Virus record (IMG/VR): IMGVR_UViG_3300027985_000918
Location: 124,001 to 188,000 of that record
Reading direction: 5' to 3' (one strand)
DNA length: 64,000 bases
Part shown: positions 1 to 64,000 of the stretch, one piece after another
How the letters are laid out: every line of letters begins with the position of its first letter
Position numbering within the stretch: the stretch's first letter is position 1
Program-made: the position numbers and the translations under genes
The notes under the pieces: generated by a model
The model's input: the letters and a program-made list of their open reading frames with translations, nothing else
Databases searched by the model: none
Told to the model about the DNA's origin: nothing

Positions 1-375
1 CGGGTCCTTGTAGTCGTCCGGCGTCAGCAGTCGGCCGTAGTGGCGGACCTGACGGAGGCTCGCCAGGAACTGGACCTGGCCGAGATCGGCATTCAGCCAG
101 ATGACCCGGATGGGCAGGCCCAGTTCCTTGGCGATGGCGACCGCAGCCATCCTCGACTCCTTCGTGCCGAATGTGTTGTCGAGGACAAACTTGCGGTGTC
201 CTTCCCCGTACTTCTCCCGTAGGGATTGGTAGATGGGGGCTCCGGCCATGCCCAGAGAACCACCGAGGCTGTCTCGGTTGAGACGGCAGTAGCCCTGCTC
301 CACCAGGGACTTGCTGTAGGTGGTCTTCCCGCAGGCGGGAGGGCCCATAACGAGAACGATCTCACCATTGAACAT
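1..375 (-). CDS. Polynucleotide kinase-like P-loop kinase (AAA_33/PNKP kinase domain), runs off window start; absent from ORF track
   Basis: Hand translation MFNGEIVLVMGPPACGKTTYSKSLVEQGYCRLNRDSLGG...FVLDNTFGT: Walker A plus NRD and DNT motifs of PNKP-type kinases; GAGGGAG RBS; no stop before position 1. Confidence 0.8.
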   Translation of the reverse strand, partial: MFNGEIVLVMGPPACGKTTYSKSLVEQGYCRLNRDSLGGSLGMAGAPIYQSLREKYGEGHRKFVLDNTFGTKESRMAAVAIAKELGLPIRVIWLNADLGQVQFLASLRQVRHYGRLLTPDDYKDP

Positions 376-386
376 GATGCACTCCC

Positions 387-1031
387 TCAGTTCAGGATTT
401 TGGGGAAAGTGATCTCCCCGGGCAAGTGGTCCCCCGTGAGCAGGTTCTTCGGGGGTAGGGGGTCGATGACAAACATGTCCGGGAACTGGCTGGCCAGGGA
501 TGTTACCAGCTCTTGAACATCGGGAAGATCGAGGACCCCCACAAGGTCCTCATGGCCCTCTGTGAGGGCCACAACGGCATGGAGCGTCTCTGTCTGGGGA
601 TCCCATTCCAGGGGGACACTCAAGTGTTCCCCCATATGGATGCAGACGGACAACCCTTCCTCCATGAAATTAGATGTGGTGAGGTAGCTGACCTTGGTCA
701 CGGAAGGCCACTCTTCGAGGGCCCTCAGGAACGGGGTTTGCTTGCATTCCCGTTCGAGGACACCGGCCATCTCGTTCAGCTCCCCCAACATCTTCCGTAG
801 ACTCAGCAGAACGGGCAACGTTCCGTCGGTGGCCGGGCGAATCAGCTCCGCCTCCAGCAGGTAACGTGCCATCTTCCCGATGGCGTACAGCGTCTCCGCC
901 CGGCTCACTGGTCGTAGGGAGGCGACGTCCAAGTTACCGATGGCCGTCCCGGTTTCTTTGACCTGGGAGAGAAGCCCGAGAGCCATCAAGCCCTCAGGGT
1001 TTTTGGGGGTGTAGCTAGGCTTATCGCTCAC
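387..1031 (-). CDS. Hypothetical protein
   Basis: Open frame; GTG start at 1031 follows GGAGG and a promoter motif at 1058-1083. Confidence 0.6.
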   Translation of the reverse strand: MSDKPSYTPKNPEGLMALGLLSQVKETGTAIGNLDVASLRPVSRAETLYAIGKMARYLLEAELIRPATDGTLPVLLSLRKMLGELNEMAGVLERECKQTPFLRALEEWPSVTKVSYLTTSNFMEEGLSVCIHMGEHLSVPLEWDPQTETLHAVVALTEGHEDLVGVLDLPDVQELVTSLASQFPDMFVIDPLPPKNLLTGDHLPGEITFPKILN

Positions 1032-1057
1032 GGGGCCTCCTTGTTTGCTCCGTCCCT

Positions 1058-1083
1058 GTACCCGAAACTGGTGCTTCGTTACC
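1058..1083 (-). promoter_or_regulatory. Phage promoter motif (variant)
   Basis: GGTAAC-N14-GGGTAC. Confidence 0.55.
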
Positions 1084-1151
1084 AGCCACTCTACTCGCTC
1101 AAGCTCCAGTCCTAGCCTTCCACCAGTTCTCAAGATTTGGGTTGTAGGGCT

Positions 1152-1847
1152 TCATGGCTTGGGCTCCCCCAGCGGGATGACATGTTTCCAGCTCCGCTGA
1201 GTCTTCATGGCTTCCCGAGCCATCCGGTCCGCCTGAGTGTTCAGGAACGCCGGGGTATCCTCAGCCCCTCGATGTCCCTTGACCCACTGCACAATCAGCT
1301 TCAACTCAGCGTCTTCCACCAACTGGTAGCTCCGGTGCAGAAGGTCAAGGACCTGGATCTTCTTGGGGAGCTTGGATGCTCCCCCATTCCACCCATACAG
1401 CCTTGCCACATGTTGACTGTCTGTCTTCAGGACCAGGATGTTCGCTTTGCCCGTGTCGAAATTCGACACTGCTGTCCAAATGGCGGCAAACACGGCGGTC
1501 AGCTCAGCGTCGTTCGAGGATTTGACCCAAGGGGGGCACGGACCACACCGTAAGATTCGGGTGTTGCTGTCCCGTAGCCAGATTCCCCACCCCGCCCGGT
1601 GGGTGTCCGAATGCAGGCTGGCATCCGAATAGCCCGAGATAAAGACAGCACGATCCGGGTTGCGCTGTCGGTTGACCAGTTGGAGACGACGAACGTCTTC
1701 TGACGTGGGTTTCACAACACCCCTCCAGGTTGGGGGGTCGTTCGGCTCAGGCAAAGTGCGGAAAGTCTGGACTGTAGGAAGACCCCCCACTTCTTGTGGG
1801 TCCAAATCCTCCAGGATGTCTCCCCACATGTCTGTCACGATTTCCAA
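1152..1847 (-). CDS. rnhA: Ribonuclease HI-like protein
   Basis: YSDAS, NDAELTAV, KTDSQ, QWVKGH, NTQADRMA motifs (D-E-D-D plus His). Confidence 0.85.
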   Translation of the reverse strand: MEIVTDMWGDILEDLDPQEVGGLPTVQTFRTLPEPNDPPTWRGVVKPTSEDVRRLQLVNRQRNPDRAVFISGYSDASLHSDTHRAGWGIWLRDSNTRILRCGPCPPWVKSSNDAELTAVFAAIWTAVSNFDTGKANILVLKTDSQHVARLYGWNGGASKLPKKIQVLDLLHRSYQLVEDAELKLIVQWVKGHRGAEDTPAFLNTQADRMAREAMKTQRSWKHVIPLGEPKP

Positions 1848-1940
1848 GTCCTCCAGCCGGGCGTTGCTGGTGAGGCAACTCTCAGGCCCTTCTGGTTCGC
1901 TGAGGGGTCCGGTACAAGGGGTTTTTTGGCAGGCTGGCTA

Positions 1941-2327
1941 TCAGTACCCGAGATCGGCGATGATGCTGTTCATGTCGAGTCCGTACTTCTGACAGACAGC
2001 CTCGAACCGGGCTTCCGTTTCGGGACTCTCGAACAGCGCCACCATGTTGCGGAACATCTTGGTGGCCCTCTCGACAGCCTTGGGATCTACGTAGACCCGA
2101 GTGTTGCCGCAGAGGTAGGGTTCCTGGCCCTTGACCACCTCGGGATTGGGGACTTCGGCCACCAGATAGGCTCCGGGCAGCCCGTTTTGGGTTACGCTGA
2201 CCACCAGGAAGGGGCGTTCCTCCATGATGATCACGTCGCCGGGGAAGATGGCGTCCGTGTCCAGGAACTCTCGCATGGCATCGGGGCTGCCGAAGACCTG
2301 CAGCATCTTGGTGAAATCGACCGACAT
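1941..2327 (-). CDS. Hypothetical protein
   Basis: GGAGG RBS, promoter motif at 2366-2391. Confidence 0.7.
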   Translation of the reverse strand: MSVDFTKMLQVFGSPDAMREFLDTDAIFPGDVIIMEERPFLVVSVTQNGLPGAYLVAEVPNPEVVKGQEPYLCGNTRVYVDPKAVERATKMFRNMVALFESPETEARFEAVCQKYGLDMNSIIADLGY

Positions 2328-2365
2328 GGGACCTCCGTTTTGGTGCGCTCAAGGTTTCGTAACGC

Positions 2366-2391
2366 CTACCCGAAAAGGGGTAGGCGTTACC
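2366..2391 (-). promoter_or_regulatory. Phage promoter motif within a 13-bp inverted repeat
   Basis: GGTAAC-N14-GGGTAG. Confidence 0.75.
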
Positions 2392-2395
2392 TGGT

Positions 2396-2503
2396 TTAGT
2401 TGCTGTCGGGGAAGAACTCCTCGATGAGAGTGTCCGCTTCGTACTCCAGCGAGAACACGGTCAGAGTGATCCCGTCTGGGGTGGTGTACTGCCCAAGGCT
2501 CAT
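2396..2503 (-). CDS. Small hypothetical protein (35 aa)
   Basis: ATG overlaps the upstream TGA (ATGA coupling). Confidence 0.35.
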   Translation of the reverse strand: MSLGQYTTPDGITLTVFSLEYEADTLIEEFFPDSN

Positions 2504-2835
2504 CGGACCCCCCGAAGGTACTGTTGGATGTCCGTGCGGAAGCACGGGCCTCGGCTGGGCCCCACGGGGATCCCGTCCTTGACCTTGGCCTTCCGCAGAG
2601 CCACCTGGGGATGGATCTCGATGCGGGGGGAGAACCCCGGAACGGTCTGTCCATCCACCCGTTCGTCCGTGACGAACCGGGGACTGAACCGCCTGGTCCA
2701 GAAGGCACGCCACAGGGAGGTCAGGTTCTCCAGAGTCCCCTCGATGTTGAGGGCTCCGTTGGGGAACACGACCGGCTTGCAGCCATGCTTGTGGGACATG
2801 CGGATGATCTCGCTTCCGGTGATCTGGTTGTTCAT
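2500..2835 (-). CDS. Hypothetical protein
   Basis: MNNQ start after GGGAG; promoter motif at 2898-2923. Confidence 0.55.
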   Translation of the reverse strand: MNNQITGSEIIRMSHKHGCKPVVFPNGALNIEGTLENLTSLWRAFWTRRFSPRFVTDERVDGQTVPGFSPRIEIHPQVALRKAKVKDGIPVGPSRGPCFRTDIQQYLRGVR

Positions 2836-2897
2836 AGCCCCAAGCTCCCTTGATCCTAAAGAGGATGTACTGAAGGGCACCCTCTAAGTTGCCCCAC

Positions 2898-2923
2898 CTA
2901 CTTGCTTCATCTCCGGTGTTACC
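2898..2923 (-). promoter_or_regulatory. Phage promoter motif
   Basis: GGTAAC-N14-AAGTAG. Confidence 0.75.
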
Positions 2924-3018
2924 TGAAATCGGCGGCTGCGGCTCCCAGAAGGCCGCTACGTCACCCCAGCCTCTCTACACTGGGAAAACAAATACGGTCA
3001 GCACTGGCCTTTTTAGGT

Positions 3019-3894
3019 CTAATCAGGGGCAGTAAGGCCGGGGAGAACCCGGAAGTTTTGGGGCCCTACACGGGACTTGGTCACGGAGAAGGGCAATCCT
3101 TCCCCGTGAGACTCGAACACCTTGGCTATGGTTTGGGTGACCCTTTGCGGAACCTCTACGGCAGTCTCAGGAACCTCGAATGTCCAGAGGATTCGGGTGT
3201 TCATCGACTCCGCCAGGAGTTGTGGCTGGCGGTTCAGCCCAGGAACCTGAATATCCACCACTACCAGATCTGAAAAGTTTGCCTGGGAGATGAATTCCAG
3301 GCTCTCCTCCCGGTGCTGGAAGACCTGGCTAGAAGGGAACTCAAATCCCCAACGGCTCCGGAAGGTTTCAAGGGCCTGGCTCCGGTGTGGGACATGTAGG
3401 ATAACCCTGGCTCCGCCCAATGCGAAATCCCGGGCCATACGGAAAGCCAGGAGTGTCTTGCCGGATCTCCGCTTACCAGCGATCAGGGCGGCCTGCCCCC
3501 TCCCCCAGTCGAGCTTAGACAAGTCCGTAGTCATGTCCAAGGGCATGGTCCCAGGGTGGTAGCAGATGCCCTCTCCTGAGAGAGGCCCCTCCGTTGTAAG
3601 AGGGGTTGGGAGTTGTGCTAGCCCCGCAAAGACCCGGTACGCTTCCCAAAGCCAGTCCCGAAGTTCGGGGATGCTGGGGCACTCCAAGTGCAAGTCGATG
3701 CCAAAAACAACCCCTCTGGGACTACGGTGGTCCCCCTCCAGCAGATCCACCTCCCACTCCCCCCGTTTCTTCAGGGTCAGGGTGTATTTGCGGTTCAAAG
3801 TCTTGTAGTAGGTTCTCTCAGCGGGATCCTCGTGCCAGGCTCCCTCCGGGAAGATCTCATCTACCCAGAATCGAAGTGTCTTCAGTCCCATCAC
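3019..3894 (-). CDS. Protein with C-terminal degenerate RecA/KaiC-like P-loop domain
   Basis: LIAGKRRSGKTLLAFRMA Walker A; VVVD Walker B-like. Confidence 0.5.
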   Translation of the reverse strand: MMGLKTLRFWVDEIFPEGAWHEDPAERTYYKTLNRKYTLTLKKRGEWEVDLLEGDHRSPRGVVFGIDLHLECPSIPELRDWLWEAYRVFAGLAQLPTPLTTEGPLSGEGICYHPGTMPLDMTTDLSKLDWGRGQAALIAGKRRSGKTLLAFRMARDFALGGARVILHVPHRSQALETFRSRWGFEFPSSQVFQHREESLEFISQANFSDLVVVDIQVPGLNRQPQLLAESMNTRILWTFEVPETAVEVPQRVTQTIAKVFESHGEGLPFSVTKSRVGPQNFRVLPGLTAPD

Positions 3895-4370
3895 CCCTCA
3901 CTGTCGAAGCGGCCCTCCCGCTCCTTGATGTGCTTGGGGCACAGGACAGCCACGTACCCCTGGAGGGTGACTTTCTCACCTGGCGCAGCACACTGTTCGC
4001 AGGTGCGGCTGGCTTCGAGAACCCCAGCGGACACAATGTCCTGGGCAATCTCGGGGAAATGACCACCAGGGTCAGGGTTATCCTGGATCCTCCCCATGCA
4101 GACCCCGTTGATGTACAGGAGGGTACCCCCCTCCCCTCCAGGTTCGGGGAAGTCGAGGTAGATGGTCAGGCGGCCGAATTTCTGTTTGATTTGGGCCACT
4201 ATGACATCTCGGCCATAAGCTCCAGACAAGCTGTCCAGCCGGGCCAAGATCCTCTCGACGATGGCGTTCCAACCAGGAGAAATCTCGATGCTACGACCTG
4301 AGGGGTAGCCGGAGAACAGCTTGGGGTATTCCTCCCGCAAACCGCACTCCCAAGCGAGTTGTTTGCTCAT
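3891..4370 (-). CDS. Conserved phage protein (QIKQKFGxL motif, C-terminal CxxC...C zinc site)
   Basis: PGWNAIV...QIKQKFGRLTIY...TCEQCAAPG...LCPKH, a pattern common in phage hypotheticals. Confidence 0.65.
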   Translation of the reverse strand: MSKQLAWECGLREEYPKLFSGYPSGRSIEISPGWNAIVERILARLDSLSGAYGRDVIVAQIKQKFGRLTIYLDFPEPGGEGGTLLYINGVCMGRIQDNPDPGGHFPEIAQDIVSAGVLEASRTCEQCAAPGEKVTLQGYVAVLCPKHIKEREGRFDSEG

Positions 4371-4411
4371 GGGGTCTCCAGGGGCCCTTAGGGGTTTCCG
4401 AAGTAAGAGCC

Positions 4412-5047
4412 TCAGGGGAGAAGGTGGAAGCCGAGCATATCCCATTTGGCCTGCTCGATGTACTGCACTTCTCCATTGGCCTGGAGGGTGATCCAGCCGC
4501 CGACGGGTACGTCGATTTCGGTTTCCACGTTCATTCCATCGATCGTCTGGTGAACGGTGCTAACTCGGTTGTTACCGGAGTCTACGTCCTCTTGAGTGAC
4601 CTGGTAGGCCTGCTGGGTGGTGTACTTTCGACGAACCCCTCGGAGGGCCATCACGATGGTTTTCTGTTGGAGGGGCGTCAGGTCATTGGCACTGACAAGA
4701 ACGTCGAGGGCGTCGTGGATAGAGTCCTCGGTTAGGGCTTGCCCGTAAGCTAGGGGTTGGTCTCCCCCGCCGGACTCGCATCCGTATACGTTGCCGGTGA
4801 GGTCCGTCATGGTGAAGTGACGAGTGCGGAGTACCTGGACGCCGTCGAATCCAGCCTCTACCAGAGCAGCCTTGACACCGTTGGCGGGGGCTTCCGGCAG
4901 GGGCACCCCGGTTTGGTACCCGGTGCCCTTGCTCCACCCACCCTTGACGTACAGGATAGGGTCAGAGGAGAGGTGGCCAATGGCTAGGGCCTCCTTCTGG
5001 TAGGTACCGGCTCGATCGAGAGGGAAATTGGCAGCAGTGATTTCCAT
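4412..5047 (-). CDS. Hypothetical protein
   Basis: Open frame in operon context. Confidence 0.6.
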   Translation of the reverse strand: MEITAANFPLDRAGTYQKEALAIGHLSSDPILYVKGGWSKGTGYQTGVPLPEAPANGVKAALVEAGFDGVQVLRTRHFTMTDLTGNVYGCESGGGDQPLAYGQALTEDSIHDALDVLVSANDLTPLQQKTIVMALRGVRRKYTTQQAYQVTQEDVDSGNNRVSTVHQTIDGMNVETEIDVPVGGWITLQANGEVQYIEQAKWDMLGFHLLP

Positions 5048-5052
5048 ACGGA

Positions 5053-6198
5053 TTACCCTTCCTGGCGGGCGACGGCCCACGAGAGCTGGGGGGTGATAGC
5101 CTGTTCCTCCACCTCGATGGCGGTGATTCCTCCGATGAAGGACATCGGGATCTCGGTGTCCAGGTACTCCCAGACGAAGGGTACGACGGATATGTGGGTC
5201 TGCTCAGAACCGGACTTCACATCGAAGCGGCTCGGTTTGTTCTGGTCGAACAGGGGGAACTTCCTACGAAGCACAGCCCGGAGACTCGGCTCACGGACCT
5301 GGATGCGGTCGAAGCTGTAGGTGCTGTTGGGGTCCCTCTCCATGCCGTCGTCTACCTCCATCACGTAGCCGACGAATGTGGCGGCCCATCCGCTGTAGGA
5401 ATCTCCACCCGATCCTCTGTAGTGCTTGTAGATCTGACTCCAGAAGGCCAGATCCGGCTGGGCTCCATTGTAGATGGCCTCAGCCTCCGTGGCGATCTTG
5501 GTGAGGACCGGCAGCAGAGCCGTGAAATAGTCCCCCAGGTGCTCGGGGAACACCTGGGAAAGCTGTTCAGCGGAGTTGACGACCTTGCGGTAGTCCTCTG
5601 GCTCTCCGAACAGCACGATGCGTGGGATGCCGCAGAGAGTCCTTACCCGGTAGTCATAGAAGGGTCTGGCAGCGTCCATGAACGTCACCAGGCTGGACAC
5701 CAGGGTCTCGTCGGTGTGGGTGCTCAGAGATGGCAGCATCCACTTCAGGATGCCGGACGGCACCCGAATCTGCAGCTCAGGCAGGAACAGGGCGATTGCT
5801 TCATTCCAGGGGGAATCCGGATTGCCGGGCCGCAACCCGTCGTGGAGGACCCGGATGACCTCCTTGCCGTGGGCGTTCGTGGTGAACAGCTCCCGGTATG
5901 CGTCCGGGTTCTGGTTGACGCATTCAGCCACCGTGGCGTTGACCAGAAACATCAACACCTCGGGGCGGATGCCGAAGGCGTGATGATCGGCGTAGGCCCG
6001 ATGCAGGGCCTGGAAGAACAGGCTGTGGGGTTTGACGTACTCGTTGACATTCAGAAGGTCACTTCGTGCAGCGGCCTCCAGGCGGAGATCCGGAAGGGCA
6101 GCCCGAAGCTGAGACTTGAGGTTCCTTCTCCTGGAAGGGACGGGAACCTCGGCGACATCCCCCGTGGAGATGTTGGCGACGATGAAAGATGAGGCCAT
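5053..6198 (-). CDS. DUF4419-like protein
   Basis: FFQALHRAYADHHAFGIRPE, GIPRIVLFGEPEDY, FWSQIYK, GSGG..YSGW, VPFVW. Confidence 0.65.
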   Translation of the reverse strand: MASSFIVANISTGDVAEVPVPSRRRNLKSQLRAALPDLRLEAAARSDLLNVNEYVKPHSLFFQALHRAYADHHAFGIRPEVLMFLVNATVAECVNQNPDAYRELFTTNAHGKEVIRVLHDGLRPGNPDSPWNEAIALFLPELQIRVPSGILKWMLPSLSTHTDETLVSSLVTFMDAARPFYDYRVRTLCGIPRIVLFGEPEDYRKVVNSAEQLSQVFPEHLGDYFTALLPVLTKIATEAEAIYNGAQPDLAFWSQIYKHYRGSGGDSYSGWAATFVGYVMEVDDGMERDPNSTYSFDRIQVREPSLRAVLRRKFPLFDQNKPSRFDVKSGSEQTHISVVPFVWEYLDTEIPMSFIGGITAIEVEEQAITPQLSWAVARQEG

Positions 6199-6226
6199 GA
6201 CAGGCTCCTTCTGCCCTCGGGGCAGT

Positions 6227-7309
6227 TCACGCATTCTCTTGGGAGAGCTTGACGGCGGCGTACACGTCCGCCAAGGCCACGTCCTGCTCCCAGCCCGGAT
6301 CCCCCACACCACCCTTGGAGTGGTACAAGCTGACGGCCTGGTCACGAGTCAACTTGCCGATCTCGATACGGCGGGACAACCGTCCGGGACGTCGCATGGC
6401 TTCGTCGATCCGATCCAGCGGCTGGTTGGTCGAGCAGATCAGACGGATGTTCAGGGCCTCGCCCAGAAGCCCGTCCCCGATGTTCAAGGCCGAGGTGATC
6501 GAGGTCATCGAGACGGCCATCCGATCAGAGAGCATCTGGTCAGCATCCTCCAGAACCAGGATCATTGGCTCGTCGTCCTTGTTGGCCAAGAGCACGGGCA
6601 GCAGCTCGGGCTTGCCCATCTCTCCCACCATGTCCGGGGGGACCACCACGAACTGGCATTCCGGATTGTGGTGGATCAGCGCCCGAATCAGCCAGGTCTT
6701 CCCCGTCCCCGGAGGGCCATCCAGGATCGTGATGCGTCCGAAGGGGTCATCCCGGTTCAGCTCCTTGCAGACGAACTTGAAGGACTCGACCACTTCGGGA
6801 GTGTAGTTCTCCTCCACCAAGGGGGCGTCCACCCAAGCCAGCTTGCGGATCACGTATCCGTTGAACCCCCGCATGATGGCATGGATGTCGTTGCCAGGAT
6901 TTTCCTGGAATTCCTCGAACCGCACATGCTCTTCCTGCCATTCCGTCAGGATCCTGTCATTGTCCGGGTTCATCGTCAGGTACGAGACGGTGATCGGTTT
7001 GTCGTCGGCGCCGCCGCTGACCTGGAGAAACCCATCGGCCCACACCCAGACCTCATCGAAGTCCTTCTCGGAGTTGTCAATGACCGCATGCCCCCCGAAC
7101 GAGGCCAGGATGTCACGGAAGGCGTTCATCCCTTTGGGGACCTCCTGCATCCAGGTCCGGCCTCTCCCGGACCAGTACCTCTGCCGAATGGTCCTCCCGT
7201 GCTCCAGGGCATAAGCCATCAAGGCTCCCCGGAACAGGTCCGAATCCAGATCGATGGCCAGCCCAATGGCGGAGGGTGCAAGGTGATGAATCCAGGGGTA
7301 GGTCGGCAT
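6227..7309 (-). CDS. AAA+ ATPase
   Basis: GPPGTGKT, LVLEDAD, STNQ sensor 1, DEAMRRPGR arginine finger. Confidence 0.9.
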   Translation of the reverse strand: MPTYPWIHHLAPSAIGLAIDLDSDLFRGALMAYALEHGRTIRQRYWSGRGRTWMQEVPKGMNAFRDILASFGGHAVIDNSEKDFDEVWVWADGFLQVSGGADDKPITVSYLTMNPDNDRILTEWQEEHVRFEEFQENPGNDIHAIMRGFNGYVIRKLAWVDAPLVEENYTPEVVESFKFVCKELNRDDPFGRITILDGPPGTGKTWLIRALIHHNPECQFVVVPPDMVGEMGKPELLPVLLANKDDEPMILVLEDADQMLSDRMAVSMTSITSALNIGDGLLGEALNIRLICSTNQPLDRIDEAMRRPGRLSRRIEIGKLTRDQAVSLYHSKGGVGDPGWEQDVALADVYAAVKLSQENA

Positions 7310-7337
7310 GTCACTCCTCAGTTTGGTTTCGGAAAGA

Positions 7338-7363
7338 CTACTCGAAAAGGGGATGGGGTTACC
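7338..7363 (-). promoter_or_regulatory. Phage promoter motif
   Basis: GGTAAC-N14-GAGTAG. Confidence 0.75.
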
Positions 7364-7373
7364 CTCCTCCCCC

Positions 7374-9425
7374 TTAGTTGGGCATGGGTTGTCCAAGAAC
7401 CTGGGTCCAGAAGTCGGAGAGGCCGATAACGGTGATGCTAGCCTTGCCCTCGGCGTTGAGCTGGCGGGCCTTGGTCGGCTTTCCCGATGTGGATGTGGGA
7501 TCGTCGCACACCAGGTAGTCGAGGCCCTTACCCACGCTGGACTTGAAGGTCCCTCCGAGCTGAGTCACGGCGTCCACCAGGTCCTTCTCCCGCTGCCCCC
7601 GGAACCCCGTAACGCAGAGGGTCTTGCCGGTGAGGGGGCCGACGATCTTCTTCTGGATGGTGACACCGTTGCCAAGGATCTTGGCGATCAGAGGCATCCG
7701 ATCCCAGAACCCCTGATAGAAGCTGGCGGCCTTCGTAGAGCCCACCCCCGGAATGGCGGCTACCTCTTGGGGGGTCATTTTCGCCATCTTGGAGAGGCTG
7801 TCGAAGCCCCCATCCACGATGGTCAGCGCCATGCTCCGGCCGATCAGGGGGATTCCGAGAGAGCCCACGAAGACGTCGAGAGGAAGGTTCTTGGTGGCGT
7901 GCAGGTTCTTGAATGCCTTGCCAGCCGTTCCACCCACCCTCACCCCGTTGGTGTACCGCAGGTCGGCAGCCTCGGCCGGGTCTACCTTGTACAGATCTGC
8001 GATGTCCTCCACCAGACCGGCGGAGATCAGGGCTTCGACCAGGGTGTCACCGAAGTGTAGGACCCCAATCTTCTTGATCCAGCGGGTGATCATGCCCTTG
8101 ATCTGAGCGGGGCAAGCGTCCCCGTTGCAGACTAGGTACTCACCATCCATGACCGTGGGGGACCCGCACTCAGGGCAGGTCTCGGGGGGCTCGAACACCT
8201 TGGCGTTGGGGTCCTGGGTATCCAGGAGGACCGTCTCGACAAAGGGGATCACGTCATTGCGCCGGCATACCAGAAGCCTATCCCCTGCAGCCAGGACCGA
8301 CTGACCCACAGCAGAGGCTAGGTCGTGGATGTTGCTGAGGTTGTGGAGGCTGGCCCGGCTCACAGTGGCCCCCGCTAGAAGAACCGGCTCGACGATGGCG
8401 ACAGGGGTAATCCGACCGGACTTACCGACCTGCCAGACGACCTCCTTGAGGGTAGTCTCCTTCTCCTCATGAGGGAACTTGAATGCGACGGCGCCCTTGG
8501 GGCCACGACCCTGGAGCCCCAGAGACTCCATCGTGGTGTCGTCGTCGAACTGGATGACGATGCCGTCGATGTCGTAGTCCAGCTTGGCCCGGAGGGTGTC
8601 TACGTAGAGTTGGTAGATGCTCTCGACTTCCGCCGTGGTCTTGACGACCTCATAGCGGGGGAGGATGAAGCCGGCCTTTTTGAGGGCGGCGAACTCGGCG
8701 CTTTTGCTCGGGAGGGGGCCGGAATCGGGAACCATCTGGAACATGACCACGGTCAGGTGCTTGCAGCCGTCGGCATCCGATTGGCGCTTCATTGTCCCAT
8801 TGGCCGTGTTCCGGGGATTGGACTGCCCAGGGAAGTACACATCGAAGTCATCGTGGGTGCAGATAACCTCGCCCCGGCAGAACCCCGTGAAGCTGGGAAA
8901 CACCTTGACCACGCCCTGCATGAGCTTGGCGTTGACAGTGATGTCCTCACCCGTCTCTCCATCCCCACGGGTGACCGCCTGGACGAACTGTCCGTTTTCA
9001 TAGCGGAAAGAGCAAGATGCTCCGTCCAGCTTGTCCATGACGATCAGGGGCTGGCCCCCTCGGTGTCCGCAGTCCTTCGCCCAACGGCGGAATTCTGGGA
9101 CTTCCTGGGCCTTGTTGAGTGAGCCCATTGGGATGCCGTGCTTGGTCTTCTGCCAGCCTGAGCTGACACTGGCTCCGATCTTGTTGAGCTGGGGATGGCT
9201 GGGGCTAATACGCCTCAGACCTTCGGTCAGCCCGTCGTAGTGGGCATCCGACATGAGGGGGTTGCCCCCGCCGTAGTAGGCGGAGTCCGCCCGGGACAGC
9301 AGATCAGCGACCTGAGCAGCGACCTGAGGCAACTCAGGATGGTTGGGAGGGGCTCCCAGCACAAGAGTTTCGAGCTGGGCATAGTCCCCCTGGGAGAGCA
9401 GGCTGGAGACTTGTTGGAGCATCAT
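7374..9425 (-). CDS. ligA: NAD-dependent DNA ligase with C-terminal BRCT
   Basis: YYGGGNPLMSDAHYD, KLDG, TRGDGETGEDIT, RGE, NPRNTANG, DIDGIVI, AFKF, Cys4 zinc finger, HhH, BRCT. Confidence 0.95.
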   Translation of the reverse strand: MMLQQVSSLLSQGDYAQLETLVLGAPPNHPELPQVAAQVADLLSRADSAYYGGGNPLMSDAHYDGLTEGLRRISPSHPQLNKIGASVSSGWQKTKHGIPMGSLNKAQEVPEFRRWAKDCGHRGGQPLIVMDKLDGASCSFRYENGQFVQAVTRGDGETGEDITVNAKLMQGVVKVFPSFTGFCRGEVICTHDDFDVYFPGQSNPRNTANGTMKRQSDADGCKHLTVVMFQMVPDSGPLPSKSAEFAALKKAGFILPRYEVVKTTAEVESIYQLYVDTLRAKLDYDIDGIVIQFDDDTTMESLGLQGRGPKGAVAFKFPHEEKETTLKEVVWQVGKSGRITPVAIVEPVLLAGATVSRASLHNLSNIHDLASAVGQSVLAAGDRLLVCRRNDVIPFVETVLLDTQDPNAKVFEPPETCPECGSPTVMDGEYLVCNGDACPAQIKGMITRWIKKIGVLHFGDTLVEALISAGLVEDIADLYKVDPAEAADLRYTNGVRVGGTAGKAFKNLHATKNLPLDVFVGSLGIPLIGRSMALTIVDGGFDSLSKMAKMTPQEVAAIPGVGSTKAASFYQGFWDRMPLIAKILGNGVTIQKKIVGPLTGKTLCVTGFRGQREKDLVDAVTQLGGTFKSSVGKGLDYLVCDDPTSTSGKPTKARQLNAEGKASITVIGLSDFWTQVLGQPMPN

Positions 9426-9463
9426 GGATTTCTCCCTTATCGGAATTTGGGTACACCCCCCGA

Positions 9464-9489
9464 TTACTCGTCGGGGAGGGGGTGTTACC
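9464..9489 (-). promoter_or_regulatory. Phage promoter motif upstream of ligA
   Basis: GGTAAC-N14-GAGTAA. Confidence 0.7.
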
Positions 9490-9643
9490 GGGGGGTTTGC
9501 TCTTTCTGGGCCTGGACCAGGGTTTGTGCCGCCTCCTTGTACAGACGGGAGGCCTCTTCGAGGTTTCCGGCTGCTTCGGCCTTGGCGGCCTTCTCCATCA
9601 ACCTGGCGGCTTCAAGGTTGCCCTTCGACGTAATCTTGCCCAT
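9485..9643 (-). CDS. Small helical protein with GNLE repeat (TPR/MIT-like)
   Basis: GGAGG RBS; KGNLEAARLMEKA / AGNLEEASRLYKEA internal duplication. Confidence 0.55.
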   Translation of the reverse strand: MGKITSKGNLEAARLMEKAAKAEAAGNLEEASRLYKEAAQTLVQAQKEQTPR

Positions 9644-9715
9644 AGCACCCTCCAGGGATCCCTGTTTGGGAACAGAAGTCTCCCTACTTGAGTCCTTCGT
9701 ACCCCTTTCCACCAC

Positions 9716-10588
9716 CTATCGACGGAAGGCGGCGAACACAGCGACCGTGGAAAAGATGAGGAAGTCGTACAGGAAATGAACCACCACGGCAGAAATCAAA
9801 CCGTATGTTACCACCATCCAGAAGAAGAACATCCCCAGGAACCAGGAGTTGATCCTGCCGAACAACCCTTGATACTTGTGGCCGTCCTGGTAGGTGGCAT
9901 TGCTCATTAGGATACCGGCACCAACAGTCCAGGAATACGGGTGGAATAGGTACCCCTCCAGGAATCCTAACGTCATCCAGTTCGCCAGAGGCCCGGCGAT
10001 GGCTTCGTACAGGAACTGGTAGTCCAGGCCGAACACGAGGCACACCCCAGCAAACAGGCCGAGGGCGAGGCCAGCGATTTTGTGGGCCCTCTCTCCAACA
10101 AGTAGCAAGATGACGGCGATGCCTACGAAGAACCACATCAAGCCGATCCAGATGTAGAGGAGTACGAGAGACCCGGCAATTCCCAGAAGCCAACGGCACC
10201 AACGGTAGTACACCTCTTCGGTGACCCCTGCCCGCAGGGACACCAGGAATCCTTCTTGCAAGATCGCCCCGGCAGAAAGGCGACCACCCAACCTTTTGGC
10301 TAGGAGCCGTTCCAGGGATGTCTGCCGCCGGCTGAGGAGCCGGGACACCACGTTGGTCCCGATGCCCCAGGCGAACAGCCCCAGGGCAGCCAGAAGCCAG
10401 TCCACCAACTCGCCACGGGCGACCCAGAACATGGGGTCATACAGGTCGAAGGGGATCACGTCGGGCCACAGGGCCTCAATAATGAATACGAGGCCACAGA
10501 CCACTACGATCCGAAAGATCCAGTCGGCCCATGTACGGTTTTCCTTGTTCAGGCGTTGGAAGAGTCGCTTCACGTGGATTCGATTCAT
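9716..10588 (-). CDS. CPBP (CAAX protease/Abi)-family intramembrane metalloprotease-like protein
   Basis: Multiple hydrophobic helices; AGVTEEVYYR, GHKYQG and VVHFLYD motifs. Confidence 0.65.
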   Translation of the reverse strand: MNRIHVKRLFQRLNKENRTWADWIFRIVVVCGLVFIIEALWPDVIPFDLYDPMFWVARGELVDWLLAALGLFAWGIGTNVVSRLLSRRQTSLERLLAKRLGGRLSAGAILQEGFLVSLRAGVTEEVYYRWCRWLLGIAGSLVLLYIWIGLMWFFVGIAVILLLVGERAHKIAGLALGLFAGVCLVFGLDYQFLYEAIAGPLANWMTLGFLEGYLFHPYSWTVGAGILMSNATYQDGHKYQGLFGRINSWFLGMFFFWMVVTYGLISAVVVHFLYDFLIFSTVAVFAAFRR

Positions 10589-10614
10589 GGTGGGGTTCAC
10601 CTCCTGGTGTGCTG

Positions 10615-10640
10615 CTACCCGAGACTATCCGGGGGTTACC
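10615..10640 (-). promoter_or_regulatory. Phage promoter motif
   Basis: GGTAAC-N14-GGGTAG. Confidence 0.75.
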
Positions 10641-10652
10641 ACCCTCTCGGAC

Positions 10653-11036
10653 TCAGGGGTTCAGATCCCCCGGCAGGAGGGGGATCGGGCCGTCGTAAGG
10701 GCGGACATCCTTGTGGTAAGCGCAGAGGAGAGGAGTGTCCACCTGCAAAGGTCCCCACCCGCAGGGAAGGCAACGGTGGACGCTGCCACTCGGGAGCATG
10801 ATGGCGTCGTTGACGCTGGTAGACCGCTGCTGGGGGCCGTCGGGCAGCTCGACCACCTCAGAGTTGATTGTCCAAGACATTCCGGTGTGGTTGGTCAACT
10901 CAAAAACCCTCCACACCTCGTCCGTCTTGACCTCGATGGTGCCAACGTGCTTGTAGTCGGCAGGGAACTGGAAACCCTCCCAAGCGCTTCGGCCGTGCTC
11001 GTCCTTCGCCTGGCAGTGGTACACCTTCACCTTCAT
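10653..11036 (-). CDS. Hypothetical protein
   Basis: GAGG RBS before MKVKVY; RSTSVNDAI resembles the phage RSxSVGD motif. Confidence 0.6.
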   Translation of the reverse strand: MKVKVYHCQAKDEHGRSAWEGFQFPADYKHVGTIEVKTDEVWRVFELTNHTGMSWTINSEVVELPDGPQQRSTSVNDAIMLPSGSVHRCLPCGWGPLQVDTPLLCAYHKDVRPYDGPIPLLPGDLNP

Positions 11037-11050
11037 GTCGTTCCTCACGA

Positions 11051-11335
11051 TCAACGGGCGGGGGATAGCCCCCACAGAGCCAGCTCTTCGGCCTCGTTCT
11101 CGGTCCACCATCGGTGGAACTCTTCCTTCTGCTGATCTTCGATCTCCCTCTCCAGGTCATCGGGGACCTTGCCGGCACCGTACACCCACTGCTCGGGACT
11201 GGCCGGTACGTGACCCATGGCGGCGCAGATGGCGAACTCAAACCGGGGCGGTTTGCTCCGACCCAGGGCGGTTTGAATCACGTAGTATTCGTGGCGAAGC
11301 CGGCGGTATTCGGTCCGGATCTTGATGTGGCTCAT
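11051..11335 (-). CDS. Hypothetical protein
   Basis: Promoter motif plus conserved GGAGGACACC leader. Confidence 0.65.
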   Translation of the reverse strand: MSHIKIRTEYRRLRHEYYVIQTALGRSKPPRFEFAICAAMGHVPASPEQWVYGAGKVPDDLEREIEDQQKEEFHRWWTENEAEELALWGLSPAR

Positions 11336-11359
11336 GGTGTCCTCCGTCGTCCGCATCGC

Positions 11360-11385
11360 CTACTTGCAGCTCCCTTGCCGTTACC
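11360..11385 (-). promoter_or_regulatory. Phage promoter motif
   Basis: GGTAAC-N14-AAGTAG. Confidence 0.75.
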
Positions 11386-11566
11386 CAGAATCGACATCCT
11401 TTTCAGGGTGACGGTGCCAACCACATCGGAAAAGTTTTTCTGGGGTGGTGGTTGCCAATTTGTCGGCGGCCGAGGTAACGCTGGCCTCGGGGCAAGTAGG
11501 TGAGGCGAACGTATGAATCTGACGCTTGCACGACAGAAGCGGGGTTCCTTTGAACGCCCCTAGCAG

Positions 11567-11592
11567 GGTAACTCGGTATCCCTAGCGAGTAG
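11567..11592 (+). promoter_or_regulatory. Phage promoter motif
   Basis: GGTAAC-N14-GAGTAG. Confidence 0.75.
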
Positions 11593-11619
11593 TTCTGGCC
11601 AAACCTAAAAGAGGTTAGC

Positions 11620-12813
11620 ATGTCACGTTACAACGCCCACATTCCCCTGAACCGGAATGACCTGGAAGTGCTGTCCTGGTATGCCGCTTGGACCCCCGAG
11701 ATCCACCAGGCCGACTGGCCGTCCCGTCGGCAATGGCAGCCGGGGTTCCGCTACATGGAAGATCTCTCCAATCCGGGATGGGCCGGCCACAAGAACTCGA
11801 TCGAGAACTCTGAGGCCCTGGCTTCGGCTGGCCCCGTGCTGAATGGTGAGTCCCCTACGGGCAAACGAGTCATCGCCAGGAGCTACGTACTGCCTAAGCT
11901 CCTGGCCTACGGTCTTGTTGAGGGATGCCTGTCTCGTGCCTGTCGCCTCACCGCTCGGGGTCGTGCCGCCCTGCTTTTTCACGGGTGGCCCTGCCCGGAC
12001 GTGTTCGAGAGCCACTGCCCGGAGATCTTCGACGCCCATTCGTTGAAGCCGATCAAGGGGATCAACGTCCACATCGACATCCAGGATGAAACCATGGGCC
12101 GCATCGGGCCGGAGTACAAGATCGAGCACGGGAGGCCCCTGCCCGACAACAAGACCACCTGGGGCATCATGCTGACCGAATACCAGGAAGATGGGTATCG
12201 GGGAAGAGGGACTCTCACCGGGTCCACCGCAGGGCTTCGGGTGACCACCGGCAACGGTATGTACTTGAACGGTTCTTTGCGAGAGCACCGTCAGGTCCTC
12301 TCCCTGACCGTAAGCGATGCTTACGAGCGGCAGGTGCTGGATGTGGCCCTGAGCTTTGAGCAACTGGCGGACCTCCTGGTCTCCCAGGGTGATGTTCCCG
12401 TCACCCTCAACTACTTCGTCGGCAAGGACGGGATGGCCTACAGCCGCCCCGCCCCGCCCCCGGTGTCGGTGTCCCGTCGGATGCAAGAACGGATCTCCCG
12501 AGGGACCCAGGACCTGTTGAACCGGATCGCCCGGATCCGGACGGCGGTCGACGGCAAGATGGGCAAGAAGCTCCAGTCCGAAGTCACGGGGCTCCTGGAT
12601 CTCGTCGAACGGGATGCGAAGGGGCTCGGGTCTTTCTCTGCTGAGCAGGCCATGGAAGAGATGTCCGCCTTGGCCGAGTCCTTGATGACGGTAGTGGCCG
12701 ACAGGGCTTCCTTCACGGGCGGCGACGCCCCGGGACTGCTTCTGAGGTCCCCCGAGAATCCCAGGCCGGTCACCACCCCCCTTCTGATCGAAGGGGAGGT
12801 TATCGAGGACTGA
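11620..12813 (+). CDS. Hypothetical protein
   Basis: 397 aa, GAGG RBS, promoter motif at 11567-11592. Confidence 0.75.
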   Translation: MSRYNAHIPLNRNDLEVLSWYAAWTPEIHQADWPSRRQWQPGFRYMEDLSNPGWAGHKNSIENSEALASAGPVLNGESPTGKRVIARSYVLPKLLAYGLVEGCLSRACRLTARGRAALLFHGWPCPDVFESHCPEIFDAHSLKPIKGINVHIDIQDETMGRIGPEYKIEHGRPLPDNKTTWGIMLTEYQEDGYRGRGTLTGSTAGLRVTTGNGMYLNGSLREHRQVLSLTVSDAYERQVLDVALSFEQLADLLVSQGDVPVTLNYFVGKDGMAYSRPAPPPVSVSRRMQERISRGTQDLLNRIARIRTAVDGKMGKKLQSEVTGLLDLVERDAKGLGSFSAEQAMEEMSALAESLMTVVADRASFTGGDAPGLLLRSPENPRPVTTPLLIEGEVIED

Positions 12814-12860
12814 GCTGTTCCGAGCTGCAATGGTGGCGACCGAACAAGAGGCCACGTTTG

Positions 12861-13499
12861 ATGATCGGATTCACTCCGCCTATCTATGAGGAAGTCATCC
12901 CGGGGGTTAGGATGGCCGTGTTCACGGTCTCGGATACCCCTGGAAGTCAGTACGTCTACCGGAACAGGGATATCCAGTGGTTCCGGGAGTTGCTGTCCCT
13001 GTACGCTGACAACCCGAGACTGTCTCCCCTTCGGGGAGATGTGCATGTCACCAACTACCACGGGCTAGGGCCTCTCCGGGAGCACATGAGGTCCGTTGAA
13101 TCCCTAGCCCGTTGGTGGATCGGCCAAAAAGACGTGTACCCTTTCAGTTCTACGGGAGAAGGGGCCCTTATCCGAGTGGCCAAGAAGCGGCGCACATGGA
13201 GGATGCCGGGAGATCTGTTCGTGTTCGTGATGATCCTGGGATCGTCGTTGGCGACCGGAAAGTGGGGGTACAAGCCCTGCCCTCTCTACTCGTACTGGTA
13301 TCACGGGTTCCCCAGGAAGAACCGGAGGCGCCGCAAGTGGGAAGTGCGGCAGAGAGAGGAATGGGCCTACAAGGGGTGGGCCGCTCGTTTGGGCCGTGAG
13401 CCTCCTTGGCCCTACGAAACGGATCTCTACCGCAACGTGTACTCTCCCCTCACCGAGGAACACCGACAGTTCCGGCTGTTGTTGGAGAATGAAGTATGA
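12861..13499 (+). CDS. Hypothetical protein
   Basis: Open frame coupled (ATGA) to the next gene. Confidence 0.55.
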   Translation: MIGFTPPIYEEVIPGVRMAVFTVSDTPGSQYVYRNRDIQWFRELLSLYADNPRLSPLRGDVHVTNYHGLGPLREHMRSVESLARWWIGQKDVYPFSSTGEGALIRVAKKRRTWRMPGDLFVFVMILGSSLATGKWGYKPCPLYSYWYHGFPRKNRRRRKWEVRQREEWAYKGWAARLGREPPWPYETDLYRNVYSPLTEEHRQFRLLLENEV

Positions 13500-13966
13500 G
13501 GCTCTGGTCTGTACACCCTGAAAACCTAGACAAAGCAGGACTCGGCGCCGCCTGGCGTGAGGGGCTGCTTGCCCAGAATGTGCTGTCCCGACTGGCTGCG
13601 GGGGAGCAAAGGGTGGGTTACCAAAACCACTCCCAGCTCGAACGGTTCAAGCGTCTTCCAGATCCTTTGCAGGGAATCTGTGACTGGCTCTGGGGGGTTC
13701 AGCGGGAGGCGGCGGGGCGAGGCTACAAGTACAACCCCAGTCTGATCGTGAGGCCCCCACAAGGCATTCGGATGAAGGTCACCCAGGGGCAACTCAGCTA
13801 CGAATTGGGCTGGCTGAGAAGGAAGCTGGAAAAGCGGGACCCTGGCCGAATCCCATCGCTAGTCAGTACCCCTCACCCGATGTTCGATTTGGTCGAAGGG
13901 GTAGTGGCCTCTTGGGAGAAGGTGTCCTCTGAGAGGGACAAGGATCCGGTGAGGGGTGCTGACTAG
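13496..13966 (+). CDS. Pyrimidine dimer DNA glycosylase / endonuclease V family
   Basis: MRLWSVHPENLDKAGLGAAWREGLLAQNVL...GYQNHSQLERF...EAAGRGYKY family signature. Confidence 0.85.
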   Translation: MRLWSVHPENLDKAGLGAAWREGLLAQNVLSRLAAGEQRVGYQNHSQLERFKRLPDPLQGICDWLWGVQREAAGRGYKYNPSLIVRPPQGIRMKVTQGQLSYELGWLRRKLEKRDPGRIPSLVSTPHPMFDLVEGVVASWEKVSSERDKDPVRGAD

Positions 13967-14943
13967 TCGAGGAAATTCTCGGCCTCCCTCCACCGGATCT
14001 CCGTGCAGCCGTCCTCCTTGAGGTGGTGGAGGGGCAGGATGCCATCCACCCGGCTCCCCGGCTTAGCGATCTGGCAGTGGGCGATGATCCCCTTCACGTT
14101 GGTCACCGGGTCCCCCGCCCCCAACCCACCAACCCGAAACGTCCTCCAATCCTCACAAGCCGTCAGCTCGATTCCTCGCAGCTCACAGTACCAGGGCAGG
14201 AACAGCTTCAGAGCTTCCCTCTGCTCCGGAGTCATCGACCAGCACTTCACCGTACCGTACTTCCTCTTCAGCGGGGGGACGCCGTCGTCCTTTCGGCCAA
14301 TTGCCATCTGGAGAGTCAGCTTCTCCTGACCCGGGGCTGGCGTGACGTTCCAGGAGAAGGGCCCGGCGATGTCGAGGCTGTCCGACTGCGAGTTGTGGTG
14401 GACGCAGTGGATGCCGTGGCGAAGACCCGGATCGAAGTGCTGGTAGATGGACCCATCCGTATCCATCGTGAACGTGGTCGAGCACCCTTTGGCATCGAGT
14501 ACCCTCTCCGTAGCATGGGCCAGAGACTTCTCGGACTTCATCTTCCTCTCCGCCCCACGGTGGAGGACCATCTGAATGGGCTGGCCCACTCGATTGCCGG
14601 TGTCATTCTTCTGGGAGGGGGCACCGTCGGGCTCCAGGTAGTTGATGACAGTGACCCCTGGAGGGGGCTGGAAAAAAACTCCGTTGATGATGACGCACCC
14701 CTTCGAGGTTTTGTCGCCATGCTTGACCTCGGCATGGTCATCAACCGGAGAATTGGCATTCTTGCGTGCCCACGCCTTCCACAGCTTGATGGACTTGGGC
14801 CCGAACCAGCCGTCCACCTCAGCACCGATCTTGGTCTGAAGGGGTTTGACCTCATCGGGTTCCCAGGAGCTGAGTCCGAGGTCGGAGAGGGAGAGGTTTG
14901 CCTGGGTGGCATACTTCTTGGAGTAGAGAGCCGACTGGGTCAT
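13963..14943 (-). CDS. Endolysin: peptidoglycan-binding domain plus N-acetylmuramoyl-L-alanine amidase (Amidase_2)
   Basis: LQTKIGAEVDGWFGPKS (PG binding); VLHRGA, DTDGSIYQ, HNSQS, IIAHCQI (Zn amidase). Confidence 0.8.
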   Translation of the reverse strand: MTQSALYSKKYATQANLSLSDLGLSSWEPDEVKPLQTKIGAEVDGWFGPKSIKLWKAWARKNANSPVDDHAEVKHGDKTSKGCVIINGVFFQPPPGVTVINYLEPDGAPSQKNDTGNRVGQPIQMVLHRGAERKMKSEKSLAHATERVLDAKGCSTTFTMDTDGSIYQHFDPGLRHGIHCVHHNSQSDSLDIAGPFSWNVTPAPGQEKLTLQMAIGRKDDGVPPLKRKYGTVKCWSMTPEQREALKLFLPWYCELRGIELTACEDWRTFRVGGLGAGDPVTNVKGIIAHCQIAKPGSRVDGILPLHHLKEDGCTEIRWREAENFLD

Positions 14944-14988
14944 AATGGAGCCTCCGCACATGTGGTTGCGGAGGCACTCTACCGGGTC

Positions 14989-15909
14989 CTACTGCATGGC
15001 GTCCGTGCGGCGGGATTCCAGCCGGGCGAGTTGCCATAGCTGAGCTTGCCAGGCTTTCCGCCATCGGCGGAGCCGTTGATAGTGCCTGGTTTCGTCGAAG
15101 CAACGCTCCGCCAGCATCATGGACTTCCGGTCCAGTTCCTTACGCCCAATCTGGAGAGCCCTGTTGCTGCTGATATGGGCCAGGTCCACCCCGTACTTGG
15201 TTTCGATCTCGGCCTGCCGTTTTTTGGGGAGTTTGCGGAGCTGCCGGCGGTAGCCCTTCGAGATGGATCCCCGAGCCGCACGGGCCTGACCGACCACCCA
15301 CGCCTTCTCGTCGCTGTACCCGCAGATCTGTTTGGCGACCTCCATCTGCTCCGACATGAAGGACAGGTAGGCTCTGACCGACTGGTGAGGGTTCTTCCGG
15401 TCAATTCCGTATCTCCCCTCCCACCAAGGCCACATCTGAACGAACCCGATGGCCTTCGGCTTCCCTTTGCGGGAGAATTTGTGATCTCCCTCTGCCCCAG
15501 ATTGAAGGCCACTTTCGAGGCACCCCGTCGCAAGGATGATCCCCCGCATGGAGTCAGGAAGAGGGAAATCTTCCTCGATCCGCAGAAGCTCCAGCAGGAC
15601 GTGGTAGGGAAGCCGCAGAGAGGGTCTCCCTCGTTCGCACTGGAGGGCCTGATCCAGAATGGCGGCCTCCAGAGGGGTCACCGATAGGACCTCAGGTTCC
15701 CCCAGCTCCATCGTTCTTTGGGAGGGGGGGTTCTCGTTGCTGATCTCAGCAACGCAGAGGCCGAGATCCAAGTCGGCCTCTGCGGTCGAGTATGCCGGAA
15801 TCTCAGGAGTCCCCACCTCCGGGGGTGGTGGCGTGATCTCCGTCGCTGGGTTCTGGCAACCGATCAGCGTCAGCAGAATCAGGGTCGTGAGCATCTTCCG
15901 CATGAACAT
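14989..15909 (-). CDS. Lipoprotein lytic transglycosylase (SLT-like)
   Basis: Signal and lipobox LTLIG-C; LESG catalytic Glu; AIGFVQM; NPHQSV. Confidence 0.75.
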   Translation of the reverse strand: MFMRKMLTTLILLTLIGCQNPATEITPPPPEVGTPEIPAYSTAEADLDLGLCVAEISNENPPSQRTMELGEPEVLSVTPLEAAILDQALQCERGRPSLRLPYHVLLELLRIEEDFPLPDSMRGIILATGCLESGLQSGAEGDHKFSRKGKPKAIGFVQMWPWWEGRYGIDRKNPHQSVRAYLSFMSEQMEVAKQICGYSDEKAWVVGQARAARGSISKGYRRQLRKLPKKRQAEIETKYGVDLAHISSNRALQIGRKELDRKSMMLAERCFDETRHYQRLRRWRKAWQAQLWQLARLESRRTDAMQ

Positions 15910-16429
15910 CTTCCTCCACTGAGTCGAAGACCTGACTGAAACCCTCCCAGAGAACGCCAACGTGCGGCTTCCGCAGCATGTCCACAGGGTCCTCTTCAGG
16001 ATAGGCTTTCAGAACCTTCGCCGCCATCCCGGCCTTGAAGGCCCAGATCAGGTGGCGCTCGGTCAACAGCCAAGCCAGGACTCGTTTTTGCACCCCTTTT
16101 CGGGGTTCTCCGTTGGCCTCATAGTGGGCCAGTGTCTTGTTCAGCAGCTCTTCCGGCTGGTAGAGCCGTCCTGTATACAGCTCTGGGAACAGAGGTGTCC
16201 AGTTCCCTTCCTGGTAGTCCGAGGCCAAGTAGTTGGCTCCGTGGGCCAGCCAGTACACGTATTCGGGCTCGGGGAGGAGCTGGTCGAGGTTCGGCACCTG
16301 AGAGGGCTGGTAGCCTCCCTGGCGCCTCTTCGCCTCCAGCTTGGCCCTGACCTCCCGGCGTCGGTGAGTGTCCCTGAGAGCCCTTTCCTGACGCTTCTTG
16401 GTGGCATTCCTCTGCTTGTTCTTCGCCAT
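15803..16429 (-). CDS. Hypothetical protein
   Basis: Coupled to tmk stop; basic N-terminus; overlaps next gene by about 107 nt. Confidence 0.6.
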   Translation of the reverse strand: MAKNKQRNATKKRQERALRDTHRRREVRAKLEAKRRQGGYQPSQVPNLDQLLPEPEYVYWLAHGANYLASDYQEGNWTPLFPELYTGRLYQPEELLNKTLAHYEANGEPRKGVQKRVLAWLLTERHLIWAFKAGMAAKVLKAYPEEDPVDMLRKPHVGVLWEGFSQVFDSVEEDVHAEDAHDPDSADADRLPEPSDGDHATTPGGGDS

Positions 16430-17109
16430 CAACTCACCTTTCCCTTGACGGCCGCCCAGATGGCATCGTGAGTTTCGTCACGAGACCCCGAGGCGTTGAT
16501 GACCAGCCGGAGGCAGCCGTCGGCCACCAGCCCCCCCAGGGGATCGTGGTCCGGGGCGGTCCCAGCGAGTGTTGGCCAGTTCTCTGCCCGCATGGTGTTG
16601 TCGGGGTCCACCAGTCTAAGATAGCGCTGGCGGTTCCTCTCCAGGATGTCGATCCTCTCGTAGACCTCTTTGTCAGACCCCCTCTTGCCAACCCGATCGA
16701 GACCTTCCTGGGGGTTGATGTCCAGATAGACGACCACGTTGGGTTTTGTCAACATCTGGCGGTGGATGTCGATGAGCCACCCCAGCGGCCAGTTCTCCTG
16801 CTGGTACACCAGTGTGGACAGGAACGACCGAACCGATACCACGGGGCGGCCCAGAGCCAAAGCGGGGGCCACGATAGCTTCCTGGAGAGCCATGCGGTCC
16901 GCCAAAAACAGGGGAGCGTGGCTAGCCTGGTACTCTCCCGATCGCAGCAATTCACGCAGCAGACGACCATGGGGTAGCTCTTCGCAGGGCTCCGCTACCC
17001 GAAGGGGGTCCAACCCGGCTTCGATGAGACGGGAGACCAGCATGTCAGCCTGGGTGTCCTTGCCGGACCCGTCAATCCCTTCCACGACTATCAGGGGGGC
17101 TTTGTTCAC
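16429..17109 (-). CDS. tmk: Thymidylate kinase
   Basis: VVEGIDGSGKDTQ, AEP, LFLADR, RSFLSTLVYQ, PNVVVYLD. Confidence 0.9.
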   Translation of the reverse strand: MNKAPLIVVEGIDGSGKDTQADMLVSRLIEAGLDPLRVAEPCEELPHGRLLRELLRSGEYQASHAPLFLADRMALQEAIVAPALALGRPVVSVRSFLSTLVYQQENWPLGWLIDIHRQMLTKPNVVVYLDINPQEGLDRVGKRGSDKEVYERIDILERNRQRYLRLVDPDNTMRAENWPTLAGTAPDHDPLGGLVADGCLRLVINASGSRDETHDAIWAAVKGKVS

Positions 17110-17181
17110 GCTTTACCTCTTTGAGTGGTCTATCTTGAGGGTTTTCAGCTCAGAACCTGCATGATACCCTCGTGGATCATC

Positions 17182-17808
17182 TCACGGCCGCCCCGCCATG
17201 GTCTTGTCCTTCCACCAGCGGACCGCCTCTCCGAGCTTGGACTCGAACTCAATGGGAGTCAAGCCGGTTGGGGTGCCCCCGGACAGGCCGTAGTGGTTCG
17301 ATAGGAGGGTCCACGGCTGAATGGGCGGGACCTCGGAGGTGGGGGACGAGTTGACCGACACGATCTCCCATGTGGCGATGGTGTCCTCTCCGTCAGCCTC
17401 CAACACCTCCCGGTGGTACAGGACGATCTGGGCGCTCTTCGACGGCCCCTTGCTCCGGTTCTTGGCGACGGTGTACGTTCGGGGGTCTTCTCCCGGCCTC
17501 CGGGCTTCGTACCGGGTCTCCAGCTCGTCCCCGGGATCCAGGACGATGACCCCGCACCGGAATAGGTGGAGCTTGTCCTCAGGGACGGGGACTACGCAGA
17601 TCCCGTTGTGGGGCAAGTGGGGGAACTTGGTCTCGGACCCCTGGTACCCGGGGCCGGCGTTGTCCAGGTTGTCCCCGGCGATAGCACACAGCTCTTCGTC
17701 GGAGCAGGTCCAGTGAGTGAACCGGGACTCAGGAGTCTGCCGTTTGGCGAAACCCACAGCGATGAGAGGAAGGTTGGCGATCATTTGATTACCCCTGTCG
17801 TCACCCAT
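17182..17808 (-). CDS. DUF3228-like protein
   Basis: YEARRPGE, IVLYHREVL, WEIVSV, PWTLLSN...SGGT, RWW pattern. Confidence 0.5.
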   Translation of the reverse strand: MGDDRGNQMIANLPLIAVGFAKRQTPESRFTHWTCSDEELCAIAGDNLDNAGPGYQGSETKFPHLPHNGICVVPVPEDKLHLFRCGVIVLDPGDELETRYEARRPGEDPRTYTVAKNRSKGPSKSAQIVLYHREVLEADGEDTIATWEIVSVNSSPTSEVPPIQPWTLLSNHYGLSGGTPTGLTPIEFESKLGEAVRWWKDKTMAGRP

Positions 17809-17892
17809 TTAGACCCCAGGGCTCGGCGCCGTGGGTCCGCTGGAGTCGGATCTCGAAGTCGTATCGATCAGGGTCAGATTCCTCGGTTTTTT

Positions 17893-18537
17893 TCAACCCA
17901 GGAGGGCTCCGATGTCGATACCCTCTTCCTTCTCTTGAACGACCTCACCTCGGGAGATGGCGAGCGCCATATCGAAGCGGACCTTGAAGTCGTCGTAGAT
18001 GCGGCGGGCTCGGATCTTGTCCTTCCGATCTCCCTTCAGCAGGCGCAGGAGGTAGCCAGGGTGGTAGGCCACCACCACCGGGATGCCCTCACCCGTCATG
18101 TGAGTCTGGAGGTTAGGGACCTCCTGGAGGCCCTGGACAGGGCCGTAGTGCCCGGTGCAAGACTGGGCTGCCGGACGGCCCAGGGTGACTACCACCTTGG
18201 GCTGGATGGCCTGGAGCTGGGCAGCGAGGTGCTGCCGACAGGCAGTGACCTCCTTGGTCTCGGGATCCCGGTTGTCGGGGGTCCGGCACTTGACTACGTT
18301 GGTGAGAAACACCTCACTCCGCTTGATCCCCGCATCCTTCAGGAGTCGGGTCAGAAGCTGCCCTGCGGGACCCACGAAAGGCTGGCCACTGAGGTCTTCC
18401 TCATTGCCGGGGCCCTCCCCAATGAGGACAATGCTGGCAGTTGAGGGGCCGTTCCCGGGAACGGGAAGGTGTCGCCTCTTGCATAGTTCGCAGGCTTCGC
18501 AGTCGGCAACGGTCTTGGCGATGGTTTCCAGGCTCAT
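17893..18537 (-). CDS. Uracil-DNA glycosylase family 4 (4Fe-4S)
   Basis: CEACELC, GEGPGNEED...PFVGPAG, TNVVKCR, YHPGY. Confidence 0.92.
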   Translation of the reverse strand: MSLETIAKTVADCEACELCKRRHLPVPGNGPSTASIVLIGEGPGNEEDLSGQPFVGPAGQLLTRLLKDAGIKRSEVFLTNVVKCRTPDNRDPETKEVTACRQHLAAQLQAIQPKVVVTLGRPAAQSCTGHYGPVQGLQEVPNLQTHMTGEGIPVVVAYHPGYLLRLLKGDRKDKIRARRIYDDFKVRFDMALAISRGEVVQEKEEGIDIGALLG

Positions 18538-19094
18538 GGGTCCTCGCAGAAGAAGTCATCGGGGTTGAGGCCCAGCGTCTGGGCCAAGAGGAGCAGCGCC
18601 CGCACGGTTACGAGTTGCTGCATCTCCTGTCGGGAGAGGGATGTGAGGCTATGCCCGCACACATCTGCTGTTGCGGTCTCCTGGTGGATAAAAAAAGCAG
18701 AGTTGATCCGGGTGTTCCATAGGCGAACCACGCAAATGTGGGCGTGAGGGCTCGTGACGCCCTGATCGGGATCGGGTTCGGCGTACCCCGTGGTGGCGAC
18801 GGCGATGTCCGCCTTGAACAGGCGGAGGCACCCTTCGGCCATCTCCAGAGCCACTCTTGGTGCCACGCAGTTGAAGGCAGCGGCGTGCTCCCGGTCCACC
18901 CCCAGAAGAGCCACCTTCTGATCGATATTGTAGGCGCACACCCCACCCACGAACGAATGGGAGGCCCCTGAGACAGAGCCCAGAGCCGCCTGGATGTTCC
19001 CTGCGGTCAGGGATTCTGCCGTGGCGATCGTGAACCCCTTGCTCCTTGCTTCGTTTTCGATGGCCTTCACCAGGCTCTGGATGTCTACGTCCAT
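18534..19094 (-). CDS. pncC: CinA C-terminal / PncC nicotinamide mononucleotide deamidase
   Basis: TAESLTAG, SGAS..FVGGVCAYNIDQK..LLGV, ALEMAEG, ATTGYA. Confidence 0.85.
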   Translation of the reverse strand: MDVDIQSLVKAIENEARSKGFTIATAESLTAGNIQAALGSVSGASHSFVGGVCAYNIDQKVALLGVDREHAAAFNCVAPRVALEMAEGCLRLFKADIAVATTGYAEPDPDQGVTSPHAHICVVRLWNTRINSAFFIHQETATADVCGHSLTSLSRQEMQQLVTVRALLLLAQTLGLNPDDFFCEDP

Positions 19095-19101
19095 GGGGTC
19101 T

Positions 19102-19127
19102 CTACCCTCCCGCTCAGAATCGTTACC
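19102..19127 (-). promoter_or_regulatory. Phage promoter motif upstream of pncC
   Basis: GGTAAC-N14-GGGTAG. Confidence 0.75.
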
Positions 19128-19716
19128 CTTCGAGGCTTGGGCCGCAAACCCACATGTGCCAGGTTTCACCATCTCGCAGTCCGGTCAACCTGGAAAAAGG
19201 GGCGTTGTCCGGAAAGTATCCCTTGGGGAGCCCGAGGCAATCCTCCACCACTGTAGTCAGCTCTCCCGCACTCCTTCCTTCGTCGTCCAGGAACAGGGCT
19301 TTGCAGAGCATGACCCTTTCCCCAGAGATTGTGGTTGGGCGGAAGCACACGGAATCGACCTCCATGCCAGCTTCCGTCAGCGCATCGTATACCTGGTCCG
19401 CAGTCCGACGGCGGTTCTCGTTCTCGTCCTCGATCATGTTGTGGATCAGGAGGGGGAGAGACAGCCTCGGGGGGCTCCTGTTTACTGCATGGAGGCCGAA
19501 CTCGGTCACTTTCCAGGTGGAGTGCCACGCCTGGGGGACGCTTTCTAGCATCCCCGCCGACTCCAACTCTTCAATCAAGGGAAGCACCTTTTCGTCTTCG
19601 GGGCCTCCCCGCAGCTCGAAGGTCCCCGGGTTCTTACGGATCAGATCGAGGGCGGCTTCCGAAACCTGGAATGTGATGGTCACCTGCCGACGGCTTGGAT
19701 TGAACTCTCTTTTCAT
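19123..19716 (-). CDS. Hypothetical protein
   Basis: MKREFNP start; the 5' extension in the ORF track overlaps the divergent gene. Confidence 0.55.
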   Translation of the reverse strand: MKREFNPSRRQVTITFQVSEAALDLIRKNPGTFELRGGPEDEKVLPLIEELESAGMLESVPQAWHSTWKVTEFGLHAVNRSPPRLSLPLLIHNMIEDENENRRRTADQVYDALTEAGMEVDSVCFRPTTISGERVMLCKALFLDDEGRSAGELTTVVEDCLGLPKGYFPDNAPFSRLTGLRDGETWHMWVCGPSLEG

Positions 19717-19864
19717 CGGGTATCTGTCCCTCTTTCTACTGGGGAGGGGCTTTTTCCGCCCCGTGTATCTACCGGGGTTACCCGAAATGCCTGGGTCCGT
19801 TACCAGGACGGTAGCGTCCCTATGCCCCTCCTGGAGTGCAAGCCTTAGCCTGGAGGTCACCCCG

Positions 19865-22846
19865 ATGAGCAGTCTTTTCCGCCACCTTCGGAGTCCCGGA
19901 ACCCTGAAAAGCCGACCCGCCCCTCTAGCCACCCCCACCCTCCCAGCTCCCCCGGTGAAACCCCAACGCTTGGCTTCCGTGTTCATCGCCACACACCACC
20001 GCCCAGAGCTGCTCAAGTTGTCCCTGGGGCAGTTTGCCCGAATGCCTGTCCCTCCGGGGTGGGCTGTGGAAATCCTGGTGTCCGGGGTCCCTGGAGACCC
20101 AGGGAAAGCAGTGGCTCTCCAGTTCCCGGGAGTTCAATACCTGGATAGCCCGACTGAGGTGGTCACCGACAAGATGAACCTTTGCCTCCAGGCAGCTCAG
20201 GGGGAACTGGCGATCCTAGGGGATGATGATGACATCCAACCCATGAACCGGATCTCGGAGTCTATCCGGGCCTTTGAAGAAGGGTTCGACTGGTCGGGGT
20301 CTGGGGATCTATGGTTCTACCACCCCGAGCCGGACCGCATGGTGTTCTGGTCAGGGCGGTCTTCCCGAGGGCTTGTGGGGACCAGCATGTCGTACAGCAT
20401 CACCATGCTCAGGCAGGCTGGGGGATGGCCCCGGAGGTCCAAGGGCAAAGACGGGGCATTGGCGTACCGGATGACCTCGTTGGGGGCCAAGTTCAAGGAT
20501 ATCTCCCTCACCGTCGGCCAGAGCCTGGTGGGAGTCCAGCACGGGAAGAACATCTGGCGAAGGCCCCCACTCGCCAAGGGGGCCAAAGAGACCCAGGGGA
20601 GGTTCCAGTTGGAGGGCCGGGGGACATTGGAAGAGTTGCAGGGGCAGCTCGACCCAACTGTGGTCTCAGCTTTGAAAGCGTTTCGCCAGACCCGGGCGGG
20701 GATCCCCCGAAATCAGAAGTCCCCAGACCTTCTTTGCACCGCTTCGATGGCCTCAATCCCTGGCCGAGAGGACCTGCTGAGGCAAGCTGTCCAGTCTCTC
20801 CTCCCCCAGGTGGACCACCTGAATGTCTATCTGAACGAGTATCCCGAGGTGCCCACCTTCTTGCAGGGCCACCCTCAGATCACGGTGGCCCGGAGCCAGG
20901 ATCACGGAAACAGGGGGGACGCCGGCAAGTTCTTTTGGTCGGCTGGCATCGAGGGATACCACTTCACCTGCGATGACGACATCGTGTACCCCCCGGACTA
21001 CGTCACCCGAGCGGTGAAGGCCGTTGAGCACTTCGGGCGTAGGGCGGTGCTCAGTTTCCACGGGACCATCCTCAGGGACAATCCGAAGGTCTACTACGAA
21101 GACCGGAAGGTCACCTACCACTGCCTCAGGCATGTCCCCCGAGACCATGCCGTGCATGTGGCGGGGACCGGGGTCATGGTCTACCACGCCAGCACGATCA
21201 AGGTGTCCCCAGACCTGTTCCGCCACCCCAACATGGCCGACATGTGGATGGCGAAGCACTGCCAGGAGTGCAGTATCCCTCAGGTTGTCGTTAACCACCC
21301 CGAAGGATGGATCAAAACTCACAGGGTGGTGGACACCATCTACTCCCGGTCTGCACGGTTGAAGGATGGATCGTTCATGGATTCGTCCGCCGTTCAGAAT
21401 CAGGTCGTCCGGGAAATTCCCTGGGTCCTGTTCCCGATCCCCCTTCCTCCCGCTGCCCGTTCAGGGGAGAAGAAGGTGGTTGTCACAGTGTTCACGTACA
21501 ACCGGCCCCACCAACTTCGTACCTTGCTCCAGGAGCTAAGGCTGGAAGCCCAGATGCCGGGGTTCAACGTGTCGGTACGGGTGTTCGACGATGCCTCTGA
21601 CATGGACAACTCGGAGGCCGAGAGAATCGCATCCTCGGAGGGATGGGAGTACCACAAGGCCTCTCAGAACCATGGTAAGAAGAAATTCTGGGAGTGGTAC
21701 ACCACTGCTCTACAAGGTCTCCGCAACACCCCCGCCGACTACTACGTGTTCCTGCCCGACGACGTGAGGTTGTGCTGCGGGTTCGTCAGCAGAGCCGTTC
21801 AGTCTTGGGAGGGCATTCGGGACCCCCGCAAAGCCACCTTGAACCTCATGGTGAATGAAGGCCGCCAGCACAAGGCGAACTGGACAGGGGTTCTCCCTTC
21901 CCGAAACGGCCGGGTATGGCACACCGGATGGGTGGATGGGTTGTTCATCTGCACTCGCAATACCCTGGAGGTGTTGGAGTTCCGCATCACCCCCCAGAAC
22001 AGGCCCTGGGAAACCCAGCCCCTCTTGGGGTCTGGGGTGGGGGCGGACATGAGCCGCAGGCTGCACCGGAAAGGGCACACGCTCTATCGGGTGGACCGCT
22101 CTCTGGTGGTCTCCTACCCCTTCAGCACGTCCAAGATGAACCCACAAGCCCGCAAGCAAGTCCCCCTGAAGACTATCCAGTACATCGACGAGCCCCAGAT
22201 CTCCGGTCAACGCCAGGTCGCTCGGGTAAGGGGTAGTCGGGACTACCTGATCGAGGTCATCCCTGGGGATCACGTCGGGCGTGCGTTGTCAACAGGAAAA
22301 TTCTATGAGGGGGAAATGCTGGCGGCAATCCGCCAGATGGGAGTCAAGGGGGTCTACGTGGACGTGGGGGCCTTTGTCGGCAGCCACACTACGTTCTTCG
22401 CCGGAGAGTGCCCCTCTTCGCACGTCATCGCCATCGAGCCCCAGGAGGTGGCCTACAGCCGATTGGTGGAGACCATCCGCCAGAATCGGCTGAACGCCAC
22501 TGCCATCCACGGTGCCATCCACGACGAATGGGCTAGGTGCTCCATCCAGAAACCCCCCTTGGGGAACTACGGCATGGCGAAGGTGGTGGAAGGGGGGAGG
22601 ATCCCCTGCTACGACCTGGACTCTCTTCTGGAGGGTCAGGAGATAGGGCTCATCAAGATTGATGTGGAGGGGAAAGAGATCAGTGTCCTGAAGAGTGCCC
22701 ACCAGACCATCGAGAGGTTCCGCCCCGTCATCATCACAGAGGCTCAGACGGAAGATGACCTCCGTTTGCTCAAAGAGGCACTTCCGGGATATGCCCCATC
22801 CAAGTCCTACAACTCCACCCCCACGTACATCTGGACCCCGAGCTGA
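19865..22846 (+). CDS. Multidomain glycosyltransferase (three GT-A/GT2-like domains) with C-terminal FkbM-like methyltransferase, about 993 aa
   Basis: GGAGG RBS; FIATHHRP...GDDDD; ASIPGRE...TCDDDIVYP; VFTYNRP...LPDD; VDVGAFVGSH...IEP...KIDVEG. Confidence 0.8.
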   Translation: MSSLFRHLRSPGTLKSRPAPLATPTLPAPPVKPQRLASVFIATHHRPELLKLSLGQFARMPVPPGWAVEILVSGVPGDPGKAVALQFPGVQYLDSPTEVVTDKMNLCLQAAQGELAILGDDDDIQPMNRISESIRAFEEGFDWSGSGDLWFYHPEPDRMVFWSGRSSRGLVGTSMSYSITMLRQAGGWPRRSKGKDGALAYRMTSLGAKFKDISLTVGQSLVGVQHGKNIWRRPPLAKGAKETQGRFQLEGRGTLEELQGQLDPTVVSALKAFRQTRAGIPRNQKSPDLLCTASMASIPGREDLLRQAVQSLLPQVDHLNVYLNEYPEVPTFLQGHPQITVARSQDHGNRGDAGKFFWSAGIEGYHFTCDDDIVYPPDYVTRAVKAVEHFGRRAVLSFHGTILRDNPKVYYEDRKVTYHCLRHVPRDHAVHVAGTGVMVYHASTIKVSPDLFRHPNMADMWMAKHCQECSIPQVVVNHPEGWIKTHRVVDTIYSRSARLKDGSFMDSSAVQNQVVREIPWVLFPIPLPPAARSGEKKVVVTVFTYNRPHQLRTLLQELRLEAQMPGFNVSVRVFDDASDMDNSEAERIASSEGWEYHKASQNHGKKKFWEWYTTALQGLRNTPADYYVFLPDDVRLCCGFVSRAVQSWEGIRDPRKATLNLMVNEGRQHKANWTGVLPSRNGRVWHTGWVDGLFICTRNTLEVLEFRITPQNRPWETQPLLGSGVGADMSRRLHRKGHTLYRVDRSLVVSYPFSTSKMNPQARKQVPLKTIQYIDEPQISGQRQVARVRGSRDYLIEVIPGDHVGRALSTGKFYEGEMLAAIRQMGVKGVYVDVGAFVGSHTTFFAGECPSSHVIAIEPQEVAYSRLVETIRQNRLNATAIHGAIHDEWARCSIQKPPLGNYGMAKVVEGGRIPCYDLDSLLEGQEIGLIKIDVEGKEISVLKSAHQTIERFRPVIITEAQTEDDLRLLKEALPGYAPSKSYNSTPTYIWTPS

Positions 22847-22848
22847 CC

Positions 22849-23619
22849 TTAGCCCCCAGAAGCGCAGCTCATCTTGTGGTGCCGGGTGACGGTTCCACAT
22901 TCCTTGCAAGGAGCCATCTCCTGGACGTCGGGACACCCCAGATCAGGGTAGTACGTCCTTCTCTCTTCGGGGTACCAGTGCCTGTTGGGGGTCCTCAGGA
23001 TGCCTCCAGCGGGCTTTGCTGCTTGCCTCCCCAGCATCCTCAGAGCCTTCCTGACGTGCTTGTCATGGAACCCCCCCGTGCTGCTGGCCGTCCTAAGGTG
23101 GACAGCCCTCAGCCTCCCAAAGTCGGAGTGATCGTCTAGGATGATGAACGGAGTTTCCAGCATCTCGGCCCGGGGCAGATGCGTCAGAAGCCACTGCTCG
23201 ATCTCCATCCCTCGTTGGATGTGGCCCGTCTGATCAGGGGTGTAGTCGAACCCCCCCCAGAGAATTCCTGTGACGGAGATGACCCTCTGGGGCTGCCGGA
23301 GGCCCCTCTGAGACAGAAGGTTCCTCAACTCCTCCAGAGTAAAGGACTTCCGCCACGTCGAGGACACAACGATCCGGGCACATGTCCGCTCGGCCAGGTC
23401 GTTGAGGTGTTTGACGTTCCTGGGATCGATGTCCGTCAGACCCTGCAAGTTGCAGTAGACATCCCGCACATTCCCGTTACGGGGCCGGCCGGCCAATTGC
23501 CACTGGTAGTAGGCCTCATCGCACTGCCGAGAGAGAGGCTTCCGAAAGGAAGACTTCCAGAACCGACGATTGTTCAGGACGCCGTCAATGTCCAGGAACA
23601 GGATGGGATCAGGTTGCAT
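22849..23619 (-). CDS. HAD-family 'Swiss Army knife RNA repair-like' phosphatase
   Basis: LFLDIDGVLN, IVVSSTWR, RGMEIEQWL, FIILDD. Confidence 0.8.
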   Translation of the reverse strand: MQPDPILFLDIDGVLNNRRFWKSSFRKPLSRQCDEAYYQWQLAGRPRNGNVRDVYCNLQGLTDIDPRNVKHLNDLAERTCARIVVSSTWRKSFTLEELRNLLSQRGLRQPQRVISVTGILWGGFDYTPDQTGHIQRGMEIEQWLLTHLPRAEMLETPFIILDDHSDFGRLRAVHLRTASSTGGFHDKHVRKALRMLGRQAAKPAGGILRTPNRHWYPEERRTYYPDLGCPDVQEMAPCKECGTVTRHHKMSCASGG

Positions 23620-23628
23620 TGGGTTTCC

Positions 23629-23826
23629 TTAGACTAGCCCTAGTTCGATAGCCTTCTCTTCGGGGATGGCGATGGTGCCAGTTTCCCCGATTTCCGAGTC
23701 CTCGTCCAGGGAGGACTCTTCGGGATCGATGAGTTTGTAAAGGACCCACCCCTCCACATCCCCATCGGTCACTAGCATGGCATTGTCCCGGTGCTCCAAA
23801 ATTTCAACATCAATCTCCGCCAGCAT
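23629..23826 (-). CDS. Small acidic hypothetical protein
   Basis: GGAAACCAAGG leader; coupled to upstream gene. Confidence 0.6.
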   Translation of the reverse strand: MLAEIDVEILEHRDNAMLVTDGDVEGWVLYKLIDPEESSLDEDSEIGETGTIAIPEEKAIELGLV

Positions 23827-24226
23827 CCTTGGTTTCCTCCTTGATGGCATCCCAGATCAGGTCGTCCGACCCTTTGAACTCGAACTCCAGATCTGTGTCC
23901 TCGCCTTCAATACCCACCAAAATAGCTGCGGCGATCCCTGCTAGTGTCAAAATAGCATCGGTGACGAACGCATGGACCTCCCGGAAGTCCAAAGTAGTCC
24001 GCTTGCGGACGGTGAGAGCGTGCCGGATGTCTTTTCTGGGCTGCTGCATCAATCGCAGTTGGGCAGCATTCCCTTCAATGCGGGCCTCCAGAGTGAACTG
24101 CCAAACTCTGGCAGCGATGGTCTCTACGCCCAAAAGCTCCCGACGAGACACTTCTGCTCCGGGGAGCTTTTCTTCCAGCAGCATCTCCACAGAGTCTGCG
24201 TCAATGGTGACAGGCCGATTGGTCAT
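23810..24226 (-). CDS. Hypothetical protein
   Basis: Open frame, GAGG RBS. Confidence 0.6.
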   Translation of the reverse strand: MTNRPVTIDADSVEMLLEEKLPGAEVSRRELLGVETIAARVWQFTLEARIEGNAAQLRLMQQPRKDIRHALTVRKRTTLDFREVHAFVTDAILTLAGIAAAILVGIEGEDTDLEFEFKGSDDLIWDAIKEETKDAGGD

Positions 24227-24239
24227 CAACCCTCGGGTT

Positions 24240-24275
24240 CCGGGAGCCCCCGCATTCGAGGGCGGGGGCTCCCGG
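24240..24275 (-). terminator. GC-rich hairpin, probable terminator
   Basis: 14-bp perfect inverted repeat CCGGGAGCCCCCGC/GCGGGGGCTCCCGG immediately after the stop at 24282. Confidence 0.6.
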
Positions 24276-24281
24276 GGTTGG

Positions 24282-25166
24282 TTACCCCAGATTCACGATG
24301 ATGCCGTCGTTGCTCACGACGACCGTGAACTCGTCTCCCGGATTCCAGGTGTACCCGTTGTCCGTGTCGGGGTAGAAGGCGATCCGGCCGGAGCCCTGCC
24401 AGATCGTGTACTCCTTGCCTCCGTTGTCCTGGAACGACACCAGGGCGTGGGGGCGGCCGAGATCATCGTCGAATGCCACGTAGACCTTCGTGTTGCCGTC
24501 GATGATGTGGCCAAGGGAGCAGTAGGCGTCCACCACCTTACGAGGGAGGTAGAGACGGTTGTCCGAGCCCACCTTGACCGTCGGAAGCCCGATGCTCACG
24601 CTGGCAGGGGTCCGGGGGGCCGGAGGCTGAGCAGGCCACGGGCTGGCATCCCGGTTCGCCACATCGCTCTGGGTCTGGCCGGGGACCGGGACGTAGACCT
24701 CGAAGTCGTGGGCCAGTGCCGAGGCGGCATCCGGGCCGTACACGAACACGTCTCTGTTGGCCGGGGTCCGGTCGGGGAACAGTCCCTGAGTCTGGCGGTA
24801 GACCTGGACGGGCATGGCGCCGAGTCCGTTGCCGTCGTCGTACAGACCGAGGTTCCCCTGGAAGTAGTTGTCCCGGATGTACTCCCCCACCTGGGAGACT
24901 GCGAACCGGAGGTTCGGGTTGACCATGCGGAGGAACCGAGCGACTTCACCGGACGAGAAGCACTCGTTGTTGGCGATGAGGTGGCGGCACACGTTCACGG
25001 AGGCGTCACGCCAGCTATCCCCACCTTCCTTGACAGCCTCGTCCACCGTCCGGAAATCGGAGACGGTCGGGACGGAGTCCGCCGGGCTCGGGGCGAGCGG
25101 CTGGCTGGGCTGTCCGGTGGCGGAGGTCTGAGCAGCGGCGTTGGGATCGAAGTTCAACATGTTCAC
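24282..25166 (-). CDS. Hypothetical protein, possible DNA-binding (helical N-part; AbrB-like VKVGSDNRLYLP C-part)
   Basis: Own promoter motif; domain guesses by eye. Confidence 0.6.
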   Translation of the reverse strand: MNMLNFDPNAAAQTSATGQPSQPLAPSPADSVPTVSDFRTVDEAVKEGGDSWRDASVNVCRHLIANNECFSSGEVARFLRMVNPNLRFAVSQVGEYIRDNYFQGNLGLYDDGNGLGAMPVQVYRQTQGLFPDRTPANRDVFVYGPDAASALAHDFEVYVPVPGQTQSDVANRDASPWPAQPPAPRTPASVSIGLPTVKVGSDNRLYLPRKVVDAYCSLGHIIDGNTKVYVAFDDDLGRPHALVSFQDNGGKEYTIWQGSGRIAFYPDTDNGYTWNPGDEFTVVVSNDGIIVNLG

Positions 25167-25180
25167 CTTCCTCTCTGGTG

Positions 25181-25206
25181 CTACCCGAGAAGCTGTTGCG
25201 GTTACC
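25181..25206 (-). promoter_or_regulatory. Phage promoter motif
   Basis: GGTAAC-N14-GGGTAG. Confidence 0.75.
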
Positions 25207-25783
25207 CGATACCGTGAAGATGCCGGAAGGCACCCAAATCCATACCTTGGAGCTGCTGGTAAGCGCTGACGATCTGCTCGACGGTCAAGGCTTCCCTCTC
25301 CACGAGATAGGCCAACACATCCGTGGCGTCGAAGGGATCCAGCTTATTGATGCGATCCCCGAAAGTCTGCTCCCTCATCACGCTGTTCTGGAGGAACAGC
25401 TCCACGAATCTCAGGATCTTACGCTCCCTCAGGTCCAGGTGACCTACCTCCCCGTAGGTGAGGTCAAAAGGGTCGTCGCCGTAACTACTGCCGGCATGGT
25501 AGAAGGGTTCAGTCACCCCCGCTAGACTCACCTGGTTCCAGTGGACGGCGTCAGATCTGAAAGTTCTCCGAGATACTCGGAACAAAAAGCCCGCCGCTAC
25601 CGTAGGTGAGCCAATCAGACCGGAACCGTTCTTGCGGTAGAGAGGGTTAGAGAACCCTTTACAAATTTCGTAAGTACCCTCTCGGAGGGCGGCATAACCC
25701 TCATTGATGGCGTCTACCTGGGTGCTGCTGTCGTAGGCAGGGATGCGTTCCATAGCTACCACCCTAAAACCTTCGTTGTTCAC
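25202..25783 (-). CDS. Hypothetical protein
   Basis: Promoter motif at 25789-25814; start may be 25753. Confidence 0.6.
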   Translation of the reverse strand: MNNEGFRVVAMERIPAYDSSTQVDAINEGYAALREGTYEICKGFSNPLYRKNGSGLIGSPTVAAGFLFRVSRRTFRSDAVHWNQVSLAGVTEPFYHAGSSYGDDPFDLTYGEVGHLDLRERKILRFVELFLQNSVMREQTFGDRINKLDPFDATDVLAYLVEREALTVEQIVSAYQQLQGMDLGAFRHLHGIG

Positions 25784-25788
25784 AGGGG

Positions 25789-25814
25789 CTACTTACGTAG
25801 GCGAGGGTGTTACC
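25789..25814 (-). promoter_or_regulatory. Phage promoter motif
   Basis: GGTAAC-N14-AAGTAG. Confidence 0.75.
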
Positions 25815-25853
25815 CCAAAAACGACATTCCTTCGCCGGACGCCGGATCTGACC

Positions 25854-27683
25854 TCAGGTGAGCCAGTCGAACTCGACCACGTAGCGGATTCGCTGGTAGT
25901 CGGGGGAGAAGATGATGTGCTCATCGTTCTCTAGCCCGTGCCCGTTATCTCCACCGACCCCGAAGACCGAGTCGGACTGGACCTGGGCCCCGCCACACTG
26001 ACAGGTCGTGGCCCCACCCCGGTTACCGTAGGAGCGGTAGGTGCCCTGCATGTTGTTCGGGCGGTGGCACTTGACACAGCTCTGGGGAGGGCTGCTCCAG
26101 GAGCCCGTCGAAGGCGCCCGGTAGGCATGCCCCATGATCATGTCCGTGACGAACATGAAACATCCCCGGTTCTGGACCCCGCCCCCACCCCCGCCGCTGT
26201 AGTAGCCTCGCCCCGTGTAGCCGTAGCTCTTCCGCCAGTCGGTGGCGAAGTAGATACCGTGTCCGAAATTGGCCCCGGTGATCTGGGCTCCCGGCAAGCT
26301 CTGAGGGAGCCGGAAATTAGTCCCCATGATGGGGGCGATGTTGACCGGGCGGGTGCCGTGGATGCTCAGGATGACGTTCGCCTGGGCGTACTCATCGGAG
26401 AGACCCGCCAGGTCGGTCCGGCGAGGTTGGAGATTGCCCCGGAGGGAGAACTTACCCTGGACACGGGCACCAACCCTTTGAACTTCCGCCAGGAAGCGGG
26501 CGTCTCGATCGGGACGTTCCACAGCAAACAGAGAACGGACCTTGGGAGACTTGGATCCCATGTAACCGTGCCGGTTGTTGCTCATGTGGACGAAAGCATC
26601 CCAGAGCCACTTCCCCTCGGTCCCGTTCGGATCGATCCAGCGGAGCTGAGCGTTCAGCAGGGAATCCGGATCGATGGACTGGACCGGAGTTGTCGTCGTG
26701 AAGTCCTCGGTCGTCAGAGCGGTCTCGAAGGCGTCGAGGTCCGCCTGGAGGGACAGGAGGTTGCCTGAGTTCAGGATGGCCTGCTCGTCGGTCCATCCCG
26801 TCCGGGGGATAGGACGGGGAACCAGACTGTTGACCGTGGTCGAGATGGTCCGCAGAGCGGAGTCCTTGACCTGGGCGGCCACCAGGGCATCGTTGTCCCG
26901 GAAGTTGGTGCCCACGGCGGCCAGTCGCTGAAGGGCCGCCGGGATGAGCTGGTCTCGAACCTTCGAGATGGCCCGCATGGTCGGAGTCACACCGCTGGCC
27001 TGGGACAGGGAGCGGGTGTACGTCTGGGTGCCGCCGACGAGGTCCCTGGCGAGTTGGACGACCTCGGGCTGCCACGACTTCAGAGACTTGACCACAGCGG
27101 GGGCGGCCGTCTTGACCGGCGTGGGAGCAGGCATGGCGACCCCGGACCCGTCTTTGACGGTCAGCACGTCGGGGAGCCCCTTCTCACGAGTTGCTAGGTC
27201 CTGGATGAGATAGCCGTCTTTGCCAGCCTTGGCACACCACAGGTCGATGCCCCCGATGCTCTTGCACTCCAGACGGGCCAGGTTCTTGTCTCGGACCTGC
27301 CCAGCGAACCAGGAACGGGCCTGGTCGAGGGTGGCCCCCACGGTGAACTGGAAATCCTGGTAGGCCCCCGTCCAGGAGCCGTGCTCCCAGCTCTTCCCCG
27401 GACGGGAACGACCCCACTCGAAGTAGGCGTGGTACTGGCCCGTCTTCTTGTCCCGCACCACCCCGGCGTGGTAGCCCTTGGCGTTGTTCGCTTCCCCGAA
27501 CTGGTTGACGCACACCATGTCCACGAGCCCGATGTCGGGGTTGGGCATGGAACCGTTCAGGTACCCATTTTCGTCGATGGCGGGCTTTCCGACGTACTCG
27601 AAGTCGTCAGGAGAGCAGCCTGCGGGGAGCTGGCGCTTGCCCAACTTGTCGTTGGTCCCAGGTTTCTTGACGGCGATGGTCAT
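25854..27683 (-). CDS. PARP1-like ADP-ribosyltransferase (WGR + PARP regulatory + catalytic domains)
   Basis: NNAKGY...YFEWGRS (WGR); PEVVQL...NSLVPR (regulatory); IHGTR, FGHGIYFA..RKSYGY, NDEHIIF (H-Y-E triad). Confidence 0.88.
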   Translation of the reverse strand: MTIAVKKPGTNDKLGKRQLPAGCSPDDFEYVGKPAIDENGYLNGSMPNPDIGLVDMVCVNQFGEANNAKGYHAGVVRDKKTGQYHAYFEWGRSRPGKSWEHGSWTGAYQDFQFTVGATLDQARSWFAGQVRDKNLARLECKSIGGIDLWCAKAGKDGYLIQDLATREKGLPDVLTVKDGSGVAMPAPTPVKTAAPAVVKSLKSWQPEVVQLARDLVGGTQTYTRSLSQASGVTPTMRAISKVRDQLIPAALQRLAAVGTNFRDNDALVAAQVKDSALRTISTTVNSLVPRPIPRTGWTDEQAILNSGNLLSLQADLDAFETALTTEDFTTTTPVQSIDPDSLLNAQLRWIDPNGTEGKWLWDAFVHMSNNRHGYMGSKSPKVRSLFAVERPDRDARFLAEVQRVGARVQGKFSLRGNLQPRRTDLAGLSDEYAQANVILSIHGTRPVNIAPIMGTNFRLPQSLPGAQITGANFGHGIYFATDWRKSYGYTGRGYYSGGGGGGVQNRGCFMFVTDMIMGHAYRAPSTGSWSSPPQSCVKCHRPNNMQGTYRSYGNRGGATTCQCGGAQVQSDSVFGVGGDNGHGLENDEHIIFSPDYQRIRYVVEFDWLT

Positions 27684-27716
27684 ATAGTAGGTCCTCACAT
27701 TCAGTCTCAGAAAGGG

Positions 27717-27742
27717 CTACCCGATCTCAGCTCAGGGTTACC
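27717..27742 (-). promoter_or_regulatory. Phage promoter motif upstream of PARP
   Basis: GGTAAC-N14-GGGTAG. Confidence 0.75.
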
Positions 27743-28040
27743 TGATCTTCTCGGGGGACTTCTGGGCCTTGAATAGCTCGAACCGGAGACGGGCACGGGC
27801 GTTCAGAATGGCGATGTTGATGAGGGAGAGGCCGATTCGGGCGTCCGGGTTGTCCATCTCCGCCACCAGCTTTCGGAGGGTGGCCTCGGCCAGGACCGCA
27901 CATTCCTCAGCGGCCTGGAGATCCCCCGCATGGATATAGCGGTCGATCTCCGGGATTCCTACACGGTCTTCCAGGCGACTCTGGGCTTCGGTAGCCTGGG
28001 CAACCAGGATGGCGTCCCGCTCAATGTCCCCACGGGTCAT
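27738..28040 (-). CDS. Hypothetical protein
   Basis: Promoter motif plus conserved leader. Confidence 0.7.
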   Translation of the reverse strand: MTRGDIERDAILVAQATEAQSRLEDRVGIPEIDRYIHAGDLQAAEECAVLAEATLRKLVAEMDNPDARIGLSLINIAILNARARLRFELFKAQKSPEKIR

Positions 28041-28063
28041 GGTGTCCTCCGTTGTTCGTCCCC

Positions 28064-28089
28064 CTACTCACCAGGTGAGGAAGGTTATC
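28064..28089 (-). promoter_or_regulatory. Phage promoter motif (variant)
   Basis: GATAAC-N14-GAGTAG. Confidence 0.65.
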
Positions 28090-28345
28090 CGTTCTGAGAC
28101 CACCCTTGGGTTTCCTCGGAGGCTTCCGCCAGGGCTTCCTCAGCTTTGTCCACGAATTCCGCCCAGGTCTCCTGAGCGTACCCCTCGTAGCCGTCGCCAT
28201 TGTCGTCGAAGTCCTTCGTGAACTCGTCATGGCCCCAGGAGAAGTCCTCGGGGCTGTCACCCTGCTCGGGCACGTACCCATTGAGGTCTTGGAACGGGGT
28301 GAGACGGGAGCCGAACGATCCGAAGTTGCTGATATGCACGCTCAT
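28085..28345 (-). CDS. Small, highly acidic protein (20 D/E vs 3 K/R in 86 aa)
   Basis: Promoter motif plus conserved leader. Confidence 0.7.
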   Translation of the reverse strand: MSVHISNFGSFGSRLTPFQDLNGYVPEQGDSPEDFSWGHDEFTKDFDDNGDGYEGYAQETWAEFVDKAEEALAEASEETQGWSQNG

Positions 28346-28369
28346 GGGGTCCTCCGTTGTTCGCCTCAC

Positions 28370-28395
28370 CTACTTGCCAGGGAACCCGTGTTACC
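28370..28395 (-). promoter_or_regulatory. Phage promoter motif
   Basis: GGTAAC-N14-AAGTAG. Confidence 0.75.
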
Positions 28396-28416
28396 TGCTT
28401 GTACCTTACGGAAGAT

Positions 28417-28450
28417 TGAAGGGGGGTGGGGATTCCCCCACCCCCCTTCA
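28417..28450 (-). terminator. Perfect 15-bp hairpin, probable terminator
   Basis: TGAAGGGGGGTGGGG-ATTC-CCCCACCCCCCTTCA after the stop at 28460. Confidence 0.6.
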
Positions 28451-28459
28451 CCTTTCGCC

Positions 28460-28972
28460 TTAGTTCTCGTACTTGGCCTTCAGGGAGGCGAGTTGTTCTC
28501 GCTCCCTCTTCTCCGCAGCTTCCTTCTGGCGGGCATCCTCTTCGGCCTGACGGGCTTCCTCGGCCATCTTCTCGGCTTCCGCCTTGGCCTTGATGTCCGC
28601 CAAAACCTCCGACTGGTCGAGCCAGAGGTAGGAGGTGGGAAACCGGAAGTAGTGCCGGTCGTCCCCGCAACACCCCCGGCCGCAGGCGGGGGCCTCGGCC
28701 TGGATTTCGACCTCGTCGCTGTTGATCTCGATGGTCTTGATATGGGGGCGATATTGGAACAGGTCCTGCCACTCGGGATCGGCGGCGTACCGCTTCCAGA
28801 AATAGCTCTGGGCCAGGTTCTCCATCACGTCCTTGCTCTCCACCAGCAGGTGGATCAGGCTTTCGGATAGGTTGCTTTCGACGTACTTCTGGAGGGTTTG
28901 GTACACCTTGCCGTTGGCGTCCTCCCAGTAGGTGTCACCGTGATCATTCGTCTTCTTGGTCAGCCCTAGCAT
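28460..28972 (-). CDS. Hypothetical protein with C-terminal coiled coil
   Basis: ATGA-coupled start; ACGRGCCG motif. Confidence 0.65.
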   Translation of the reverse strand: MLGLTKKTNDHGDTYWEDANGKVYQTLQKYVESNLSESLIHLLVESKDVMENLAQSYFWKRYAADPEWQDLFQYRPHIKTIEINSDEVEIQAEAPACGRGCCGDDRHYFRFPTSYLWLDQSEVLADIKAKAEAEKMAEEARQAEEDARQKEAAEKREREQLASLKAKYEN

Positions 28973-29277
28973 CACGCAGCCCTCCGATAGCAGTTGGAAG
29001 TCTTCCGCCCCAGGAGGGGCAGTTCCAGCCGGCCAGCGTCCGTGGCGAACGCCGTGGCCTCGTTGTTCAGGTCCGGCTCCCGCCAGAGGATAGTCCTGCC
29101 TTCCTTGGGGAGGCAGGCCATGAGATCGTCCTCGGAAGGAACAGCATACACGATAACCGTTCCTCGATGAGGGCCGTGAGCGTGGCACCACTCATCCATA
29201 GCGTGGATTGCCATCGCAGCACGTCTCCCTTCGGAGAGGTCAGTGCGGGTCACGAAGTAGAGACGGTTGGGAGCCAT
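28972..29277 (-). CDS. Peptidyl-tRNA hydrolase 2 (PTH2)-like protein
   Basis: LYFVTRTDLSEGRRAAMAIHA, VIVYAV.SEDDL, WREPDLNNEATAFA, LPLL. Confidence 0.65.
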   Translation of the reverse strand: MAPNRLYFVTRTDLSEGRRAAMAIHAMDEWCHAHGPHRGTVIVYAVPSEDDLMACLPKEGRTILWREPDLNNEATAFATDAGRLELPLLGRKTSNCYRRAA

Positions 29278-29712
29278 CTACGCTGCCTCCCCCTGCTTGG
29301 CCTGCTTCTCGGTCCACTCCTTGCGGAGACGGTCCTGGAGGTCAGCGGCAGTCCCGGACTGGACGGCCATGCGCCATTCCGTCATGTACTCCAAAGCGGT
29401 CCCCATAAGAGCCTTGCGGTCCACTCCGGAACCCTCGAAGTGCATGCCCACGAGTGCCACCACCCGAGACGAGGCTGGGAACGACCAATTGGACCAGCGG
29501 GTGTTCGGGCTCTCGGAAAGAGCCGGGTGACGACCCCGGAGGATGTGGTAGGCCAGCAGGTGTTCCCTGGCATCGGAACCCACCTCATTGGCCTCAGCCT
29601 TGAGGTGGTAGCGCTCCATGTGGGAAGTCTGCCGGGCTTCGTTGCGCTTCTGGCGGCCCTCGGCGGCGAGGGTCTTGATGGCGGTCTGGATCTTGGTCAG
29701 GTACGGCTTCAT
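29278..29712 (-). CDS. Hypothetical protein
   Basis: Promoter motif at 29882-29907; ends TAG directly before the PTH2 ATG. Confidence 0.7.
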   Translation of the reverse strand: MKPYLTKIQTAIKTLAAEGRQKRNEARQTSHMERYHLKAEANEVGSDAREHLLAYHILRGRHPALSESPNTRWSNWSFPASSRVVALVGMHFEGSGVDRKALMGTALEYMTEWRMAVQSGTAADLQDRLRKEWTEKQAKQGEAA

Positions 29713-29881
29713 AGGGATTCTCCTTGTGGTTCGTTGTACCGTTTCTCGTCTCAGGAAAAGAGAAGCGGACGAACCGGAGGACCCCGGGGCCGTTGAACCT
29801 ACTCGTGGCGGAAAGCGTAACTCATGTTTAGAACCTATCCACGTTGGTGGGACGTGTCAAGCCCCCCCTGTCACACTAAAG

Positions 29882-29907
29882 CTACCCTATTCTCGGAAAT
29901 CGTTACC
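29882..29907 (-). promoter_or_regulatory. Phage promoter motif
   Basis: GGTAAC-N14-GGGTAG. Confidence 0.7.
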
Positions 29908-30728
29908 TACTCAGAATCGTTTTCCGCCACCACGAGGCCTCCTGCATAGCCCCGCTGGGCGTCCCCGTAAACCCGGTCGAGCCGGCCTTCATAGATGTCA
30001 GGACTCCCAGACAGGAACGCCTCAATGAACTCGGAAGTCGTGTGCCCGGCGATCCGAATCCAGACTTCTTCTCCCATCTGAATCGGGGCCATGACGGCCA
30101 AGCGCTGCTGGAGGGCGGCCTCCCGCAGCAACAGCCACTCCTGCTCGTCGATGCTGTGGCCAACCTTGCGGTGGAGGCGGGTGCCATAGAGTTCCACCCA
30201 TTCCGCCCGCATAAACCGAGACTGCCATTTGAAGATGCCCCGCATAACCTCTTTCAGATCCTTGTTGGAGGACCTGGCGATCTGCTCAGCGGAAAACACC
30301 ATCACGTCGTAGGAGGCCACCCCAGGACACTCGTCGCTGTAGGCAGCATGGGGGCAGTGGTCCGTGGCAGCGATCAGACGCAGACCCTCAGGGGGCTTGT
30401 CGCCCCCGCCGATGGCATCCCAAACCTGACCGAGGCTCGAAGCCTCCCAGAACTCTGCCGGGGGTCGTCCGTATCCGGGATCCCCCGGATAGTGGTGGTC
30501 CACGAAGTGGAGCGTTTCCTTGCCCGCCAGGGGGGAACACTCCACCCAGAGCTGCCCTTTCTCCACCTCGGGCCAGTCGGCTTGGTACATGTTGGAATAG
30601 GTGACGGGCTTGCCGTCCTTCTTCGCCCAGAGCACGTTCAGCCTCTTGCTAACGGCGAGTCGGGCGATGGCTTCCATCTCGGGGTCGATCACCCCCAAAA
30701 CGAGGGTGGCAGGCTTGTCAGTAAGCAT
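29907..30728 (-). CDS. DHH-motif hypothetical protein (possible phosphoesterase)
   Basis: FVDHHYPGDPGYG...ASSLGQV...ATDHCP. Confidence 0.5.
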   Translation of the reverse strand: MLTDKPATLVLGVIDPEMEAIARLAVSKRLNVLWAKKDGKPVTYSNMYQADWPEVEKGQLWVECSPLAGKETLHFVDHHYPGDPGYGRPPAEFWEASSLGQVWDAIGGGDKPPEGLRLIAATDHCPHAAYSDECPGVASYDVMVFSAEQIARSSNKDLKEVMRGIFKWQSRFMRAEWVELYGTRLHRKVGHSIDEQEWLLLREAALQQRLAVMAPIQMGEEVWIRIAGHTTSEFIEAFLSGSPDIYEGRLDRVYGDAQRGYAGGLVVAENDSE

Positions 30729-30810
30729 CCCGGTCTCTCTTCCAGCAGTTGAACCACCTTGTGACTCAACATAGGTGGTCTACCGTGTAGGCGGAAAGGG
30801 GGGGTACTGC

Positions 30811-31599
30811 TCAGAGGGTCTTGGCGGCGTTCACGTACTCCGCATCGGTGACCGAATCCTCCTCGATCCTTTGCCTCAAGGCGAGGAGGGAGGCCATCGG
30901 CTGAGGCTCGACGGGAATAGCGGCCACCATGTCGAATTCGGCGGCGAACTCCGACAGGGCATCCTGTTCCAGAACTTCGTGCTCGACCTCGGACATCACC
31001 CAGGCGTTGCCGGAGTTGGCCTCGGCGGCGACTCGGGTGCGGCCCTGGGCGTTGGTGATCTGCTCGTTGAGGCTCTTCTCCAGGTCGGAGAGCCCCTGCC
31101 CGTCCGGGTTGAACGTCAGCTCGGAAGCCATCTCCGAGAGCTTGGCCTGGGCGTTTGCCATTTCCGCCTGGGAGATCTTGCCCCTGACCGTTTCGATCTT
31201 CGTCATCGACTGCTTGACGAAGATGTCCCTCTGACGGGTGAGCTGCTGGAACTGCTCTTCGGCGGCCTGGAGCTGGCGCTCGTTCTCGGTGATGTTGGCC
31301 TGTACCATCTTGCGTTGGCCGGCGAGTTGGCCGGCAAGGGTGGCTTTGCCAGCCTTCATGAGGGCCTTGATTCGGATTACGAGTTGGGCTTCTTTGGCCC
31401 GATCGTCCTGAAGCTGAAGCTCCAGGCGGCGGCGGAAGGCATCCTGTTTCGCCAGATTCTGGTTGAACGTCGCCTGGTTCTTCTGAAACTCCTGGATGTG
31501 CGCATCCAGAAGGGCCTTCGGGTTCGACTTCTCGATCCCGCCGATGAACAGGCCGAGGAACCCTCGGATGAGTCGCATGATGCGTCGGAAGAAACTCAT
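30811..31599 (-). CDS. pspA: PspA/IM30 (ESCRT-III-like) family protein
   Basis: Amphipathic MSFFRRIMRLIRG, ExxNPKALL, long coiled coil, LAGQL, AQAKL...F. Confidence 0.8.
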   Translation of the reverse strand: MSFFRRIMRLIRGFLGLFIGGIEKSNPKALLDAHIQEFQKNQATFNQNLAKQDAFRRRLELQLQDDRAKEAQLVIRIKALMKAGKATLAGQLAGQRKMVQANITENERQLQAAEEQFQQLTRQRDIFVKQSMTKIETVRGKISQAEMANAQAKLSEMASELTFNPDGQGLSDLEKSLNEQITNAQGRTRVAAEANSGNAWVMSEVEHEVLEQDALSEFAAEFDMVAAIPVEPQPMASLLALRQRIEEDSVTDAEYVNAAKTL

Positions 31600-31659
31600 G
31601 GATGTTCTCTCCTTGTCCCTTTTCAGTGATGGGCCCTAGCCGGGGCCGGGATGGAAGCT

Positions 31660-31685
31660 CTACCCGACCCCGGGTGATCGTTACC
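31660..31685 (-). promoter_or_regulatory. Phage promoter motif upstream of pspA
   Basis: GGTAAC-N14-GGGTAG. Confidence 0.75.
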
Positions 31686-31696
31686 TGGTTGGGGGT

Positions 31697-34318
31697 CTAC
31701 CAGCCGTCGGAACCACCGAAGCTGCCACCGCCCCCGCCGAAGCTGCTGGAGCTGCCCCAGGAGCTACCCCCGCCGAAGCTGCTGGTGCTGCCCCAGGAGC
31801 TGCCTCCTCCGAAGCTGCTGGTGCTGCTGTGGTACCTGGACCGGCGGCGACGGTCCTCTTCTTCCTGCCGCCGCCGACGGTGCCGGGCCTCCTCCTCCCG
31901 GCGGCGCTCTTCCTCCCGGCGGAGGCGGGCTTGCTCTTCCTCGTACCTCTGCCGGGCGGTGCGAACCAGGCGGTCCCACCCCTTCTCCTGGGAATCGAGG
32001 GACAGCAGGAGAGCAGCGTAGTCCACCAGACCCCGGCCGACGAGGGGTGCCTGGTAGCTGAGGTTGGCAGTTCCCCCGAATTCCCGGATCTTGTGGGCCT
32101 TGCTGGACCGCAGGGACTCCATCTGGCTCAGCTTCTTCTCGAAGGCAGCCTTGCGGCGGTCGAGGGTCTTGCAGTGGGCGCTTGCATCGTTGAAAGAGGC
32201 CTTGGCCTTCTCCCAGGACCGCTGGGCGTCGGAGAACAGCCGGCAGGCGTCCAGGTGCCGGTTGGCGGCCACAGCCTCCTCGGCGGAGGTAAACTCGATG
32301 GAAGCCCCAGACTGGGCGATTTCACCGGCCTCGATGTTCCGGTTGGCTTGGAGCATGTCCGTGTGGACCTGACGGGCGGAAGACACCGCCAAGTTGGCGG
32401 CTCGGAAAGCCAGGGCTGCGTTTTGACGTGCGTCCTCAGCACCCTTGCGAGCAGCGGCGATGCCACGGACGGCGGCCTGAATCTCAGCCACCTGCCCCCG
32501 CACCTTGCGATACAGGGTCTCTACCCTGTCGGCTTGTACCTGAAGGGCCTTGATGTCCTTGCTGGAGGCGGCTGTCTGGAGCATCGCTTGGAAGCGGTCT
32601 TCAGCACTCATGGCGGTGTCGAGGGTGACCTTCGGATCGTTCTTCGGGTCCACCCTGGTGTCGATGTCCTCGTACTGCGTGACCCGGGACTTCTCCACTC
32701 TCTGGATGATCTCGGAGACTTCCTGGATGCGAGCCAGGATGGCGGTCTCCATCTCGGCCAGCTCTTCCAGCCGCTTCAGGTAGGCCAGAGGATCCGCCCA
32801 GCGGACGGAGTTGATCGTCTGGTAGAAGGCGGCATCGGACTCGTCGTCTCCGTAGAGGGGGTGGTCATCCACCCAGGTGTTGGGCATACCAGCCGCCTCG
32901 CACATCTTGAACAGACGATCCATCGTGCGGTGCGGGAAGGCCTTCTCTGCTTCCTGCATCCGTGCCTCGGCGGCCCGCTTAAGAGTGTCCCAGCCCTCCT
33001 TGGCTTTCCGGAACGTATTCGCCTGCTCGGCGGCGAACTTGATTGGGTCCACGGTGATCTTGACGGTTTCCCCGCCGAACAAGTCGGACGAGTTGACTTC
33101 TGCGGTGTCCATCGAGAAAGGCTCGGCAAGGGCGGCCAAGGCATCCCGCAGAGGCTGAACCTTGAAGAAAGTGGCAGTCCTGCCTAGTTCCTCACAGCGG
33201 CGGACGTGCCGTTCCAACCCAAGGATGTTCATGTAGATGGTGTCGATGGAGGAAGTGACCCAGTCGTACAACTTGCGGGTCTCCCCCACTACGTCATCGA
33301 AGGCGACCAAGTCCTCACGGTCTTTGAAATGGAATTCGGTGTACTTGGCCTGAGCATGGGACAGCTTCTCGTCCCACTCCCTGAGTGCCGTCTCCAGGTT
33401 TTCCCGAAGCACGGTGAACAGGACAAAGCGGCGGTAGAGCAGCCGCAACAGGAACCCAAGGACAATTGGAAAAGCCAGGATCGCCAAAGTCAGCAGCAAG
33501 ATTTTGAGGATCAGAGCAAACTGGGCCTGCTGAACGGAGAGCCGCAATGGCTCCATGCTGGTGTTCAGCTCCTGGGTGGCCTGGATAAGGGTGTCGGGGT
33601 CCGTAGAGTCTTTCACCGCCAGGGCCTGCTGGTAGGCGGCCTCGTAGGCCCCCACTCCCGTCGAAGGGTGATGTTGACGGGCGGCCAGCAGGCCTTGGGC
33701 CTTCCCGAGCATCTCCAGATAGTTTGTTTGAGCGGCCCGGAATTTTCGGGCAGCGATCTGCACAGGGTCAATCTGCGGCCAGACCCGGGAGATAGCGGCC
33801 CGGAGGGTGTTGATGATTCCCCCCTTCAAATCCTGGGGGCTCTTCGCCACCTTCGGGATGAAGTATGCCTTCCGGTCAGAACTCTGGGTGGAATGGGGGT
33901 ACACGGCCCCCAACGTCTCCGGCATGGAGAATCCCACCTGGCAGAAATCTTTGCCCGAACGCCGGTAAAACGGCTTTCTGTCGCAGTCCGAGGACCAAGC
34001 CACGGTCAGGATCAGGAACCGCTCGGAGTCCAAACCCTGGCTGGCCCACTTGGTGGCGAACCCGTCCCCGAGGATGTGAGGCTCGATGCGGTAACCGTCC
34101 GAGTTGACCAGCACGACATAGCTGGGGATCGGCAGGGTGCGGGCGAACTCCTCTACGGCTTGGGCCTGGGGGATCCCAAACCCTGTGGGGAAGAACCCCT
34201 CCGGCGAGCTGTAGACGTGAACGCCCTGTTGGAACTCCGGGGTCGCCGGGGCCGCTTGGGCGAGGGGTGTGGCAGCCAATACGGCCAAGGCTAGGAAGCT
34301 CCGGATGAACCGTTTCAT
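31697..34318 (-). CDS. Secreted TPM-like domain + TM helix + long coiled coil + Gly/Ser-rich tail ending GW
   Basis: Signal peptide ALAVLAATPLAQA; TM ALILKILLLTLAILAFPIVLGFLL; tail GGGSSWGSTSSFGG...GGSDGW typical of TPM (DUF477) proteins. Confidence 0.65.
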   Translation of the reverse strand: MKRFIRSFLALAVLAATPLAQAAPATPEFQQGVHVYSSPEGFFPTGFGIPQAQAVEEFARTLPIPSYVVLVNSDGYRIEPHILGDGFATKWASQGLDSERFLILTVAWSSDCDRKPFYRRSGKDFCQVGFSMPETLGAVYPHSTQSSDRKAYFIPKVAKSPQDLKGGIINTLRAAISRVWPQIDPVQIAARKFRAAQTNYLEMLGKAQGLLAARQHHPSTGVGAYEAAYQQALAVKDSTDPDTLIQATQELNTSMEPLRLSVQQAQFALILKILLLTLAILAFPIVLGFLLRLLYRRFVLFTVLRENLETALREWDEKLSHAQAKYTEFHFKDREDLVAFDDVVGETRKLYDWVTSSIDTIYMNILGLERHVRRCEELGRTATFFKVQPLRDALAALAEPFSMDTAEVNSSDLFGGETVKITVDPIKFAAEQANTFRKAKEGWDTLKRAAEARMQEAEKAFPHRTMDRLFKMCEAAGMPNTWVDDHPLYGDDESDAAFYQTINSVRWADPLAYLKRLEELAEMETAILARIQEVSEIIQRVEKSRVTQYEDIDTRVDPKNDPKVTLDTAMSAEDRFQAMLQTAASSKDIKALQVQADRVETLYRKVRGQVAEIQAAVRGIAAARKGAEDARQNAALAFRAANLAVSSARQVHTDMLQANRNIEAGEIAQSGASIEFTSAEEAVAANRHLDACRLFSDAQRSWEKAKASFNDASAHCKTLDRRKAAFEKKLSQMESLRSSKAHKIREFGGTANLSYQAPLVGRGLVDYAALLLSLDSQEKGWDRLVRTARQRYEEEQARLRREEERRREEEARHRRRRQEEEDRRRRSRYHSSTSSFGGGSSWGSTSSFGGGSSWGSSSSFGGGGGSFGGSDGW
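31737..31827. repeat. 36-bp tandem repeat (2.5 copies) encoding GGGSSWGS(T/S)SSF
   Basis: CCGAAGCTGCTGG(A/T)GCTGCCCCAGGAGCT at 31737 and 31773; partial copy at 31809. Confidence 0.85.
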
Positions 34319-34358
34319 GATGCTTTCGTCCTTCGTTGAAGGGTAGTTCTCGGCCCCT

Positions 34359-34385
34359 CTACCCCAAAATAGATGTGCTGTTACC
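34359..34385 (-). promoter_or_regulatory. Phage promoter motif upstream of the TPM gene
   Basis: GGTAAC-N15-GGGTAG. Confidence 0.7.
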
Positions 34386-34402
34386 TACTTGACGGAACGC
34401 AG

Positions 34403-34477
34403 TGCGCCCGGGGGGACTCGAACCCCCGCATCACCAAGTTTTAGAGACTCGGGCTCTAACCTCTGAGCTACGGGCGC
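34403..34477 (-). tRNA. tRNA with anticodon CUA (amber suppressor type); CCA not encoded
   Basis: Acceptor GCGCCCG/CGGGCGC, D stem GCTC/GAGC, anticodon stem CGAGT/ACTTG with loop CT-CTA-AA (anticodon 34444-34442), T stem GGGGG/CCCCC with TTCGAGT, discriminator A. Confidence 0.9.
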
Positions 34478-34515
34478 ATACTGGGGCCTCGTGGCCCCGT
34501 CGTTGTTCGGGGGGA

Positions 34516-34542
34516 CTACTTCGGCACCCTCCTGCTGTTACC
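34516..34542 (-). promoter_or_regulatory. Phage promoter motif upstream of tRNA(CUA)
   Basis: GGTAAC-N15-AAGTAG. Confidence 0.7.
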
Positions 34543-34656
34543 AGGCTTTCATCGAAAAGCCCTAACTAACCGAACAGGAAAGGTTATTCAATTTCCCGGG
34601 GGGTGCCTATGTAGAGGAGAGCCAACCAAAACTGGCGGCTGAGAGGGGAAAAGAGA

Positions 34657-35085
34657 TCAGGTGGGCTCTAGGCGGGGGAGTAGCACCACTCCCCCCCAGT
34701 ACCTCTTCATGGTGCGGAGGGCCGCCTCAGACAGAGGTTTCGCCACGTAGCTGTTCGCTCCCCCCTGATACCCTCGAAGGATGTCCGTATCGGACTTGCT
34801 GGCCGTCATGACGACCACGGGGATATGGCTCAACAGAGGGTCCTTGCGGATCTGGGCAAGAGCCTCATGTCCCCCCATCCTTGGCATCTTCAAATCCAGT
34901 AGGATCATGTCGGGCAGGGTTTTAGAGGGGTCCCTCAGCCTCTCCAGCAATTCCACTCCATCCTTGACCCTCTCCAGCTTGTTCGGACTCTGGCACTCGT
35001 CGAAGCTGTCAGCTATGAGCATCCAGTCTTCATCGTCATCTTCGGCAAAAAGAAGCAGCGGGTTGCGTTTTGAAGCTGTGAGCAT
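34657..35085 (-). CDS. Single-domain response regulator (Rcp1-like)
   Basis: FAEDD, PDMILLDLKMP, VVMTAS, GANSYVAKP. Confidence 0.9.
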   Translation of the reverse strand: MLTASKRNPLLLFAEDDDEDWMLIADSFDECQSPNKLERVKDGVELLERLRDPSKTLPDMILLDLKMPRMGGHEALAQIRKDPLLSHIPVVVMTASKSDTDILRGYQGGANSYVAKPLSEAALRTMKRYWGGVVLLPRLEPT

Positions 35086-35089
35086 GGGA

Positions 35090-36253
35090 TCAATCCACCT
35101 TTCTCTTTGGGAGGCCAACGTGGAACGTGGCCCCTTCTCCGGGCATAGCCTCGCAGTCGATCCAGCCTTGGTGACGATCTAGAATCTTCTTCACCAGTGC
35201 CAGACCGATGCCCGTGCCCGGATAGTCAAACCGGGTGTGAAGCCTCTCGAAGAGCTGGAACACCTTGTCTTTGAATGCCATGTCGAACCCGATCCCGTTG
35301 TCCGACACTGAAATCACCCAGTCCTCGTCGGTCTCCTGGGCGGTGAACTGGATCAAGGGCACCCTGTCGGGGTGCCGGAACTTGATGCTGTTGCTGATCA
35401 GGTTCTGAAGCACGGTCCGCATCTGGTAGCGGTCTGCCCAGACGGTAGGTAGGTCCTGTGCCAAAACCCGGGCATTGGCCTGTTCGATGGGGATGGCCAG
35501 GTCTTCCAGAATGCTGCGGAGGATCTTGTTGAGGTCCACTGCCTCAAAGGGGTCTTCCAGCCTCCCCACCCGGCTGTAGGACAGGAGGTCATCCATCAAC
35601 GACTGCATGCGCTCCGTGGCGTTCAACATCACGTCGATATATGACTGCCCCTTGTCGTCCAGCACTTCGGCGTACTTCTCCTTGAGCCTTTGGCCGAAGG
35701 CCCTCACTTTGAGCAGGGGTTCTCGGAGGTCATGGCTGGCAGCGTAAGCGAACTGACGTAGCTCATCGTTGGACAGTTGAAGCTCTTCCGTCCGGGCCCT
35801 CACTAGAGCTTCCAAATCCTGGACATTCCCTCGATGCTCCGTCACATCCCGTACCAGGACTAGGCACTCGTCCTCATGACTGCGGGCGAACCGAGCCTCG
35901 AACACGGAATTAGGATGATTGGGGACCTTGAACTCCCAGGTGATTACCTCTCCAGTGTCCATCGCTTGGAGGGCTTTATGCAGGGTGGCGTTTGCGAATT
36001 CCGGCCTGCCTACATCGAGAACCCGCCGGCCGATAACGTTCTGGTGATCCGCCAAGGGGGAGGCATTCAGCCCCGGCGCCATGTCGGCATAGAACCCTTC
36101 TCGGGTGATGATGCAGATCAGGTCGGGAGAGGCAATGCGGAGGGCATCCAGACGACCGGGATCATTGACTCGGCCGTAAGAGGGATCCTGCTGGCACCGA
36201 TTCAGAAACGGACAGCTCTTGCCCTGCAGGCACCAGTCGGGAGAACTGGACAT
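35090..36253 (-). CDS. PAS-domain sensor histidine kinase (Cph1/BphP-type transmitter)
   Basis: FAYAASHDLREPL (H box), QNLISNSIKF (N), SDNGIGF (G1), FQLFERLH (F), GTGIGLA (G2). Confidence 0.92.
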   Translation of the reverse strand: MSSSPDWCLQGKSCPFLNRCQQDPSYGRVNDPGRLDALRIASPDLICIITREGFYADMAPGLNASPLADHQNVIGRRVLDVGRPEFANATLHKALQAMDTGEVITWEFKVPNHPNSVFEARFARSHEDECLVLVRDVTEHRGNVQDLEALVRARTEELQLSNDELRQFAYAASHDLREPLLKVRAFGQRLKEKYAEVLDDKGQSYIDVMLNATERMQSLMDDLLSYSRVGRLEDPFEAVDLNKILRSILEDLAIPIEQANARVLAQDLPTVWADRYQMRTVLQNLISNSIKFRHPDRVPLIQFTAQETDEDWVISVSDNGIGFDMAFKDKVFQLFERLHTRFDYPGTGIGLALVKKILDRHQGWIDCEAMPGEGATFHVGLPKRKVD

Positions 36254-36257
36254 GCCC

Positions 36258-37013
36258 TCACCCTACACTCTTGAGCGCCCGGATGGCTTCGACATCCACC
36301 ACCTGGACCAGGAGGGTTAGAAGAACCACGATGGTGATCAAACCCAGGAACAACATAACCGAAGCGACAGGGTGCAATGTGACCCATTCGGCCGTGTCCC
36401 GGACCCTATCCCAAGGGGTCTTCTTGATATTCTTGAGGATCTCTTCCTTTTGCTGGTCCAGCTTGACATCCAAGCGGCCGAACCCCTCTTTGAACTCGGA
36501 CCTCAGCTCACTTAGCTGAAAGGCAGTGCTGGTCTGAGCGGACGCACCCTCTCGGGTAAGGGATACTAGCTCCTGAACCTGGAGACCCACCCCTCCTGAT
36601 TCCGAGCCGTTTCGGATCTGCCTCTCATGTAGCCCGATGGCGTACAGGCAGGTCCGCTCCAGGAGGTCAGACGAGAAAGTCCCCTTCTCCAAGAATTCCG
36701 CCACCCCCGCCTCCAGAGCTTCATCCTGGAGACGGCGGTCCCCGTGGCTGGTGATAAGCACCACGGGGATGTGAAAATGCAGTCGCACCATCTCGGACAG
36801 CAGATCCATTCCGGACTGGTCGGGGAGACGATAGTCAAGGAGCATCACGTCGTAGCGGTGCTTCTTGACCTTCTCCAGGGCGGCGGCGGCGGTTTCGACG
36901 GCATCCACGCCAAACTTGGCCCGCTTGGAGTCATCGAGCAGGTCGATGACCAGCCGGGCGTCGTCCCGGTCGTCCTCAACCAACAGCACTCGAACAGTTG
37001 CGGGCGGGGGCAT
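36258..37013 (-). CDS. Receiver (REC) domain fused to coiled coil and C-terminal TM anchor
   Basis: LLVEDD, LLDYRLP, LITS, FLEKG; C-terminal VASVMLFLGLITIVVLLTLLVQV. Confidence 0.85.
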   Translation of the reverse strand: MPPPATVRVLLVEDDRDDARLVIDLLDDSKRAKFGVDAVETAAAALEKVKKHRYDVMLLDYRLPDQSGMDLLSEMVRLHFHIPVVLITSHGDRRLQDEALEAGVAEFLEKGTFSSDLLERTCLYAIGLHERQIRNGSESGGVGLQVQELVSLTREGASAQTSTAFQLSELRSEFKEGFGRLDVKLDQQKEEILKNIKKTPWDRVRDTAEWVTLHPVASVMLFLGLITIVVLLTLLVQVVDVEAIRALKSVG

Positions 37014-37160
37014 GTCTCGAACCTCCAAAAACAGCAGGACCCTCCTAAGTTGGGGCCGCTACCACGTATGGATTATCGAGCATCTACCATTCTCGGGGCC
37101 GACTTCACGATAGTGGTCCCTAGTCCCCCATCTTCTGGCCAGTGTTGTGATCCCTCACAG

Positions 37161-37553
37161 CTATTTCCGCAGCACGAGATCGAGAGATTCCTCAGTCAGA
37201 TCATCTCTACAGACAAGGTTCTGAAGCTCTCGACAGAGCCGGCGCCACCAATAGATGCGATCCCGATCCCCATAATCGCACATCCCCACGTCAATACGGG
37301 GGGACCCTTTCCGGCGTTTCCTGCAGTTGCAGTACCATACGGTACTCTTTTTGAGGCGACCGGGCTCTTCTGCCCGGAAGTTGGTCCCGTAGGCCACCCG
37401 AGTCCAGTCCCGTACTCGGCGTTCACAGATGCGAAGGGTGGCAGCCCTCCGGGCTGCTCTCTTTGATGTCTCTTCCATTGTTCTTCTCCGCATGCGGGCG
37501 CTACCCGCCCGGGTATGTTGGGATGCGGGGAGAGGGGTGAAGATGCTGGTCAT
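37161..37553 (-). CDS. Basic hypothetical protein
   Basis: Arg-rich ORF with CNC/C residues. Confidence 0.5.
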   Translation of the reverse strand: MTSIFTPLPASQHTRAGSARMRRRTMEETSKRAARRAATLRICERRVRDWTRVAYGTNFRAEEPGRLKKSTVWYCNCRKRRKGSPRIDVGMCDYGDRDRIYWWRRLCRELQNLVCRDDLTEESLDLVLRK

Positions 37554-37574
37554 GGACTTCTCTGTTCGGGTCAG

Positions 37575-37814
37575 TCAGCCGTTGGTCTCCAGGAGGGAGA
37601 TCAAGCCCGCCTTGTTCAGTTTGGAGTAGCCGGAGAGACCCTTGTCTCTGGCGGTGGCCTTCAGCTCTGGCATGGTCATTGACTCGAACCCGCCGTCCAC
37701 AGGCTTCGCCTTGGGCTTGGGGGGAGGGCCGATCGGAAGCTGGATGCCTGGACGTTCGGATCCGGGCCGCTGCTCCCGCCTGAGTTGTTCAAGATGTTCA
37801 GTCACCCAACACAT
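37575..37814 (-). CDS. Small protein with Rho_N-like nucleic-acid-binding motif
   Basis: MTMPELKATARDKGLSGYSKLNKAGLISLL. Confidence 0.7.
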   Translation of the reverse strand: MCWVTEHLEQLRREQRPGSERPGIQLPIGPPPKPKAKPVDGGFESMTMPELKATARDKGLSGYSKLNKAGLISLLETNG

Positions 37815-37845
37815 AGGGAATGCTCCTTTGCCGGTTCTTCCGCAT

Positions 37846-37871
37846 CTACTCATTCCAACACTGCTGTTACT
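37846..37871 (-). promoter_or_regulatory. Phage promoter motif (variant)
   Basis: AGTAAC-N14-GAGTAG. Confidence 0.65.
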
Positions 37872-38052
37872 CCATGATTGCATAACCCTGGAGGCCTATC
37901 CAGGTAACAGTCGGTTTCCGGGCCAACGGAACCCATCGCCTCCGCAGGGGGTGGGTGGACTGCGGGGGCGGTCTCTGCCAGGTCACCGACCGCCCCGCTT
38001 CTTCGCAGGAAGCGGCCCAGATTGCGATGGGGAAAGTGTTGTCGTAGGGACA

Positions 38053-38079
38053 GGTAACACCTTCCCCCCCCGCAAGTAG
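38053..38079 (+). promoter_or_regulatory. Phage promoter motif
   Basis: GGTAAC-N15-AAGTAG. Confidence 0.7.
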
Positions 38080-38109
38080 GGGATGCAGGACGAGCGAAGG
38101 AGAAACACA

Positions 38110-38532
38110 TTGAAGACCGACAACAAGATCCACACCACCTTGGCCGGGAACTTTGGAGCCAACTGCTCCGCCATCATGAGTGAGCAGGCCCCCTGCACCT
38201 TCGGGTTTGGGACCCTGTACAACTCGGACACCGAGTTCGGCAAACGGTACCTGGGCGTGGTGGTGGAATGCAAGATCCTCCCCAAGGACGAGCGGCGGCG
38301 CCCGGAGGACCTGCCGGAGAACTACACCCTCGCCGGGGTCACGGAGAAGTCGTGGGACATCTGGGACAACGTGTGGCTCAAGGTCCAAACCCACGCCGCC
38401 AACGGCGTGACCTCCCAGACCAAGTGGGTCTGGTGTGGGAACCGGCATGGCGGGGTCCAGGAGTACGCCAAGGTCGTTGCCCCGGTCCTGGCCGCCCTGG
38501 CCGTCCAGGAGTCCCGGGAGTCCGCTGAGTGA
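38110..38532 (+). CDS. Hypothetical protein
   Basis: TTG start after AAGGAG; promoter motif at 38053-38079. Confidence 0.6.
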   Translation: MKTDNKIHTTLAGNFGANCSAIMSEQAPCTFGFGTLYNSDTEFGKRYLGVVVECKILPKDERRRPEDLPENYTLAGVTEKSWDIWDNVWLKVQTHAANGVTSQTKWVWCGNRHGGVQEYAKVVAPVLAALAVQESRESAE

Positions 38533-38720
38533 CTCTTCCCCCGACCACTTGGGTCATGTCCCTCCGGCCTCGCCGGGGGGACACATACGAGGTTGCCCTG
38601 AAAGACTCTGGGCTGCAAGCCAATGTCCTTGCCTACCTCCAGACAGAGTTGGCTTCCCAGCCCGCCCTAGCCCTCTTTACAGCCGACCTGGCGGTCGAAG
38701 GACCCGATGCCGATGTGTGA
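38529..38720 (+). CDS. Small hypothetical protein
   Basis: GTGA coupling. Confidence 0.4.
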   Translation: MTLPPTTWVMSLRPRRGDTYEVALKDSGLQANVLAYLQTELASQPALALFTADLAVEGPDADV

Positions 38721-39522
38721 CGAAAGCGACAAGAACGCCACCCCCGACGAGATCACCGTGGATGAGGGCTCGACTAGCCTGGACGACGTGTACATCTCCA
38801 CGGCACGACTCGTGGAGGACCTGTTCGTCGAGAACGACCGGATGACCCAGCTTCTGCACATCTACGAAGAAGCACGAGACAGCAGGTACGGCTGGTTCGA
38901 GACCGTGTACGAGATGATGGAGGCTCTGGGTTACCGCCGGGAGGCCCAGGACAACACGTACAACAACCCCAACGATCTCGATGACGACTTCGTGTACGAG
39001 GTCTGGGTGTCCCCCGACTGGAAAGGCGATTGGATCTACCGCACCGAGATGAACGATGACGGCTACATCCCGGAACCTGATCACCGCCCCGAGTGGGCTA
39101 AGCCCATCCTGGACGAGATGGACGAAGACGGAAACGAGACCCTGCCTCAACTGGTGGTGGTCTGCCACTACCACATCGGGGGGGACTCCAGGTACGAGGG
39201 CAACTACAACAGCCCGGTGCTGGGCTACTTCGAGGGCGACTACACGGTGCCCTTCGACCTGTGCCTCCAGTGGCATCTGGAGCCCTGCGAAGAAGACGAC
39301 GACGAAGCCGCCCAGTTCTTCGCCCAAAATGCCAACGAGGGGGGCTACCTGGACAGTAGTGAGGCCACCTACCATCTGGAGTCCAAGTACGGCATCGAGG
39401 TCGTCGTGGACGAAGACGGGAACTCAGTCCCGTTCAACCCGGAAAAGCGGGCATTCCTGGTCCAGAACGAGAACGGGCAGCGGTTCTGGGCGTACCCCGA
39501 CCGACACTATTTCGGGCAATGA
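38707..39522 (+). CDS. Highly acidic hypothetical protein
   Basis: 271 aa, D/E-rich, strong GC3 codon bias. Confidence 0.7.
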   Translation: MPMCDESDKNATPDEITVDEGSTSLDDVYISTARLVEDLFVENDRMTQLLHIYEEARDSRYGWFETVYEMMEALGYRREAQDNTYNNPNDLDDDFVYEVWVSPDWKGDWIYRTEMNDDGYIPEPDHRPEWAKPILDEMDEDGNETLPQLVVVCHYHIGGDSRYEGNYNSPVLGYFEGDYTVPFDLCLQWHLEPCEEDDDEAAQFFAQNANEGGYLDSSEATYHLESKYGIEVVVDEDGNSVPFNPEKRAFLVQNENGQRFWAYPDRHYFGQ

Positions 39523-39524
39523 GG

Positions 39525-39550
39525 GGTAACCTGCCGTCCTCCCCGAGTAG
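39525..39550 (+). promoter_or_regulatory. Phage promoter motif heading the CYTH-MBL operon
   Basis: GGTAAC-N14-GAGTAG. Confidence 0.75.
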
Positions 39551-39574
39551 TTGATGAGAACAACGGAGGCCACC

Positions 39575-39823
39575 ATGAACACGGAAACCACCCGTGGTGG
39601 CCTCCACCAGCCTGGCGTAGGAGTTCGATTACTTATGGCTTCCAAGTGGCCCCTTCAGATCAAAGTCGGCAAGACCCGGTTCAAGATCATGCACCCGGAA
39701 CAGGGTCGGCACCAGATCATCAACACCAAGACAGGTGAGGTGGTGGGACATCTGGTAGAGCACCAGGTGCCGTTCAACGGACTCAAGGTCGCAGCCCGGG
39801 AAGTCATCGAGCAGGTCGCATGA
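39575..39823 (+). CDS. Hypothetical protein
   Basis: Promoter motif plus conserved leader. Confidence 0.65.
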   Translation: MNTETTRGGLHQPGVGVRLLMASKWPLQIKVGKTRFKIMHPEQGRHQIINTKTGEVVGHLVEHQVPFNGLKVAAREVIEQVA

Positions 39824-40287
39824 TGGGCATCGAGATCGAACGCAAATATCTCGTTGCCGACGACGGCTGGAAGCAGGAGCACGTCATCTCCCACCAGTCC
39901 ATTCGCCAGGGGTTCCTGTCCACGGACCCACTGCGGGTGGTCCGGGTGAGAGTTACCGAAGACCAGGGGTTCTTGACCGTCAAAGGGGCGGGCCATCTGT
40001 CCCGCCCCGAATACGAGTACGAGATCCCCACTGAGGATGCTGAAGCTCTCCTTCTGCTCTGCAAAGGGAAGATCATCCAGAAGACCCGCTGGACGCTGGT
40101 TTTCTCCGGCCGACACTGGGAGGTGGACGTATTCGAGGGCCAGCACGCAGGACTGGTCCTGGCTGAGACCGAAATGAAGGTCGAGAACGAGATCTTCAAG
40201 GTCCCTTCCTGGGCGGATCTGGATGTTACGATGTACCCCAGATACAAGAACATGAACCTCGCCTTGGAAGGGGAAGACATCCCATGA
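39820..40287 (+). CDS. CYTH / triphosphate tunnel metalloenzyme
   Basis: EIERKYLV, IRQGFL, VRVRV, LTVKG, EYEYEIP, KTR, WEVDVF, LAETE. Confidence 0.9.
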   Translation: MMGIEIERKYLVADDGWKQEHVISHQSIRQGFLSTDPLRVVRVRVTEDQGFLTVKGAGHLSRPEYEYEIPTEDAEALLLLCKGKIIQKTRWTLVFSGRHWEVDVFEGQHAGLVLAETEMKVENEIFKVPSWADLDVTMYPRYKNMNLALEGEDIP

Positions 40288-41096
40288 GCTTGACCATCAT
40301 CTCTCTCGGTCATGGAGGGGGCGTTCCTGTCTTCCCCTACGGGACCGCCGGCAACACCAACTTCGCTCTGGTCCCTGGGCGGCACGAAGGACCCGTGGTG
40401 GGCATCCTCCGGTCCAACCCCTACTGGCTCATCGACTGCGGGCCGGAAACCTTGATGAGGATCGCAGGGACGGGACAGATCCCGGAACCCATGGTTCAGA
40501 ACCTCCAGGGGGTCATTGTCACTCACTGCCATGGGGATCATTCTGGGGGGCTCTACGGTCTGGCTTGGAGGACTCACTTCATCGAAGAGAGGAAGGTCAA
40601 CCTGGTCTACCGGGAAGAGCTGATCCCGTTTTTGGAGGATCAGCTCATCGAGATCCAGTACCTGTCCGGAGACACCCCTCGGGTGCCCTGGACCTACTAC
40701 TGGGAGACCGTCGCCTGTTCTCCCACCCGGATATGGATGGACCTAGGGGATTTCAAGATCTGCTTTTTCAAGGTGGACCACAACATCCCCGGTTTTCCCA
40801 GCTTCGGAGTCGAGGTGCAGACCGTAGAGGGGGGCAGAGCTGTCTTCAGTGGAGACAGCGCCCACCCCATCGACGCCCACCGCTTCAGTGGTGCCGACGT
40901 GGTGTTCCACGATGTGCAGTTCTACACGAGCGACCCGAGGGTAGCCGTACACTGCCCATACGAGGCCCTGGAAACCGCTGTGAGCCCCGAGTTGCGGAAA
41001 AAGGTACACCTGGCCCATACCGGCCAGAAGCCGCCGGGGGCGGCCTTAGAGGCGTTCTCCTGGGCTTCTCTTGATACGATCGTAGTGGTGGATTAG
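40284..41096 (+). CDS. MBL-fold metallohydrolase resembling Apyc1 cyclic-nucleotide phosphodiesterases
   Basis: LIDCG, THCHGDHSGG, VDH, FSGDS, VFHDVQF, VHCPYEAL, VHLAHTG. Confidence 0.8.
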   Translation: MSLTIISLGHGGGVPVFPYGTAGNTNFALVPGRHEGPVVGILRSNPYWLIDCGPETLMRIAGTGQIPEPMVQNLQGVIVTHCHGDHSGGLYGLAWRTHFIEERKVNLVYREELIPFLEDQLIEIQYLSGDTPRVPWTYYWETVACSPTRIWMDLGDFKICFFKVDHNIPGFPSFGVEVQTVEGGRAVFSGDSAHPIDAHRFSGADVVFHDVQFYTSDPRVAVHCPYEALETAVSPELRKKVHLAHTGQKPPGAALEAFSWASLDTIVVVD

Positions 41097-42682
41097 CGGG
41101 AGGAACCCGAACGGCTATTGCTGTCGGTGGTGAGGCGCCGGCTCAGAAGGTACGTGTCGGTGTCGTGCTTGTCCGACAGGTCCTCCAAGAAGTTGATCAT
41201 TCCGACCGTGAGCACATCGAGGCGTTCACCAAGGTCCAGCACCTGCTTGATGTTCCCCTTGAAATCCTGCTCAGCAGCCAACGCCTGATCGAAATTGTCC
41301 CCAGGAATCTCATCCCACTGCTTGATCCAAAACGCCGTCCACATGGCCTGCTGCTTGGGATCCACAGCATCGACACCGTACATGTCCACCAGCTTCTCAG
41401 CCAGGCCGTCGATCTGATCGTCCATCGCCTCATACAGGCGCTGGAACAGGAGATGATCCCCGTAGTAGCCCGTCCCCGAAGCGGTCCAGTGGCAGTTGAG
41501 AATGAAGTCACGAAGGGCTCGGAGCTGACTCAGGAGGCGCATCAAAGCCAACTGGGCTGAGGCTTTGCCAGCGGCATCGGCCTTTTTTCCCGCTGCTGGG
41601 GGAACTACCTGAGTGATTCGACCGTCATTTGTCCCTACCCACAAAGGGACTTGGTGCAGAGCGGGAATGCTGGAATGCAGGTTCCTCCGTCCGACAAGCC
41701 CCTTGAAAGCCCGCAGGCCAAACCGGGTGGCCTGCCCTGAAGAAATGTCAGCGTAGATGAACCACGCCTTGTGTGGCTGGACGTAACGGAACTTGTGCTG
41801 GGCCAACTCAATGACTTTGTTGTCTTTCATCATGGAGGGGGCCAGCTCCCGAATCTGGGACATCCCGAACTTGCGCTCGAACTCCGCTAGCGCTTTCATC
41901 TCTGGGGTCTCTTCGGGCTCTGGTCCCACATCGTCGAACAAAGTGAACCCATCCAGCATGGCCCTCTTCCCTACCGGCTCGACCACCCAGTCGTCCACAT
42001 CATCGAACCTATCGAGCTGGGGGCGAACCATCGTTGCCGCCTTGTTGTCGGCGTCCTTGTCGTCCCGAGCCGTGAATTCCTTGGACCATAGCTCCTCCCC
42101 TGAGTCACTGAACAGGTAGACTCGGTACTTCCCGCCCGCCGCCGCCTGCTTGGACACCCATTTTGAAGCCAGGGAGTAGACGTAGCTCTCCACCTCATCG
42201 GTGGAAACCCCTGCCTTGTCCGCCAAGCCGTGAACCTTCGAGTCAGGCACGGCTTTCCCCCCATACTCCCTCAGGAGGGCGTGGAGCTGATCCTTCAGAT
42301 CCTTAGGGATGGCGGCCTTCTTGTCGCACTTGCCGGCCTCCATCCTCTCCAGCTTATCGTAGTAGGCCGGATCTTCGGTGAGGTGGTCCCGAGCAATCTC
42401 CCGAGCAAGGGATGGATCATCCGTGTGCTCCATCTCGACCTTCTGCCCCTTGGCAACAGCTTTGGGATCGAAGTCGGAGGGCTTCTTTTTGTCAGAGAGT
42501 CCGCCAGGAATCTGGTCCTTAGCCGTTTTGAACTCGTGGGAAGGTTTCATCTTCTTGTAGATCCCCATCACATAGGCGTAGAAATCCTTGTCGGACTCTT
42601 TGCGGCCGTCATCCTTGGCAATTTCCACCGCTTTGGTCCACTTCTCTTCATCACGCCTCGTGTGGACCACGTTGCTGGGCAT
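41093..42682 (-). CDS. Multidomain phage protein: ChaB-like N-terminus, DUF5661-like module, C-terminal ferritin/Dps-like four-helix bundle
   Basis: GQKVEMEHTDD..LAREIARDHLTEDPAYYDKL; HWTASG...HLLFQRLYEAMDDQIDGLAEK. Confidence 0.6.
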   Translation of the reverse strand: MPSNVVHTRRDEEKWTKAVEIAKDDGRKESDKDFYAYVMGIYKKMKPSHEFKTAKDQIPGGLSDKKKPSDFDPKAVAKGQKVEMEHTDDPSLAREIARDHLTEDPAYYDKLERMEAGKCDKKAAIPKDLKDQLHALLREYGGKAVPDSKVHGLADKAGVSTDEVESYVYSLASKWVSKQAAAGGKYRVYLFSDSGEELWSKEFTARDDKDADNKAATMVRPQLDRFDDVDDWVVEPVGKRAMLDGFTLFDDVGPEPEETPEMKALAEFERKFGMSQIRELAPSMMKDNKVIELAQHKFRYVQPHKAWFIYADISSGQATRFGLRAFKGLVGRRNLHSSIPALHQVPLWVGTNDGRITQVVPPAAGKKADAAGKASAQLALMRLLSQLRALRDFILNCHWTASGTGYYGDHLLFQRLYEAMDDQIDGLAEKLVDMYGVDAVDPKQQAMWTAFWIKQWDEIPGDNFDQALAAEQDFKGNIKQVLDLGERLDVLTVGMINFLEDLSDKHDTDTYLLSRRLTTDSNSRSGSSR

Positions 42683-43956
42683 TAGCGGATCTCCTTGTAT
42701 GTGAGGGTCGACAGGGCCTCTCCGGACCCCGTCACCAATCGGGCACACACCCACAACTCATCGGGCGTACCGTCATAGGCCGAAACCACAGGCACAGATT
42801 CGATTAGAGTACCCGAAACAGCATTGCCACGGGACTGAGCTCCCCCCCCAAGCACCCCGGAGCTGAGAACTAGAGAGCGGGCCCCATTGGGCAATCCGCT
42901 CCCGTTTACCCCCACCGCAATCTGGCTGCGGCTGTACTGGGCAATGGAATCCGCCCCTGGGACATCTGCCCAGACGGCAGCTCCTGTCCCACCGGGATTT
43001 AGCACCAAGCACCACAACAGGGCTTCGGTGTCCAGGTTGATGAAGCTATGCTCCAGAGCCCGGAGAGTGGCGTGGATGTTGGCGGCTTGAAGCCGGATAC
43101 CTAGAATGGTGGTGAGAGTGGTACTGGTCGCAGCCAACCCCGTTCCAGAGTCGGGCTGAGACCAAACCGATCGTTGGGCGCCAGGCTCATCCACGGCACC
43201 TTCCCGGTTTACTGCCGAACAGATCTGCATCAACTCTGTGGGGCCCGCAGTGGCCCCGGTGTTCTCGATTTCGTAGCGGACGGGGAGCTTCGGGGAACGG
43301 ATGTAGGGGAGAGTGTTCCCCCCCTGGTTGGCATGCTTGAACTCATGGACGTAGATGATCATCCCGTCGATGTCGAAGCCCATACGGACTCGCCCAACCC
43401 CCAACCATTGGAAATCGCACACCCAAATCTGGGTCTTGGTTAGATCCAGGGTGATACCGCTAGGCCCGGTTCCGTCAAGGGGATCCATGTTCCAGGAAGA
43501 CTGAGGGATGCGTTCGTAGGTGGTGGCCCCGGAGGCAACGGACCGGATGACCATTTCAGGGTCATCGTTATCCCTCACCTCCAAATACATCCCTTCGGCC
43601 CCATTGAAGTAGCCAACCTTCTGAGTCATATTGGCCTGGGGAGGCGCCATCAAAAAAGTGGCTAGGACAAGCTGACCCTGGGCTGCACGGTAAGAATAGA
43701 ATTCTTTGGACTGTCGGACTACACGGTCTCCGGCTGCCGCCGTCACTGCCAACCGCATGGTTCCCGAGCTAGGATGATATGTAGCCGTTCCGGCCCCCGC
43801 CACAGTGCCGTCCCAATACAGAGTACGATCTGCCGTGTCAAACAACGTCGAGAACTGGAGATGAGGATAGCTAACCCTCACCCGACTGAACGGGTCCAGG
43901 TTGGGGCCGTCAGAAATACCCACGTCCTCGGGGAAAGTGCTACCGGGATAACTCAT
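42682..43956 (-). CDS. Probable virion structural protein (beta-rich, lectin/LamG-like)
   Basis: Ala/Gly/Thr-rich and beta-strand-rich; late-type cluster; inference only. Confidence 0.5.
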   Translation of the reverse strand: MSYPGSTFPEDVGISDGPNLDPFSRVRVSYPHLQFSTLFDTADRTLYWDGTVAGAGTATYHPSSGTMRLAVTAAAGDRVVRQSKEFYSYRAAQGQLVLATFLMAPPQANMTQKVGYFNGAEGMYLEVRDNDDPEMVIRSVASGATTYERIPQSSWNMDPLDGTGPSGITLDLTKTQIWVCDFQWLGVGRVRMGFDIDGMIIYVHEFKHANQGGNTLPYIRSPKLPVRYEIENTGATAGPTELMQICSAVNREGAVDEPGAQRSVWSQPDSGTGLAATSTTLTTILGIRLQAANIHATLRALEHSFINLDTEALLWCLVLNPGGTGAAVWADVPGADSIAQYSRSQIAVGVNGSGLPNGARSLVLSSGVLGGGAQSRGNAVSGTLIESVPVVSAYDGTPDELWVCARLVTGSGEALSTLTYKEIR

Positions 43957-44651
43957 GCCAGACTCCACTCAGTGCCGGAGAACACGAACTTGAGGGCTGC
44001 GTAGTTTCCGTTGATGACGATGCTACCAGCACCGTCAATAGTTTCTGCCCCGTCTGCGTTGATGGTGATGTTGTTGACCGTTGCGGTCCCGGTTTTGTCC
44101 TTGACAGTCACCACCCCAGTCGTATGGGTAGCTCCCGCAGGGAGGTTGACCACGAAAGGGACGGGGATTGCGGGATTGACCAGCACATACTCGTCCCCCA
44201 CCGCTACAGCATATGGGGTAACCAGAGCTTCCACGATGCTGGGGGACCCGGGGCTGAACGACTGATTCTCCCACCGGGAATGAGCGGCGCTGTATCGCAG
44301 GAACTGACCATCCGCAAGGGCAAGGGGGTACTGAACGTCTCCCAAATCCTCCAACAGGATCTCAGACGTGAGGGCCGACCCTAGGATGAACTGAGCGCTG
44401 ATCTCTCCCTGGTCGCATAGGCGGCGGATATCCCCAGACTCGAACGATCTGGCAACTGCTGTGCCGTAAGTCAGATCGATGGACCCACCGGCAGGGACGT
44501 AGAAGGGTTCTGGGGAGAGACCCCGGATCTCGGCAGCGGCCCGCAGGTCATCAAGCAGCAAGGAACTGCCCCGCACCGTACCTGCAAGGTACGGAGGGCT
44601 CGGCAGGGTCTTCCCAAGATGGATGAGCCGGAGTTGAATGCCTTCGGCCAT
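43953..44651 (-). CDS. Probable virion/tail-associated protein
   Basis: C-terminal VNLPAG...VTVKD.TG.A..NNITI...GAETIDG module typical of tail-fibre/baseplate proteins. Confidence 0.55.
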   Translation of the reverse strand: MAEGIQLRLIHLGKTLPSPPYLAGTVRGSSLLLDDLRAAAEIRGLSPEPFYVPAGGSIDLTYGTAVARSFESGDIRRLCDQGEISAQFILGSALTSEILLEDLGDVQYPLALADGQFLRYSAAHSRWENQSFSPGSPSIVEALVTPYAVAVGDEYVLVNPAIPVPFVVNLPAGATHTTGVVTVKDKTGTATVNNITINADGAETIDGAGSIVINGNYAALKFVFSGTEWSLA

Positions 44652-44721
44652 GCAGGTTTCCTCCACACCCGTCCCCCGGGTTGGTCTCTACCGACAGAGG
44701 CCTATAGGCGTTTGACCGGGC

Positions 44722-45627
44722 TTATGCGCCGAACAACTCTCCGATGAGGTCTTCTTCGCCCACTCCCGTCCACTTGGACGGGAACTTGGAGATCAGGGCT
44801 TCCCCCAGGTTCTTGAGGTAGTCGTAGCCGTAATCCCCATTCTCGGCACATCGGGAGAGGGTGTCGGGGATGTCATTCTCGATCTCCGAGCAGAAGAACA
44901 CGGCGGGGGCGGCAATAGCCGCAGAAGTGTCCACGTCCCCTGTGAGAGACACGATGTGCTTGAGAATAGCCGAGGCACTGTCGTAGCGTTGGATCGCCCC
45001 AATGGCCGCACGAACGTGCTGAAAGCCTTTCTCCTGAATGGGAGTAACCCAGCCATCTGCCCAACCCCATCCTGGAATCAGCTCTTCGATGTACGCTCCC
45101 GCATCCGCCTTGGGGCCGATGTGGTGGTATGTGTAGTGGGTGAGCAAAGCCGAGGCGGCAGCGGCCTCCAGCCCCGCCCTGGTGGCGTGCGTGAGACACC
45201 CCTGGAGGTAAGCGGCGTCAATGACTCCCTGCTCTTCCTTGAGCAATCCCAGGACCGGAGCCCGCATAGCGGCCCCCGACTTGTCACTGTAGGGACGGAT
45301 GCCCTTCAGAAACTCGGCCGGAGTTTGGACTCTCGCCAGAAAGTCGTAGAACGCCCCGGCGTATCCCTTGCGGGGGTCCCGTCGGAATGTGCTCAAAAAA
45401 GACTGGGCGATGTCACCCAAGCTCCAGGTGGACGGGAGTGGCTGCCGAAGCATCAACTCGGCCAACGCTACCTGCATCTGGGTGTCGTCCGAATATGTCC
45501 CGGGCTTCGTCTTCCACTTGGGGTGGCTCTGGAAGGTCCGAAGGTTGTTCCTCTTGGCGACGAATTTGGGGTCGGCATACTCGAAGCCGAAACCGTATCC
45601 GTCAAAAATCGCCGTATAGTGGAGCAC
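44722..45627 (-). CDS. ADP-ribosylglycohydrolase (ARH/DraG family)
   Basis: AIFDGYGFGFEY, YSDDTQM, SGAAMR, LTH, GDVDT. Confidence 0.88.
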   Translation of the reverse strand: MLHYTAIFDGYGFGFEYADPKFVAKRNNLRTFQSHPKWKTKPGTYSDDTQMQVALAELMLRQPLPSTWSLGDIAQSFLSTFRRDPRKGYAGAFYDFLARVQTPAEFLKGIRPYSDKSGAAMRAPVLGLLKEEQGVIDAAYLQGCLTHATRAGLEAAAASALLTHYTYHHIGPKADAGAYIEELIPGWGWADGWVTPIQEKGFQHVRAAIGAIQRYDSASAILKHIVSLTGDVDTSAAIAAPAVFFCSEIENDIPDTLSRCAENGDYGYDYLKNLGEALISKFPSKWTGVGEEDLIGELFGA

Positions 45628-45659
45628 TCTTTGGACTCTCCTTTGATGGGGCAGCCTAT

Positions 45660-45686
45660 CTACCCGGGAATCCTACCCCCGTTACC
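45660..45686 (-). promoter_or_regulatory. Phage promoter motif upstream of ARH
   Basis: GGTAAC-N15-GGGTAG. Confidence 0.7.
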
Positions 45687-46851
45687 GGCTGAGGTCTCTA
45701 CGGCGGGGATCCGGCGGAGGGGCGCTCGGCCCACCCGGCACCATCGAGAGGGATGCGTGAACCGTCCCCAGGTTCTCGTCAGTGTACCGGGTGCCGGCCT
45801 GACGGGCGGAGAGAGCCTGGGTGAACGTGTCGTACTGACTGGTCACCTTGGCGACCGCCCCCAACATCACATCTACTACCCGACGCTGGTCGTGCAGCGG
45901 GAGGACATGATCCGATCCCAGAACCCGATTCCAGTACCCGTCGATATCGTAAGAACAGGATTTGACATAATAGTTGTGGTCTGCAGTGTGGGCCAGAACG
46001 GTGAACACTTCCCCCTTGCGCCGGAGGCAGGAGAACGTGTCCTTAGCCGTGTCCAGCTCCTCGTCTTTGCTGATCCCGACCCCCTGCAAACAGTAGCGGC
46101 TCGCCATGCTCTCGGCACCGGCCTCGTCGGTGATAAAGAACGTGAAGACGTGTTTGGCCGACCCAGTGTCCACGGCGTGCAGGAGCCAGTGGGCGACGAT
46201 CTCCGGGCTCTCTTCACCGTCCCCCCCACCCGAGGCCTCGGTGTTCAGGGCCTCCAAATGGTCGTCGAGAAGGGGTCCGCTGGCGAAGTCGATAACCTCG
46301 ATCACGTCACCGTACTTCACATCGCCGTATGTGATGAACAGGATCTGAAGGTCATCCCCCAGGAACTTCTGGGCCTCCCCGAACATCAACGGGAGGCGAC
46401 GGAAGATCTCGGGAACCCAGGACCGGATAGACCCAGTCACATCCACGACGACCTGGATGACGGCCTTAGCCGTGCTCTTAAGCGTCTTGCCGTGGGGCCT
46501 CCGGTTGAAGGAGTGCGGCGGCACCGGGACGTGGTTATGCTGCCAAACCACAGAAGCGGCAGGCTTAGGGGCGGGCTTCGGCGGCGCCTGAACGGCAGGG
46601 CTAGGGTTCCACGCCCTGGACGCCTGGTCCTTGACAGCCTTATCCTTGGCAGCCTTGTCTTTGCACCCCCAGCACAGATCACCGCTGTAGTTCACCTCCT
46701 TGCCACAGGAGCAGCGGTAAGTAGGGGCTGGGGTGCTATAACCTCTCCGGGCTCGGCTGTAATCAGTTCTGCTGTAGATATCCTCGCTGGAGTCACTCCG
46801 ATCACGATAGTCACGTCGGTCACTGCCGCCCCATCCAAAGGATCCACTCAT
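45682..46851 (-). CDS. vWA-domain protein with RS-rich/zinc-finger N-terminus
   Basis: VVDVTGSI MIDAS, TYGD, SGGGDGEESPE, FITDE; CSC...CWGC. Confidence 0.75.
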   Translation of the reverse strand: MSGSFGWGGSDRRDYRDRSDSSEDIYSRTDYSRARRGYSTPAPTYRCSCGKEVNYSGDLCWGCKDKAAKDKAVKDQASRAWNPSPAVQAPPKPAPKPAASVVWQHNHVPVPPHSFNRRPHGKTLKSTAKAVIQVVVDVTGSIRSWVPEIFRRLPLMFGEAQKFLGDDLQILFITYGDVKYGDVIEVIDFASGPLLDDHLEALNTEASGGGDGEESPEIVAHWLLHAVDTGSAKHVFTFFITDEAGAESMASRYCLQGVGISKDEELDTAKDTFSCLRRKGEVFTVLAHTADHNYYVKSCSYDIDGYWNRVLGSDHVLPLHDQRRVVDVMLGAVAKVTSQYDTFTQALSARQAGTRYTDENLGTVHASLSMVPGGPSAPPPDPRRRDLSR

Positions 46852-47642
46852 CGGTCCCTCCACTGCTCCTCGCAGCTCTCTCGCCCCCACACATCCATAC
46901 GGATGTGGTACAGCTCTCGCCGTACATCATCCGCCGAGGGGGGTCTCTTAGCCGGGTCTCGTGCAATCATCTGCTCCAACAGATCAGCCAGGGGCTCGAC
47001 CATGTCGGAAGGCACGGTTCCCTTGTGAATGTCTCCCCCGGCCAGGGCAATACCTACCTTGCCGACGGAGTAGATGTCCGACTCAGGAAGAGGTGGGAAC
47101 CCCTGCTGGAACTCAGGAGCCATGTAGCCAGGGGTTCCCCCTTTGGCCTTCGTCTTCTCATTGGGTTCTAGCGTTGCCATACCCAGGTCTACCAGGGTGA
47201 CCTGGTGATCCTCGATGTCGAGGATGGCGTTGGCCGGCTTGATGTCGCAGTGGACGATTCCGTGCCGGCGGTGCAGATAGTCCAGAGCACCCAAGACCCG
47301 ATCCAACACCCAGCAGATGTGCTCGTCCGCCACAGGACCCCGGGTTTCCAGGTGCTTGTCTAGGGGGGTCCCCGGAATGTAGCTCAGGACCATGATCTGG
47401 CCGATGTCTCCACCCACCTCGAAGTAGTCCAACAGGCTGGGGAACTGGAAGTGGCGGAGCTTCGCCAACAGCTCCGCCTCCTGGCGGAACATCCTGGTGA
47501 ACGGATCCTTGTGGGTCTTCTCCTGTTTGATGACCACAGGAAGACCCCTGCCGAGGATACAATGCCGCCCTAGATACACGTCTCCGAAAGCACCCCCTCC
47601 GAGCTTTTTACGAATCTCCCAGCTTCCGATGACGTGTCCCAT
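46848..47642 (-). CDS. Hanks-type Ser/Thr protein kinase
   Basis: LGGGAFGDVY, VIK, EAELL, HCDIKPAN, DLG, GTPGYMAPE, SDIYSVG, RPP. Confidence 0.93.
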   Translation of the reverse strand: MGHVIGSWEIRKKLGGGAFGDVYLGRHCILGRGLPVVIKQEKTHKDPFTRMFRQEAELLAKLRHFQFPSLLDYFEVGGDIGQIMVLSYIPGTPLDKHLETRGPVADEHICWVLDRVLGALDYLHRRHGIVHCDIKPANAILDIEDHQVTLVDLGMATLEPNEKTKAKGGTPGYMAPEFQQGFPPLPESDIYSVGKVGIALAGGDIHKGTVPSDMVEPLADLLEQMIARDPAKRPPSADDVRRELYHIRMDVWGRESCEEQWRDR

Positions 47643-47739
47643 CTCAACAACACTCCCCGAACAGCTTGCCCCGCACCCTGTCGTACCCGGAATGAACCCG
47701 TTCCCATCCTCCAGACGGCGGATGGCGTGGTGACTCAGC

Positions 47740-48210
47740 TCATGGAAAGGGGGACTTGTGGGATGTCCGGAAGTGGCGAGACCACAGCTCCCGGACAACT
47801 TCTGGGGGAGCATCCGTGGCGAGGCCCTGAGGCGAACAGCCCCTCCCACCCCCGTACCCGTACACATGGTACTTGCCCCAACGACCGAGGAACACACTTG
47901 CGTCCCACCAGAAATCCCAGAGGGGAGTCCCCTCAGAGTTCAGCTCCCCCGTGTCATAGTAGCAGAGTTCCACTCCACTCTTCCCCAACTCCCGAAACGG
48001 CTCAGGGGTGTCACCCCAGGAATCGGGATCGATATACACAGCCCCCTCATCCTGCATGAGCTGCCAATCTCCGGGCCAGCAGTCGTTGCCGGAGGCGGAC
48101 TTGGCGACTGCAGGGGCCATCCTGGTGAGCTGCCCCAGCAACTCACCCACCCGGGCTTCGGCCCTCTGACGGGTGGTGCGGGGTTCAGTTCCGAAAGTGA
48201 ACGTCTTCAT
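47740..48210 (-). CDS. Hypothetical protein
   Basis: ATGA-coupled to upstream gene. Confidence 0.6.
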   Translation of the reverse strand: MKTFTFGTEPRTTRQRAEARVGELLGQLTRMAPAVAKSASGNDCWPGDWQLMQDEGAVYIDPDSWGDTPEPFRELGKSGVELCYYDTGELNSEGTPLWDFWWDASVFLGRWGKYHVYGYGGGRGCSPQGLATDAPPEVVRELWSRHFRTSHKSPFP

Positions 48211-49442
48211 ACGTCGTCGCCGGTCGCTTTGCCGTAGTAGGCGGGCAAACTGGGCATAGCCTCGTAGAGGCATGACCGTAGGTAGGGGTACCCGAGATCG
48301 TCCCAAATGCGGAAATACGGGATAACATTCCCGAACTTCTCCCTTTCGTTGAGGATCTGGATACGTCTGATCTTCTCATCCTCTGGTAGGTGTTGCTCGT
48401 CGAAGCGAGCCTGGGTGTTGGGGTCCACACCTCTTTTTGCCAAGAGTTTGCTTTGGTCTGAGTTTCGCACTACGATCACGTTGCCGTTGACCAAAGAGGC
48501 CATGTCATTCTCGACCAGGAGAGCCCACTCCAGGATGATGACCCCCGCCTTGTCCGCCAACCACTCCCGCATTTTCCGGAGGACGTGAGGCTTGGTCCTC
48601 GTGTGGATCTGCTTGAGCATGTCCGGGGTGATCTCCCCGCTAGAGATCTTGGCCTTGAGCACAGCCGTGTTGACATTGTCTCCAAGGGGCATCAACACAT
48701 CCTTGCCCACGAGGTCAGCGATATCGTCCCGGACCTTCTGAGCGCCTGGCGTGTCCTCCTCGTATAGGTCACGGATGCACTTATCGAGGTTCAGGTGGTG
48801 GGCGGGGATGCCGTCGAGCCTGAGCCTCTTCTCCAGCTCCTTCGCCACCCAGGTCTTGCCTGTCGCCACCCGACCGCAGATACCAACCATGAATTGGCGA
48901 TGCAGTTTGACCTCCAAGCGATGCTTCACTCGGAGTGGCACTAGATGACCGATATCGACGTGCCGCTGGGCCATAGCCTTGACCAAACTGGAGCTGACGT
49001 GAGCCCAGTCAGGATCCGGGTGGACGAACACCACCATGTCCTTGATGCCGGGCATGATCCGGTCGTGGTGGCCCATCTGAGACTCCTCGTAAGCACGGTC
49101 ACGAGCGTCCCTCACCCCCCGAAAAATCACGTCGATCCCCTCCCGGAGGACGACGTCCACCAGAAGGTCGTTGGACCCGATGACCCGCCATCTCCCCCGA
49201 CAATCACCCGGAAGGAAAGTCGAGAGAGCATGGGTGACATGAAGCATCCTCTCGTTCATCTCTAGGAGGTACTTGCCCGCCTTATCGTCGTTGTTTCCGA
49301 CCCAGACCACCAGCTCGTCGATGACGGGTGCCCCCGGATCGTACTTCCCGAGGCACTTCCGAATGATGTGCAGGTGCCCCCGGGTCACGGGGTCTCCCGA
49401 CAAAGCGAACAATCCACGCACGGAGAACCTCCTTTCGTCCAT
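48207..49442 (-). CDS. Bifunctional phosphopantetheine adenylyltransferase / dephospho-CoA kinase (CoaD-CoaE fusion)
   Basis: SGDPVTRGH, IFRGVR..D..YE, HVSSSLVK (CoaD); VGICGRVATGKT, LDKCIR, EWALLVE (CoaE). Confidence 0.8.
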   Translation of the reverse strand: MDERRFSVRGLFALSGDPVTRGHLHIIRKCLGKYDPGAPVIDELVVWVGNNDDKAGKYLLEMNERMLHVTHALSTFLPGDCRGRWRVIGSNDLLVDVVLREGIDVIFRGVRDARDRAYEESQMGHHDRIMPGIKDMVVFVHPDPDWAHVSSSLVKAMAQRHVDIGHLVPLRVKHRLEVKLHRQFMVGICGRVATGKTWVAKELEKRLRLDGIPAHHLNLDKCIRDLYEEDTPGAQKVRDDIADLVGKDVLMPLGDNVNTAVLKAKISSGEITPDMLKQIHTRTKPHVLRKMREWLADKAGVIILEWALLVENDMASLVNGNVIVVRNSDQSKLLAKRGVDPNTQARFDEQHLPEDEKIRRIQILNEREKFGNVIPYFRIWDDLGYPYLRSCLYEAMPSLPAYYGKATGDDV

Positions 49443-49447
49443 GACCC

Positions 49448-49473
49448 CTACCCGTTTTGGGTAGCTCGTTACC
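49448..49473 (-). promoter_or_regulatory. Phage promoter motif upstream of coaD-coaE
   Basis: GGTAAC-N14-GGGTAG. Confidence 0.75.
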
Positions 49474-49513
49474 CGTCCCTCGGGGGGTATGGTCCACCAC
49501 ACAGGAGGTCCCC

Positions 49514-50488
49514 ATGAGCAACCTGCGGCTGATTTCCGGAGGTCAGAACAAAGCCCCGGGGGGGTCCCCATCCCAAATCGCCAACATCAAAGGCATCGGG
49601 ATGGCCGACTACGTCTGGCCCGCCCAGGATGGGGGGATTTATTGGAGGAAGCGTCCCGTAGTCTTGATTAAGGGTGGCACTGTTCGGGACGCCTCCGATA
49701 CAGTCCCCATCATCGAGGTGTGGACTTTCGCCACGACGCTGCCAGGGGAATCCCCGGAGGTGAATGTCCTCAACCAGTACGCCCTGAACCCCTGCTACTA
49801 CCTTCCGGATCCGACCCGGCCCGAGGGATCTTTCCTCGTGTGCTGCGAGGTTAAGACCCTTGACGGAAACCCCACCGCCTCAAACTCCAGGGCCACATTG
49901 AGGGCCACCCATGAATCCGTGGGGGGACTGCAAGACTCTCTGGACCACCGAGGTTCGGCCTGGGGTTGGATTCAGGGGTATAGCCTGATCGATGCCAAAG
50001 GCAACGAGGTGACGTTCGAGATCAGCAACGAGGTGTTCGAGCACCACTTCGGAGCTTGCATCGACGCCGGCCTCATGATCATGGCGGGGGACCCGCTCTC
50101 TCTGGGGTTCTGGTCCTACACTCTGGGAGACCGGGGTTTCCCCGAGATCCTGGAGCCGGACCTCCCGAACCCCATCATCATGGGGGATCAGGTCATCCTC
50201 TCCCGGCATCTCCTGAGCAAAATCGCTCGGGACCGAGGACTCCGAGTCCTCTGGGACAGCACCATGCTGACCTACACGGATGAGTCCCTCGCTGAGTCTG
50301 AAGACCCCCTGGAGCTTCTGGATAGAGTCGAGGGAGCGTACCCATACCGAACCTGGAACCCCAACAGCCGGGAGTTCCAGATCTCCCACATCGCCGTCAG
50401 CGTTCCCCCGAACGCTGATCCCTATCACCAGGCCGCTAAGGTGTTGGCGGCTATCCACCATAAGGGCAACAATCGTGCCGCAGAATAG
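49514..50488 (+). CDS. Glutamine synthetase type II-like protein, catalytically degenerate
   Basis: ADYVW, LNP....DP.R...FLVCCEV....P..SNSR, VFEHHFGACIDAGL, GDQVILSRHLL; the EQEY motif appears as IQGY. Confidence 0.65.
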   Translation: MSNLRLISGGQNKAPGGSPSQIANIKGIGMADYVWPAQDGGIYWRKRPVVLIKGGTVRDASDTVPIIEVWTFATTLPGESPEVNVLNQYALNPCYYLPDPTRPEGSFLVCCEVKTLDGNPTASNSRATLRATHESVGGLQDSLDHRGSAWGWIQGYSLIDAKGNEVTFEISNEVFEHHFGACIDAGLMIMAGDPLSLGFWSYTLGDRGFPEILEPDLPNPIIMGDQVILSRHLLSKIARDRGLRVLWDSTMLTYTDESLAESEDPLELLDRVEGAYPYRTWNPNSREFQISHIAVSVPPNADPYHQAAKVLAAIHHKGNNRAAE

Positions 50489-51191
50489 CAAGGTCATCAT
50501 CGTCGAAGGGCTGATCGGAAGTGGGAAGACCACCCTCACCAGAGAGTTGGGTAGAGCCCTCGGACCCAATACCCTCACCCTGTTCGAGCCGGACGAAAAG
50601 GAGGGCAAGGAAGCCAGCAATCCTTACCTGGCCTCCTTCTACGGCGACGCCCCCCGCTGGGCATTCACTATGCAGGCACACCTCCTAGCAGAGCGGTTCC
50701 GCATGCACCTGCACGCACAGTGGCACGCTTTGCAGGGCCACGGGGACGCTGTCCTGGATCGGAGCTTCTATGGTGACACCGCCTTCGCCCACCTACAGCT
50801 CCAGCTCGGCCAGATGACTCAGCATGAGTTCGACACTTACTCCCGCCTCTACCACGCCATGACAGCCTCCGTCCTGCTACCTACCGTCTGCGTGCGGGTG
50901 CTCACCAGTCCGGAGATCTGCAACGAACGGGTCTCCCGCCGGATGACGGTTGAGACCGGCCGGAAATGCGAGACCGCCATTGACCTGGACTATCTACAGG
51001 GTCTCGACCGGGAGATCGACCACATGGTCGGTGTCCTCCGTTCCCAGGGTGTGACCGTGCTCGATGTCCCCTGGGATGAATCCCGACCAAAAGAGGAGGA
51101 CCGCAAAGAAGCGGTGAGCGCCCTGGTATCCCGTATCCAAGGGGTACTCCCCTTCAACTCGTTCCTGGACACCCACCGCCGGAGGATTTGA
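50475..51191 (+). CDS. Deoxynucleoside kinase
   Basis: IVEGLIGSGKTT, EP, RWAFTMQ, VLDRSFYGD, R..R...E..IDLDYL. Confidence 0.9.
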   Translation: MPQNSKVIIVEGLIGSGKTTLTRELGRALGPNTLTLFEPDEKEGKEASNPYLASFYGDAPRWAFTMQAHLLAERFRMHLHAQWHALQGHGDAVLDRSFYGDTAFAHLQLQLGQMTQHEFDTYSRLYHAMTASVLLPTVCVRVLTSPEICNERVSRRMTVETGRKCETAIDLDYLQGLDREIDHMVGVLRSQGVTVLDVPWDESRPKEEDRKEAVSALVSRIQGVLPFNSFLDTHRRRI

Positions 51192-51321
51192 CACCACATA
51201 GGAGACGCTAACTCCTCCGTCCCACCTGCCACTAAACCCCTGTTTACCCCCAACCCCCATTGACCTCCCGTACTACGGGGGGTGCGGCCCCGATTTTGTA
51301 CTCCAACCCTGTTGCTAAAGA

Positions 51322-51457
51322 GCAGAAGTTGCGACATGCACATCGCAACTTTGCCTGGGCGTGAGAGTACTCACCCAGAGGGTGGGGCTTGGGCTCTTGG
51401 GACTTTGCGGGCGGTATAGCTGTGCCGGGTTGGGTCCGATTTCCGGACCCAACCCGG
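51322..51457. other. Cluster of inverted repeats in a 375-bp intergenic gap between convergent genes
   Basis: AAGTTGCGA/TCGCAACTT, GTGAG/CTCAC and a perfect 14-bp CCGGGTTGGGTCCG/CGGACCCAACCCGG. Confidence 0.7.
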
Positions 51458-51567
51458 TGCTTCCCCAGATTCCCCCAAACTCCCCCAACTTGCTGTTGGG
51501 GGTGGAGAATGTCCTTCGGTAGCTTCGATAGTAGCGGTAGGAACGGGGGGTTGGGGCGGGTTTGATT

Positions 51568-53478
51568 CTACAAGGGCTCGAACGTGACCCTCAGACCCTG
51601 GGCCGCAGCCATCTTGATGAGGTCGAGAGGGTTGAGGCTGGTCGTCTGGGGCTGCCTCTCCTGTGTACCCTGAAGAGTGTCCAGGGTCTTCTGGAGGATG
51701 TCCAGGCGGGTGTTCAGGCGGGTGCTCATGCTGGAGAGATCCATCCCCACCCCCACCGTCTTATTGGAAGACAGCCCCGAAATGGAAACCTCGATGGCCT
51801 TCAGTTGATCGCCCACCTCGGACATGAGCACTTCGGGGGTCAGATCCTCGGAGTTGAGGGCCTGCACCTTCTGGTTGATGTTGCGGAGCCAGGTTCGGAT
51901 GTCCGTGGCGATGTTGCGGGAGGCCTCCACCTGATCGGAGACCTGCTTGATCACCGCCGCCGAGTGACGGCTGTGGATGTCCGCCAAAGACTCGTGGGCC
52001 CCCTTCATCTCCGAGGACACCACCCGGACGATTGCATCCGTGAGGGGGGTCAGGGCGGATTGGATGGTCTCGACCAGCTTGTCTCCATACTCCAGGAGCC
52101 CGGAGCGCTGGGACTTGAGCACCCCCTCGGTGACCAGATCGGCCATCACCGAGGACAGCTCCAGCATCCGCCCCTCGACGATACGGGTCACGGCCTCGAC
52201 GAACGACTCCCCCAGGTCAGGGATCTCCGGATCGGGGACATCCTGTTCCTCGATGGTGGGCTTTTCCTCGGGCTCCGGGGAGACATCCTTCGCAGGCACC
52301 CTTTCACTCAGCTCAGCCAGCAGAGCGACCTCCTCCGGATCCGGCTCACTCGGGGCCGGAAGCTGGAACTGGCGTGAGGGCATATCCGGGGGCAGCATCT
52401 GCTTCTTGGCCTTCTCCGAGGCGAGCGCCTGGACGTACTCGTCGATAGCGGCGGTGGATGTCCACCAACGCCTTCCCGCCAAGAACCCCTTAACCAGGCC
52501 GTTCTCAAGCAGATACTTGAGATCTCCGGGACAGGATACCTCCAGAGCCTTGCAGATCTTCCCCAGGTAGAACTGGAGCTGGTTGTGGGGGGAGACCTCA
52601 CGAGCCCAGTCCCCCAACACTTCCATCCTGCCTTGCACCACGTACTCGTGGGAGATGTGGCGCCCGAACACCTCGATCCCCATCCTCTTGATGTAGGTGC
52701 TCCCAGGGTACTCTCCGGTCCCCTCCTTCCATTCCTGCCAGATTCGGCGGGCCCAGCGGCGGACCGCCTTCTTGCGGACCTCGATGTTGCTCTCCCACTC
52801 CTCTCGGAGCGCTTTGACCTCCATCTGCACCAACTCCCCCAATGTCTCCGGCCAGTGGCACTCTCCCGAAGGCTTCGACAGCTCCTTCACTTGGGCTACG
52901 AGTTCGTTGGCGGACTCCGGGGTGGTGAGAGCCGGAGAATCCTCCACGAGGGCCCGGGCGGCCGACCGGATAGTATTCCCGTCGACAACGGGGGGCATCG
53001 GGGCGGTCCTCCCAAGCTGAAACCAACGACCCAACTCGTTCTGAGAGATCTTGGTGTTGGGGCCGAACTGGGCTCGCAGAAGCCCCCGGATCTCTCCTGG
53101 GCTGGGATCCCTTCCGGCCTTCCTCTGATCCTTGATGTAGTCGACAGCCGTGGTCTGTTTGTCACTGCTGCTGGGCTGCTTCCCCGACTTGCTGGGAGGG
53201 ATGAGCCCCTCGGCTCGCAACACCGGCTCGGCTTTGGCCCAACGACGAGAGACCCTCAGCACTTTGGCCCCTACCCGAGCGGCGGCGGAGTCCAGGTTGT
53301 TGGTGTTCAAGTCGGAGCAGGCGTCACCCAACAGCACGACCACGTCAGTTTGGGAAGGGATGTCCTTGACCGCTTGACGTAGATCGAAATGCTCCAGGAT
53401 CACGTTGTGCTCTCGAAGAGCTGCCATGTAGGCCTGGTTGGCGAAGATGGCCTCTCCGCCGACAACGGTGATGTTCAT
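51568..53478 (-). CDS. Large hypothetical protein with C-terminal coiled coil
   Basis: GGAGG RBS, promoter motif at 53514-53540. Confidence 0.7.
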   Translation of the reverse strand: MNITVVGGEAIFANQAYMAALREHNVILEHFDLRQAVKDIPSQTDVVVLLGDACSDLNTNNLDSAAARVGAKVLRVSRRWAKAEPVLRAEGLIPPSKSGKQPSSSDKQTTAVDYIKDQRKAGRDPSPGEIRGLLRAQFGPNTKISQNELGRWFQLGRTAPMPPVVDGNTIRSAARALVEDSPALTTPESANELVAQVKELSKPSGECHWPETLGELVQMEVKALREEWESNIEVRKKAVRRWARRIWQEWKEGTGEYPGSTYIKRMGIEVFGRHISHEYVVQGRMEVLGDWAREVSPHNQLQFYLGKICKALEVSCPGDLKYLLENGLVKGFLAGRRWWTSTAAIDEYVQALASEKAKKQMLPPDMPSRQFQLPAPSEPDPEEVALLAELSERVPAKDVSPEPEEKPTIEEQDVPDPEIPDLGESFVEAVTRIVEGRMLELSSVMADLVTEGVLKSQRSGLLEYGDKLVETIQSALTPLTDAIVRVVSSEMKGAHESLADIHSRHSAAVIKQVSDQVEASRNIATDIRTWLRNINQKVQALNSEDLTPEVLMSEVGDQLKAIEVSISGLSSNKTVGVGMDLSSMSTRLNTRLDILQKTLDTLQGTQERQPQTTSLNPLDLIKMAAAQGLRVTFEPL

Positions 53479-53513
53479 TCGGCCTCCCTTGGGGGGGTGT
53501 ACGTTCTCAGGCA

Positions 53514-53540
53514 CTACCCTTTTTGGGCCGAGATGTTACC
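53514..53540 (-). promoter_or_regulatory. Phage promoter motif
   Basis: GGTAAC-N15-GGGTAG. Confidence 0.7.
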
Positions 53541-53562
53541 GGGGGGCCTCCCCCGCTCCTAC

Positions 53563-54051
53563 CTACACACGCTTGTTGCCATGACGGTAAGGGCGCTGGA
53601 GATTGAAGGCGTGCTTCTGGGCCATGATGGACTGCATGTCGATACCAACTCGGCCGCAGTAGTCCAGGATACGGATGACCACGTCGGCCAACTCGGTGGG
53701 GACTCCCTCGGGTTTGTCGGGCTTGCTTTCGTTGAAATAGGTCTCGGTGACATCGTGGCCGTTTCGCCACTCTTCGTAGGCCTCACTCACTTCAGAGGTG
53801 AACAGGGCGCAGAAGTCCCCGAATGTGCGGTCATCCCGGTCCCACCAACCCTTGTCCTGGGCATACTGGTGGATGACCCCCTGCCAGTCCCGGATGGTCT
53901 GGGGGTCTTGCAGCCCCACCTGCTTTTCGAGATCTCCGTACTCCTTTTCGATGGAGTCGAGAAGGCCCAGGGCGGCCCCCCGGATGTCCCCGGAATCCAC
54001 ACCGATAGCCACAGCCCGCTTGAGGCTACGAGCGGCATCCAAATCGATCAT
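53563..54051 (-). CDS. MazG-like nucleotide pyrophosphohydrolase
   Basis: KGWW, SEVSEAYE, ELADVVIRILD, K.AFN..RPYRHG. Confidence 0.88.
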   Translation of the reverse strand: MIDLDAARSLKRAVAIGVDSGDIRGAALGLLDSIEKEYGDLEKQVGLQDPQTIRDWQGVIHQYAQDKGWWDRDDRTFGDFCALFTSEVSEAYEEWRNGHDVTETYFNESKPDKPEGVPTELADVVIRILDYCGRVGIDMQSIMAQKHAFNLQRPYRHGNKRV

Positions 54052-54605
54052 ACCTTGTCTCCCTTGTGGTAGCAGGCCCGGCACCGAGCCTCGTACTGAT
54101 CAGCCCCCACCTCGACCACATTGGAAGTCCCCGATTTCCGATAGCTTCGAGTAGCGTCACCGCCGCAGATCATGCAGACGGCGTGGAGCTTCGTCACGTA
54201 GTCGGCCCTGACAATCAGATCCGCCATCGGGCCGAACGGCTTCCCGAAAGCGTCCATGTCCAGCCCAGCGACGATCACCCTCTTACCCTCATTGGCGAGA
54301 GCATCCACCACGGCCACGATGCCGGGGGAGAAGAACTGGGCTTCGTCGATGGCGACAACGTCACAGTCCTCGTAGCAGTGCCCCGAGAGTTGAGTGACAT
54401 TGTCCACGGGGATACAGGGGACCTCTCCTTTAACATGGGTGACGACAGCGTGAGTGGCATAGCGGTCGTCGATGGACGGCTTGAGCACCTTGACGGTCTG
54501 CTTGGCGTACTCGGCTCGGCGGATCCGGCGAATCAGCTCTTCGGTCTTGCCGGAGAACATGCAGCCGCAGATTACCTCGACCTGTCCCTTGACGTTTCGT
54601 GGCAT
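54048..54605 (-). CDS. tdk: Thymidine kinase
   Basis: GCMFSGKTEEL, KPSIDDRY, IDEAQFF, AGLDMD, CxxC...Y...CRAC. Confidence 0.95.
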   Translation of the reverse strand: MPRNVKGQVEVICGCMFSGKTEELIRRIRRAEYAKQTVKVLKPSIDDRYATHAVVTHVKGEVPCIPVDNVTQLSGHCYEDCDVVAIDEAQFFSPGIVAVVDALANEGKRVIVAGLDMDAFGKPFGPMADLIVRADYVTKLHAVCMICGGDATRSYRKSGTSNVVEVGADQYEARCRACYHKGDKV

Positions 54606-54677
54606 GTGGCCCTCCTGGTGTTTTGCCAGGGGGACCTTACCCTTAATGGACCTGCCAGATACGGGGGTCCTGCTCGT

Positions 54678-55178
54678 TTAGGATCTCCCCCAGCGTACAG
54701 GATCCGGGTGGAGGTAGTCGTGCGTGCAGTTCCCCCGGGATAGGTACACGGCAGCGAGCCTCTTGCGGGCCTCAACTCCCCGGGGGTCATACACCAGGGG
54801 GACCAGCTTTTTGCGCCAGGACCGGAGCTTCTGCCCAAGGTCCCGGATGGCGTAACTGTCCTGGGCGTCTGCCACCGCCATGATGGCTTGGCGAGCCACC
54901 TCAGCCAGGGCGGCGGGGAGTCCCCCGTACAGGTTCCCCGTGTCCAGGGCCTGGGCTTCTTCTGCGAATGCCTCAATGGTTAGCAGGTGCTTGCGGATGC
55001 AGTCACTGCAGTAGTGGTGCTGGAGATGGTCTTCCAACAACAAGAGCTGCTTGGCGATCTCACGGAGATTAAACGCCGGGTGCATCAAGTTAAGGCGGTC
55101 CCCGCTCGCCCTCCGGAACTGGTGGGCGGCGAGGCGTCTCTCAGTCTGGTGATTTCGGGGCACGGCGGCGTCCTCCAC
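54678..55178 (-). CDS. Hypothetical protein
   Basis: H..C.DCIRKH pattern; start 55178 or 55163. Confidence 0.6.
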   Translation of the reverse strand: MEDAAVPRNHQTERRLAAHQFRRASGDRLNLMHPAFNLREIAKQLLLLEDHLQHHYCSDCIRKHLLTIEAFAEEAQALDTGNLYGGLPAALAEVARQAIMAVADAQDSYAIRDLGQKLRSWRKKLVPLVYDPRGVEARKRLAAVYLSRGNCTHDYLHPDPVRWGRS

Positions 55179-55211
55179 AAGGGTCCCACCCTGAGCAAGG
55201 GGATAGGAGGA

Positions 55212-55841
55212 CTACCGTTTGAGGCCTTCGGCCACTGCCTGAGCGGCTTCCACCTGGTCAACCTTGCGGATCCGCTCAGCTCCCTGTTCGAGGTTGTGCA
55301 GCATCTTCTTCCGGACGGAGTCCAGCTTCATGTTCCCCTCTGCGGTCATCAATCCGGTGTCCCGGTCCTGGCGCCGACTTGTCAGCCCCAAAGCCCCCGG
55401 TTTGATGGCTTTGACCAGTTCGGGGTCCATCGACTTGATGGCGATGTCCCACTGCCACTCGACGAACGTGCTGCCGTCGATCAGGATAGGGGGTGTGATG
55501 GCTTTCATCTCCCGGAAGAGCGTCATCCCTGCCCGAGTCCTCAGCTCCATGTCCAGGTAGCTCAGGGGTCGGGAGACAGCAGTACCCTCGAAGTCGATGC
55601 GGAACCGGATGCCAACTCGGTGGTCCCCAGCGATGATGTCGGGGTGCTCCAGCACCCCCCAGCCGTGGGCAACCACCTCCAGGTCATCCGTCTCGATGAG
55701 ACGGTGGATAACCTCCTGCTCATCCTCCGACATGGGGACGTACAGCCCATGAGGGTTCAGCCCTCCAAAAGGGTTTTTGCCGTCCAACATGGGTAGAGGG
55801 TTGAACTGCCCGTGTTGGGGGGTCCACTTTTTGCCGTTCAT
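55212..55841 (-). CDS. Hypothetical protein
   Basis: ATGA-coupled to upstream gene. Confidence 0.65.
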   Translation of the reverse strand: MNGKKWTPQHGQFNPLPMLDGKNPFGGLNPHGLYVPMSEDEQEVIHRLIETDDLEVVAHGWGVLEHPDIIAGDHRVGIRFRIDFEGTAVSRPLSYLDMELRTRAGMTLFREMKAITPPILIDGSTFVEWQWDIAIKSMDPELVKAIKPGALGLTSRRQDRDTGLMTAEGNMKLDSVRKKMLHNLEQGAERIRKVDQVEAAQAVAEGLKR

Positions 55842-56335
55842 CCGCACACCTTCACATGGCAAGCTCGGGGGCGACCCTGACGGGTGCCGCCGTAGAACAT
55901 GATAGCCTGGCCCACAGTTGGGATGCGCCCATCCAAGATCTCGGACTTGTGCAGATGGTAGCTCAAGCCGTCGTCCCCTTTGGCAAACCCATACCCTCGA
56001 TGGCCGTCGAACGTGTCCACCTTCCCCTGGATGACCCGGATGGGTTCCAGCCGGGTGACCAGGTCGGCCCGAGGGGCCTTCCCAGGATCTACGGAGGACA
56101 GGTCCACTTCGACATCCACCAGCTCCCCCAAGATGGGGGGAGGGGTTGAGTTCACCCAGGAACAGCCCTCAGAGGGACAGTGCATGCAACGCTGCTCCCC
56201 CTCGGCCTTCCCCGAACGGAAAGACCCAAGGTGGAAGAACACCTCCTGACCAGTCTCCGGGTGCTTACAGAACCCGAACAACTTCGAGGGGATGTACTTG
56301 TGGACCCGCATCTTTACGGTCTGTGACACGGGCAT
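55838..56335 (-). CDS. Tandem cold-shock (CSD/OB) domain protein with Cys-rich insert
   Basis: KLFGF...VFFH and GKV..F...GYGF......YHLH RNP motifs. Confidence 0.75.
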   Translation of the reverse strand: MPVSQTVKMRVHKYIPSKLFGFCKHPETGQEVFFHLGSFRSGKAEGEQRCMHCPSEGCSWVNSTPPPILGELVDVEVDLSSVDPGKAPRADLVTRLEPIRVIQGKVDTFDGHRGYGFAKGDDGLSYHLHKSEILDGRIPTVGQAIMFYGGTRQGRPRACHVKVCG

Positions 56336-56342
56336 CCCTCCG

Positions 56343-56771
56343 TCAGCCCCTAGCGGCCAAAATGGCGTCGATGACGGCCTGCTTGTTCGCCAGCTTGTCA
56401 GGGCGCTCGATGCCCTCATCCATCGCCATCTCGTTCAGATCCCGACGGGACATGTCCAGGGTCGGGACCCCGTCTTCAACGGTCGGAATGGGGAGGGGCG
56501 CAGGCACCGGCTCTTCCTCGACCACCGGCTCTTCCTCGACCACCGGCTCTTCCTCGACCACCGGCTCTTTCTCGAAGATGGGATCAGGGTCCACATTATC
56601 CAGGGGATACGGGCTTTCCTCCACCTCAGGCATCGCCTTCAGAGCTTCTGCGACATTGGCCGGCTCCGCCGGACCTTCGGCGGTGTGGTAGTGGGTCCCC
56701 CGAAAGGTGGGGTGGTCCCTCTTGATCTTCCGCATTCGGGCAAACGGGGGCATGTAGGGGTTGTTACTCAT
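56343..56771 (-). CDS. Hypothetical protein with EEEPVV repeats and a C-terminal Rho_N-like motif
   Basis: AAGGAG RBS; repeats; MSRRDLNEMAMDEGI...KQAVIDAI. Confidence 0.65.
   Translation of the reverse strand: MSNNPYMPPFARMRKIKRDHPTFRGTHYHTAEGPAEPANVAEALKAMPEVEESPYPLDNVDPDPIFEKEPVVEEEPVVEEEPVVEEEPVPAPLPIPTVEDGVPTLDMSRRDLNEMAMDEGIERPDKLANKQAVIDAILAARG
56506..56575. repeat. 18-bp tandem repeat (3 full copies plus a partial)
   Basis: ACCGGCTCTTCCTCGACC at 56506, 56524, 56542; encodes VVEEEP. Confidence 0.9.
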
Positions 56772-56787
56772 TGTTTCAGTTCTCCTT

Positions 56788-57168
56788 TCAGGAAAGCAAG
56801 CCCTTGATGAATCCACCAAGGACATCTCCAAGGACGTGGCCGACCTTCGTCATGAAATCCTTGGCTGCCGACTTCCGGCCGGCTTCAGCGTTCTGGAAGT
56901 GGGCCAGGATATCCGACCCTGTCGCCAGGTCTGCCCACTCGGGGACTTCGTCCCCTCCGTCTAGCAAGTTAGTGATAGCCTCCACGGCCATATGGAGGCC
57001 CTGCAAGCCGTAGGCGGCCACCCCCTCAGAGAGGAGAGAGAGGATTGCTTTCTGCCAAGACTCAGAGGATTCCGCTCCAATGCCTACCAGCTCACCCTCC
57101 AATTTCTTGACACCCCACTCCCCCAGAACGGGAAGCAGGCTCTCCAGCATCTTGCCGAAGTCCATCAT
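56788..57168 (-). CDS. Hypothetical protein
   Basis: GGAGG RBS; coupled. Confidence 0.6.
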   Translation of the reverse strand: MMDFGKMLESLLPVLGEWGVKKLEGELVGIGAESSESWQKAILSLLSEGVAAYGLQGLHMAVEAITNLLDGGDEVPEWADLATGSDILAHFQNAEAGRKSAAKDFMTKVGHVLGDVLGGFIKGLLS

Positions 57169-57518
57169 CGACCTCCCGGGCACAACGTCTCTGCGACAGG
57201 AATCTCTGGGGGTGTCTCAGAGGGGCGTTCGGCCACCATCCCCGCATTGAAGAGGGCCATGGCAGTGTGCCACGGGGCCCTCGTCTTGGCGGTGAGGGCC
57301 GTTTTGGCGGCCTTCTCACACTGGGGGTCGTCAAACTTCCTCTCAGTGCATGTGCAGTGCTGAGGAAGGGACCACTCCAGATAGCGGGCCTGCTCCACCG
57401 CTGCCTGAGTGTACCATGTCATCTCTGCCCTGTAGACATTAGCCTCACGGACGATGGTGGGGGTACAGCCATTCAAGGTCAGGAGGACGAGAAGAAAAAC
57501 AGCCAAGCCTCGGATCAC
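57165..57518 (-). CDS. Lipoprotein
   Basis: MIRGLAVFLLVLLTLNG-C lipobox. Confidence 0.7.
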   Translation of the reverse strand: MIRGLAVFLLVLLTLNGCTPTIVREANVYRAEMTWYTQAAVEQARYLEWSLPQHCTCTERKFDDPQCEKAAKTALTAKTRAPWHTAMALFNAGMVAERPSETPPEIPVAETLCPGGR

Positions 57519-57886
57519 TGGTCACCTCTCTCTGGGGACTGCACCGGCGCTTCCGCCTTGGATTCCGTCTTCCGCAGCTCCGCCCCCTTGGGGATCACGA
57601 TACCCTGACCAGCATCGGCGGCGATCCTAGCGAGCCCCAGATACTTGTCGAGGCTGGCCTGCCCGATGATGTAGCCTGCCTCGACGAACCCTACGATGGT
57701 GGTAGCGAACAGGACGATGGATCCGAGCATCAAGTCGATGTCTCCGTCCTTCATCCCCATGATCACCACGATGGAGATGATGATCTTCCATGTGCTCTCG
57801 GCCACCAGGAAGGCGATGAACTTGCGACTCTGCAACGGAGTCTTAACAACTTCGCTCTTGACCTCGACCTCCTCATCGAGTCCCAT
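57515..57886 (-). CDS. Holin-like membrane protein
   Basis: SRKF followed by two to three TM segments and a charged C-terminus. Confidence 0.5.
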   Translation of the reverse strand: MGLDEEVEVKSEVVKTPLQSRKFIAFLVAESTWKIIISIVVIMGMKDGDIDLMLGSIVLFATTIVGFVEAGYIIGQASLDKYLGLARIAADAGQGIVIPKGAELRKTESKAEAPVQSPERGDQ

Positions 57887-58200
57887 TAGTTGCCTCCAAT
57901 TCGGGTCCCACCTCGGGGACCTGTGGTGTGAATACCTGCCCTATTCCAGTTGTTCTGGATGCGGTCCGAGTACACTTTGCCATCCGTTGTGGCAGAAGCT
58001 GTCAGGGCGAACTTATACAGGGGAGATACCCTCTCCTGATCCTCGGCGGATAGGTTTGGGTAGAGACGGAGGTAGGAATCCCGAGCCGCTCGGATGCGGG
58101 TTAGGAAGTCCTGAATGTAGTCGTTGGGGAGAAGAGGTCGCCCTGCTTCATCACTCTCCAGCAGGTTCTGACCTACCTCATCAATCCACCACTCTCCCAT
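57886..58200 (-). CDS. Hypothetical protein
   Basis: TAATG coupling. Confidence 0.6.
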   Translation of the reverse strand: MGEWWIDEVGQNLLESDEAGRPLLPNDYIQDFLTRIRAARDSYLRLYPNLSAEDQERVSPLYKFALTASATTDGKVYSDRIQNNWNRAGIHTTGPRGGTRIGGN

Positions 58201-58255
58201 CCTGATCCTCCGGGCAAAGTCTTCACCTCTGCCCGGTTATAGGAGGGAAAACGGC

Positions 58256-59044
58256 TCAGTCGTCGGAGATCAGGGACAAAATGTCAAGCTCAGAGTCGTC
58301 CTCCGGTTCAGAGGGGGCTTTCACCTCAGCAAGGTCCACCTCTGTTTTCGCCTTGGCGGCAAGAGCAGCCATCCCCCCCATCCCCCCCTTCATTCGGAGA
58401 ACTGGGGACTTCGGTTTGGAGACCTCGAATTCCACAACAGTGGCCTTGCCGAGGGCGGGGGACAGCTTGACCCTCTTGGGCTTCTCCTCCTCCGGTTGAT
58501 AGGGCTGAAGCTCTCCCACTTCAGGGATGACAGCCACACCATTCAGCTCTGCCGGCTCTCCGAGCTTGGCCACATTCAGGAGGGAGGGCTGAGCCTTCGC
58601 CTGGTGGATGGCCTCCATGAGAGCCGTCTTGCTACGGCCGAAAGAGGCCGGGTCAATCCCTAGGTCTTGGGCCTCCAGACGAAGCTGGTCAAGCGGGGGG
58701 AGGTTCGAGCGCCAAGACCGCCTGGCGGTGGCAGATGGGGGGTTGGGGACCGGAGAAGGACTAGACCCCTGATACGTGACCACCAGGTCAATGTTCCCCT
58801 GGTCGCTCACGTCGATGGATGGGGTCCCCCGCCGATTCAACCTGGACATGGCAGCTACGGCCACCACTGCCGACAGTGGGTTCTGGTCGATGGCCGAGCG
58901 GGCTTCTTGCTGCGCTTCCAGCAGTTCCTTCCGGGCTGCCATCAAGCGGTCGTACACCGAACCCTCGAACGCTCCTGACTGGGTGGAAAGCAATGACTGT
59001 GCCCAGCTATCATCCAGAGGTTCCCGGTGCTTTTTTCCGATCAT
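58256..59044 (-). CDS. Hypothetical protein
   Basis: 262 aa open frame. Confidence 0.6.
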   Translation of the reverse strand: MIGKKHREPLDDSWAQSLLSTQSGAFEGSVYDRLMAARKELLEAQQEARSAIDQNPLSAVVAVAAMSRLNRRGTPSIDVSDQGNIDLVVTYQGSSPSPVPNPPSATARRSWRSNLPPLDQLRLEAQDLGIDPASFGRSKTALMEAIHQAKAQPSLLNVAKLGEPAELNGVAVIPEVGELQPYQPEEEKPKRVKLSPALGKATVVEFEVSKPKSPVLRMKGGMGGMAALAAKAKTEVDLAEVKAPSEPEDDSELDILSLISDD

Positions 59045-59179
59045 CGGCTTGGTCCCTTAAGCTCGAAAGTTTCCGTCTTGGCTCTCAGCCTCTACCCTAC
59101 CAGCCGAGCCGCAGCACCCCCTGGGCCAGCTCGAAACTTTGCACCCCCGAAACTTCGGGGTCAAATGTGAAACTTTCCA

Positions 59180-59205
59180 GGTAACCCCAGGCTCCAGGAA
59201 AGTAG
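59180..59205 (+). promoter_or_regulatory. Phage promoter motif
   Basis: GGTAAC-N14-AAGTAG. Confidence 0.75.
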
Positions 59206-59228
59206 GTGGGCGAACAACGGAGGACCCC

Positions 59229-59621
59229 ATGCTGAGCAGAACCGAAATCGAAGCCCTCATGACCGAGAAGTCCATCCTGGCCGAGAAGGCCCAGCTCTCC
59301 AATGTGGATCTCGACCGCTTGGGCGAAATCCATCTGGTGCTGGACTCCCTCCCCGAGCTGACGATGGACATGCTTGGTCTTCTGAACCAAGACCTCTGCG
59401 ACGTGGAGGTTGATGTGGAGGAGGACGACGACGAGTTCACCGAAGCGGAGCCGAAGATCTCGGTCCAGGTGACAGACGGCGTGCTCACCTCGGTCTGGAT
59501 GGGCTACGCCGATGCCCCCCCGTGGGTCCAGGACATGGTGGACCGCCAATTCGAGGCGGAGTATGAGGTCACCGCCGAGGCCCGCTCCGAGCGCCAGCAG
59601 CTCTACGGGGGGCACTACTAG
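59229..59621 (+). CDS. Acidic hypothetical protein
   Basis: Promoter motif plus conserved leader; TAG-TAA double stop. Confidence 0.7.
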   Translation: MLSRTEIEALMTEKSILAEKAQLSNVDLDRLGEIHLVLDSLPELTMDMLGLLNQDLCDVEVDVEEDDDEFTEAEPKISVQVTDGVLTSVWMGYADAPPWVQDMVDRQFEAEYEVTAEARSERQQLYGGHY

Positions 59622-59691
59622 TAACGTCTGCCAAATCGAGGGGGGGGGGTCACCCCCAGCAATGGCGGGCCACCCTCAAAAAGGTGCTGAG

Positions 59692-60591
59692 ATGACTCGA
59701 TTCGTCTCTGTCCGAGTTCCCGCTTCAGGTACCCCCACTCTGCTCGACCTAGATGTTCCCGAAGACATCTTCGTGTCCCCGGGAGACCTAACGGGGACCT
59801 TCGGTGTTCCTGCGGATACGAGCTGTTCATGGGATCCCGATTCTGCGGAGGATGTGGGACCCCAACCAGCTCGGAGGTCATCCGGGTATCTAAAAGGTCA
59901 CCTCGACACTTCGGAGGACCTCTTGAAGAAATCCCTACTTGATGAAAAGCTCCTTGCCTTCTGCGACCTGGAGACCACTGGACTGCACCCCGACATCAAC
60001 GAGATCATCTCGATCGCCGGGCAGAAGTACACCCGTGCAGGTGAGCTGGTTGAGGAGATCGAGTTCAAAATCCAGTTCAACCACATCACCGAACCTCCCC
60101 CCTATGCGGGAGCCGTCTGGCCTGGCCCGAAACCTTTCTCCGTCGAGGACTGGAAGGAGGGTGTGGACTTCGCCCTCAAGCTGAACGGCTACCGGGAAGA
60201 GGACTGGGAGAACGCCATCCCCCTTCGGGAAGCCATCAAGCGGATCATGACGTTCCTGAATGGCTGCGTGATTGTGGGGCACAACCCACACTTCGACCGG
60301 GAGTTCATCGCCACGAAGGCCAAGCGCCTCGGGTTCAAGGACAAGCTCCCTTACCACAAGATCGACACCGTCACCCTGGCCTACGAGCACCTGGCCCCCC
60401 TCGGTTTGGGGTACCTGTCCCTGTCGAGACCGGGAGGGGTCTGCGACTTCTTGGGCATCCCCATCACCCAGGCTCATGAGGCCCTAGACGACGTGAGGCG
60501 GACCGCTCAGGCGTTCTTCAAGATGGACCGGGCAACATGGGCCCAGCGGCTCTGGTGGGCACTCCGGTGGAACATGAAGCACCGCCAGTAG
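59692..60591 (+). CDS. DEDDh 3'-5' exonuclease (DnaQ/Pol III epsilon-like)
   Basis: CDLETTG, VGHNPHFD, IDT, AHEALDD. Confidence 0.9.
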   Translation: MTRFVSVRVPASGTPTLLDLDVPEDIFVSPGDLTGTFGVPADTSCSWDPDSAEDVGPQPARRSSGYLKGHLDTSEDLLKKSLLDEKLLAFCDLETTGLHPDINEIISIAGQKYTRAGELVEEIEFKIQFNHITEPPPYAGAVWPGPKPFSVEDWKEGVDFALKLNGYREEDWENAIPLREAIKRIMTFLNGCVIVGHNPHFDREFIATKAKRLGFKDKLPYHKIDTVTLAYEHLAPLGLGYLSLSRPGGVCDFLGIPITQAHEALDDVRRTAQAFFKMDRATWAQRLWWALRWNMKHRQ

Positions 60592-60611
60592 ATGCCAAAA
60601 AGAACAAACTC

Positions 60612-62030
60612 ATGACTGATCTGCTTCCATACACCACTATTTCCGCTGTTGTCTCCAACCGGAATGCCGCCGTCTCCAAAGCCCGAGAGGCTGCTGATAT
60701 GATTGCAGCAGGACTCCTATTGGCAGAGGAGGCTCAAACCCTGGCCCAACAAGCTCACGGGGCGACTACGTTCACACTGGCCGATCATTCCCGCCGAGAG
60801 GCTTACCAGAAGCTATTCCAGTCTTTCGACGCTGACCAATCTGTGGAGTGTTTCCGCCAGCAGACCGACGCCCGCACATGGATGAACCTTATCACCCTAA
60901 CGGGTATGAACGCCCTCATGGACAAAACCGCCAAAGATGAACTCTATGCGGGGCTGTGCGGGGCTGTCCCCGAAATCACCGAGGACAACATCGAGGCCAC
61001 GTTTTTGCACCTAGTGGGAGACGCCAAACTCATCTTCCAACGGGGGCTGGCACGAGCCTTCAGCGGCCTGGACCGCCGGTTCAAGAGCCACGGCGCCTTC
61101 AAGTTGGGATCCCGGATCATCCTAACCAACGTCTTCGACGACTGGGGAGGGTGGAACTACCACACCCGCATGGAAGACACCATGGCCGACATCGAACGGG
61201 TGTTCGCCGTGCTGGACGGCAACAAGATTCCGGACCCGGGAGCCCTCACCCGAGCCATCCGGAAAGACCGCCAGGGTGGCTGGTACCCCCGACAGTCCGT
61301 TACGGAGACCCCTTACTTCCGAGTGATGTGCTACAAGAACGGCAATGCCCACTTGTGGTTCCAGCGGGACGACCTGGTCGAGAAAGCCAATCAGGTCCTG
61401 GCGGAATACTATGGCGAGGTGCTTCCTGACGGCGTACCCGACGACATGCCGGTCTCTGATATCAAGACCAAGTCGGGTGCCTTGTGCAAAGACCTGGCGT
61501 TCTACCCGACCCCTGACGCTGTCGTGAACACCATCCTTAGCCAGAGCGGCGTTTTCCTGACCGATGACTCTGTAATCCTGGAGCCTTCGGCAGGTACGGG
61601 GAACCTCGTGCGGGGCGTCCTGTCCAAGAACATACGTCGAGTGGATGCTGTCGAAATTCATCCGGACCGTGTGCGGGCTCTGAAGGCCATTGATGACCCA
61701 CGGCTAAACGTCTTGGAGGCGAATTTCCTGCGGATGGGGGCCCGCCAGGATTACACCCACGTCTTCATGAACCCTCCCTTCTACGGCACCCACTGGATGG
61801 AGCACGTCACCCACGCTTTTGATTTCCTGGTTCCCGGGGGAACCCTCGTTGCTATTCTCCCCATCTCTGCCGAATTGGGGACATCAACGAAACACCAGAC
61901 GTTTCGTAAGTGGGCGGCCGCCCATACTGGATGGGATGACCTTCGATTCACAGATCTCCCTGCCGAATCGTTCAAGGATTCCGGCACCCGAGTCAACACC
62001 GTGTTCTTGGTTCTCCACAAAAAAAGGTAA
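60612..62030 (+). CDS. DUF4942-like domain plus N6-adenine DNA methyltransferase
   Basis: FYPTP, ILEPSAGTG, NPPF; N-terminal YKNGNAHL. Confidence 0.85.
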   Translation: MTDLLPYTTISAVVSNRNAAVSKAREAADMIAAGLLLAEEAQTLAQQAHGATTFTLADHSRREAYQKLFQSFDADQSVECFRQQTDARTWMNLITLTGMNALMDKTAKDELYAGLCGAVPEITEDNIEATFLHLVGDAKLIFQRGLARAFSGLDRRFKSHGAFKLGSRIILTNVFDDWGGWNYHTRMEDTMADIERVFAVLDGNKIPDPGALTRAIRKDRQGGWYPRQSVTETPYFRVMCYKNGNAHLWFQRDDLVEKANQVLAEYYGEVLPDGVPDDMPVSDIKTKSGALCKDLAFYPTPDAVVNTILSQSGVFLTDDSVILEPSAGTGNLVRGVLSKNIRRVDAVEIHPDRVRALKAIDDPRLNVLEANFLRMGARQDYTHVFMNPPFYGTHWMEHVTHAFDFLVPGGTLVAILPISAELGTSTKHQTFRKWAAAHTGWDDLRFTDLPAESFKDSGTRVNTVFLVLHKKR

Positions 62031-62051
62031 TCCCAACGCATATGTAAGTAG
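62026..62051 (+). promoter_or_regulatory. Phage promoter motif (variant)
   Basis: GGTAAT-N14-AAGTAG. Confidence 0.65.
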
Positions 62052-62075
62052 TGCTGGGATGGTAAGGAGAACGCC

Positions 62076-62330
62076 ATGAGAGAGAAAACGCAGTTAGTCG
62101 CCACCATCCTGATTTTTTTGGCTCTATGTGTGGCTTGGTTCTTCTTCTACGTGAAGCCGGCTGAGGATCATCGCAATAAGGTGTGGAGCTGCATGGCCGA
62201 ATTGCCGAACATGCCTCGTTTCGAGGCATACAAGGCCTGCCACAATGACAATATCGGTCAGGCCGGTCTCCTCATTGGTTTTTTCGACCCACCCATCCCC
62301 GTCGGCTACCACCCGCCCCGTCGTCGTTAG
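62076..62330 (+). CDS. Small membrane-anchored protein
   Basis: AAGGAG RBS, N-terminal TM helix, promoter motif. Confidence 0.65.
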   Translation: MREKTQLVATILIFLALCVAWFFFYVKPAEDHRNKVWSCMAELPNMPRFEAYKACHNDNIGQAGLLIGFFDPPIPVGYHPPRRR

Positions 62331-64000
62331 ACCCCGTCGATGTACGCCAGGTAGATGGCGGAGATATCCACCACCACGGCATCCCCACCATATGTGTCCG
62401 CCCCCGCCCCCGCCGCCCTTTTGACCGTGATATAGAGAATGTCCCCATGCCCACCGGCTCGGCGAGCCCTCGCCTGAGAGATCTTCAGGACGAACTCACT
62501 ATCCACCTCTTGCCGGGCAACCCCCGGGGTTGCGGTCACCACGGGAAGACTCTGCTCATTCGGATGGGGGATTCCTGGGTTAGCGAAACCCAGTACCTCT
62601 CCGCTTGCCACGAAAGTCCAGTATACGGTCCACTCAACGTTGCCTACAGTGGCGTCGGAAGGACACCATTTCCACGAAATTCTGATAGGGGTGGAAGTGT
62701 CCGTATTCTCGGGAAGAGTGCCTGACCGAGTCACCCGGGAGTCGAACCCTGCTCGGAAGTTGTTCTCAACCGTAGGTGCGGCGATATTCATAGAGACCCA
62801 GATGTTCTGGTCAGTCGGAGCGGTGCCGAACCCTACCACCTTCCCGAACTCCCCCAGTGCCCAAGGCAGCGATTCCTCCACCCGAGCCAGCCCATCCATC
62901 TCTCGAAGGCCGTTCTCGTCAAACCGAGTCCTGGTGGGGACCATCTTGATGAGGTCTACGATGGGAGATGTGGCGATGGGAGCAGTGATGCGGAACCGCA
63001 CCCAGTACAGGTCTACCCCCAGAGCCATCGGGTCATTAGCCACCCAGAGAGGTGGCATGTTTCTGTCGAACCTCAGGTGTTCCCCTCCGTTGAGGTTCTG
63101 CCACAGATCCATCGCCTGGGGGATAAACGGTGACTCTTCCTCGGTCACCATGAACGTAAAGGCCGTCCAGGCTCCGCCGTCCCAATATTCTGCCTCCACC
63201 GTCCCGCCCCCCAGGGCCATCACCTGAGAGATAGGGGAGAATTCCAGGCCGTAGAAAGGAAACCCACCGTCAAGCTGCCATCCCACGTAGAGGGACGTGT
63301 CGACATTCGTGTTGGGAAACACGGTGACTGGGGAACCCTCAGTTACCGCAGCCACCGACACGTCTGCGAATGCCGTCCCATCCCAGGTGAATGCTCGAAC
63401 TCCAAGGGTTGTCACGTCCCCTTGGCCCGTGACCAGCTCTCGGCCGATGCCAGGGGTACCAACATGTAGGGCCGACCAGACGGTGAGGGACGGGTCGATT
63501 CCCGCTCCGGAGCGGTCGCCATATCCCGTAATCTTGGAGTAATCCTCGGCCCTTACCCTCTCGGCATCCAAGGTAACCCCGTGCAGAACAATATATCCGT
63601 TGATGTCCTCCTGCAGTACATCGAGGGCTGCTGAAACGGTATGTATCCGACTTACACCATTAGCTACGATAACCCCTCCTCCAACCCCCGTGTGCATCAC
63701 TGCCGTCGTTGCCCCCAACACAAATGCACCTTCCCCCCTAATCTCACCCCCGTTTTCGACATACAACGCCGAAGCACACCCTTCCATAGAAGTAGACGAA
63801 AATGCAGAGAAAGCTCCCGCCCCAATAGACTCAAGAGGGTGAATCACCGCACGGTTTACCAGGCCGTGGTTTATGACGGTAGACGCTGGTTGTGCCCGTA
63901 GGCCGTAGGAAATGCCGTCGTTAATCAACCCGTGGCGGACGTACAAGATCGAGCCGTCTTTCGCCGTAGCAGCACCAAACCCCCCCAAAAACACCACACT
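62327..64000 (-). CDS. Probable virion structural protein (5' partial)
   Basis: Frame stays open to the window end; Gly/Ala/Thr beta-rich composition. Confidence 0.55.
   Translation of the reverse strand, partial: SVVFLGGFGAATAKDGSILYVRHGLINDGISYGLRAQPASTVINHGLVNRAVIHPLESIGAGAFSAFSSTSMEGCASALYVENGGEIRGEGAFVLGATTAVMHTGVGGGVIVANGVSRIHTVSAALDVLQEDINGYIVLHGVTLDAERVRAEDYSKITGYGDRSGAGIDPSLTVWSALHVGTPGIGRELVTGQGDVTTLGVRAFTWDGTAFADVSVAAVTEGSPVTVFPNTNVDTSLYVGWQLDGGFPFYGLEFSPISQVMALGGGTVEAEYWDGGAWTAFTFMVTEEESPFIPQAMDLWQNLNGGEHLRFDRNMPPLWVANDPMALGVDLYWVRFRITAPIATSPIVDLIKMVPTRTRFDENGLREMDGLARVEESLPWALGEFGKVVGFGTAPTDQNIWVSMNIAAPTVENNFRAGFDSRVTRSGTLPENTDTSTPIRISWKWCPSDATVGNVEWTVYWTFVASGEVLGFANPGIPHPNEQSLPVVTATPGVARQEVDSEFVLKISQARARRAGGHGDILYITVKRAAGAGADTYGGDAVVVDISAIYLAYIDGV

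What the first reader, a model, noticed from the sequence alone, without database searches (positions are those of the whole stretch)
1058..62051. A 26-copy ECF-sigma-like promoter, GGTAAC-N14/15-RRGTAG, defines a phage regulon
Seen: 26 copies (21 with N14, 5 with N15; 5 carry one mismatch), all in sense orientation shortly upstream of starts on both strands, including ligA, pncC, PARP, pspA, ARH, coaDE and the tRNA. Known: ECF sigma promoters have -35 elements ending in AAC and a short -10 box 16-17 nt away, matching GTAAC-N16/17-GTAG. Inference: recognised by a phage-encoded (outside this window) or hijacked host ECF sigma. It could also help predict the host.
Basis: partly seen in the sequence, partly recalled or inferred. 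Interest (0 to 1): 0.75.

Follow-up and report, generated by a model that had tools for sequence, protein, structure and literature searches.

The report
Phage sigma-factor promoter regulon
A 402-kb uncultivated phage from a hydrothermal vent carries about 100 copies of one two-part promoter, which is most likely read by the phage's own ECF-like sigma factor; related huge phages share its -10 box but each has a different -35 box.

Summary
GGTAAC-N14/15-RRGTAG occurs 22 times exactly in the window, against 0.02 expected. Six more one-mismatch copies lie in promoter positions. The whole 402,383-bp phage record holds 68 exact copies. Of these, 66 lie in the 8.4% of the genome that is non-coding, and 55 lie within 200 nt upstream of a same-strand start. 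The others precede tRNA arrays, sit in an ORF-free promoter array, or lie antisense inside a sigma gene. A pyrimidine-purine step 7/8 nt after GTAG, and three genes that start exactly 7 nt after it, mark the likely transcription start.

The genome encodes sigma-70-family proteins outside the window. SigmaA (genome 85015-86136, minus strand) folds like ECF sigmas, and sigmaC is a second candidate. No phage RNA polymerase was found.

Related huge phages keep GTAG but use other -35 boxes: 119 copies of CTTACTT-N14-GTAG in one and 31 copies of GATCATCT-N14-GTAG in another. SigmaA's DNA-reading helix is identical wherever GGTAAC is used and differs elsewhere. A host sigma is therefore unlikely.

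The sigmaA-versus-sigmaC assignment and the transcription start sites are inferred, because no RNA data were listed. This is a new member of a known kind: a phage sigma/promoter regulon.

The parts
1058..1083 (-). promoter copy, one mismatch (GGGTAC), 26 nt before gene 387-1031
2366..2391 (-). exact promoter copy (N14), 38 nt before gene 1941-2327
2898..2923 (-). exact copy (N14), 62 nt before gene 2500-2835
7338..7363 (-). exact copy (N14), 28 nt before AAA ATPase gene 6227-7309
9464..9489 (-). one-mismatch copy (GAGTAA), 38 nt before NAD-dependent DNA ligase 7374-9425
10615..10640 (-). exact copy (N14), 26 nt before gene 9716-10588
11360..11385 (-). exact copy (N14), 24 nt before gene 11051-11335; divergent from the next two copies
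11474..11499 (+). exact copy (N14), the distal of two tandem promoters for gene 11620-12813 (120 nt before it)
11567..11592 (+). exact copy (N14), 27 nt before gene 11620-12813
19102..19127 (-). exact copy (N14); the CinA/PncC gene 18534-19094 starts exactly 7 nt after GTAG (candidate leaderless mRNA)
19778..19804 (-). one-mismatch copy (N15, GGGTAA), 61 nt before gene 19123-19716
25181..25206 (-). exact copy (N14), 20 nt before gene 24282-25160
25789..25814 (-). exact copy (N14), 35 nt before gene 25202-25753
27717..27742 (-). exact copy (N14), 33 nt before PARP-domain gene 25854-27683
28064..28089 (-). one-mismatch copy (GATAAC), 23 nt before gene 27738-28040
28370..28395 (-). exact copy (N14), 24 nt before gene 28085-28345
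29882..29907 (-). exact copy (N14), followed by a sigma-70-like promoter and then gene 29278-29712 (169 nt)
29832..29860 (-). sigma-70-like promoter TTGACA-N17-TAGGTT (a second promoter class) in tandem behind the copy at 29882-29907
31660..31685 (-). exact copy (N14), 60 nt before PspA-family gene 30811-31599
34359..34385 (-). exact copy (N15), 40 nt before the 873-aa gene 31697-34318
34516..34542 (-). exact copy (N15), 38 nt before tRNA(CTA)
34402..34477 (-). tRNA with anticodon CTA (amber-suppressor type), driven by the copy at 34516-34542
37846..37871 (-). one-mismatch copy (AGTAAC), 31 nt before Rho_N-domain gene 37575-37814
38053..38079 (+). exact copy (N15), 30 nt before gene 38110-38532
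39525..39550 (+). exact copy (N14), 84 nt before my call 39635-39823; an ATG with a Shine-Dalgarno sequence lies about 24 nt after GTAG
45660..45686 (-). exact copy (N15), 32 nt before ADP-ribosylglycohydrolase gene 44722-45627
49448..49473 (-). exact copy (N14), 26 nt before CoaD-CoaE fusion gene 48207-49421
53514..53540 (-). exact copy (N15), 35 nt before the 636-aa gene 51568-53478
59180..59205 (+). exact copy (N14), 23 nt before gene 59229-59621; preceded by four CGAAACTTT-type repeats at 59067-59170
62026..62051 (+). one-mismatch copy (GGTAAT), 24 nt before gene 62076-62330

Best explanation
The motif is the main early/middle promoter class of a 402-kb phage (IMG/VR record, direct terminal repeats, hydrothermal-vent metagenome). 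Host RNA polymerase core carries a phage-encoded two-domain, ECF-like sigma factor. This is most likely sigmaA (373 aa, genome 85015-86136, minus strand, outside the window).

In this model the sigma-4 domain reads GGTAAC at about -33 to -28. The sigma-2 domain reads (C)RRGTAG at about -14 to -8. Transcription starts at the purine 8 nt after GTAG.

Most transcripts then carry a 15-30-nt leader with a GGAGG ribosome-binding site, and a few appear leaderless. About 100 such promoters (68 exact) drive DNA-metabolism, NAD/ADP-ribose, CoA and stress genes, many unknown genes, and tRNA genes. Sixty-two of the 68 exact copies lie in the first 200 kb.

The sigma genes themselves sit behind sigma-70-like promoters, so the host holoenzyme would start the cascade. 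A third motif, GCCTATAG, marks candidate late promoters.

What is shown: the motif statistics, placement and orientation, the sigma folds, and the clade-wide pattern of promoters and sigma helices. What is inferred: which sigma reads the motif, the start site, and the timing.
For: - **Motif statistics and placement.** There are 22 copies in the window against 0.02 expected. Genome-wide there are 68, against 0 for the reversed control. Sixty-six of the 68 are intergenic where 8.4% of the genome is non-coding, with a typical gap of 20-70 nt to a same-strand start. Fifty-five of the 68 have a sense start within 200 nt.
- **Start-site signature.** A Y-R step at offsets 6/7 after GTAG occurs in 45 of 68 sites, against 7-27 at other offsets. 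Three genes start exactly 7 nt after GTAG.
- **No phage RNA polymerase found.** Pfam searches for RNA polymerase beta, beta-prime and T7-type enzymes gave no match in the genome.
- **SigmaA is an ECF-like sigma.** It gives weak Sigma70_r2, r4 and Sigma70_ECF matches. A family profile hits the solved sigma-H structure 3mzy at E = 4.7e-7. The best Foldseek matches of the AF2 model (ranks 1-10) are ECF sigmas (Mtb SigH, E. coli SigE) plus one integrative sigma-beta model, with probability 0.96-1.0; SigL and SigW follow lower in the list.
- **Relatives keep -10 GTAG but change -35.** GGTAAC is used in L023, L092 and L093, where sigmaA is 63-71% identical. Other boxes are TTTTAGTT (L025), CTTACTT (G001) and GATCATCT (G002). 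Each motif is abundant only in its own genome: 119, 31 and 68 copies, against 0-1 in the other genomes.
- **SigmaA co-varies with the -35 box.** The recognition helix VSRASVSRGLTYLR is identical in the four sigmaA orthologs from contigs shown to use GGTAAC, and in a fifth close ortholog (P0005) whose promoters were not examined. It differs in the phages with other boxes. The sigma-2 region KSSFGHYVHMV is nearly invariant across the clade, as GTAG is.
- **The sigmaA family is essentially phage-only.** It has at least 597 metagenomic homologs but was found on only 4 small MAG contigs among 185,579 species genomes.
- **Published ECF16 promoters have the same -35 and spacing** (PMC3420878).
Against: - No transcript data exist for this phage. 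Only DNA runs were listed, and no RNA run was listed. Start sites and timing are therefore inferred.
- SigmaC is also a sigma-70-family protein and is present in all the relatives examined. Its recognition helix also varies between phages.
- In the L023/L098 phage, sigmaC has a copy of this promoter upstream of it. That arrangement would fit classical ECF positive autoregulation by sigmaC.
- SigmaA has no sense copy of the motif upstream, only antisense copies inside the gene. No anti-sigma partner was seen next to it.
- SigmaA does not reach Pfam's curated thresholds for the sigma domains.
- Gene calls come from a home-made caller.
- A highly diverged phage RNA polymerase could escape the Pfam models.
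Confidence: 0.65

Rival explanations
1. The motif is the same kind of promoter, but the cognate sigma is sigmaC (507 aa, genome 394592-396115, plus strand). SigmaC would be an immediate-early gene transcribed from a canonical TTGACT-N16-TAnnnT promoter. SigmaA would then serve another promoter class.
For: - SigmaC has a sigma-2 plus sigma-4 core. The AF2 model has pLDDT 86, and its fold matches are primary and ECF sigmas.
- It is conserved in relatives G001-G005.
- In seven phages or contigs (G000, G001, G003, G005, L098, L099, L100) it sits behind a canonical sigma-70-like promoter, so it would be made first.
- In L098 a class-2 promoter precedes sigmaC, which looks like ECF-type autoregulation.
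- The antisense class-2 promoters inside sigmaA could be a switch that turns sigmaA off.
Against: - The sigmaC recognition helix differs at 2 of 14 positions between G000 and the L023/L098 phage. One of these is the position equivalent to sigma-70 R584. Both phages use GGTAAC.
- The sigmaA helix is invariant across the GGTAAC group at similar overall divergence.
- The sigmaC sigma-2 region is more variable than that of sigmaA, although GTAG is invariant.
- The best fold matches of sigmaC are primary sigmas rather than ECF sigmas.
Confidence: 0.2
2. A host sigma factor reads the motif, either an ECF sigma or an unusual primary sigma. The phage would then simply mimic host promoters.
For: The motif has ECF-like geometry, and its GTAAC -35 box is identical to the ECF16 consensus. 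The host is unknown, so its sigma repertoire cannot be checked.
Against: - Related phages of similar G+C content each use a different -35 box at regulon scale.
- The changes track a phage-encoded sigma helix.
- Canonical TTGACA-N17-TAnnnT promoters also occur in the phage and are conserved in front of sigmaC across the clade. This suggests the host primary sigma is conventional.
- The phage carries two or three sigma-like genes of its own.
Confidence: 0.07
3. The motif is read by an undetected phage-encoded RNA polymerase, or it is a transcription-factor operator or processing signal rather than a sigma promoter.
For: Jumbo phages of other groups encode highly diverged RNA polymerases that standard models miss (PMC7824862). 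About half of the open reading frames here have no Pfam match.
Against: - No match to RNA polymerase beta, beta-prime or T7-type models was found.
- A two-box layout with a 16/17-nt unconserved spacer is typical of sigma holoenzymes. It is unlike single-subunit polymerase promoters, and unlike dyad operators.
- The strict sense orientation, the fixed distance to starts and the Y-R step fit initiation.
Confidence: 0.06

Closest known systems
ECF (group 4) sigma promoters, especially ECF group 16 / Bradyrhizobium EcfF (tGTAACc-N16-CGAA; GTAAC(g,a)-N14-15-(c,t)CG(t,a); PMC3420878)
   Same: Both are two-part promoters with a GTAAC -35 box and a 16-17-nt gap to a short -10 box. The start lies a few nt downstream of the -10 box (6 bp in EcfF, a predicted 7-8 nt here). 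The candidate sigma has only sigma-2 and sigma-4 domains, and its fold matches are ECF sigmas.
   Different: - The -10 box is GTAG, extended to CRRGTAG, not CGT/CGAA.
- The regulon has about 100 promoters in a virus, rather than a handful of stress genes.
- No anti-sigma gene lies next to the sigma gene.
- No sense autoregulatory promoter is present upstream of sigmaA.
- SigmaA has a structured N-terminal extension of about 180 aa.
- Relatives lack the AAC in their -35 boxes (CTTAC, ATCAT, TTTAG).
Phage sigma phiEco32 gp36 and its middle/late promoters (AATGTA centred at -11.5; PMC12276001)
   Same: Both are phage-encoded, distant two-domain sigma homologs that redirect host RNA polymerase core to a private promoter class. 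With the start site inferred here, G-11 T-10 A-9 would be shared. The gp36 complex 9m7y appears among the fold matches of sigmaA, at rank 50.
   Different: The consensus quoted for gp36 promoters is only the -10-region AATGTA, and gp36 works with the co-factor gp79. Here a strong -35 box is present, and no gp79-like factor was looked for. Sequence similarity was not demonstrated.
Temporal sigma cascades of large phages (Bacillus SPO1 gp28 and gp33/34; T4 gp55 late sigma). The details are from general knowledge; SPO1 is mentioned in PMC13401047 and jumbo phage sigma factors in PMC7824862.
   Same: Host sigma-70-type promoters precede the phage sigma genes, a phage-specific promoter class drives early/middle functions, and a separate short motif (GCCTATAG) sits in the structural-gene half. 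This resembles an early-to-middle-to-late programme.
   Different: The sigma families are unrelated at the sequence level, the promoter sequences differ, and timing has not been measured here.
Orthogonal ECF sigma/promoter pairs used in synthetic biology
   Same: Related sigmas have divergent sigma-4 helices matched to divergent -35 boxes. The promoters do not cross-occur between genomes.
   Different: Here the pairs occur naturally in one clade of huge phages and share a single -10 box. Orthogonality is inferred from motif counts, not measured.

Membership tests
Sigma-dependent bacterial-type promoter | Two conserved boxes separated by an unconserved spacer of nearly fixed length | tested here: met
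   GGTAAC and (C)RRGTAG carry 1.7-2.3 bits per position, while the spacer carries no more than 0.3 bits (0.5 at the C that precedes RR). The spacer is 14 or 15 nt before RR.
Sigma-dependent bacterial-type promoter | Located upstream of genes in sense orientation, and rare inside genes | tested here: met
   Sixty-six of 68 copies are intergenic where 8.4% of the genome is non-coding. Fifty-five of 68 have a same-strand start within 200 nt. The rest precede tRNAs or lie in an ORF-free array.
Sigma-dependent bacterial-type promoter | Transcription starts a few nt downstream of the -10 box | not testable with these tools
   No RNA run was listed. The indirect evidence is a Y-R step at offsets 6/7 in 45 of 68 sites, and three genes starting 7 nt after GTAG.
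ECF (group 4) sigma promoter | -35 box containing AAC | tested here: met
   GGTAAC in G000, L023, L092 and L093 is identical to the ECF16 GTAAC. The feature is not met in relatives G001 (CTTACTT), G002 (GATCATCT) and L025 (TTTTAGTT).
ECF (group 4) sigma promoter | -10 box with the CGT/GTC core | tested here: not met
   The -10 box is GTAG, preceded by C-R-R. There is no CGT.
ECF (group 4) sigma promoter | 16-17 nt between the -35 AAC and the -10 core | tested here: met
   GTAAC-N16-GTAG occurs in 45 sites and N17 in 23 sites.
ECF sigma factor (for candidate sigmaA) | Sigma-70 family with sigma-2 and sigma-4 only, without regions 1.1 and 3 | tested here: met
   The AF2 model is confident for residues 183-373. 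The best Foldseek matches (ranks 1-10) are ECF sigmas plus one integrative sigma-beta model. A family profile hits 3mzy at E = 4.7e-7. Pfam matches are below or at threshold: Sigma70_ECF scores 21.0 against a cut-off of 21.1, and r2 scores 12.9-15.9 bits.
ECF sigma factor (for candidate sigmaA) | Co-transcribed anti-sigma factor | tested here: inconclusive
   The neighbouring genes are on the opposite strand or have no recognisable anti-sigma domain. Only inspected by eye; no dedicated search was made.
ECF sigma factor (for candidate sigmaA) | Positive autoregulation from its own promoter type | tested here: not met
   No sense copy of the motif lies within 400 nt upstream of sigmaA. Antisense copies lie inside the gene in four phages instead.
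Phage temporal sigma cascade | Phage sigma gene behind a host-type promoter, and a phage promoter class confined to a gene set | tested here: met
   SigmaC sits behind TTGACT-N16-TAnnnT in seven phages or contigs (G000, G001, G003, G005, L098, L099, L100). SigmaA sits behind TTGnnn-N17-TAnnnn sites. Sixty-two of 68 motif copies lie in the first 200 kb. Timing itself is not testable here.

The most novel reading that the evidence does not exclude
A widespread clade of huge phages (200-620 kb; at least 597 sigmaA homologs in metagenomes) runs most of its early/middle transcription through a phage-only family of ECF-like sigmas. The -10 specificity (GTAG) is fixed across the clade. The -35 specificity has diversified into private, mutually exclusive codes: GGTAAC, GCTTAC, GATCAT, TTTTAG. 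This would be a natural set of orthogonal sigma/promoter pairs. It could insulate each phage's programme from the host and from co-infecting relatives. A conserved antisense copy of the promoter inside the sigma gene would act as built-in negative feedback.
Probability: 0.45. Interest if true: 0.7.

Novelty: new member of a known kind. Interest (0 to 1): 0.55.

Why it matters
- **Annotation.** The motif gives a transcription map, with promoters, likely start sites and transcription units, for an uncultivated 402-kb phage. About half of the genes checked behind it have no Pfam match.
- **A testable hypothesis.** It links a phage-only sigma family, common in huge phages, to a defined promoter class.
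- **A recognition code.** The clade-wide pattern of one shared -10 box and private -35 boxes matched to sigma-4 helices is a natural recognition code. It could be mined for orthogonal expression parts.
- **Phage biology.** The same pattern could help explain how huge phages keep control of host RNA polymerase.
- **Limit.** The motif did not help to identify the host.

Tried and rejected
- **Complex prediction.** Complex prediction with the sigma-4 domains of sigmaA and sigmaC plus a -35 duplex was counted but not folded, so it is no evidence either way.
- **Motif search in IMG/VR.** Searching for the motif plus the conserved leader found only the phage itself. A single-protein search with sigmaA also found only the phage itself.
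- **RNA evidence.** Only DNA runs hold the sequence, and none was listed for kind rna.
- **Presence or absence of sigmaC.** It could not separate the two sigma candidates, because sigmaC is present in all five relatives examined.
- **Further sigmaC contigs.** L099 and L100, taken to compare the sigmaC helix with the local promoter type, had too few intergenic regions.
- **Host inference.** Searching for the sigmaA family in 185,579 species genomes gave only four small, probably mis-binned MAG contigs.
- **Metagenome loci as handles.** They are not held for whole-record scans.
- **Alternative genetic code.** TAG recoding, suggested by the tRNA(CTA), was considered. ORF statistics and stop-codon usage (TGA 249, TAG 80, TAA 76) fit the standard code, so it was not pursued.
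- **First de novo motif count.** The first two-part word count was swamped by tandem protein repeats and was redone anchored on GTAG.

Full report
**Source of the window.** The window is bases 124001-188000 of a 402,383-bp IMG/VR virus record (IMGVR_UViG_3300028422_000919). The record has direct terminal repeats and about 60% G+C. DNA runs labelled hydrothermal vent metagenome hold it completely. ORF statistics and stop-codon usage fit the standard code. I called genes with a simple codon-usage and ribosome-binding-site scorer trained on the genome itself. This gave 405 genes and 91.6% coding. All statements about 'intergenic' and 'distance to start' rest on these calls.

- The exact pattern GGTAACN{14,15}RRGTAG occurs 22 times in the window, against 0.02 expected from shuffles.
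- With one mismatch there are eight more. Six are intergenic, in sense orientation and just upstream of a start.
- In the whole genome there are 68 exact copies (36 on the plus strand, 32 on the minus strand). The reversed control pattern gives none.
- About 30 more one-mismatch intergenic copies exist genome-wide.
- Sixty-six of the 68 exact copies lie in the 8.4% of the genome that is non-coding.
- The gap from GTAG to the next same-strand start is mostly 20-70 nt, and a GGAGG-type ribosome-binding site lies in between.
- Fifty-five of the 68 have such a start within 200 nt.
- The other 13 fall into three groups. Some precede tRNA arrays. Some lie in an ORF-free 126-bp tandem array at 82.2-82.7 kb or near it. 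One lies antisense inside a sigma gene.
- Sixty-two of the 68 lie in the first 200 kb.

They are NAD-dependent DNA ligase, CinA/PncC, a PARP-domain protein, PspA, ADP-ribosylglycohydrolase, a CoaD-CoaE fusion and a tRNA with anticodon CTA. There are also an AAA ATPase, a Rho_N-domain protein and many proteins without a Pfam match.

**Anatomy of the motif.**
- An information profile extends the -10 box to C-R-R-G-T-A-G. The C is present in 48 of 68 sites.
- The profile shows a slight preference for A before GGTAAC. The spacer is unconserved.
- Seven and eight nt after GTAG there is a pyrimidine-purine step in 45 of 68 sites, against 7-27 at neighbouring offsets.
- Three genes start exactly 7 nt after GTAG: window 19102-19127 for CinA/PncC, genome 62326, and a one-mismatch copy at 26294.
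- No gene starts between 8 and 19 nt after GTAG.
- These points fit a transcription start at the eighth nucleotide. That would place GTAG at -11 to -8 and GGTAAC at -33 to -28, with a few leaderless messages. This is inference, because no RNA run was listed.

**Who reads the motif: candidates in the genome.**
- No RNA polymerase beta, beta-prime or T7-type domain was found in the genome.
- Three sigma-like ORFs were found, all outside the window.
- SigmaA (85015-86136, minus strand, 373 aa) has weak Sigma70_r2, r4 and Sigma70_ECF matches.
- Its family has at least 597 members in metagenomes, several of which JGI names 'sigma24 family'.
- A family profile hits the solved sigma-H structure 3mzy at E = 4.7e-7.
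- The AF2 model of sigmaA is confident for residues 183-373. Its best Foldseek matches (ranks 1-10) are ECF sigmas, Mtb SigH and E. coli SigE, plus one integrative sigma-beta model. SigL and SigW follow lower in the list.
- SigmaC (394592-396115, plus strand, 507 aa) has a conserved 230-aa core. The core folds as sigma-2 plus sigma-4, and its best matches are primary sigmas, sigma-32 and ECF sigmas.
- SigmaB (364554-365162, minus strand, 202 aa) has two region-4-type helix-turn-helix motifs. By eye, it sits beside a KOW-like gene and a clamp-loader-like gene in the structural half of the genome.

**Comparative evidence from related phages.**
- SigmaA homologs lead to many huge-phage records of 188-619 kb.
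- In three contigs whose sigmaA is 63-71% identical (L023, L092, L093), the same GGTAAC-N16-GTAG promoter is abundant.
- In more distant relatives the -10 GTAG stays at the same distance, but the -35 box is different. It is GTTTTAGTT in L025, GCTTACTT in G001 and GGATCATCT in G002.
- Whole-record counts show that each code is private to its genome. CTTACTT-N14-GTAG occurs 119 times in G001 and 0 times in G000 and G002. GATCATCT-N14-GTAG occurs 31 times in G002 and once each in G000 and G001. The G000 motif occurs 0-1 times in G001-G005.
- The sigma-4 recognition helix of sigmaA, VSRASVSRGLTYLR, is identical in the four orthologs from contigs shown to use GGTAAC. It is also identical in a fifth close ortholog, P0005, whose promoters were not examined.
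- This holds although the proteins are only 60-71% identical overall. The helix is different in every phage with another -35 box.
- The sigma-2 segment KSSFGHYVHMV...SNYHRK is almost invariant across the clade, as GTAG is.
- This co-variation argues against a host sigma and favours sigmaA.

**SigmaC cannot be excluded.**
- It is present in all the relatives examined.
- Its helix also varies between phages.
- In L098, which comes from the same sample as L023, a class-2 promoter precedes it.
- Against sigmaC, two of 14 helix positions differ between G000 and that phage, although both use GGTAAC.
- I put sigmaA at roughly 0.6-0.65 and sigmaC at 0.2.

**The wider transcription programme.**
- A second promoter class, TTGAC-N16-18-TAnnnT, has 13 copies, 7 of them intergenic. 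One lies in the window at 29832-29860, minus strand.
- This class precedes sigmaC in G000, G001, G003, G005, L098, L099 and L100.
- SigmaA genes sit behind TTGnnn-N17-TAnnnn sites that lack the -7 T.
- A third motif, GCCTATAG, has 16 copies of its CCTATAG core, 13 of them intergenic. Most lie about 40 nt upstream of starts between 168 and 337 kb. It also occurs in relatives.
- Together these suggest a cascade from host sigma to phage sigma(s) to the class-2 regulon to late genes. The timing is untested.

**Comparison with known systems.**
- The -35 box and spacing equal the published ECF16/EcfF consensus, GTAAC-N14-16-CG(A/T) (PMC3420878). The -10 box is not the ECF CGT.
- Other ECF hallmarks are missing. 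No anti-sigma neighbour was seen, and sigmaA has no sense autoregulatory promoter.
- The phage sigma gp36 of phiEco32 reads AATGTA centred at -11.5 (PMC12276001). This is a parallel for a phage two-domain sigma that reads a GTA core.
- Jumbo-phage reviews note phage-encoded sigma factors (PMC7824862; PMC7162821). My searches found no description of this sigma family or of this promoter.
- I therefore file the finding as a new member of a known kind, a phage sigma/promoter regulon. The clade-wide private -35 codes are the most novel aspect.

Noticed in passing
G000 85744-85769 (+), inside the sigmaA gene 85015-86136 (-); also L023 about 9837 (-), L092 about 2671 (-), L093 about 724 (-): An antisense copy of the promoter lies inside the sigmaA gene, at codons 89-123. 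This falls in or beside the poorly conserved, low-confidence linker. It is present in all four phages that use GGTAAC. G000 has a second, one-mismatch copy at codon 148. It could give antisense RNA or transcriptional interference against sigmaA.
   Followed up: partly
window 34402-34477 (-): A tRNA with anticodon CTA, which ARAGORN labels 'Pyl' and which is an amber-suppressor type, has its own promoter copy. TAG is nevertheless an ordinary stop in 80 of the 405 called genes. Which genes, if any, are read through is unknown.
   Followed up: partly
window 29832-29860 (-); G000 8797, 30811-30840, 45494, 48554, 70615, 394465: A second promoter class is sigma-70-like, TTGAC-N16-18-TAnnnT. Several copies sit in tandem just downstream of a class-2 copy and a short hairpin, for example before tRNA arrays. 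One precedes sigmaC, and this arrangement is conserved in seven related phages or contigs.
   Followed up: partly
window 44700-44709 and 58237-58243; G000 236089, 252865, 259132, 294346, 322851, 328890, 336571: The short motif GCCTATAG has 16 copies of its CCTATAG core, 13 of them intergenic. It lies about 40 nt upstream of starts, mostly in the structural-gene half, and relatives have it too. It is a candidate late promoter, reminiscent of single-box T4 late promoters.
   Followed up: partly
G000 82.2-82.7 kb (L018 13464-13921), and more widely 79.5-83.4 kb: A 126-bp tandem array of 3.6 copies carries class-2 promoters on both strands facing each other across a G+C-rich hairpin. It has no ORFs and no Rfam match. 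It may be a small-RNA factory or a sigma sink.
   Followed up: partly
window 59067-59170; G000 83266-83328, 83514-83591, 84571-84662, 86172-86343, 392516-392624; also upstream of sigmaA in L023: Clusters of CGAAACTTT / AAAGTTTCG repeats surround the sigmaA locus and a few other promoters. They are probably binding sites for an unidentified regulator.
   Followed up: partly
G000 364554-365162 (-): A third sigma-like protein of 202 aa has two region-4-type HTH motifs (Sigma70_r4_2, 40.5 bits). By eye, it lies next to a KOW-like gene and a clamp-loader-like gene. It may be a late transcription factor.
   Followed up: partly
G000 86948-88226 and L018 1-9000: A long series of genes is built from 69-bp (23-aa) repeats (consensus W..G..HREDGPA), forming a large paralogous family next to the sigmaA locus.
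   Followed up: no
G000 397039-402111 (-): A 1690-aa helicase-like protein seems, by eye, to carry an intein-like insertion with LAGLIDADG-type features. In relative L098, Pfam hits on record include Intein_splicing and LAGLIDADG_3 in a ribonucleotide reductase.
   Followed up: no

What the first reader, a model, noticed from the sequence alone, without database searches (positions are those of the whole stretch)
25854..27683. Phage-encoded PARP1-like enzyme (WGR-regulatory-catalytic) with an intact H-Y-E triad and a zinc-ribbon insert
Seen: the domain order and motifs mirror the C-terminal half of eukaryotic PARP1/2 (WGR, autoinhibitory helical domain, HGT/GIYFA/KSxxY/NDE). An unusual CVKC...CQC insert interrupts the catalytic domain. 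Known: this architecture is DNA-break activated and rare in bacteria, whereas typical phage ARTs (T4 Alt/Mod) are R-S-E type. Inference: a DNA-end-sensing poly- or mono-ADP-ribosylation device for repair, NAD depletion or counter-defence.
Basis: partly seen in the sequence, partly recalled or inferred. Interest (0 to 1): 0.8.

Follow-up and report, generated by a model that had tools for sequence, protein, structure and literature searches.

The report
Huge-phage PARP with conserved partner gene
A 402-kb bacteriophage genome encodes an intact relative of the human DNA-break sensors PARP1/2 (WGR, helical regulatory and catalytic domains). It belongs to a large, unannotated huge-phage family and is usually followed by an uncharacterised partner gene of DNA-binding type; phage PARPs were already noted in surveys, so this is a new variant, not a new kind.

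Summary
Window 25854-27683 (-) is an intact 609-aa gene with a good ribosome-binding site. It scores the Pfam PARP catalytic domain above threshold. Its AlphaFold model (pLDDT 82) aligns end to end with human PARP1 and PARP2 WGR-HD-ART chains bound to DNA breaks (Foldseek E about 1e-17). H442, Y478 and E588, and R92 of the WGR motif, are conserved in 81 of 81 relatives (W90 in 78, G91 in 80).

The Cys4 insert (CVKC...CQC) is real but specific to one lineage: 11 of the 120 closest homologues have it.

The contig is an IMG/VR viral genome of 402,383 bp. The family has at least 358 protein clusters, many on contigs of 200-618 kb. Among cellular genomes it appeared almost only in Nannocystaceae myxobacteria.

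New here: an unannotated gene of 250-300 aa (window 24282-25160, -) lies downstream on the same strand in 32 of 46 loci. It is often translationally coupled, and a sister PARP family has it too. It models as a winged-helix domain plus an AbrB/MazE-like domain.

No ADP-ribose eraser and no known defence system was found.

The most likely function is DNA-nick or DNA-end-activated ADP-ribosylation in phage DNA repair or replication. This is inferred, not shown. Phage PARPs are already noted in surveys, so I rate it a new variant of a known kind.

The parts
25854..27683 (-). PARP-like gene, 609 aa plus TGA stop. The start is ATG 27683, with the GAGGA Shine-Dalgarno at 27696-27692.
   Evidence: ORF; start context; identical JGI gene call; Pfam PARP; full-length fold match to PARP1/2.
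27144..27626 (-). WGR-type domain (about residues 20-180), with the invariant N/D66-x-x-K69-x-Y71 and W90-G91-R92 motifs.
   Evidence: Pfam WGR in 22/40 homologues; PARP3 WGR is the sole PDB hit of the N-terminal profile; beta-rich model with one long helix; conservation.
26649..27068 (-). Helical domain (about residues 206-345, six or seven helices), equivalent to the PARP regulatory/autoinhibitory HD. A low-confidence Pro/Ala-rich linker (about residues 181-205) precedes it.
   Evidence: Secondary structure of the model; collinear profile alignment to the PARP1 HD (stretch 1); Foldseek alignment lengths and TM scores to PARP1 HD+ART chains. Pfam PARP_reg was not detected.
25857..26648 (-). 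ADP-ribosyltransferase (PARP catalytic) domain, about residues 346-609. Catalytic codons: H442 (26358-26360), Y478 (26250-26252), E588 (25920-25922).
   Evidence: Pfam PF00644 at residues 433-605; PDB PARP1/2/3/4 and tankyrase hits; H/Y/E conserved 81/81.
25980..26084 (-). Lineage-specific Cys4 insert (about residues 534-568; C536, C539, C563, C565). It sits just before the conserved 'DSVFGVGG' strand of the ART domain and is a putative zinc knuckle or ribbon.
   Evidence: Alignment A1 shows it in 5 of 40 members. A regex scan finds it in 11 of 120 homologues with conserved Cys spacing. The model is confident at both Cys pairs and poor in the loop, residues 548-554.
25202..25783 (-). Intervening ORF (193 aa; JGI aa) between the PARP and the partner. 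No detectable relatives; not conserved across loci.
   Evidence: No Pfam, PHROG, NCBIfam or PADLOC hits; absent from the conserved clusters.
24282..25160 (-). Conserved partner gene (292 aa). ATG at 25160, GAGGAAGG Shine-Dalgarno at 25173-25166. N-terminal winged-helix-like domain and C-terminal AbrB/MazE/MraZ-like domain.
   Evidence: Co-occurs downstream on the same strand in 32/46 loci. Reverse look-ups 3/3. Also present in the sister PARP family. Model pLDDT 85.6. Atlas structural neighbours. No Pfam, PHROG, NCBIfam, PADLOC or PDB match.

Best explanation
The gene encodes an active PARP-family (H-Y-E) ADP-ribosyltransferase. It has the same three-part sensor-switch-enzyme layout as eukaryotic PARP1, PARP2 and PARP3 and as the DNA-dependent bacterial PARPs, and it is carried by a 402-kb huge phage.

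Proposed mechanism, by analogy with PARP1-3 (inferred, not shown):
1. The WGR domain binds a nick or a DNA end.
2. This destabilises the helical domain that otherwise blocks the NAD+ site.
3. The ART domain then transfers ADP-ribose from NAD+ onto itself and onto nearby targets. Sequence cannot tell whether it makes chains or single units.

In the phage this most likely marks or manages breaks and repair intermediates in replicating phage DNA. It would work together with the co-encoded base-excision and nick-sealing enzymes and with the conserved downstream DNA-binding-type partner protein, which could be a co-factor, a target or a regulator.

The Cys4 insert of this lineage is probably a small zinc-stabilised, basic surface loop that adds a nucleic-acid or protein contact.
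For: SHOWN
- Pfam PARP above its threshold.
- A confident model, pLDDT 82 and pTM 0.82. Its best PDB matches are PARP1 and PARP2 WGR-HD-ART chains in complex with DNA breaks, E 7e-18, about 610 aligned columns.
- The family profile aligns collinearly to both the HD and the ART of PARP1.
- WGR is supported by Pfam in 22/40 relatives and by the PARP3 WGR hit.
- H442/Y478/E588, K485, Y489 and R92 are conserved in 81/81 sequences, across two deep clades and contig GC from 27 to 72%; W90 in 78/81. This argues for a conserved catalytic and DNA-sensing function.

CONTEXT
- The window encodes UDG, a T4 endonuclease V-type pyrimidine-dimer glycosylase, RNase H, an RNase T-type exonuclease, NAD-dependent ligase with BRCT, thymidylate and deoxynucleoside kinases, and CinA/PncC.
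- NAD-dependent ligase lies within 10 kb of the PARP in 6 of 52 related loci, and within 3 kb in L052, L055 and L056.
- The partner is downstream in 32/46 loci, often with a 4-bp start/stop overlap.

LITERATURE
- Herpetosiphon PARP needs DNA for activity, and bacterial PARPs share the WGR-helical-catalytic layout (PMC8120803, PMC5966428).
Against: - There is no biochemical evidence of any kind.
- No PARG, macrodomain, ARH or NADAR eraser was found, either among about 48 scanned window ORFs or in the precomputed annotations of 9 loci. The other 338 kb of the genome were not visible.
- A phage enzyme that consumes NAD+ is counter-intuitive, because hosts use NAD+ depletion as a defence.
- The family lacks roughly 30 residues that PARP1 has between its 'GLGK' and 'LLYNEY' segments. 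H-Y-E is necessary but not sufficient for chain elongation, so it may be a mono-transferase.
- Apart from the partner, the neighbourhood is poorly conserved, and the ligase link is weak (6/52).
- Pfam PARP_reg does not score. The sequence match to the HD alone is marginal (i-E 0.041).
Confidence: 0.6

Rival explanations
1. Host-takeover or counter-defence transferase. [quoted passage not shown]
For: ARTs are widespread phage takeover tools, and jumbo-phage PARPs have been proposed to act like them with longer chains (PMC7824862; PMC9503650). Several relatives sit beside conflict genes: a phage-borne type I-E CRISPR-Cas in L004, small GmrSD_N proteins in L001 and L054, and an Apyc1-like MBL in L055.
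Against: The complete DNA-break-sensing and autoinhibition apparatus (WGR plus HD) is conserved in 81/81 members. That is not needed for a plain takeover ART. The same operon is resident in Nannocystaceae chromosomes, including a 6.97-Mb contig, where takeover makes no sense. The window's context is repair and nucleotide metabolism, not head or packaging genes.
Confidence: 0.15
2. Toxin-antitoxin-like or abortive module. The PARP is an NAD+-depleting or DNA-modifying toxin, and the MazE/AbrB-like partner holds it in check. The module would be used for superinfection exclusion by the phage, or as a defence in the myxobacterial chromosome.
For: The partner's C-terminal domain resembles AbrB/MazE/SpoVT antitoxin-type DNA-binding domains (Atlas TM 0.55-0.67). 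In Nannocystaceae and in one viral locus the two genes are adjacent or overlap by 4 bp. No eraser enzyme is present. In myxobacteria the module sits in a variable context.
Against: There is no match to any PADLOC defence model for the PARP, the partner or their neighbours. In phages the two genes are separated by 0.5-5 kb and by unrelated ORFs, which is unusual for a toxin-antitoxin pair. The partner is large, has two domains and lies downstream. A third of the loci have no detectable partner. The residues invariant in the partner are not kept between its two subfamilies. This argues against an enzymatic partner, but not against an antitoxin.
Confidence: 0.15
3. DNA rather than protein is the substrate. 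The enzyme ADP-ribosylates phosphorylated DNA ends or nicks, either of the phage genome (to cap or protect them) or of host or competitor DNA (to block it).
For: The WGR places the active site at DNA termini in the PARP1 and PARP2 complexes that are the best structural matches. DNA ADP-ribosylation by ART enzymes such as DarT is an established conflict mechanism (PMC9503650). No protein-ADP-ribose eraser was found. PARP1-3 can modify DNA ends in vitro (my own knowledge, not checked here).
Against: No direct evidence. The family keeps the PARP-type catalytic glutamate and acceptor-side Lys/Tyr that are typical of protein-modifying and chain-forming PARPs. The conserved protein partner suggests a protein-level interaction.
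Confidence: 0.1

Closest known systems
Eukaryotic DNA-dependent PARPs (human PARP1, PARP2, PARP3): the WGR-HD-ART module
   Same: Same domain order and fold. The best PDB matches are PARP1 and PARP2 WGR-HD-ART chains on DNA breaks. It has the H-Y-E triad, the 'HG[ST]', 'G.G.Y[FL]A' and 'KS..Y' motifs, the WGR core motif, and an 'L..[IL]S..[FV]....[IV]P[HR]' motif in the HD.
   Different: Only 14-17% identity. There are no zinc fingers, BRCT or N-terminal extension. Pfam's WGR and PARP_reg models do not score on the window's own sequence. About 30 residues between PARP1's 'GLGK' and 'LLYNEY' are missing. A Cys4 insert sits in the ART of this lineage. It is linked to a prokaryote- and phage-specific partner gene.
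Bacterial PARPs (Herpetosiphon aurantiacus PARP, Clostridioides difficile CD160 PARP and relatives; PMC5966428, PMC8120803)
   Same: WGR, then a helical domain, then a catalytic domain, with the helical domain often invisible to Pfam. This is exactly the 'WGR-PARP_cat with a modelled helical domain' class described there. They are DNA-dependent and capable of PARylation where tested.
   Different: Those studies list 72 sequences from six bacterial phyla and find companion PARG genes. This family is centred on huge phages (at least 358 clusters), with cellular copies found only in Nannocystaceae/Myxococcota. It has no PARG nearby and has its own partner gene.
Viral 'PART/PARP' ARTs noted in surveys (jumbo-phage example BBA65562.1 in PMC7824862; PMC9503650; PARP listed among NAD-using genes of gut jumbo phages in PMC11662467)
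   Same: Phage-encoded H-Y-E PARP-family transferases, predicted possibly to make poly-ADP-ribose. BFVD holds full-length structural matches from 'Bacteriophage sp.' (A0A8D9PE85) and Bodo saltans virus.
   Different: In the passages read, the surveys do not describe the WGR-HD architecture, this family's size, the Cys4 insert, the myxobacterial copies or the partner gene. The only hit in 50,697 deposited phage genomes is one unannotated 595-kb huge phage, LR756511.
Sister huge-phage PARP family (L053-like, about 515 aa)
   Same: Also found on contigs of 280-536 kb. It carries the same partner gene downstream (L053, L055, L056), is often next to NAD-dependent ligase, and often has a second short PARP-domain gene nearby.
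   Different: It scores all three Pfam models, WGR, PARP_reg and PARP. It is only 28% identical to the window's protein, and only over the ART. It has no Cys4 insert.
Phage T4 Alt / ModA / ModB
   Same: Phage-encoded NAD+-dependent ADP-ribosyltransferases.
   Different: They belong to the R-S-E clade, are mono-transferases, have no WGR or HD, and are head-packaged or early takeover enzymes. Neither Pfam nor PHROG matched the window's protein to them.
HPF1 (accessory factor of human PARP1/2): a functional analogy for the partner only, from my own knowledge
   Same: A separate protein that works with a WGR-HD-ART PARP at DNA breaks.
   Different: No sequence or fold relationship was detected. 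The partner looks like a winged helix plus an AbrB-type DNA binder. This is an idea to test, not a finding.

Membership tests
PARP / ARTD family (H-Y-E clade of ADP-ribosyltransferases) | PARP catalytic domain recognised by the curated model PF00644 above its gathering score | tested here: met
   39.5 bits against a cut-off of 26.7, E=5.6e-10, residues 433-605. 40/40 relatives also match.
PARP / ARTD family (H-Y-E clade of ADP-ribosyltransferases) | Catalytic His-Tyr-Glu triad in register with PARP1/2 | tested here: met
   H442, Y478 and E588 align with the PARP1/PARP2 triad positions. They are conserved 81/81.
DNA-dependent PARP subgroup (PARP1-3 and bacterial WGR-PARPs) | N-terminal WGR domain | tested here: met
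   Not scored by Pfam on the window's sequence. PF05406 hits 22/40 relatives, best E 2.6e-6. The PARP3 WGR is the sole PDB hit of the N-terminal profile (E 0.14). Full-length Foldseek alignment to WGR-containing chains. R92 conserved 81/81, W90 78/81, G91 80/81.
DNA-dependent PARP subgroup (PARP1-3 and bacterial WGR-PARPs) | Helical regulatory domain (PARP_reg/HD) between the WGR and the ART | tested here: met
   The Pfam PF02877 model is not matched. The model has six or seven helices at residues 206-345. The family profile aligns collinearly with the PARP1 HD (i-E 0.041, followed by the ART stretch at 5.6e-6). PARP1 HD+ART chains align over about 445 columns, TM 0.65-0.70. The feature is met at fold level and is marginal by sequence.
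DNA-dependent PARP subgroup (PARP1-3 and bacterial WGR-PARPs) | Catalytic activation by DNA breaks | not testable with these tools
   Needs an enzyme assay with and without nicked or broken DNA.
Poly(ADP-ribose) polymerases in the strict sense | Formation of ADP-ribose chains (elongation or branching) | not testable with these tools
   H-Y-E is necessary but not sufficient. The family lacks a segment of about 30 residues that PARP1 has on the acceptor side. Needs PAR detection in vitro.
Bacterial PARP-PARG systems | A PARG, macrodomain or ARH eraser encoded with the PARP | tested here: not met
   None among about 48 window ORFs scanned with Pfam. None in the precomputed Pfam annotation within 7-10 kb in 9 loci. 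The rest of the 402-kb genome was not seen.
Zinc ribbon / zinc knuckle | Two Cys pairs (CxxC ... CxC) conserved among carriers | tested here: met
   All 11 carriers keep the four Cys with a 15-24-residue variable basic spacer.
Zinc ribbon / zinc knuckle | Tetrahedral metal-binding geometry or a beta-hairpin 'ribbon' fold | not testable with these tools
pLDDT falls below 50 at residues 548-554. Needs metal analysis or an experimental structure.
T4 Alt/Mod-type (R-S-E) phage ARTs | Arg-Ser-Glu catalytic motif and Alt/Mod family membership | tested here: not met
   The only family hits are PARP (Pfam) and phrog_23333. The triad is H-Y-E.
Known anti-phage defence systems (PADLOC-DB 2.0) | A match of the PARP, the partner or adjacent genes to any defence-system model | tested here: not met
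   No hits for 8 proteins from the window and from the myxobacterial and viral loci.
Huge (jumbo) phage genome | A viral contig over 200 kb with phage hallmark genes | tested here: met
   The contig is IMG/VR UViG_3300027985_000918, 402,383 bp. The window has a T4 gp9/10-like baseplate domain and PHROG matches for the ligase and the polymerase exonuclease. Its closest deposited relative is the 595-kb phage LR756511. Capsid and terminase genes lie outside the window and were not seen.

The most novel reading that the evidence does not exclude
The PARP and its downstream partner form an ancient, previously undescribed two-protein DNA-break signalling module. It is shared by several deep lineages of huge phages and by Nannocystaceae myxobacteria. 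In this reading the partner (a winged helix plus an AbrB-like domain) is an obligatory co-factor or the dedicated substrate of the PARP. Functionally that would be a prokaryotic or viral counterpart of the PARP-accessory-factor or PARP-chromatin-protein pairs of eukaryotes. It would also make huge phages a major reservoir, and possibly a vehicle, of PARP1-type break sensing outside eukaryotes.
Probability: 0.3. Interest if true: 0.75.

Novelty: new variant of a known kind. Interest (0 to 1): 0.55.

Why it matters
PARP1-type break sensing is a pillar of eukaryotic genome maintenance and a drug target. Outside eukaryotes it has been treated as a sporadic curiosity, with about 72 bacterial sequences and two enzymes assayed.

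This analysis shows that the complete WGR-HD-ART module is a common, strongly conserved gene of huge phages. There are two families, with at least 358 and at least 240 protein clusters, on genomes of 200-618 kb and from 27 to 65% GC.

It also shows that the module travels with a specific, unannotated partner gene. That gives three things:
- a tractable minimal system for studying how WGR and HD gate a PARP;
- a candidate new PARP accessory protein;
- cultivable organisms (Enhygromyxa salina, Plesiocystis pacifica) in which the operon can be knocked out.

It also raises the question of why a virus would carry an NAD+-consuming enzyme when hosts use NAD+ depletion as a defence.

Tried and rejected
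1. NAD+ salvage next to the PARP. The CTP_transf-like plus kinase ORF at 48207-49571 looked like NadR, but NCBIfam shows a CoaD-CoaE (CoA synthesis) fusion. Rejected.

2. Stop-codon recoding. The window has a genuine tRNA with a CUA anticodon. However, TAG ends 9 of 35 confident genes. The one candidate read-through pair (13963-16008, minus strand) is two genes, because the second has its own ATG at 14943 and a GGAGG. The in-frame TGA in L019 lies upstream of the true start.

3. A PAR eraser. None was found (see the membership test).

4. Known defence system. No PADLOC hit.

5. Identity of the partner by sequence. There was no Pfam, PHROG, NCBIfam or PDB hit. Foldseek against the PDB with the whole model found nothing below E 0.25. 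Only the ESM Atlas structure search gave leads.

6. Partner in the remaining clade-A loci. Two other conserved downstream ORF families there are unrelated to it (hhalign probability below 1%). One of them has metallophosphoesterase-like motifs.

7. Conserved Nannocystaceae neighbours. Eight ORFs had no Pfam hit.

8. Promoter and terminator scan around the gene array. Nothing above chance.

9. A PARP paralogue in the window. None.

10. A near-identical DNA match in deposited phages. None.

11. A literature search for Plesiocystis or Enhygromyxa PARP. Nothing relevant.

12. The 1.84-billion-protein representative search was not used, because the questions at hand were answered by cheaper tools.
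Full report
**1. The observation**

The minus strand carries one uninterrupted ORF from 27698 to 25854.
The alternative GTG at 27698 lies inside that Shine-Dalgarno.
- JGI's own gene call gives the same 609-aa product.
C563-Q-C565.
- The gene's third-position GC content is 0.83, the second highest among the window's ORFs and well above the window's 0.61 overall GC. This fits a real coding region.

**2. What the protein is**

Catalytic domain:
- Pfam recognises the PARP catalytic domain above its curated threshold (E 5.6e-10, residues 433-605).
- PHROGs gives one family, annotated 'polymerase'.
- The best sequence matches in the PDB are the PARP2 and PARP1 catalytic domains.

Pfam finds neither WGR nor PARP_reg in this sequence, so I tested those two claims separately.

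The family:
- A search of 5.8 billion proteins found at least 358 relatives. The top 120 are all full length, with E below 1e-150.
- In a 40-member alignment, the EWGR motif and the H, Y and E residues are invariant.

WGR:
- Pfam WGR scores in 22 of 40 members, best E 2.6e-6.
- A profile of the N-terminal 160-180 residues has a single PDB hit, the PARP3 WGR domain. It aligns at the canonical 'NNKFY...WGRVG' core. At E 0.14 this is weak on its own.

Helical domain:
- The whole-family profile gives two collinear stretches on PARP1 catalytic-fragment chains.
- One covers the helical domain and the start of the ART: 'L.dISKlVaalVPR' against PARP1 'LdLSNrFytlIPH', i-E 0.041.
- The other covers the ART core, i-E 5.6e-6.

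Structure:
- The AlphaFold2 model built on the alignment is confident (pLDDT 82.2, pTM 0.82).
- It shows a beta-rich N-terminal domain, a disordered Pro/Ala linker, six or seven helices, and then an alpha/beta domain.
- Foldseek against the PDB ranks first the human PARP1 WGR-HD-ART chains bound to a DNA double-strand break (7s6h, 7s6m, 8g0h, 4dqy, 4opx) and PARP2 on a bridged break (6x0l). These have E 7e-18 to 1e-14 and about 610 aligned columns.
- PARP1 HD+ART fragments of about 350 residues align over about 445 columns with TM 0.65-0.70. That is more than the ART alone could give.
- In the viral structure library, the best full-length matches are annotated NAD+ ADP-ribosyltransferases of Bodo saltans virus and of 'Bacteriophage sp.'.

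The WGR-HD-ART reading is therefore supported at both fold and sequence-profile level.

Conservation:
- Across 81 family members, H442, Y478, E588, K485, Y489 and R92 are conserved in all. W90 is conserved in 78.
- These members include a deeply divergent viral clade at 28-35% identity.
- This argues for an active enzyme whose DNA-sensing domain is under selection.

**3. The Cys-rich insert**

- In the 40-member alignment, only five sequences have the roughly 34-residue insert. Among the 120 best homologues, 11 have it.
- All carriers keep CxxC[H/S/A/N][K/R][P/E] and CxC. The spacer of 15-24 residues is variable and rich in Arg, Lys, Gly, Ser and Tyr.
- The insert lies immediately before the conserved 'DSVFGVGG' strand, which aligns with PARP1 'HSVKGLGK'.
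- On a tree built without the insert columns, the carriers fall into two clades that are not sisters: P0001/2/3, and P0005/8. That implies either several losses or a transfer by recombination.
- The model is confident at both Cys pairs and poor in the loop.
- Calling it a zinc knuckle or ribbon is a reasonable inference from the Cys4 pattern, but it is not shown.
- The whole family also lacks about 30 residues that PARP1 has between 'GLGK' and 'LLYNEY'.

**4. Is it a phage gene?**

- The contig is JGI Ga0259481_10000009, which is IMG/VR UViG_3300027985_000918, 402,383 bp.
- 31 IMG/VR loci carry the family, on contigs up to 618 kb and with locus GC from 27 to 65%.
- The only hit among 50,697 deposited phage genomes is the unannotated 595-kb uncultured phage LR756511 (33% identity).
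- The window itself has a T4 gp9/10-like baseplate domain and many ORFans. It also has the eclectic gene content typical of huge phages:
  - a response-regulator, histidine-kinase, response-regulator set
  - PspA
  - a CoaD-CoaE fusion
  - a large glycosyltransferase-methyltransferase
  - an amber-suppressor tRNA

**5. Cellular relatives**

- Among one genome per species for 185,579 species, the pattern scan found 14 loci. Thirteen are full-length, and all of those are in Myxococcota, mostly Nannocystaceae.
- They include Plesiocystis pacifica SIR-1, three Enhygromyxa salina strains, and Nannocystaceae ST9 on a 6.97-Mb contig.
- Their locus GC (65-72%) matches that of their hosts.
- On a midpoint-rooted tree, the myxobacterial sequences form two groups nested within viral and metagenomic diversity. 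Without an outgroup, the direction of transfer is not established.
- The scan used two conserved peptide patterns, so more distant cellular relatives could have been missed.

**6. A conserved partner gene**

Clustering all ORFs in the flanks of 46 loci showed one family besides the PARP and its antisense shadows. It is a 250-300-aa ORF, always downstream of the PARP and on the same strand.

- In the window it is 24282-25160 (-), 292 aa, with GAGGAAGG 5 nt before its ATG. One unrelated 193-aa ORF separates it from the PARP.
- In Nannocystaceae and in viral locus L012 it is adjacent, and its start often overlaps the PARP stop codon by 4 bp.
- In the other phage loci of the window's clade it lies 0.5-5 kb downstream.
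- In the divergent viral clade, a conserved downstream gene in 8 loci is homologous to it (hhalign probability 98%, E 1.8e-13 over 211 columns). This gives 32 of 46 loci in total.

Starting instead from partner proteins found independently (at least 100 relatives, all 'hypothetical', no Pfam domain), 3 of 3 look-ups showed a PARP gene 1.3-2 kb upstream on the same strand.

One of those PARPs (L053) belongs to a different family of about 515 aa.
- That family scores all three Pfam models (WGR, PARP_reg, PARP). It has at least 240 members on contigs up to 536 kb.
- It is only 28% identical to the window's enzyme, and only over the ART.
- In three further loci of that family, the partner is present in two.

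What the partner looks like:
- Its model is confident (pLDDT 85.6), but as a whole it has no significant PDB neighbour.
- Atlas structure comparison places the C-terminal ~100 residues with AbrB/MazE/SpoVT and MraZ domains (TM 0.55-0.67). This agrees with its repeated 'RLxIPR' and 'GRVxF' motifs.
- The N-terminal domain is placed with winged-helix domains: MarR, PadR, BlaI, Fur and Cdc6-WHD (TM 0.4-0.5). These are leads, not proofs.
- The shortest versions (about 130 aa, in a Myxococcota MAG clade) keep only the N-terminal domain.
- The residues invariant in one subfamily are not kept in the other. This fits a binding protein better than an enzyme.

**7. Context and function**

The window is rich in enzymes that make or seal nicks:
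- UDG (17893-18537)
- a T4 endonuclease V-type pyrimidine-dimer glycosylase (13496-13966)
- RNase H (1152-1847)
- an RNase T-type exonuclease (59512-60591)
- an NAD-dependent ligase with BRCT (7374-9425)
- thymidylate and deoxynucleoside kinases
- CinA/PncC

An NAD-dependent ligase lies within 10 kb of the PARP in 6 of 52 loci. It is within 3 kb in L052, L055 and L056.

What was not found:
- No PARG, macrodomain or ARH (and the precomputed annotations of nine loci).
- No PADLOC defence model matched.

The best-supported reading is a DNA-nick or DNA-end-activated ADP-ribosyltransferase that works on or around replicating and repairing phage DNA together with its partner. The domain architecture and its conservation are shown. 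DNA activation, chain length, targets and biological role are inferred.

The rivals cannot be excluded. They are a takeover or counter-defence ART, a toxin-antitoxin-like or abortive module, and DNA-end ADP-ribosylation.

**8. Comparison with what is known, and novelty**

- Bacterial PARPs with WGR, helical and catalytic domains are known. Pfam often fails to see their helical domain, and two have been assayed (PMC5966428, PMC8120803).
- Phage and jumbo-phage PARP-family ARTs have been noted in comparative surveys (PMC7824862, PMC9503650, PMC11662467).
- The enzyme is therefore not a new kind.

What I did not find in the passages read or in the searches made:
- the size of these huge-phage families and their strong conservation;
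- the full WGR-HD architecture in phages;
- the restriction of cellular copies to Nannocystaceae;
- the Cys4 insert;
- the partner gene.

I rate it a new variant of a known kind, of moderate interest. The partner module is the part most worth following.

**9. Limits**

- Only the window and 7-10 kb flanks of the related loci were visible.
- The tree is unrooted and was built with a quick search.
- The Atlas structural neighbours are predicted models with modest TM scores.

Noticed in passing
window 34402-34477 (-): A genuine tRNA (Rfam 60.8 bits) with a CUA anticodon, that is, an amber suppressor (ARAGORN labels it tRNA-Pyl). TAG still ends 9 of 35 confident genes in the window, and no convincing in-frame TAG gene was found here. 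If recoding occurs, it would have to be elsewhere in the 402-kb genome, for example in late genes.
   Followed up: partly
window 34657-37028 (-): A phage-encoded two-component set: response regulator, PAS-HisKA-HATPase histidine kinase (35090-36253), and a second response regulator. A Rho_N-like fragment lies beyond it.
   Followed up: no
window 48207-49571 (-): A fusion of pantetheine-phosphate adenylyltransferase (CoaD-like) and dephospho-CoA kinase (CoaE-like), the last two steps of CoA synthesis in one phage protein. Both NCBIfam scores are below the equivalog cut-offs.
   Followed up: partly
window 13496-13966 (+), 17893-18537 (-), 7374-9425 (-), 1152-1847 (-), 59512-60591 (+): A set of DNA-repair genes: a T4 endonuclease V-type pyrimidine-dimer glycosylase, uracil-DNA glycosylase, NAD-dependent DNA ligase with BRCT, RNase H, and an RNase T-type exonuclease. 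Together they could form a phage-borne base-excision and nick-repair route.
   Followed up: partly
window 18534-19094 (-), and L056: A CinA/PncC-type (NMN deamidase family) gene lies near the PARP region in the window and again in a locus of the sister PARP family. It may be a link to NAD+ metabolism.
   Followed up: no
window 40284-41096 (+), and L055 2999-3778: A metallo-beta-lactamase-fold protein with a sub-threshold match to the anti-Pycsar nuclease Apyc1. The counterpart in locus L055 carries a precomputed Apyc1 hit. This is a candidate cyclic-nucleotide-degrading counter-defence gene.
   Followed up: no
window 19046-22846 (+) and 22849-23619 (-): A large glycosyltransferase-2 plus FkbM-methyltransferase protein (1266 aa from the first start; JGI aa), next to a HAD_SAK_2 ('Swiss army knife' RNA-repair type) phosphatase. 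A similar GT/MTase pair recurs in L056.
   Followed up: no
L005 14895-15845; L054 15628-16533; L055 14264-14944: A second, short (226-316 aa) PARP-catalytic-domain-only gene lies 3-6 kb downstream of the long PARP in three huge-phage loci. In L055 the partner gene directly follows this short PARP. The window has no such paralogue.
   Followed up: partly
L004 706-7864: A complete type I-E CRISPR-Cas effector set (Cas3, Cse1, Cse2, Cas7, Cas5, Cas6e) lies just upstream of the PARP homologue. The locus shown is a 26.8-kb JGI contig, but the same protein also occurs on a 444-kb contig.
   Followed up: no
L039, L041, L043, L045, L048 (Nannocystaceae genomes): In Plesiocystis, Enhygromyxa and Nannocystaceae ST9, the PARP-partner operon is flanked by two further ORFs conserved only among myxobacteria: about 500 aa upstream and about 390 aa downstream. 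Neither has a Pfam match, so this may be a four-gene island.
   Followed up: partly
L001/L002 4423-5046 and L054 6362-6940: A small (about 190-225 aa) protein containing only the GmrSD_N (DUF262) domain lies just upstream of the PARP, both in the closest relative of the window's gene and in a sister-family locus. It is not in that position in the window.
   Followed up: no
window 41093-42754 (-), 30811-31599 (-), 55838-56419 (-), 60537-62030 (+): Other unusual cargo: a DUF5661 plus ferritin-like protein, a PspA/IM30 homologue, a protein with a C-terminal cold-shock domain, and a DUF4942 plus DNA-methyltransferase-like protein.
   Followed up: no
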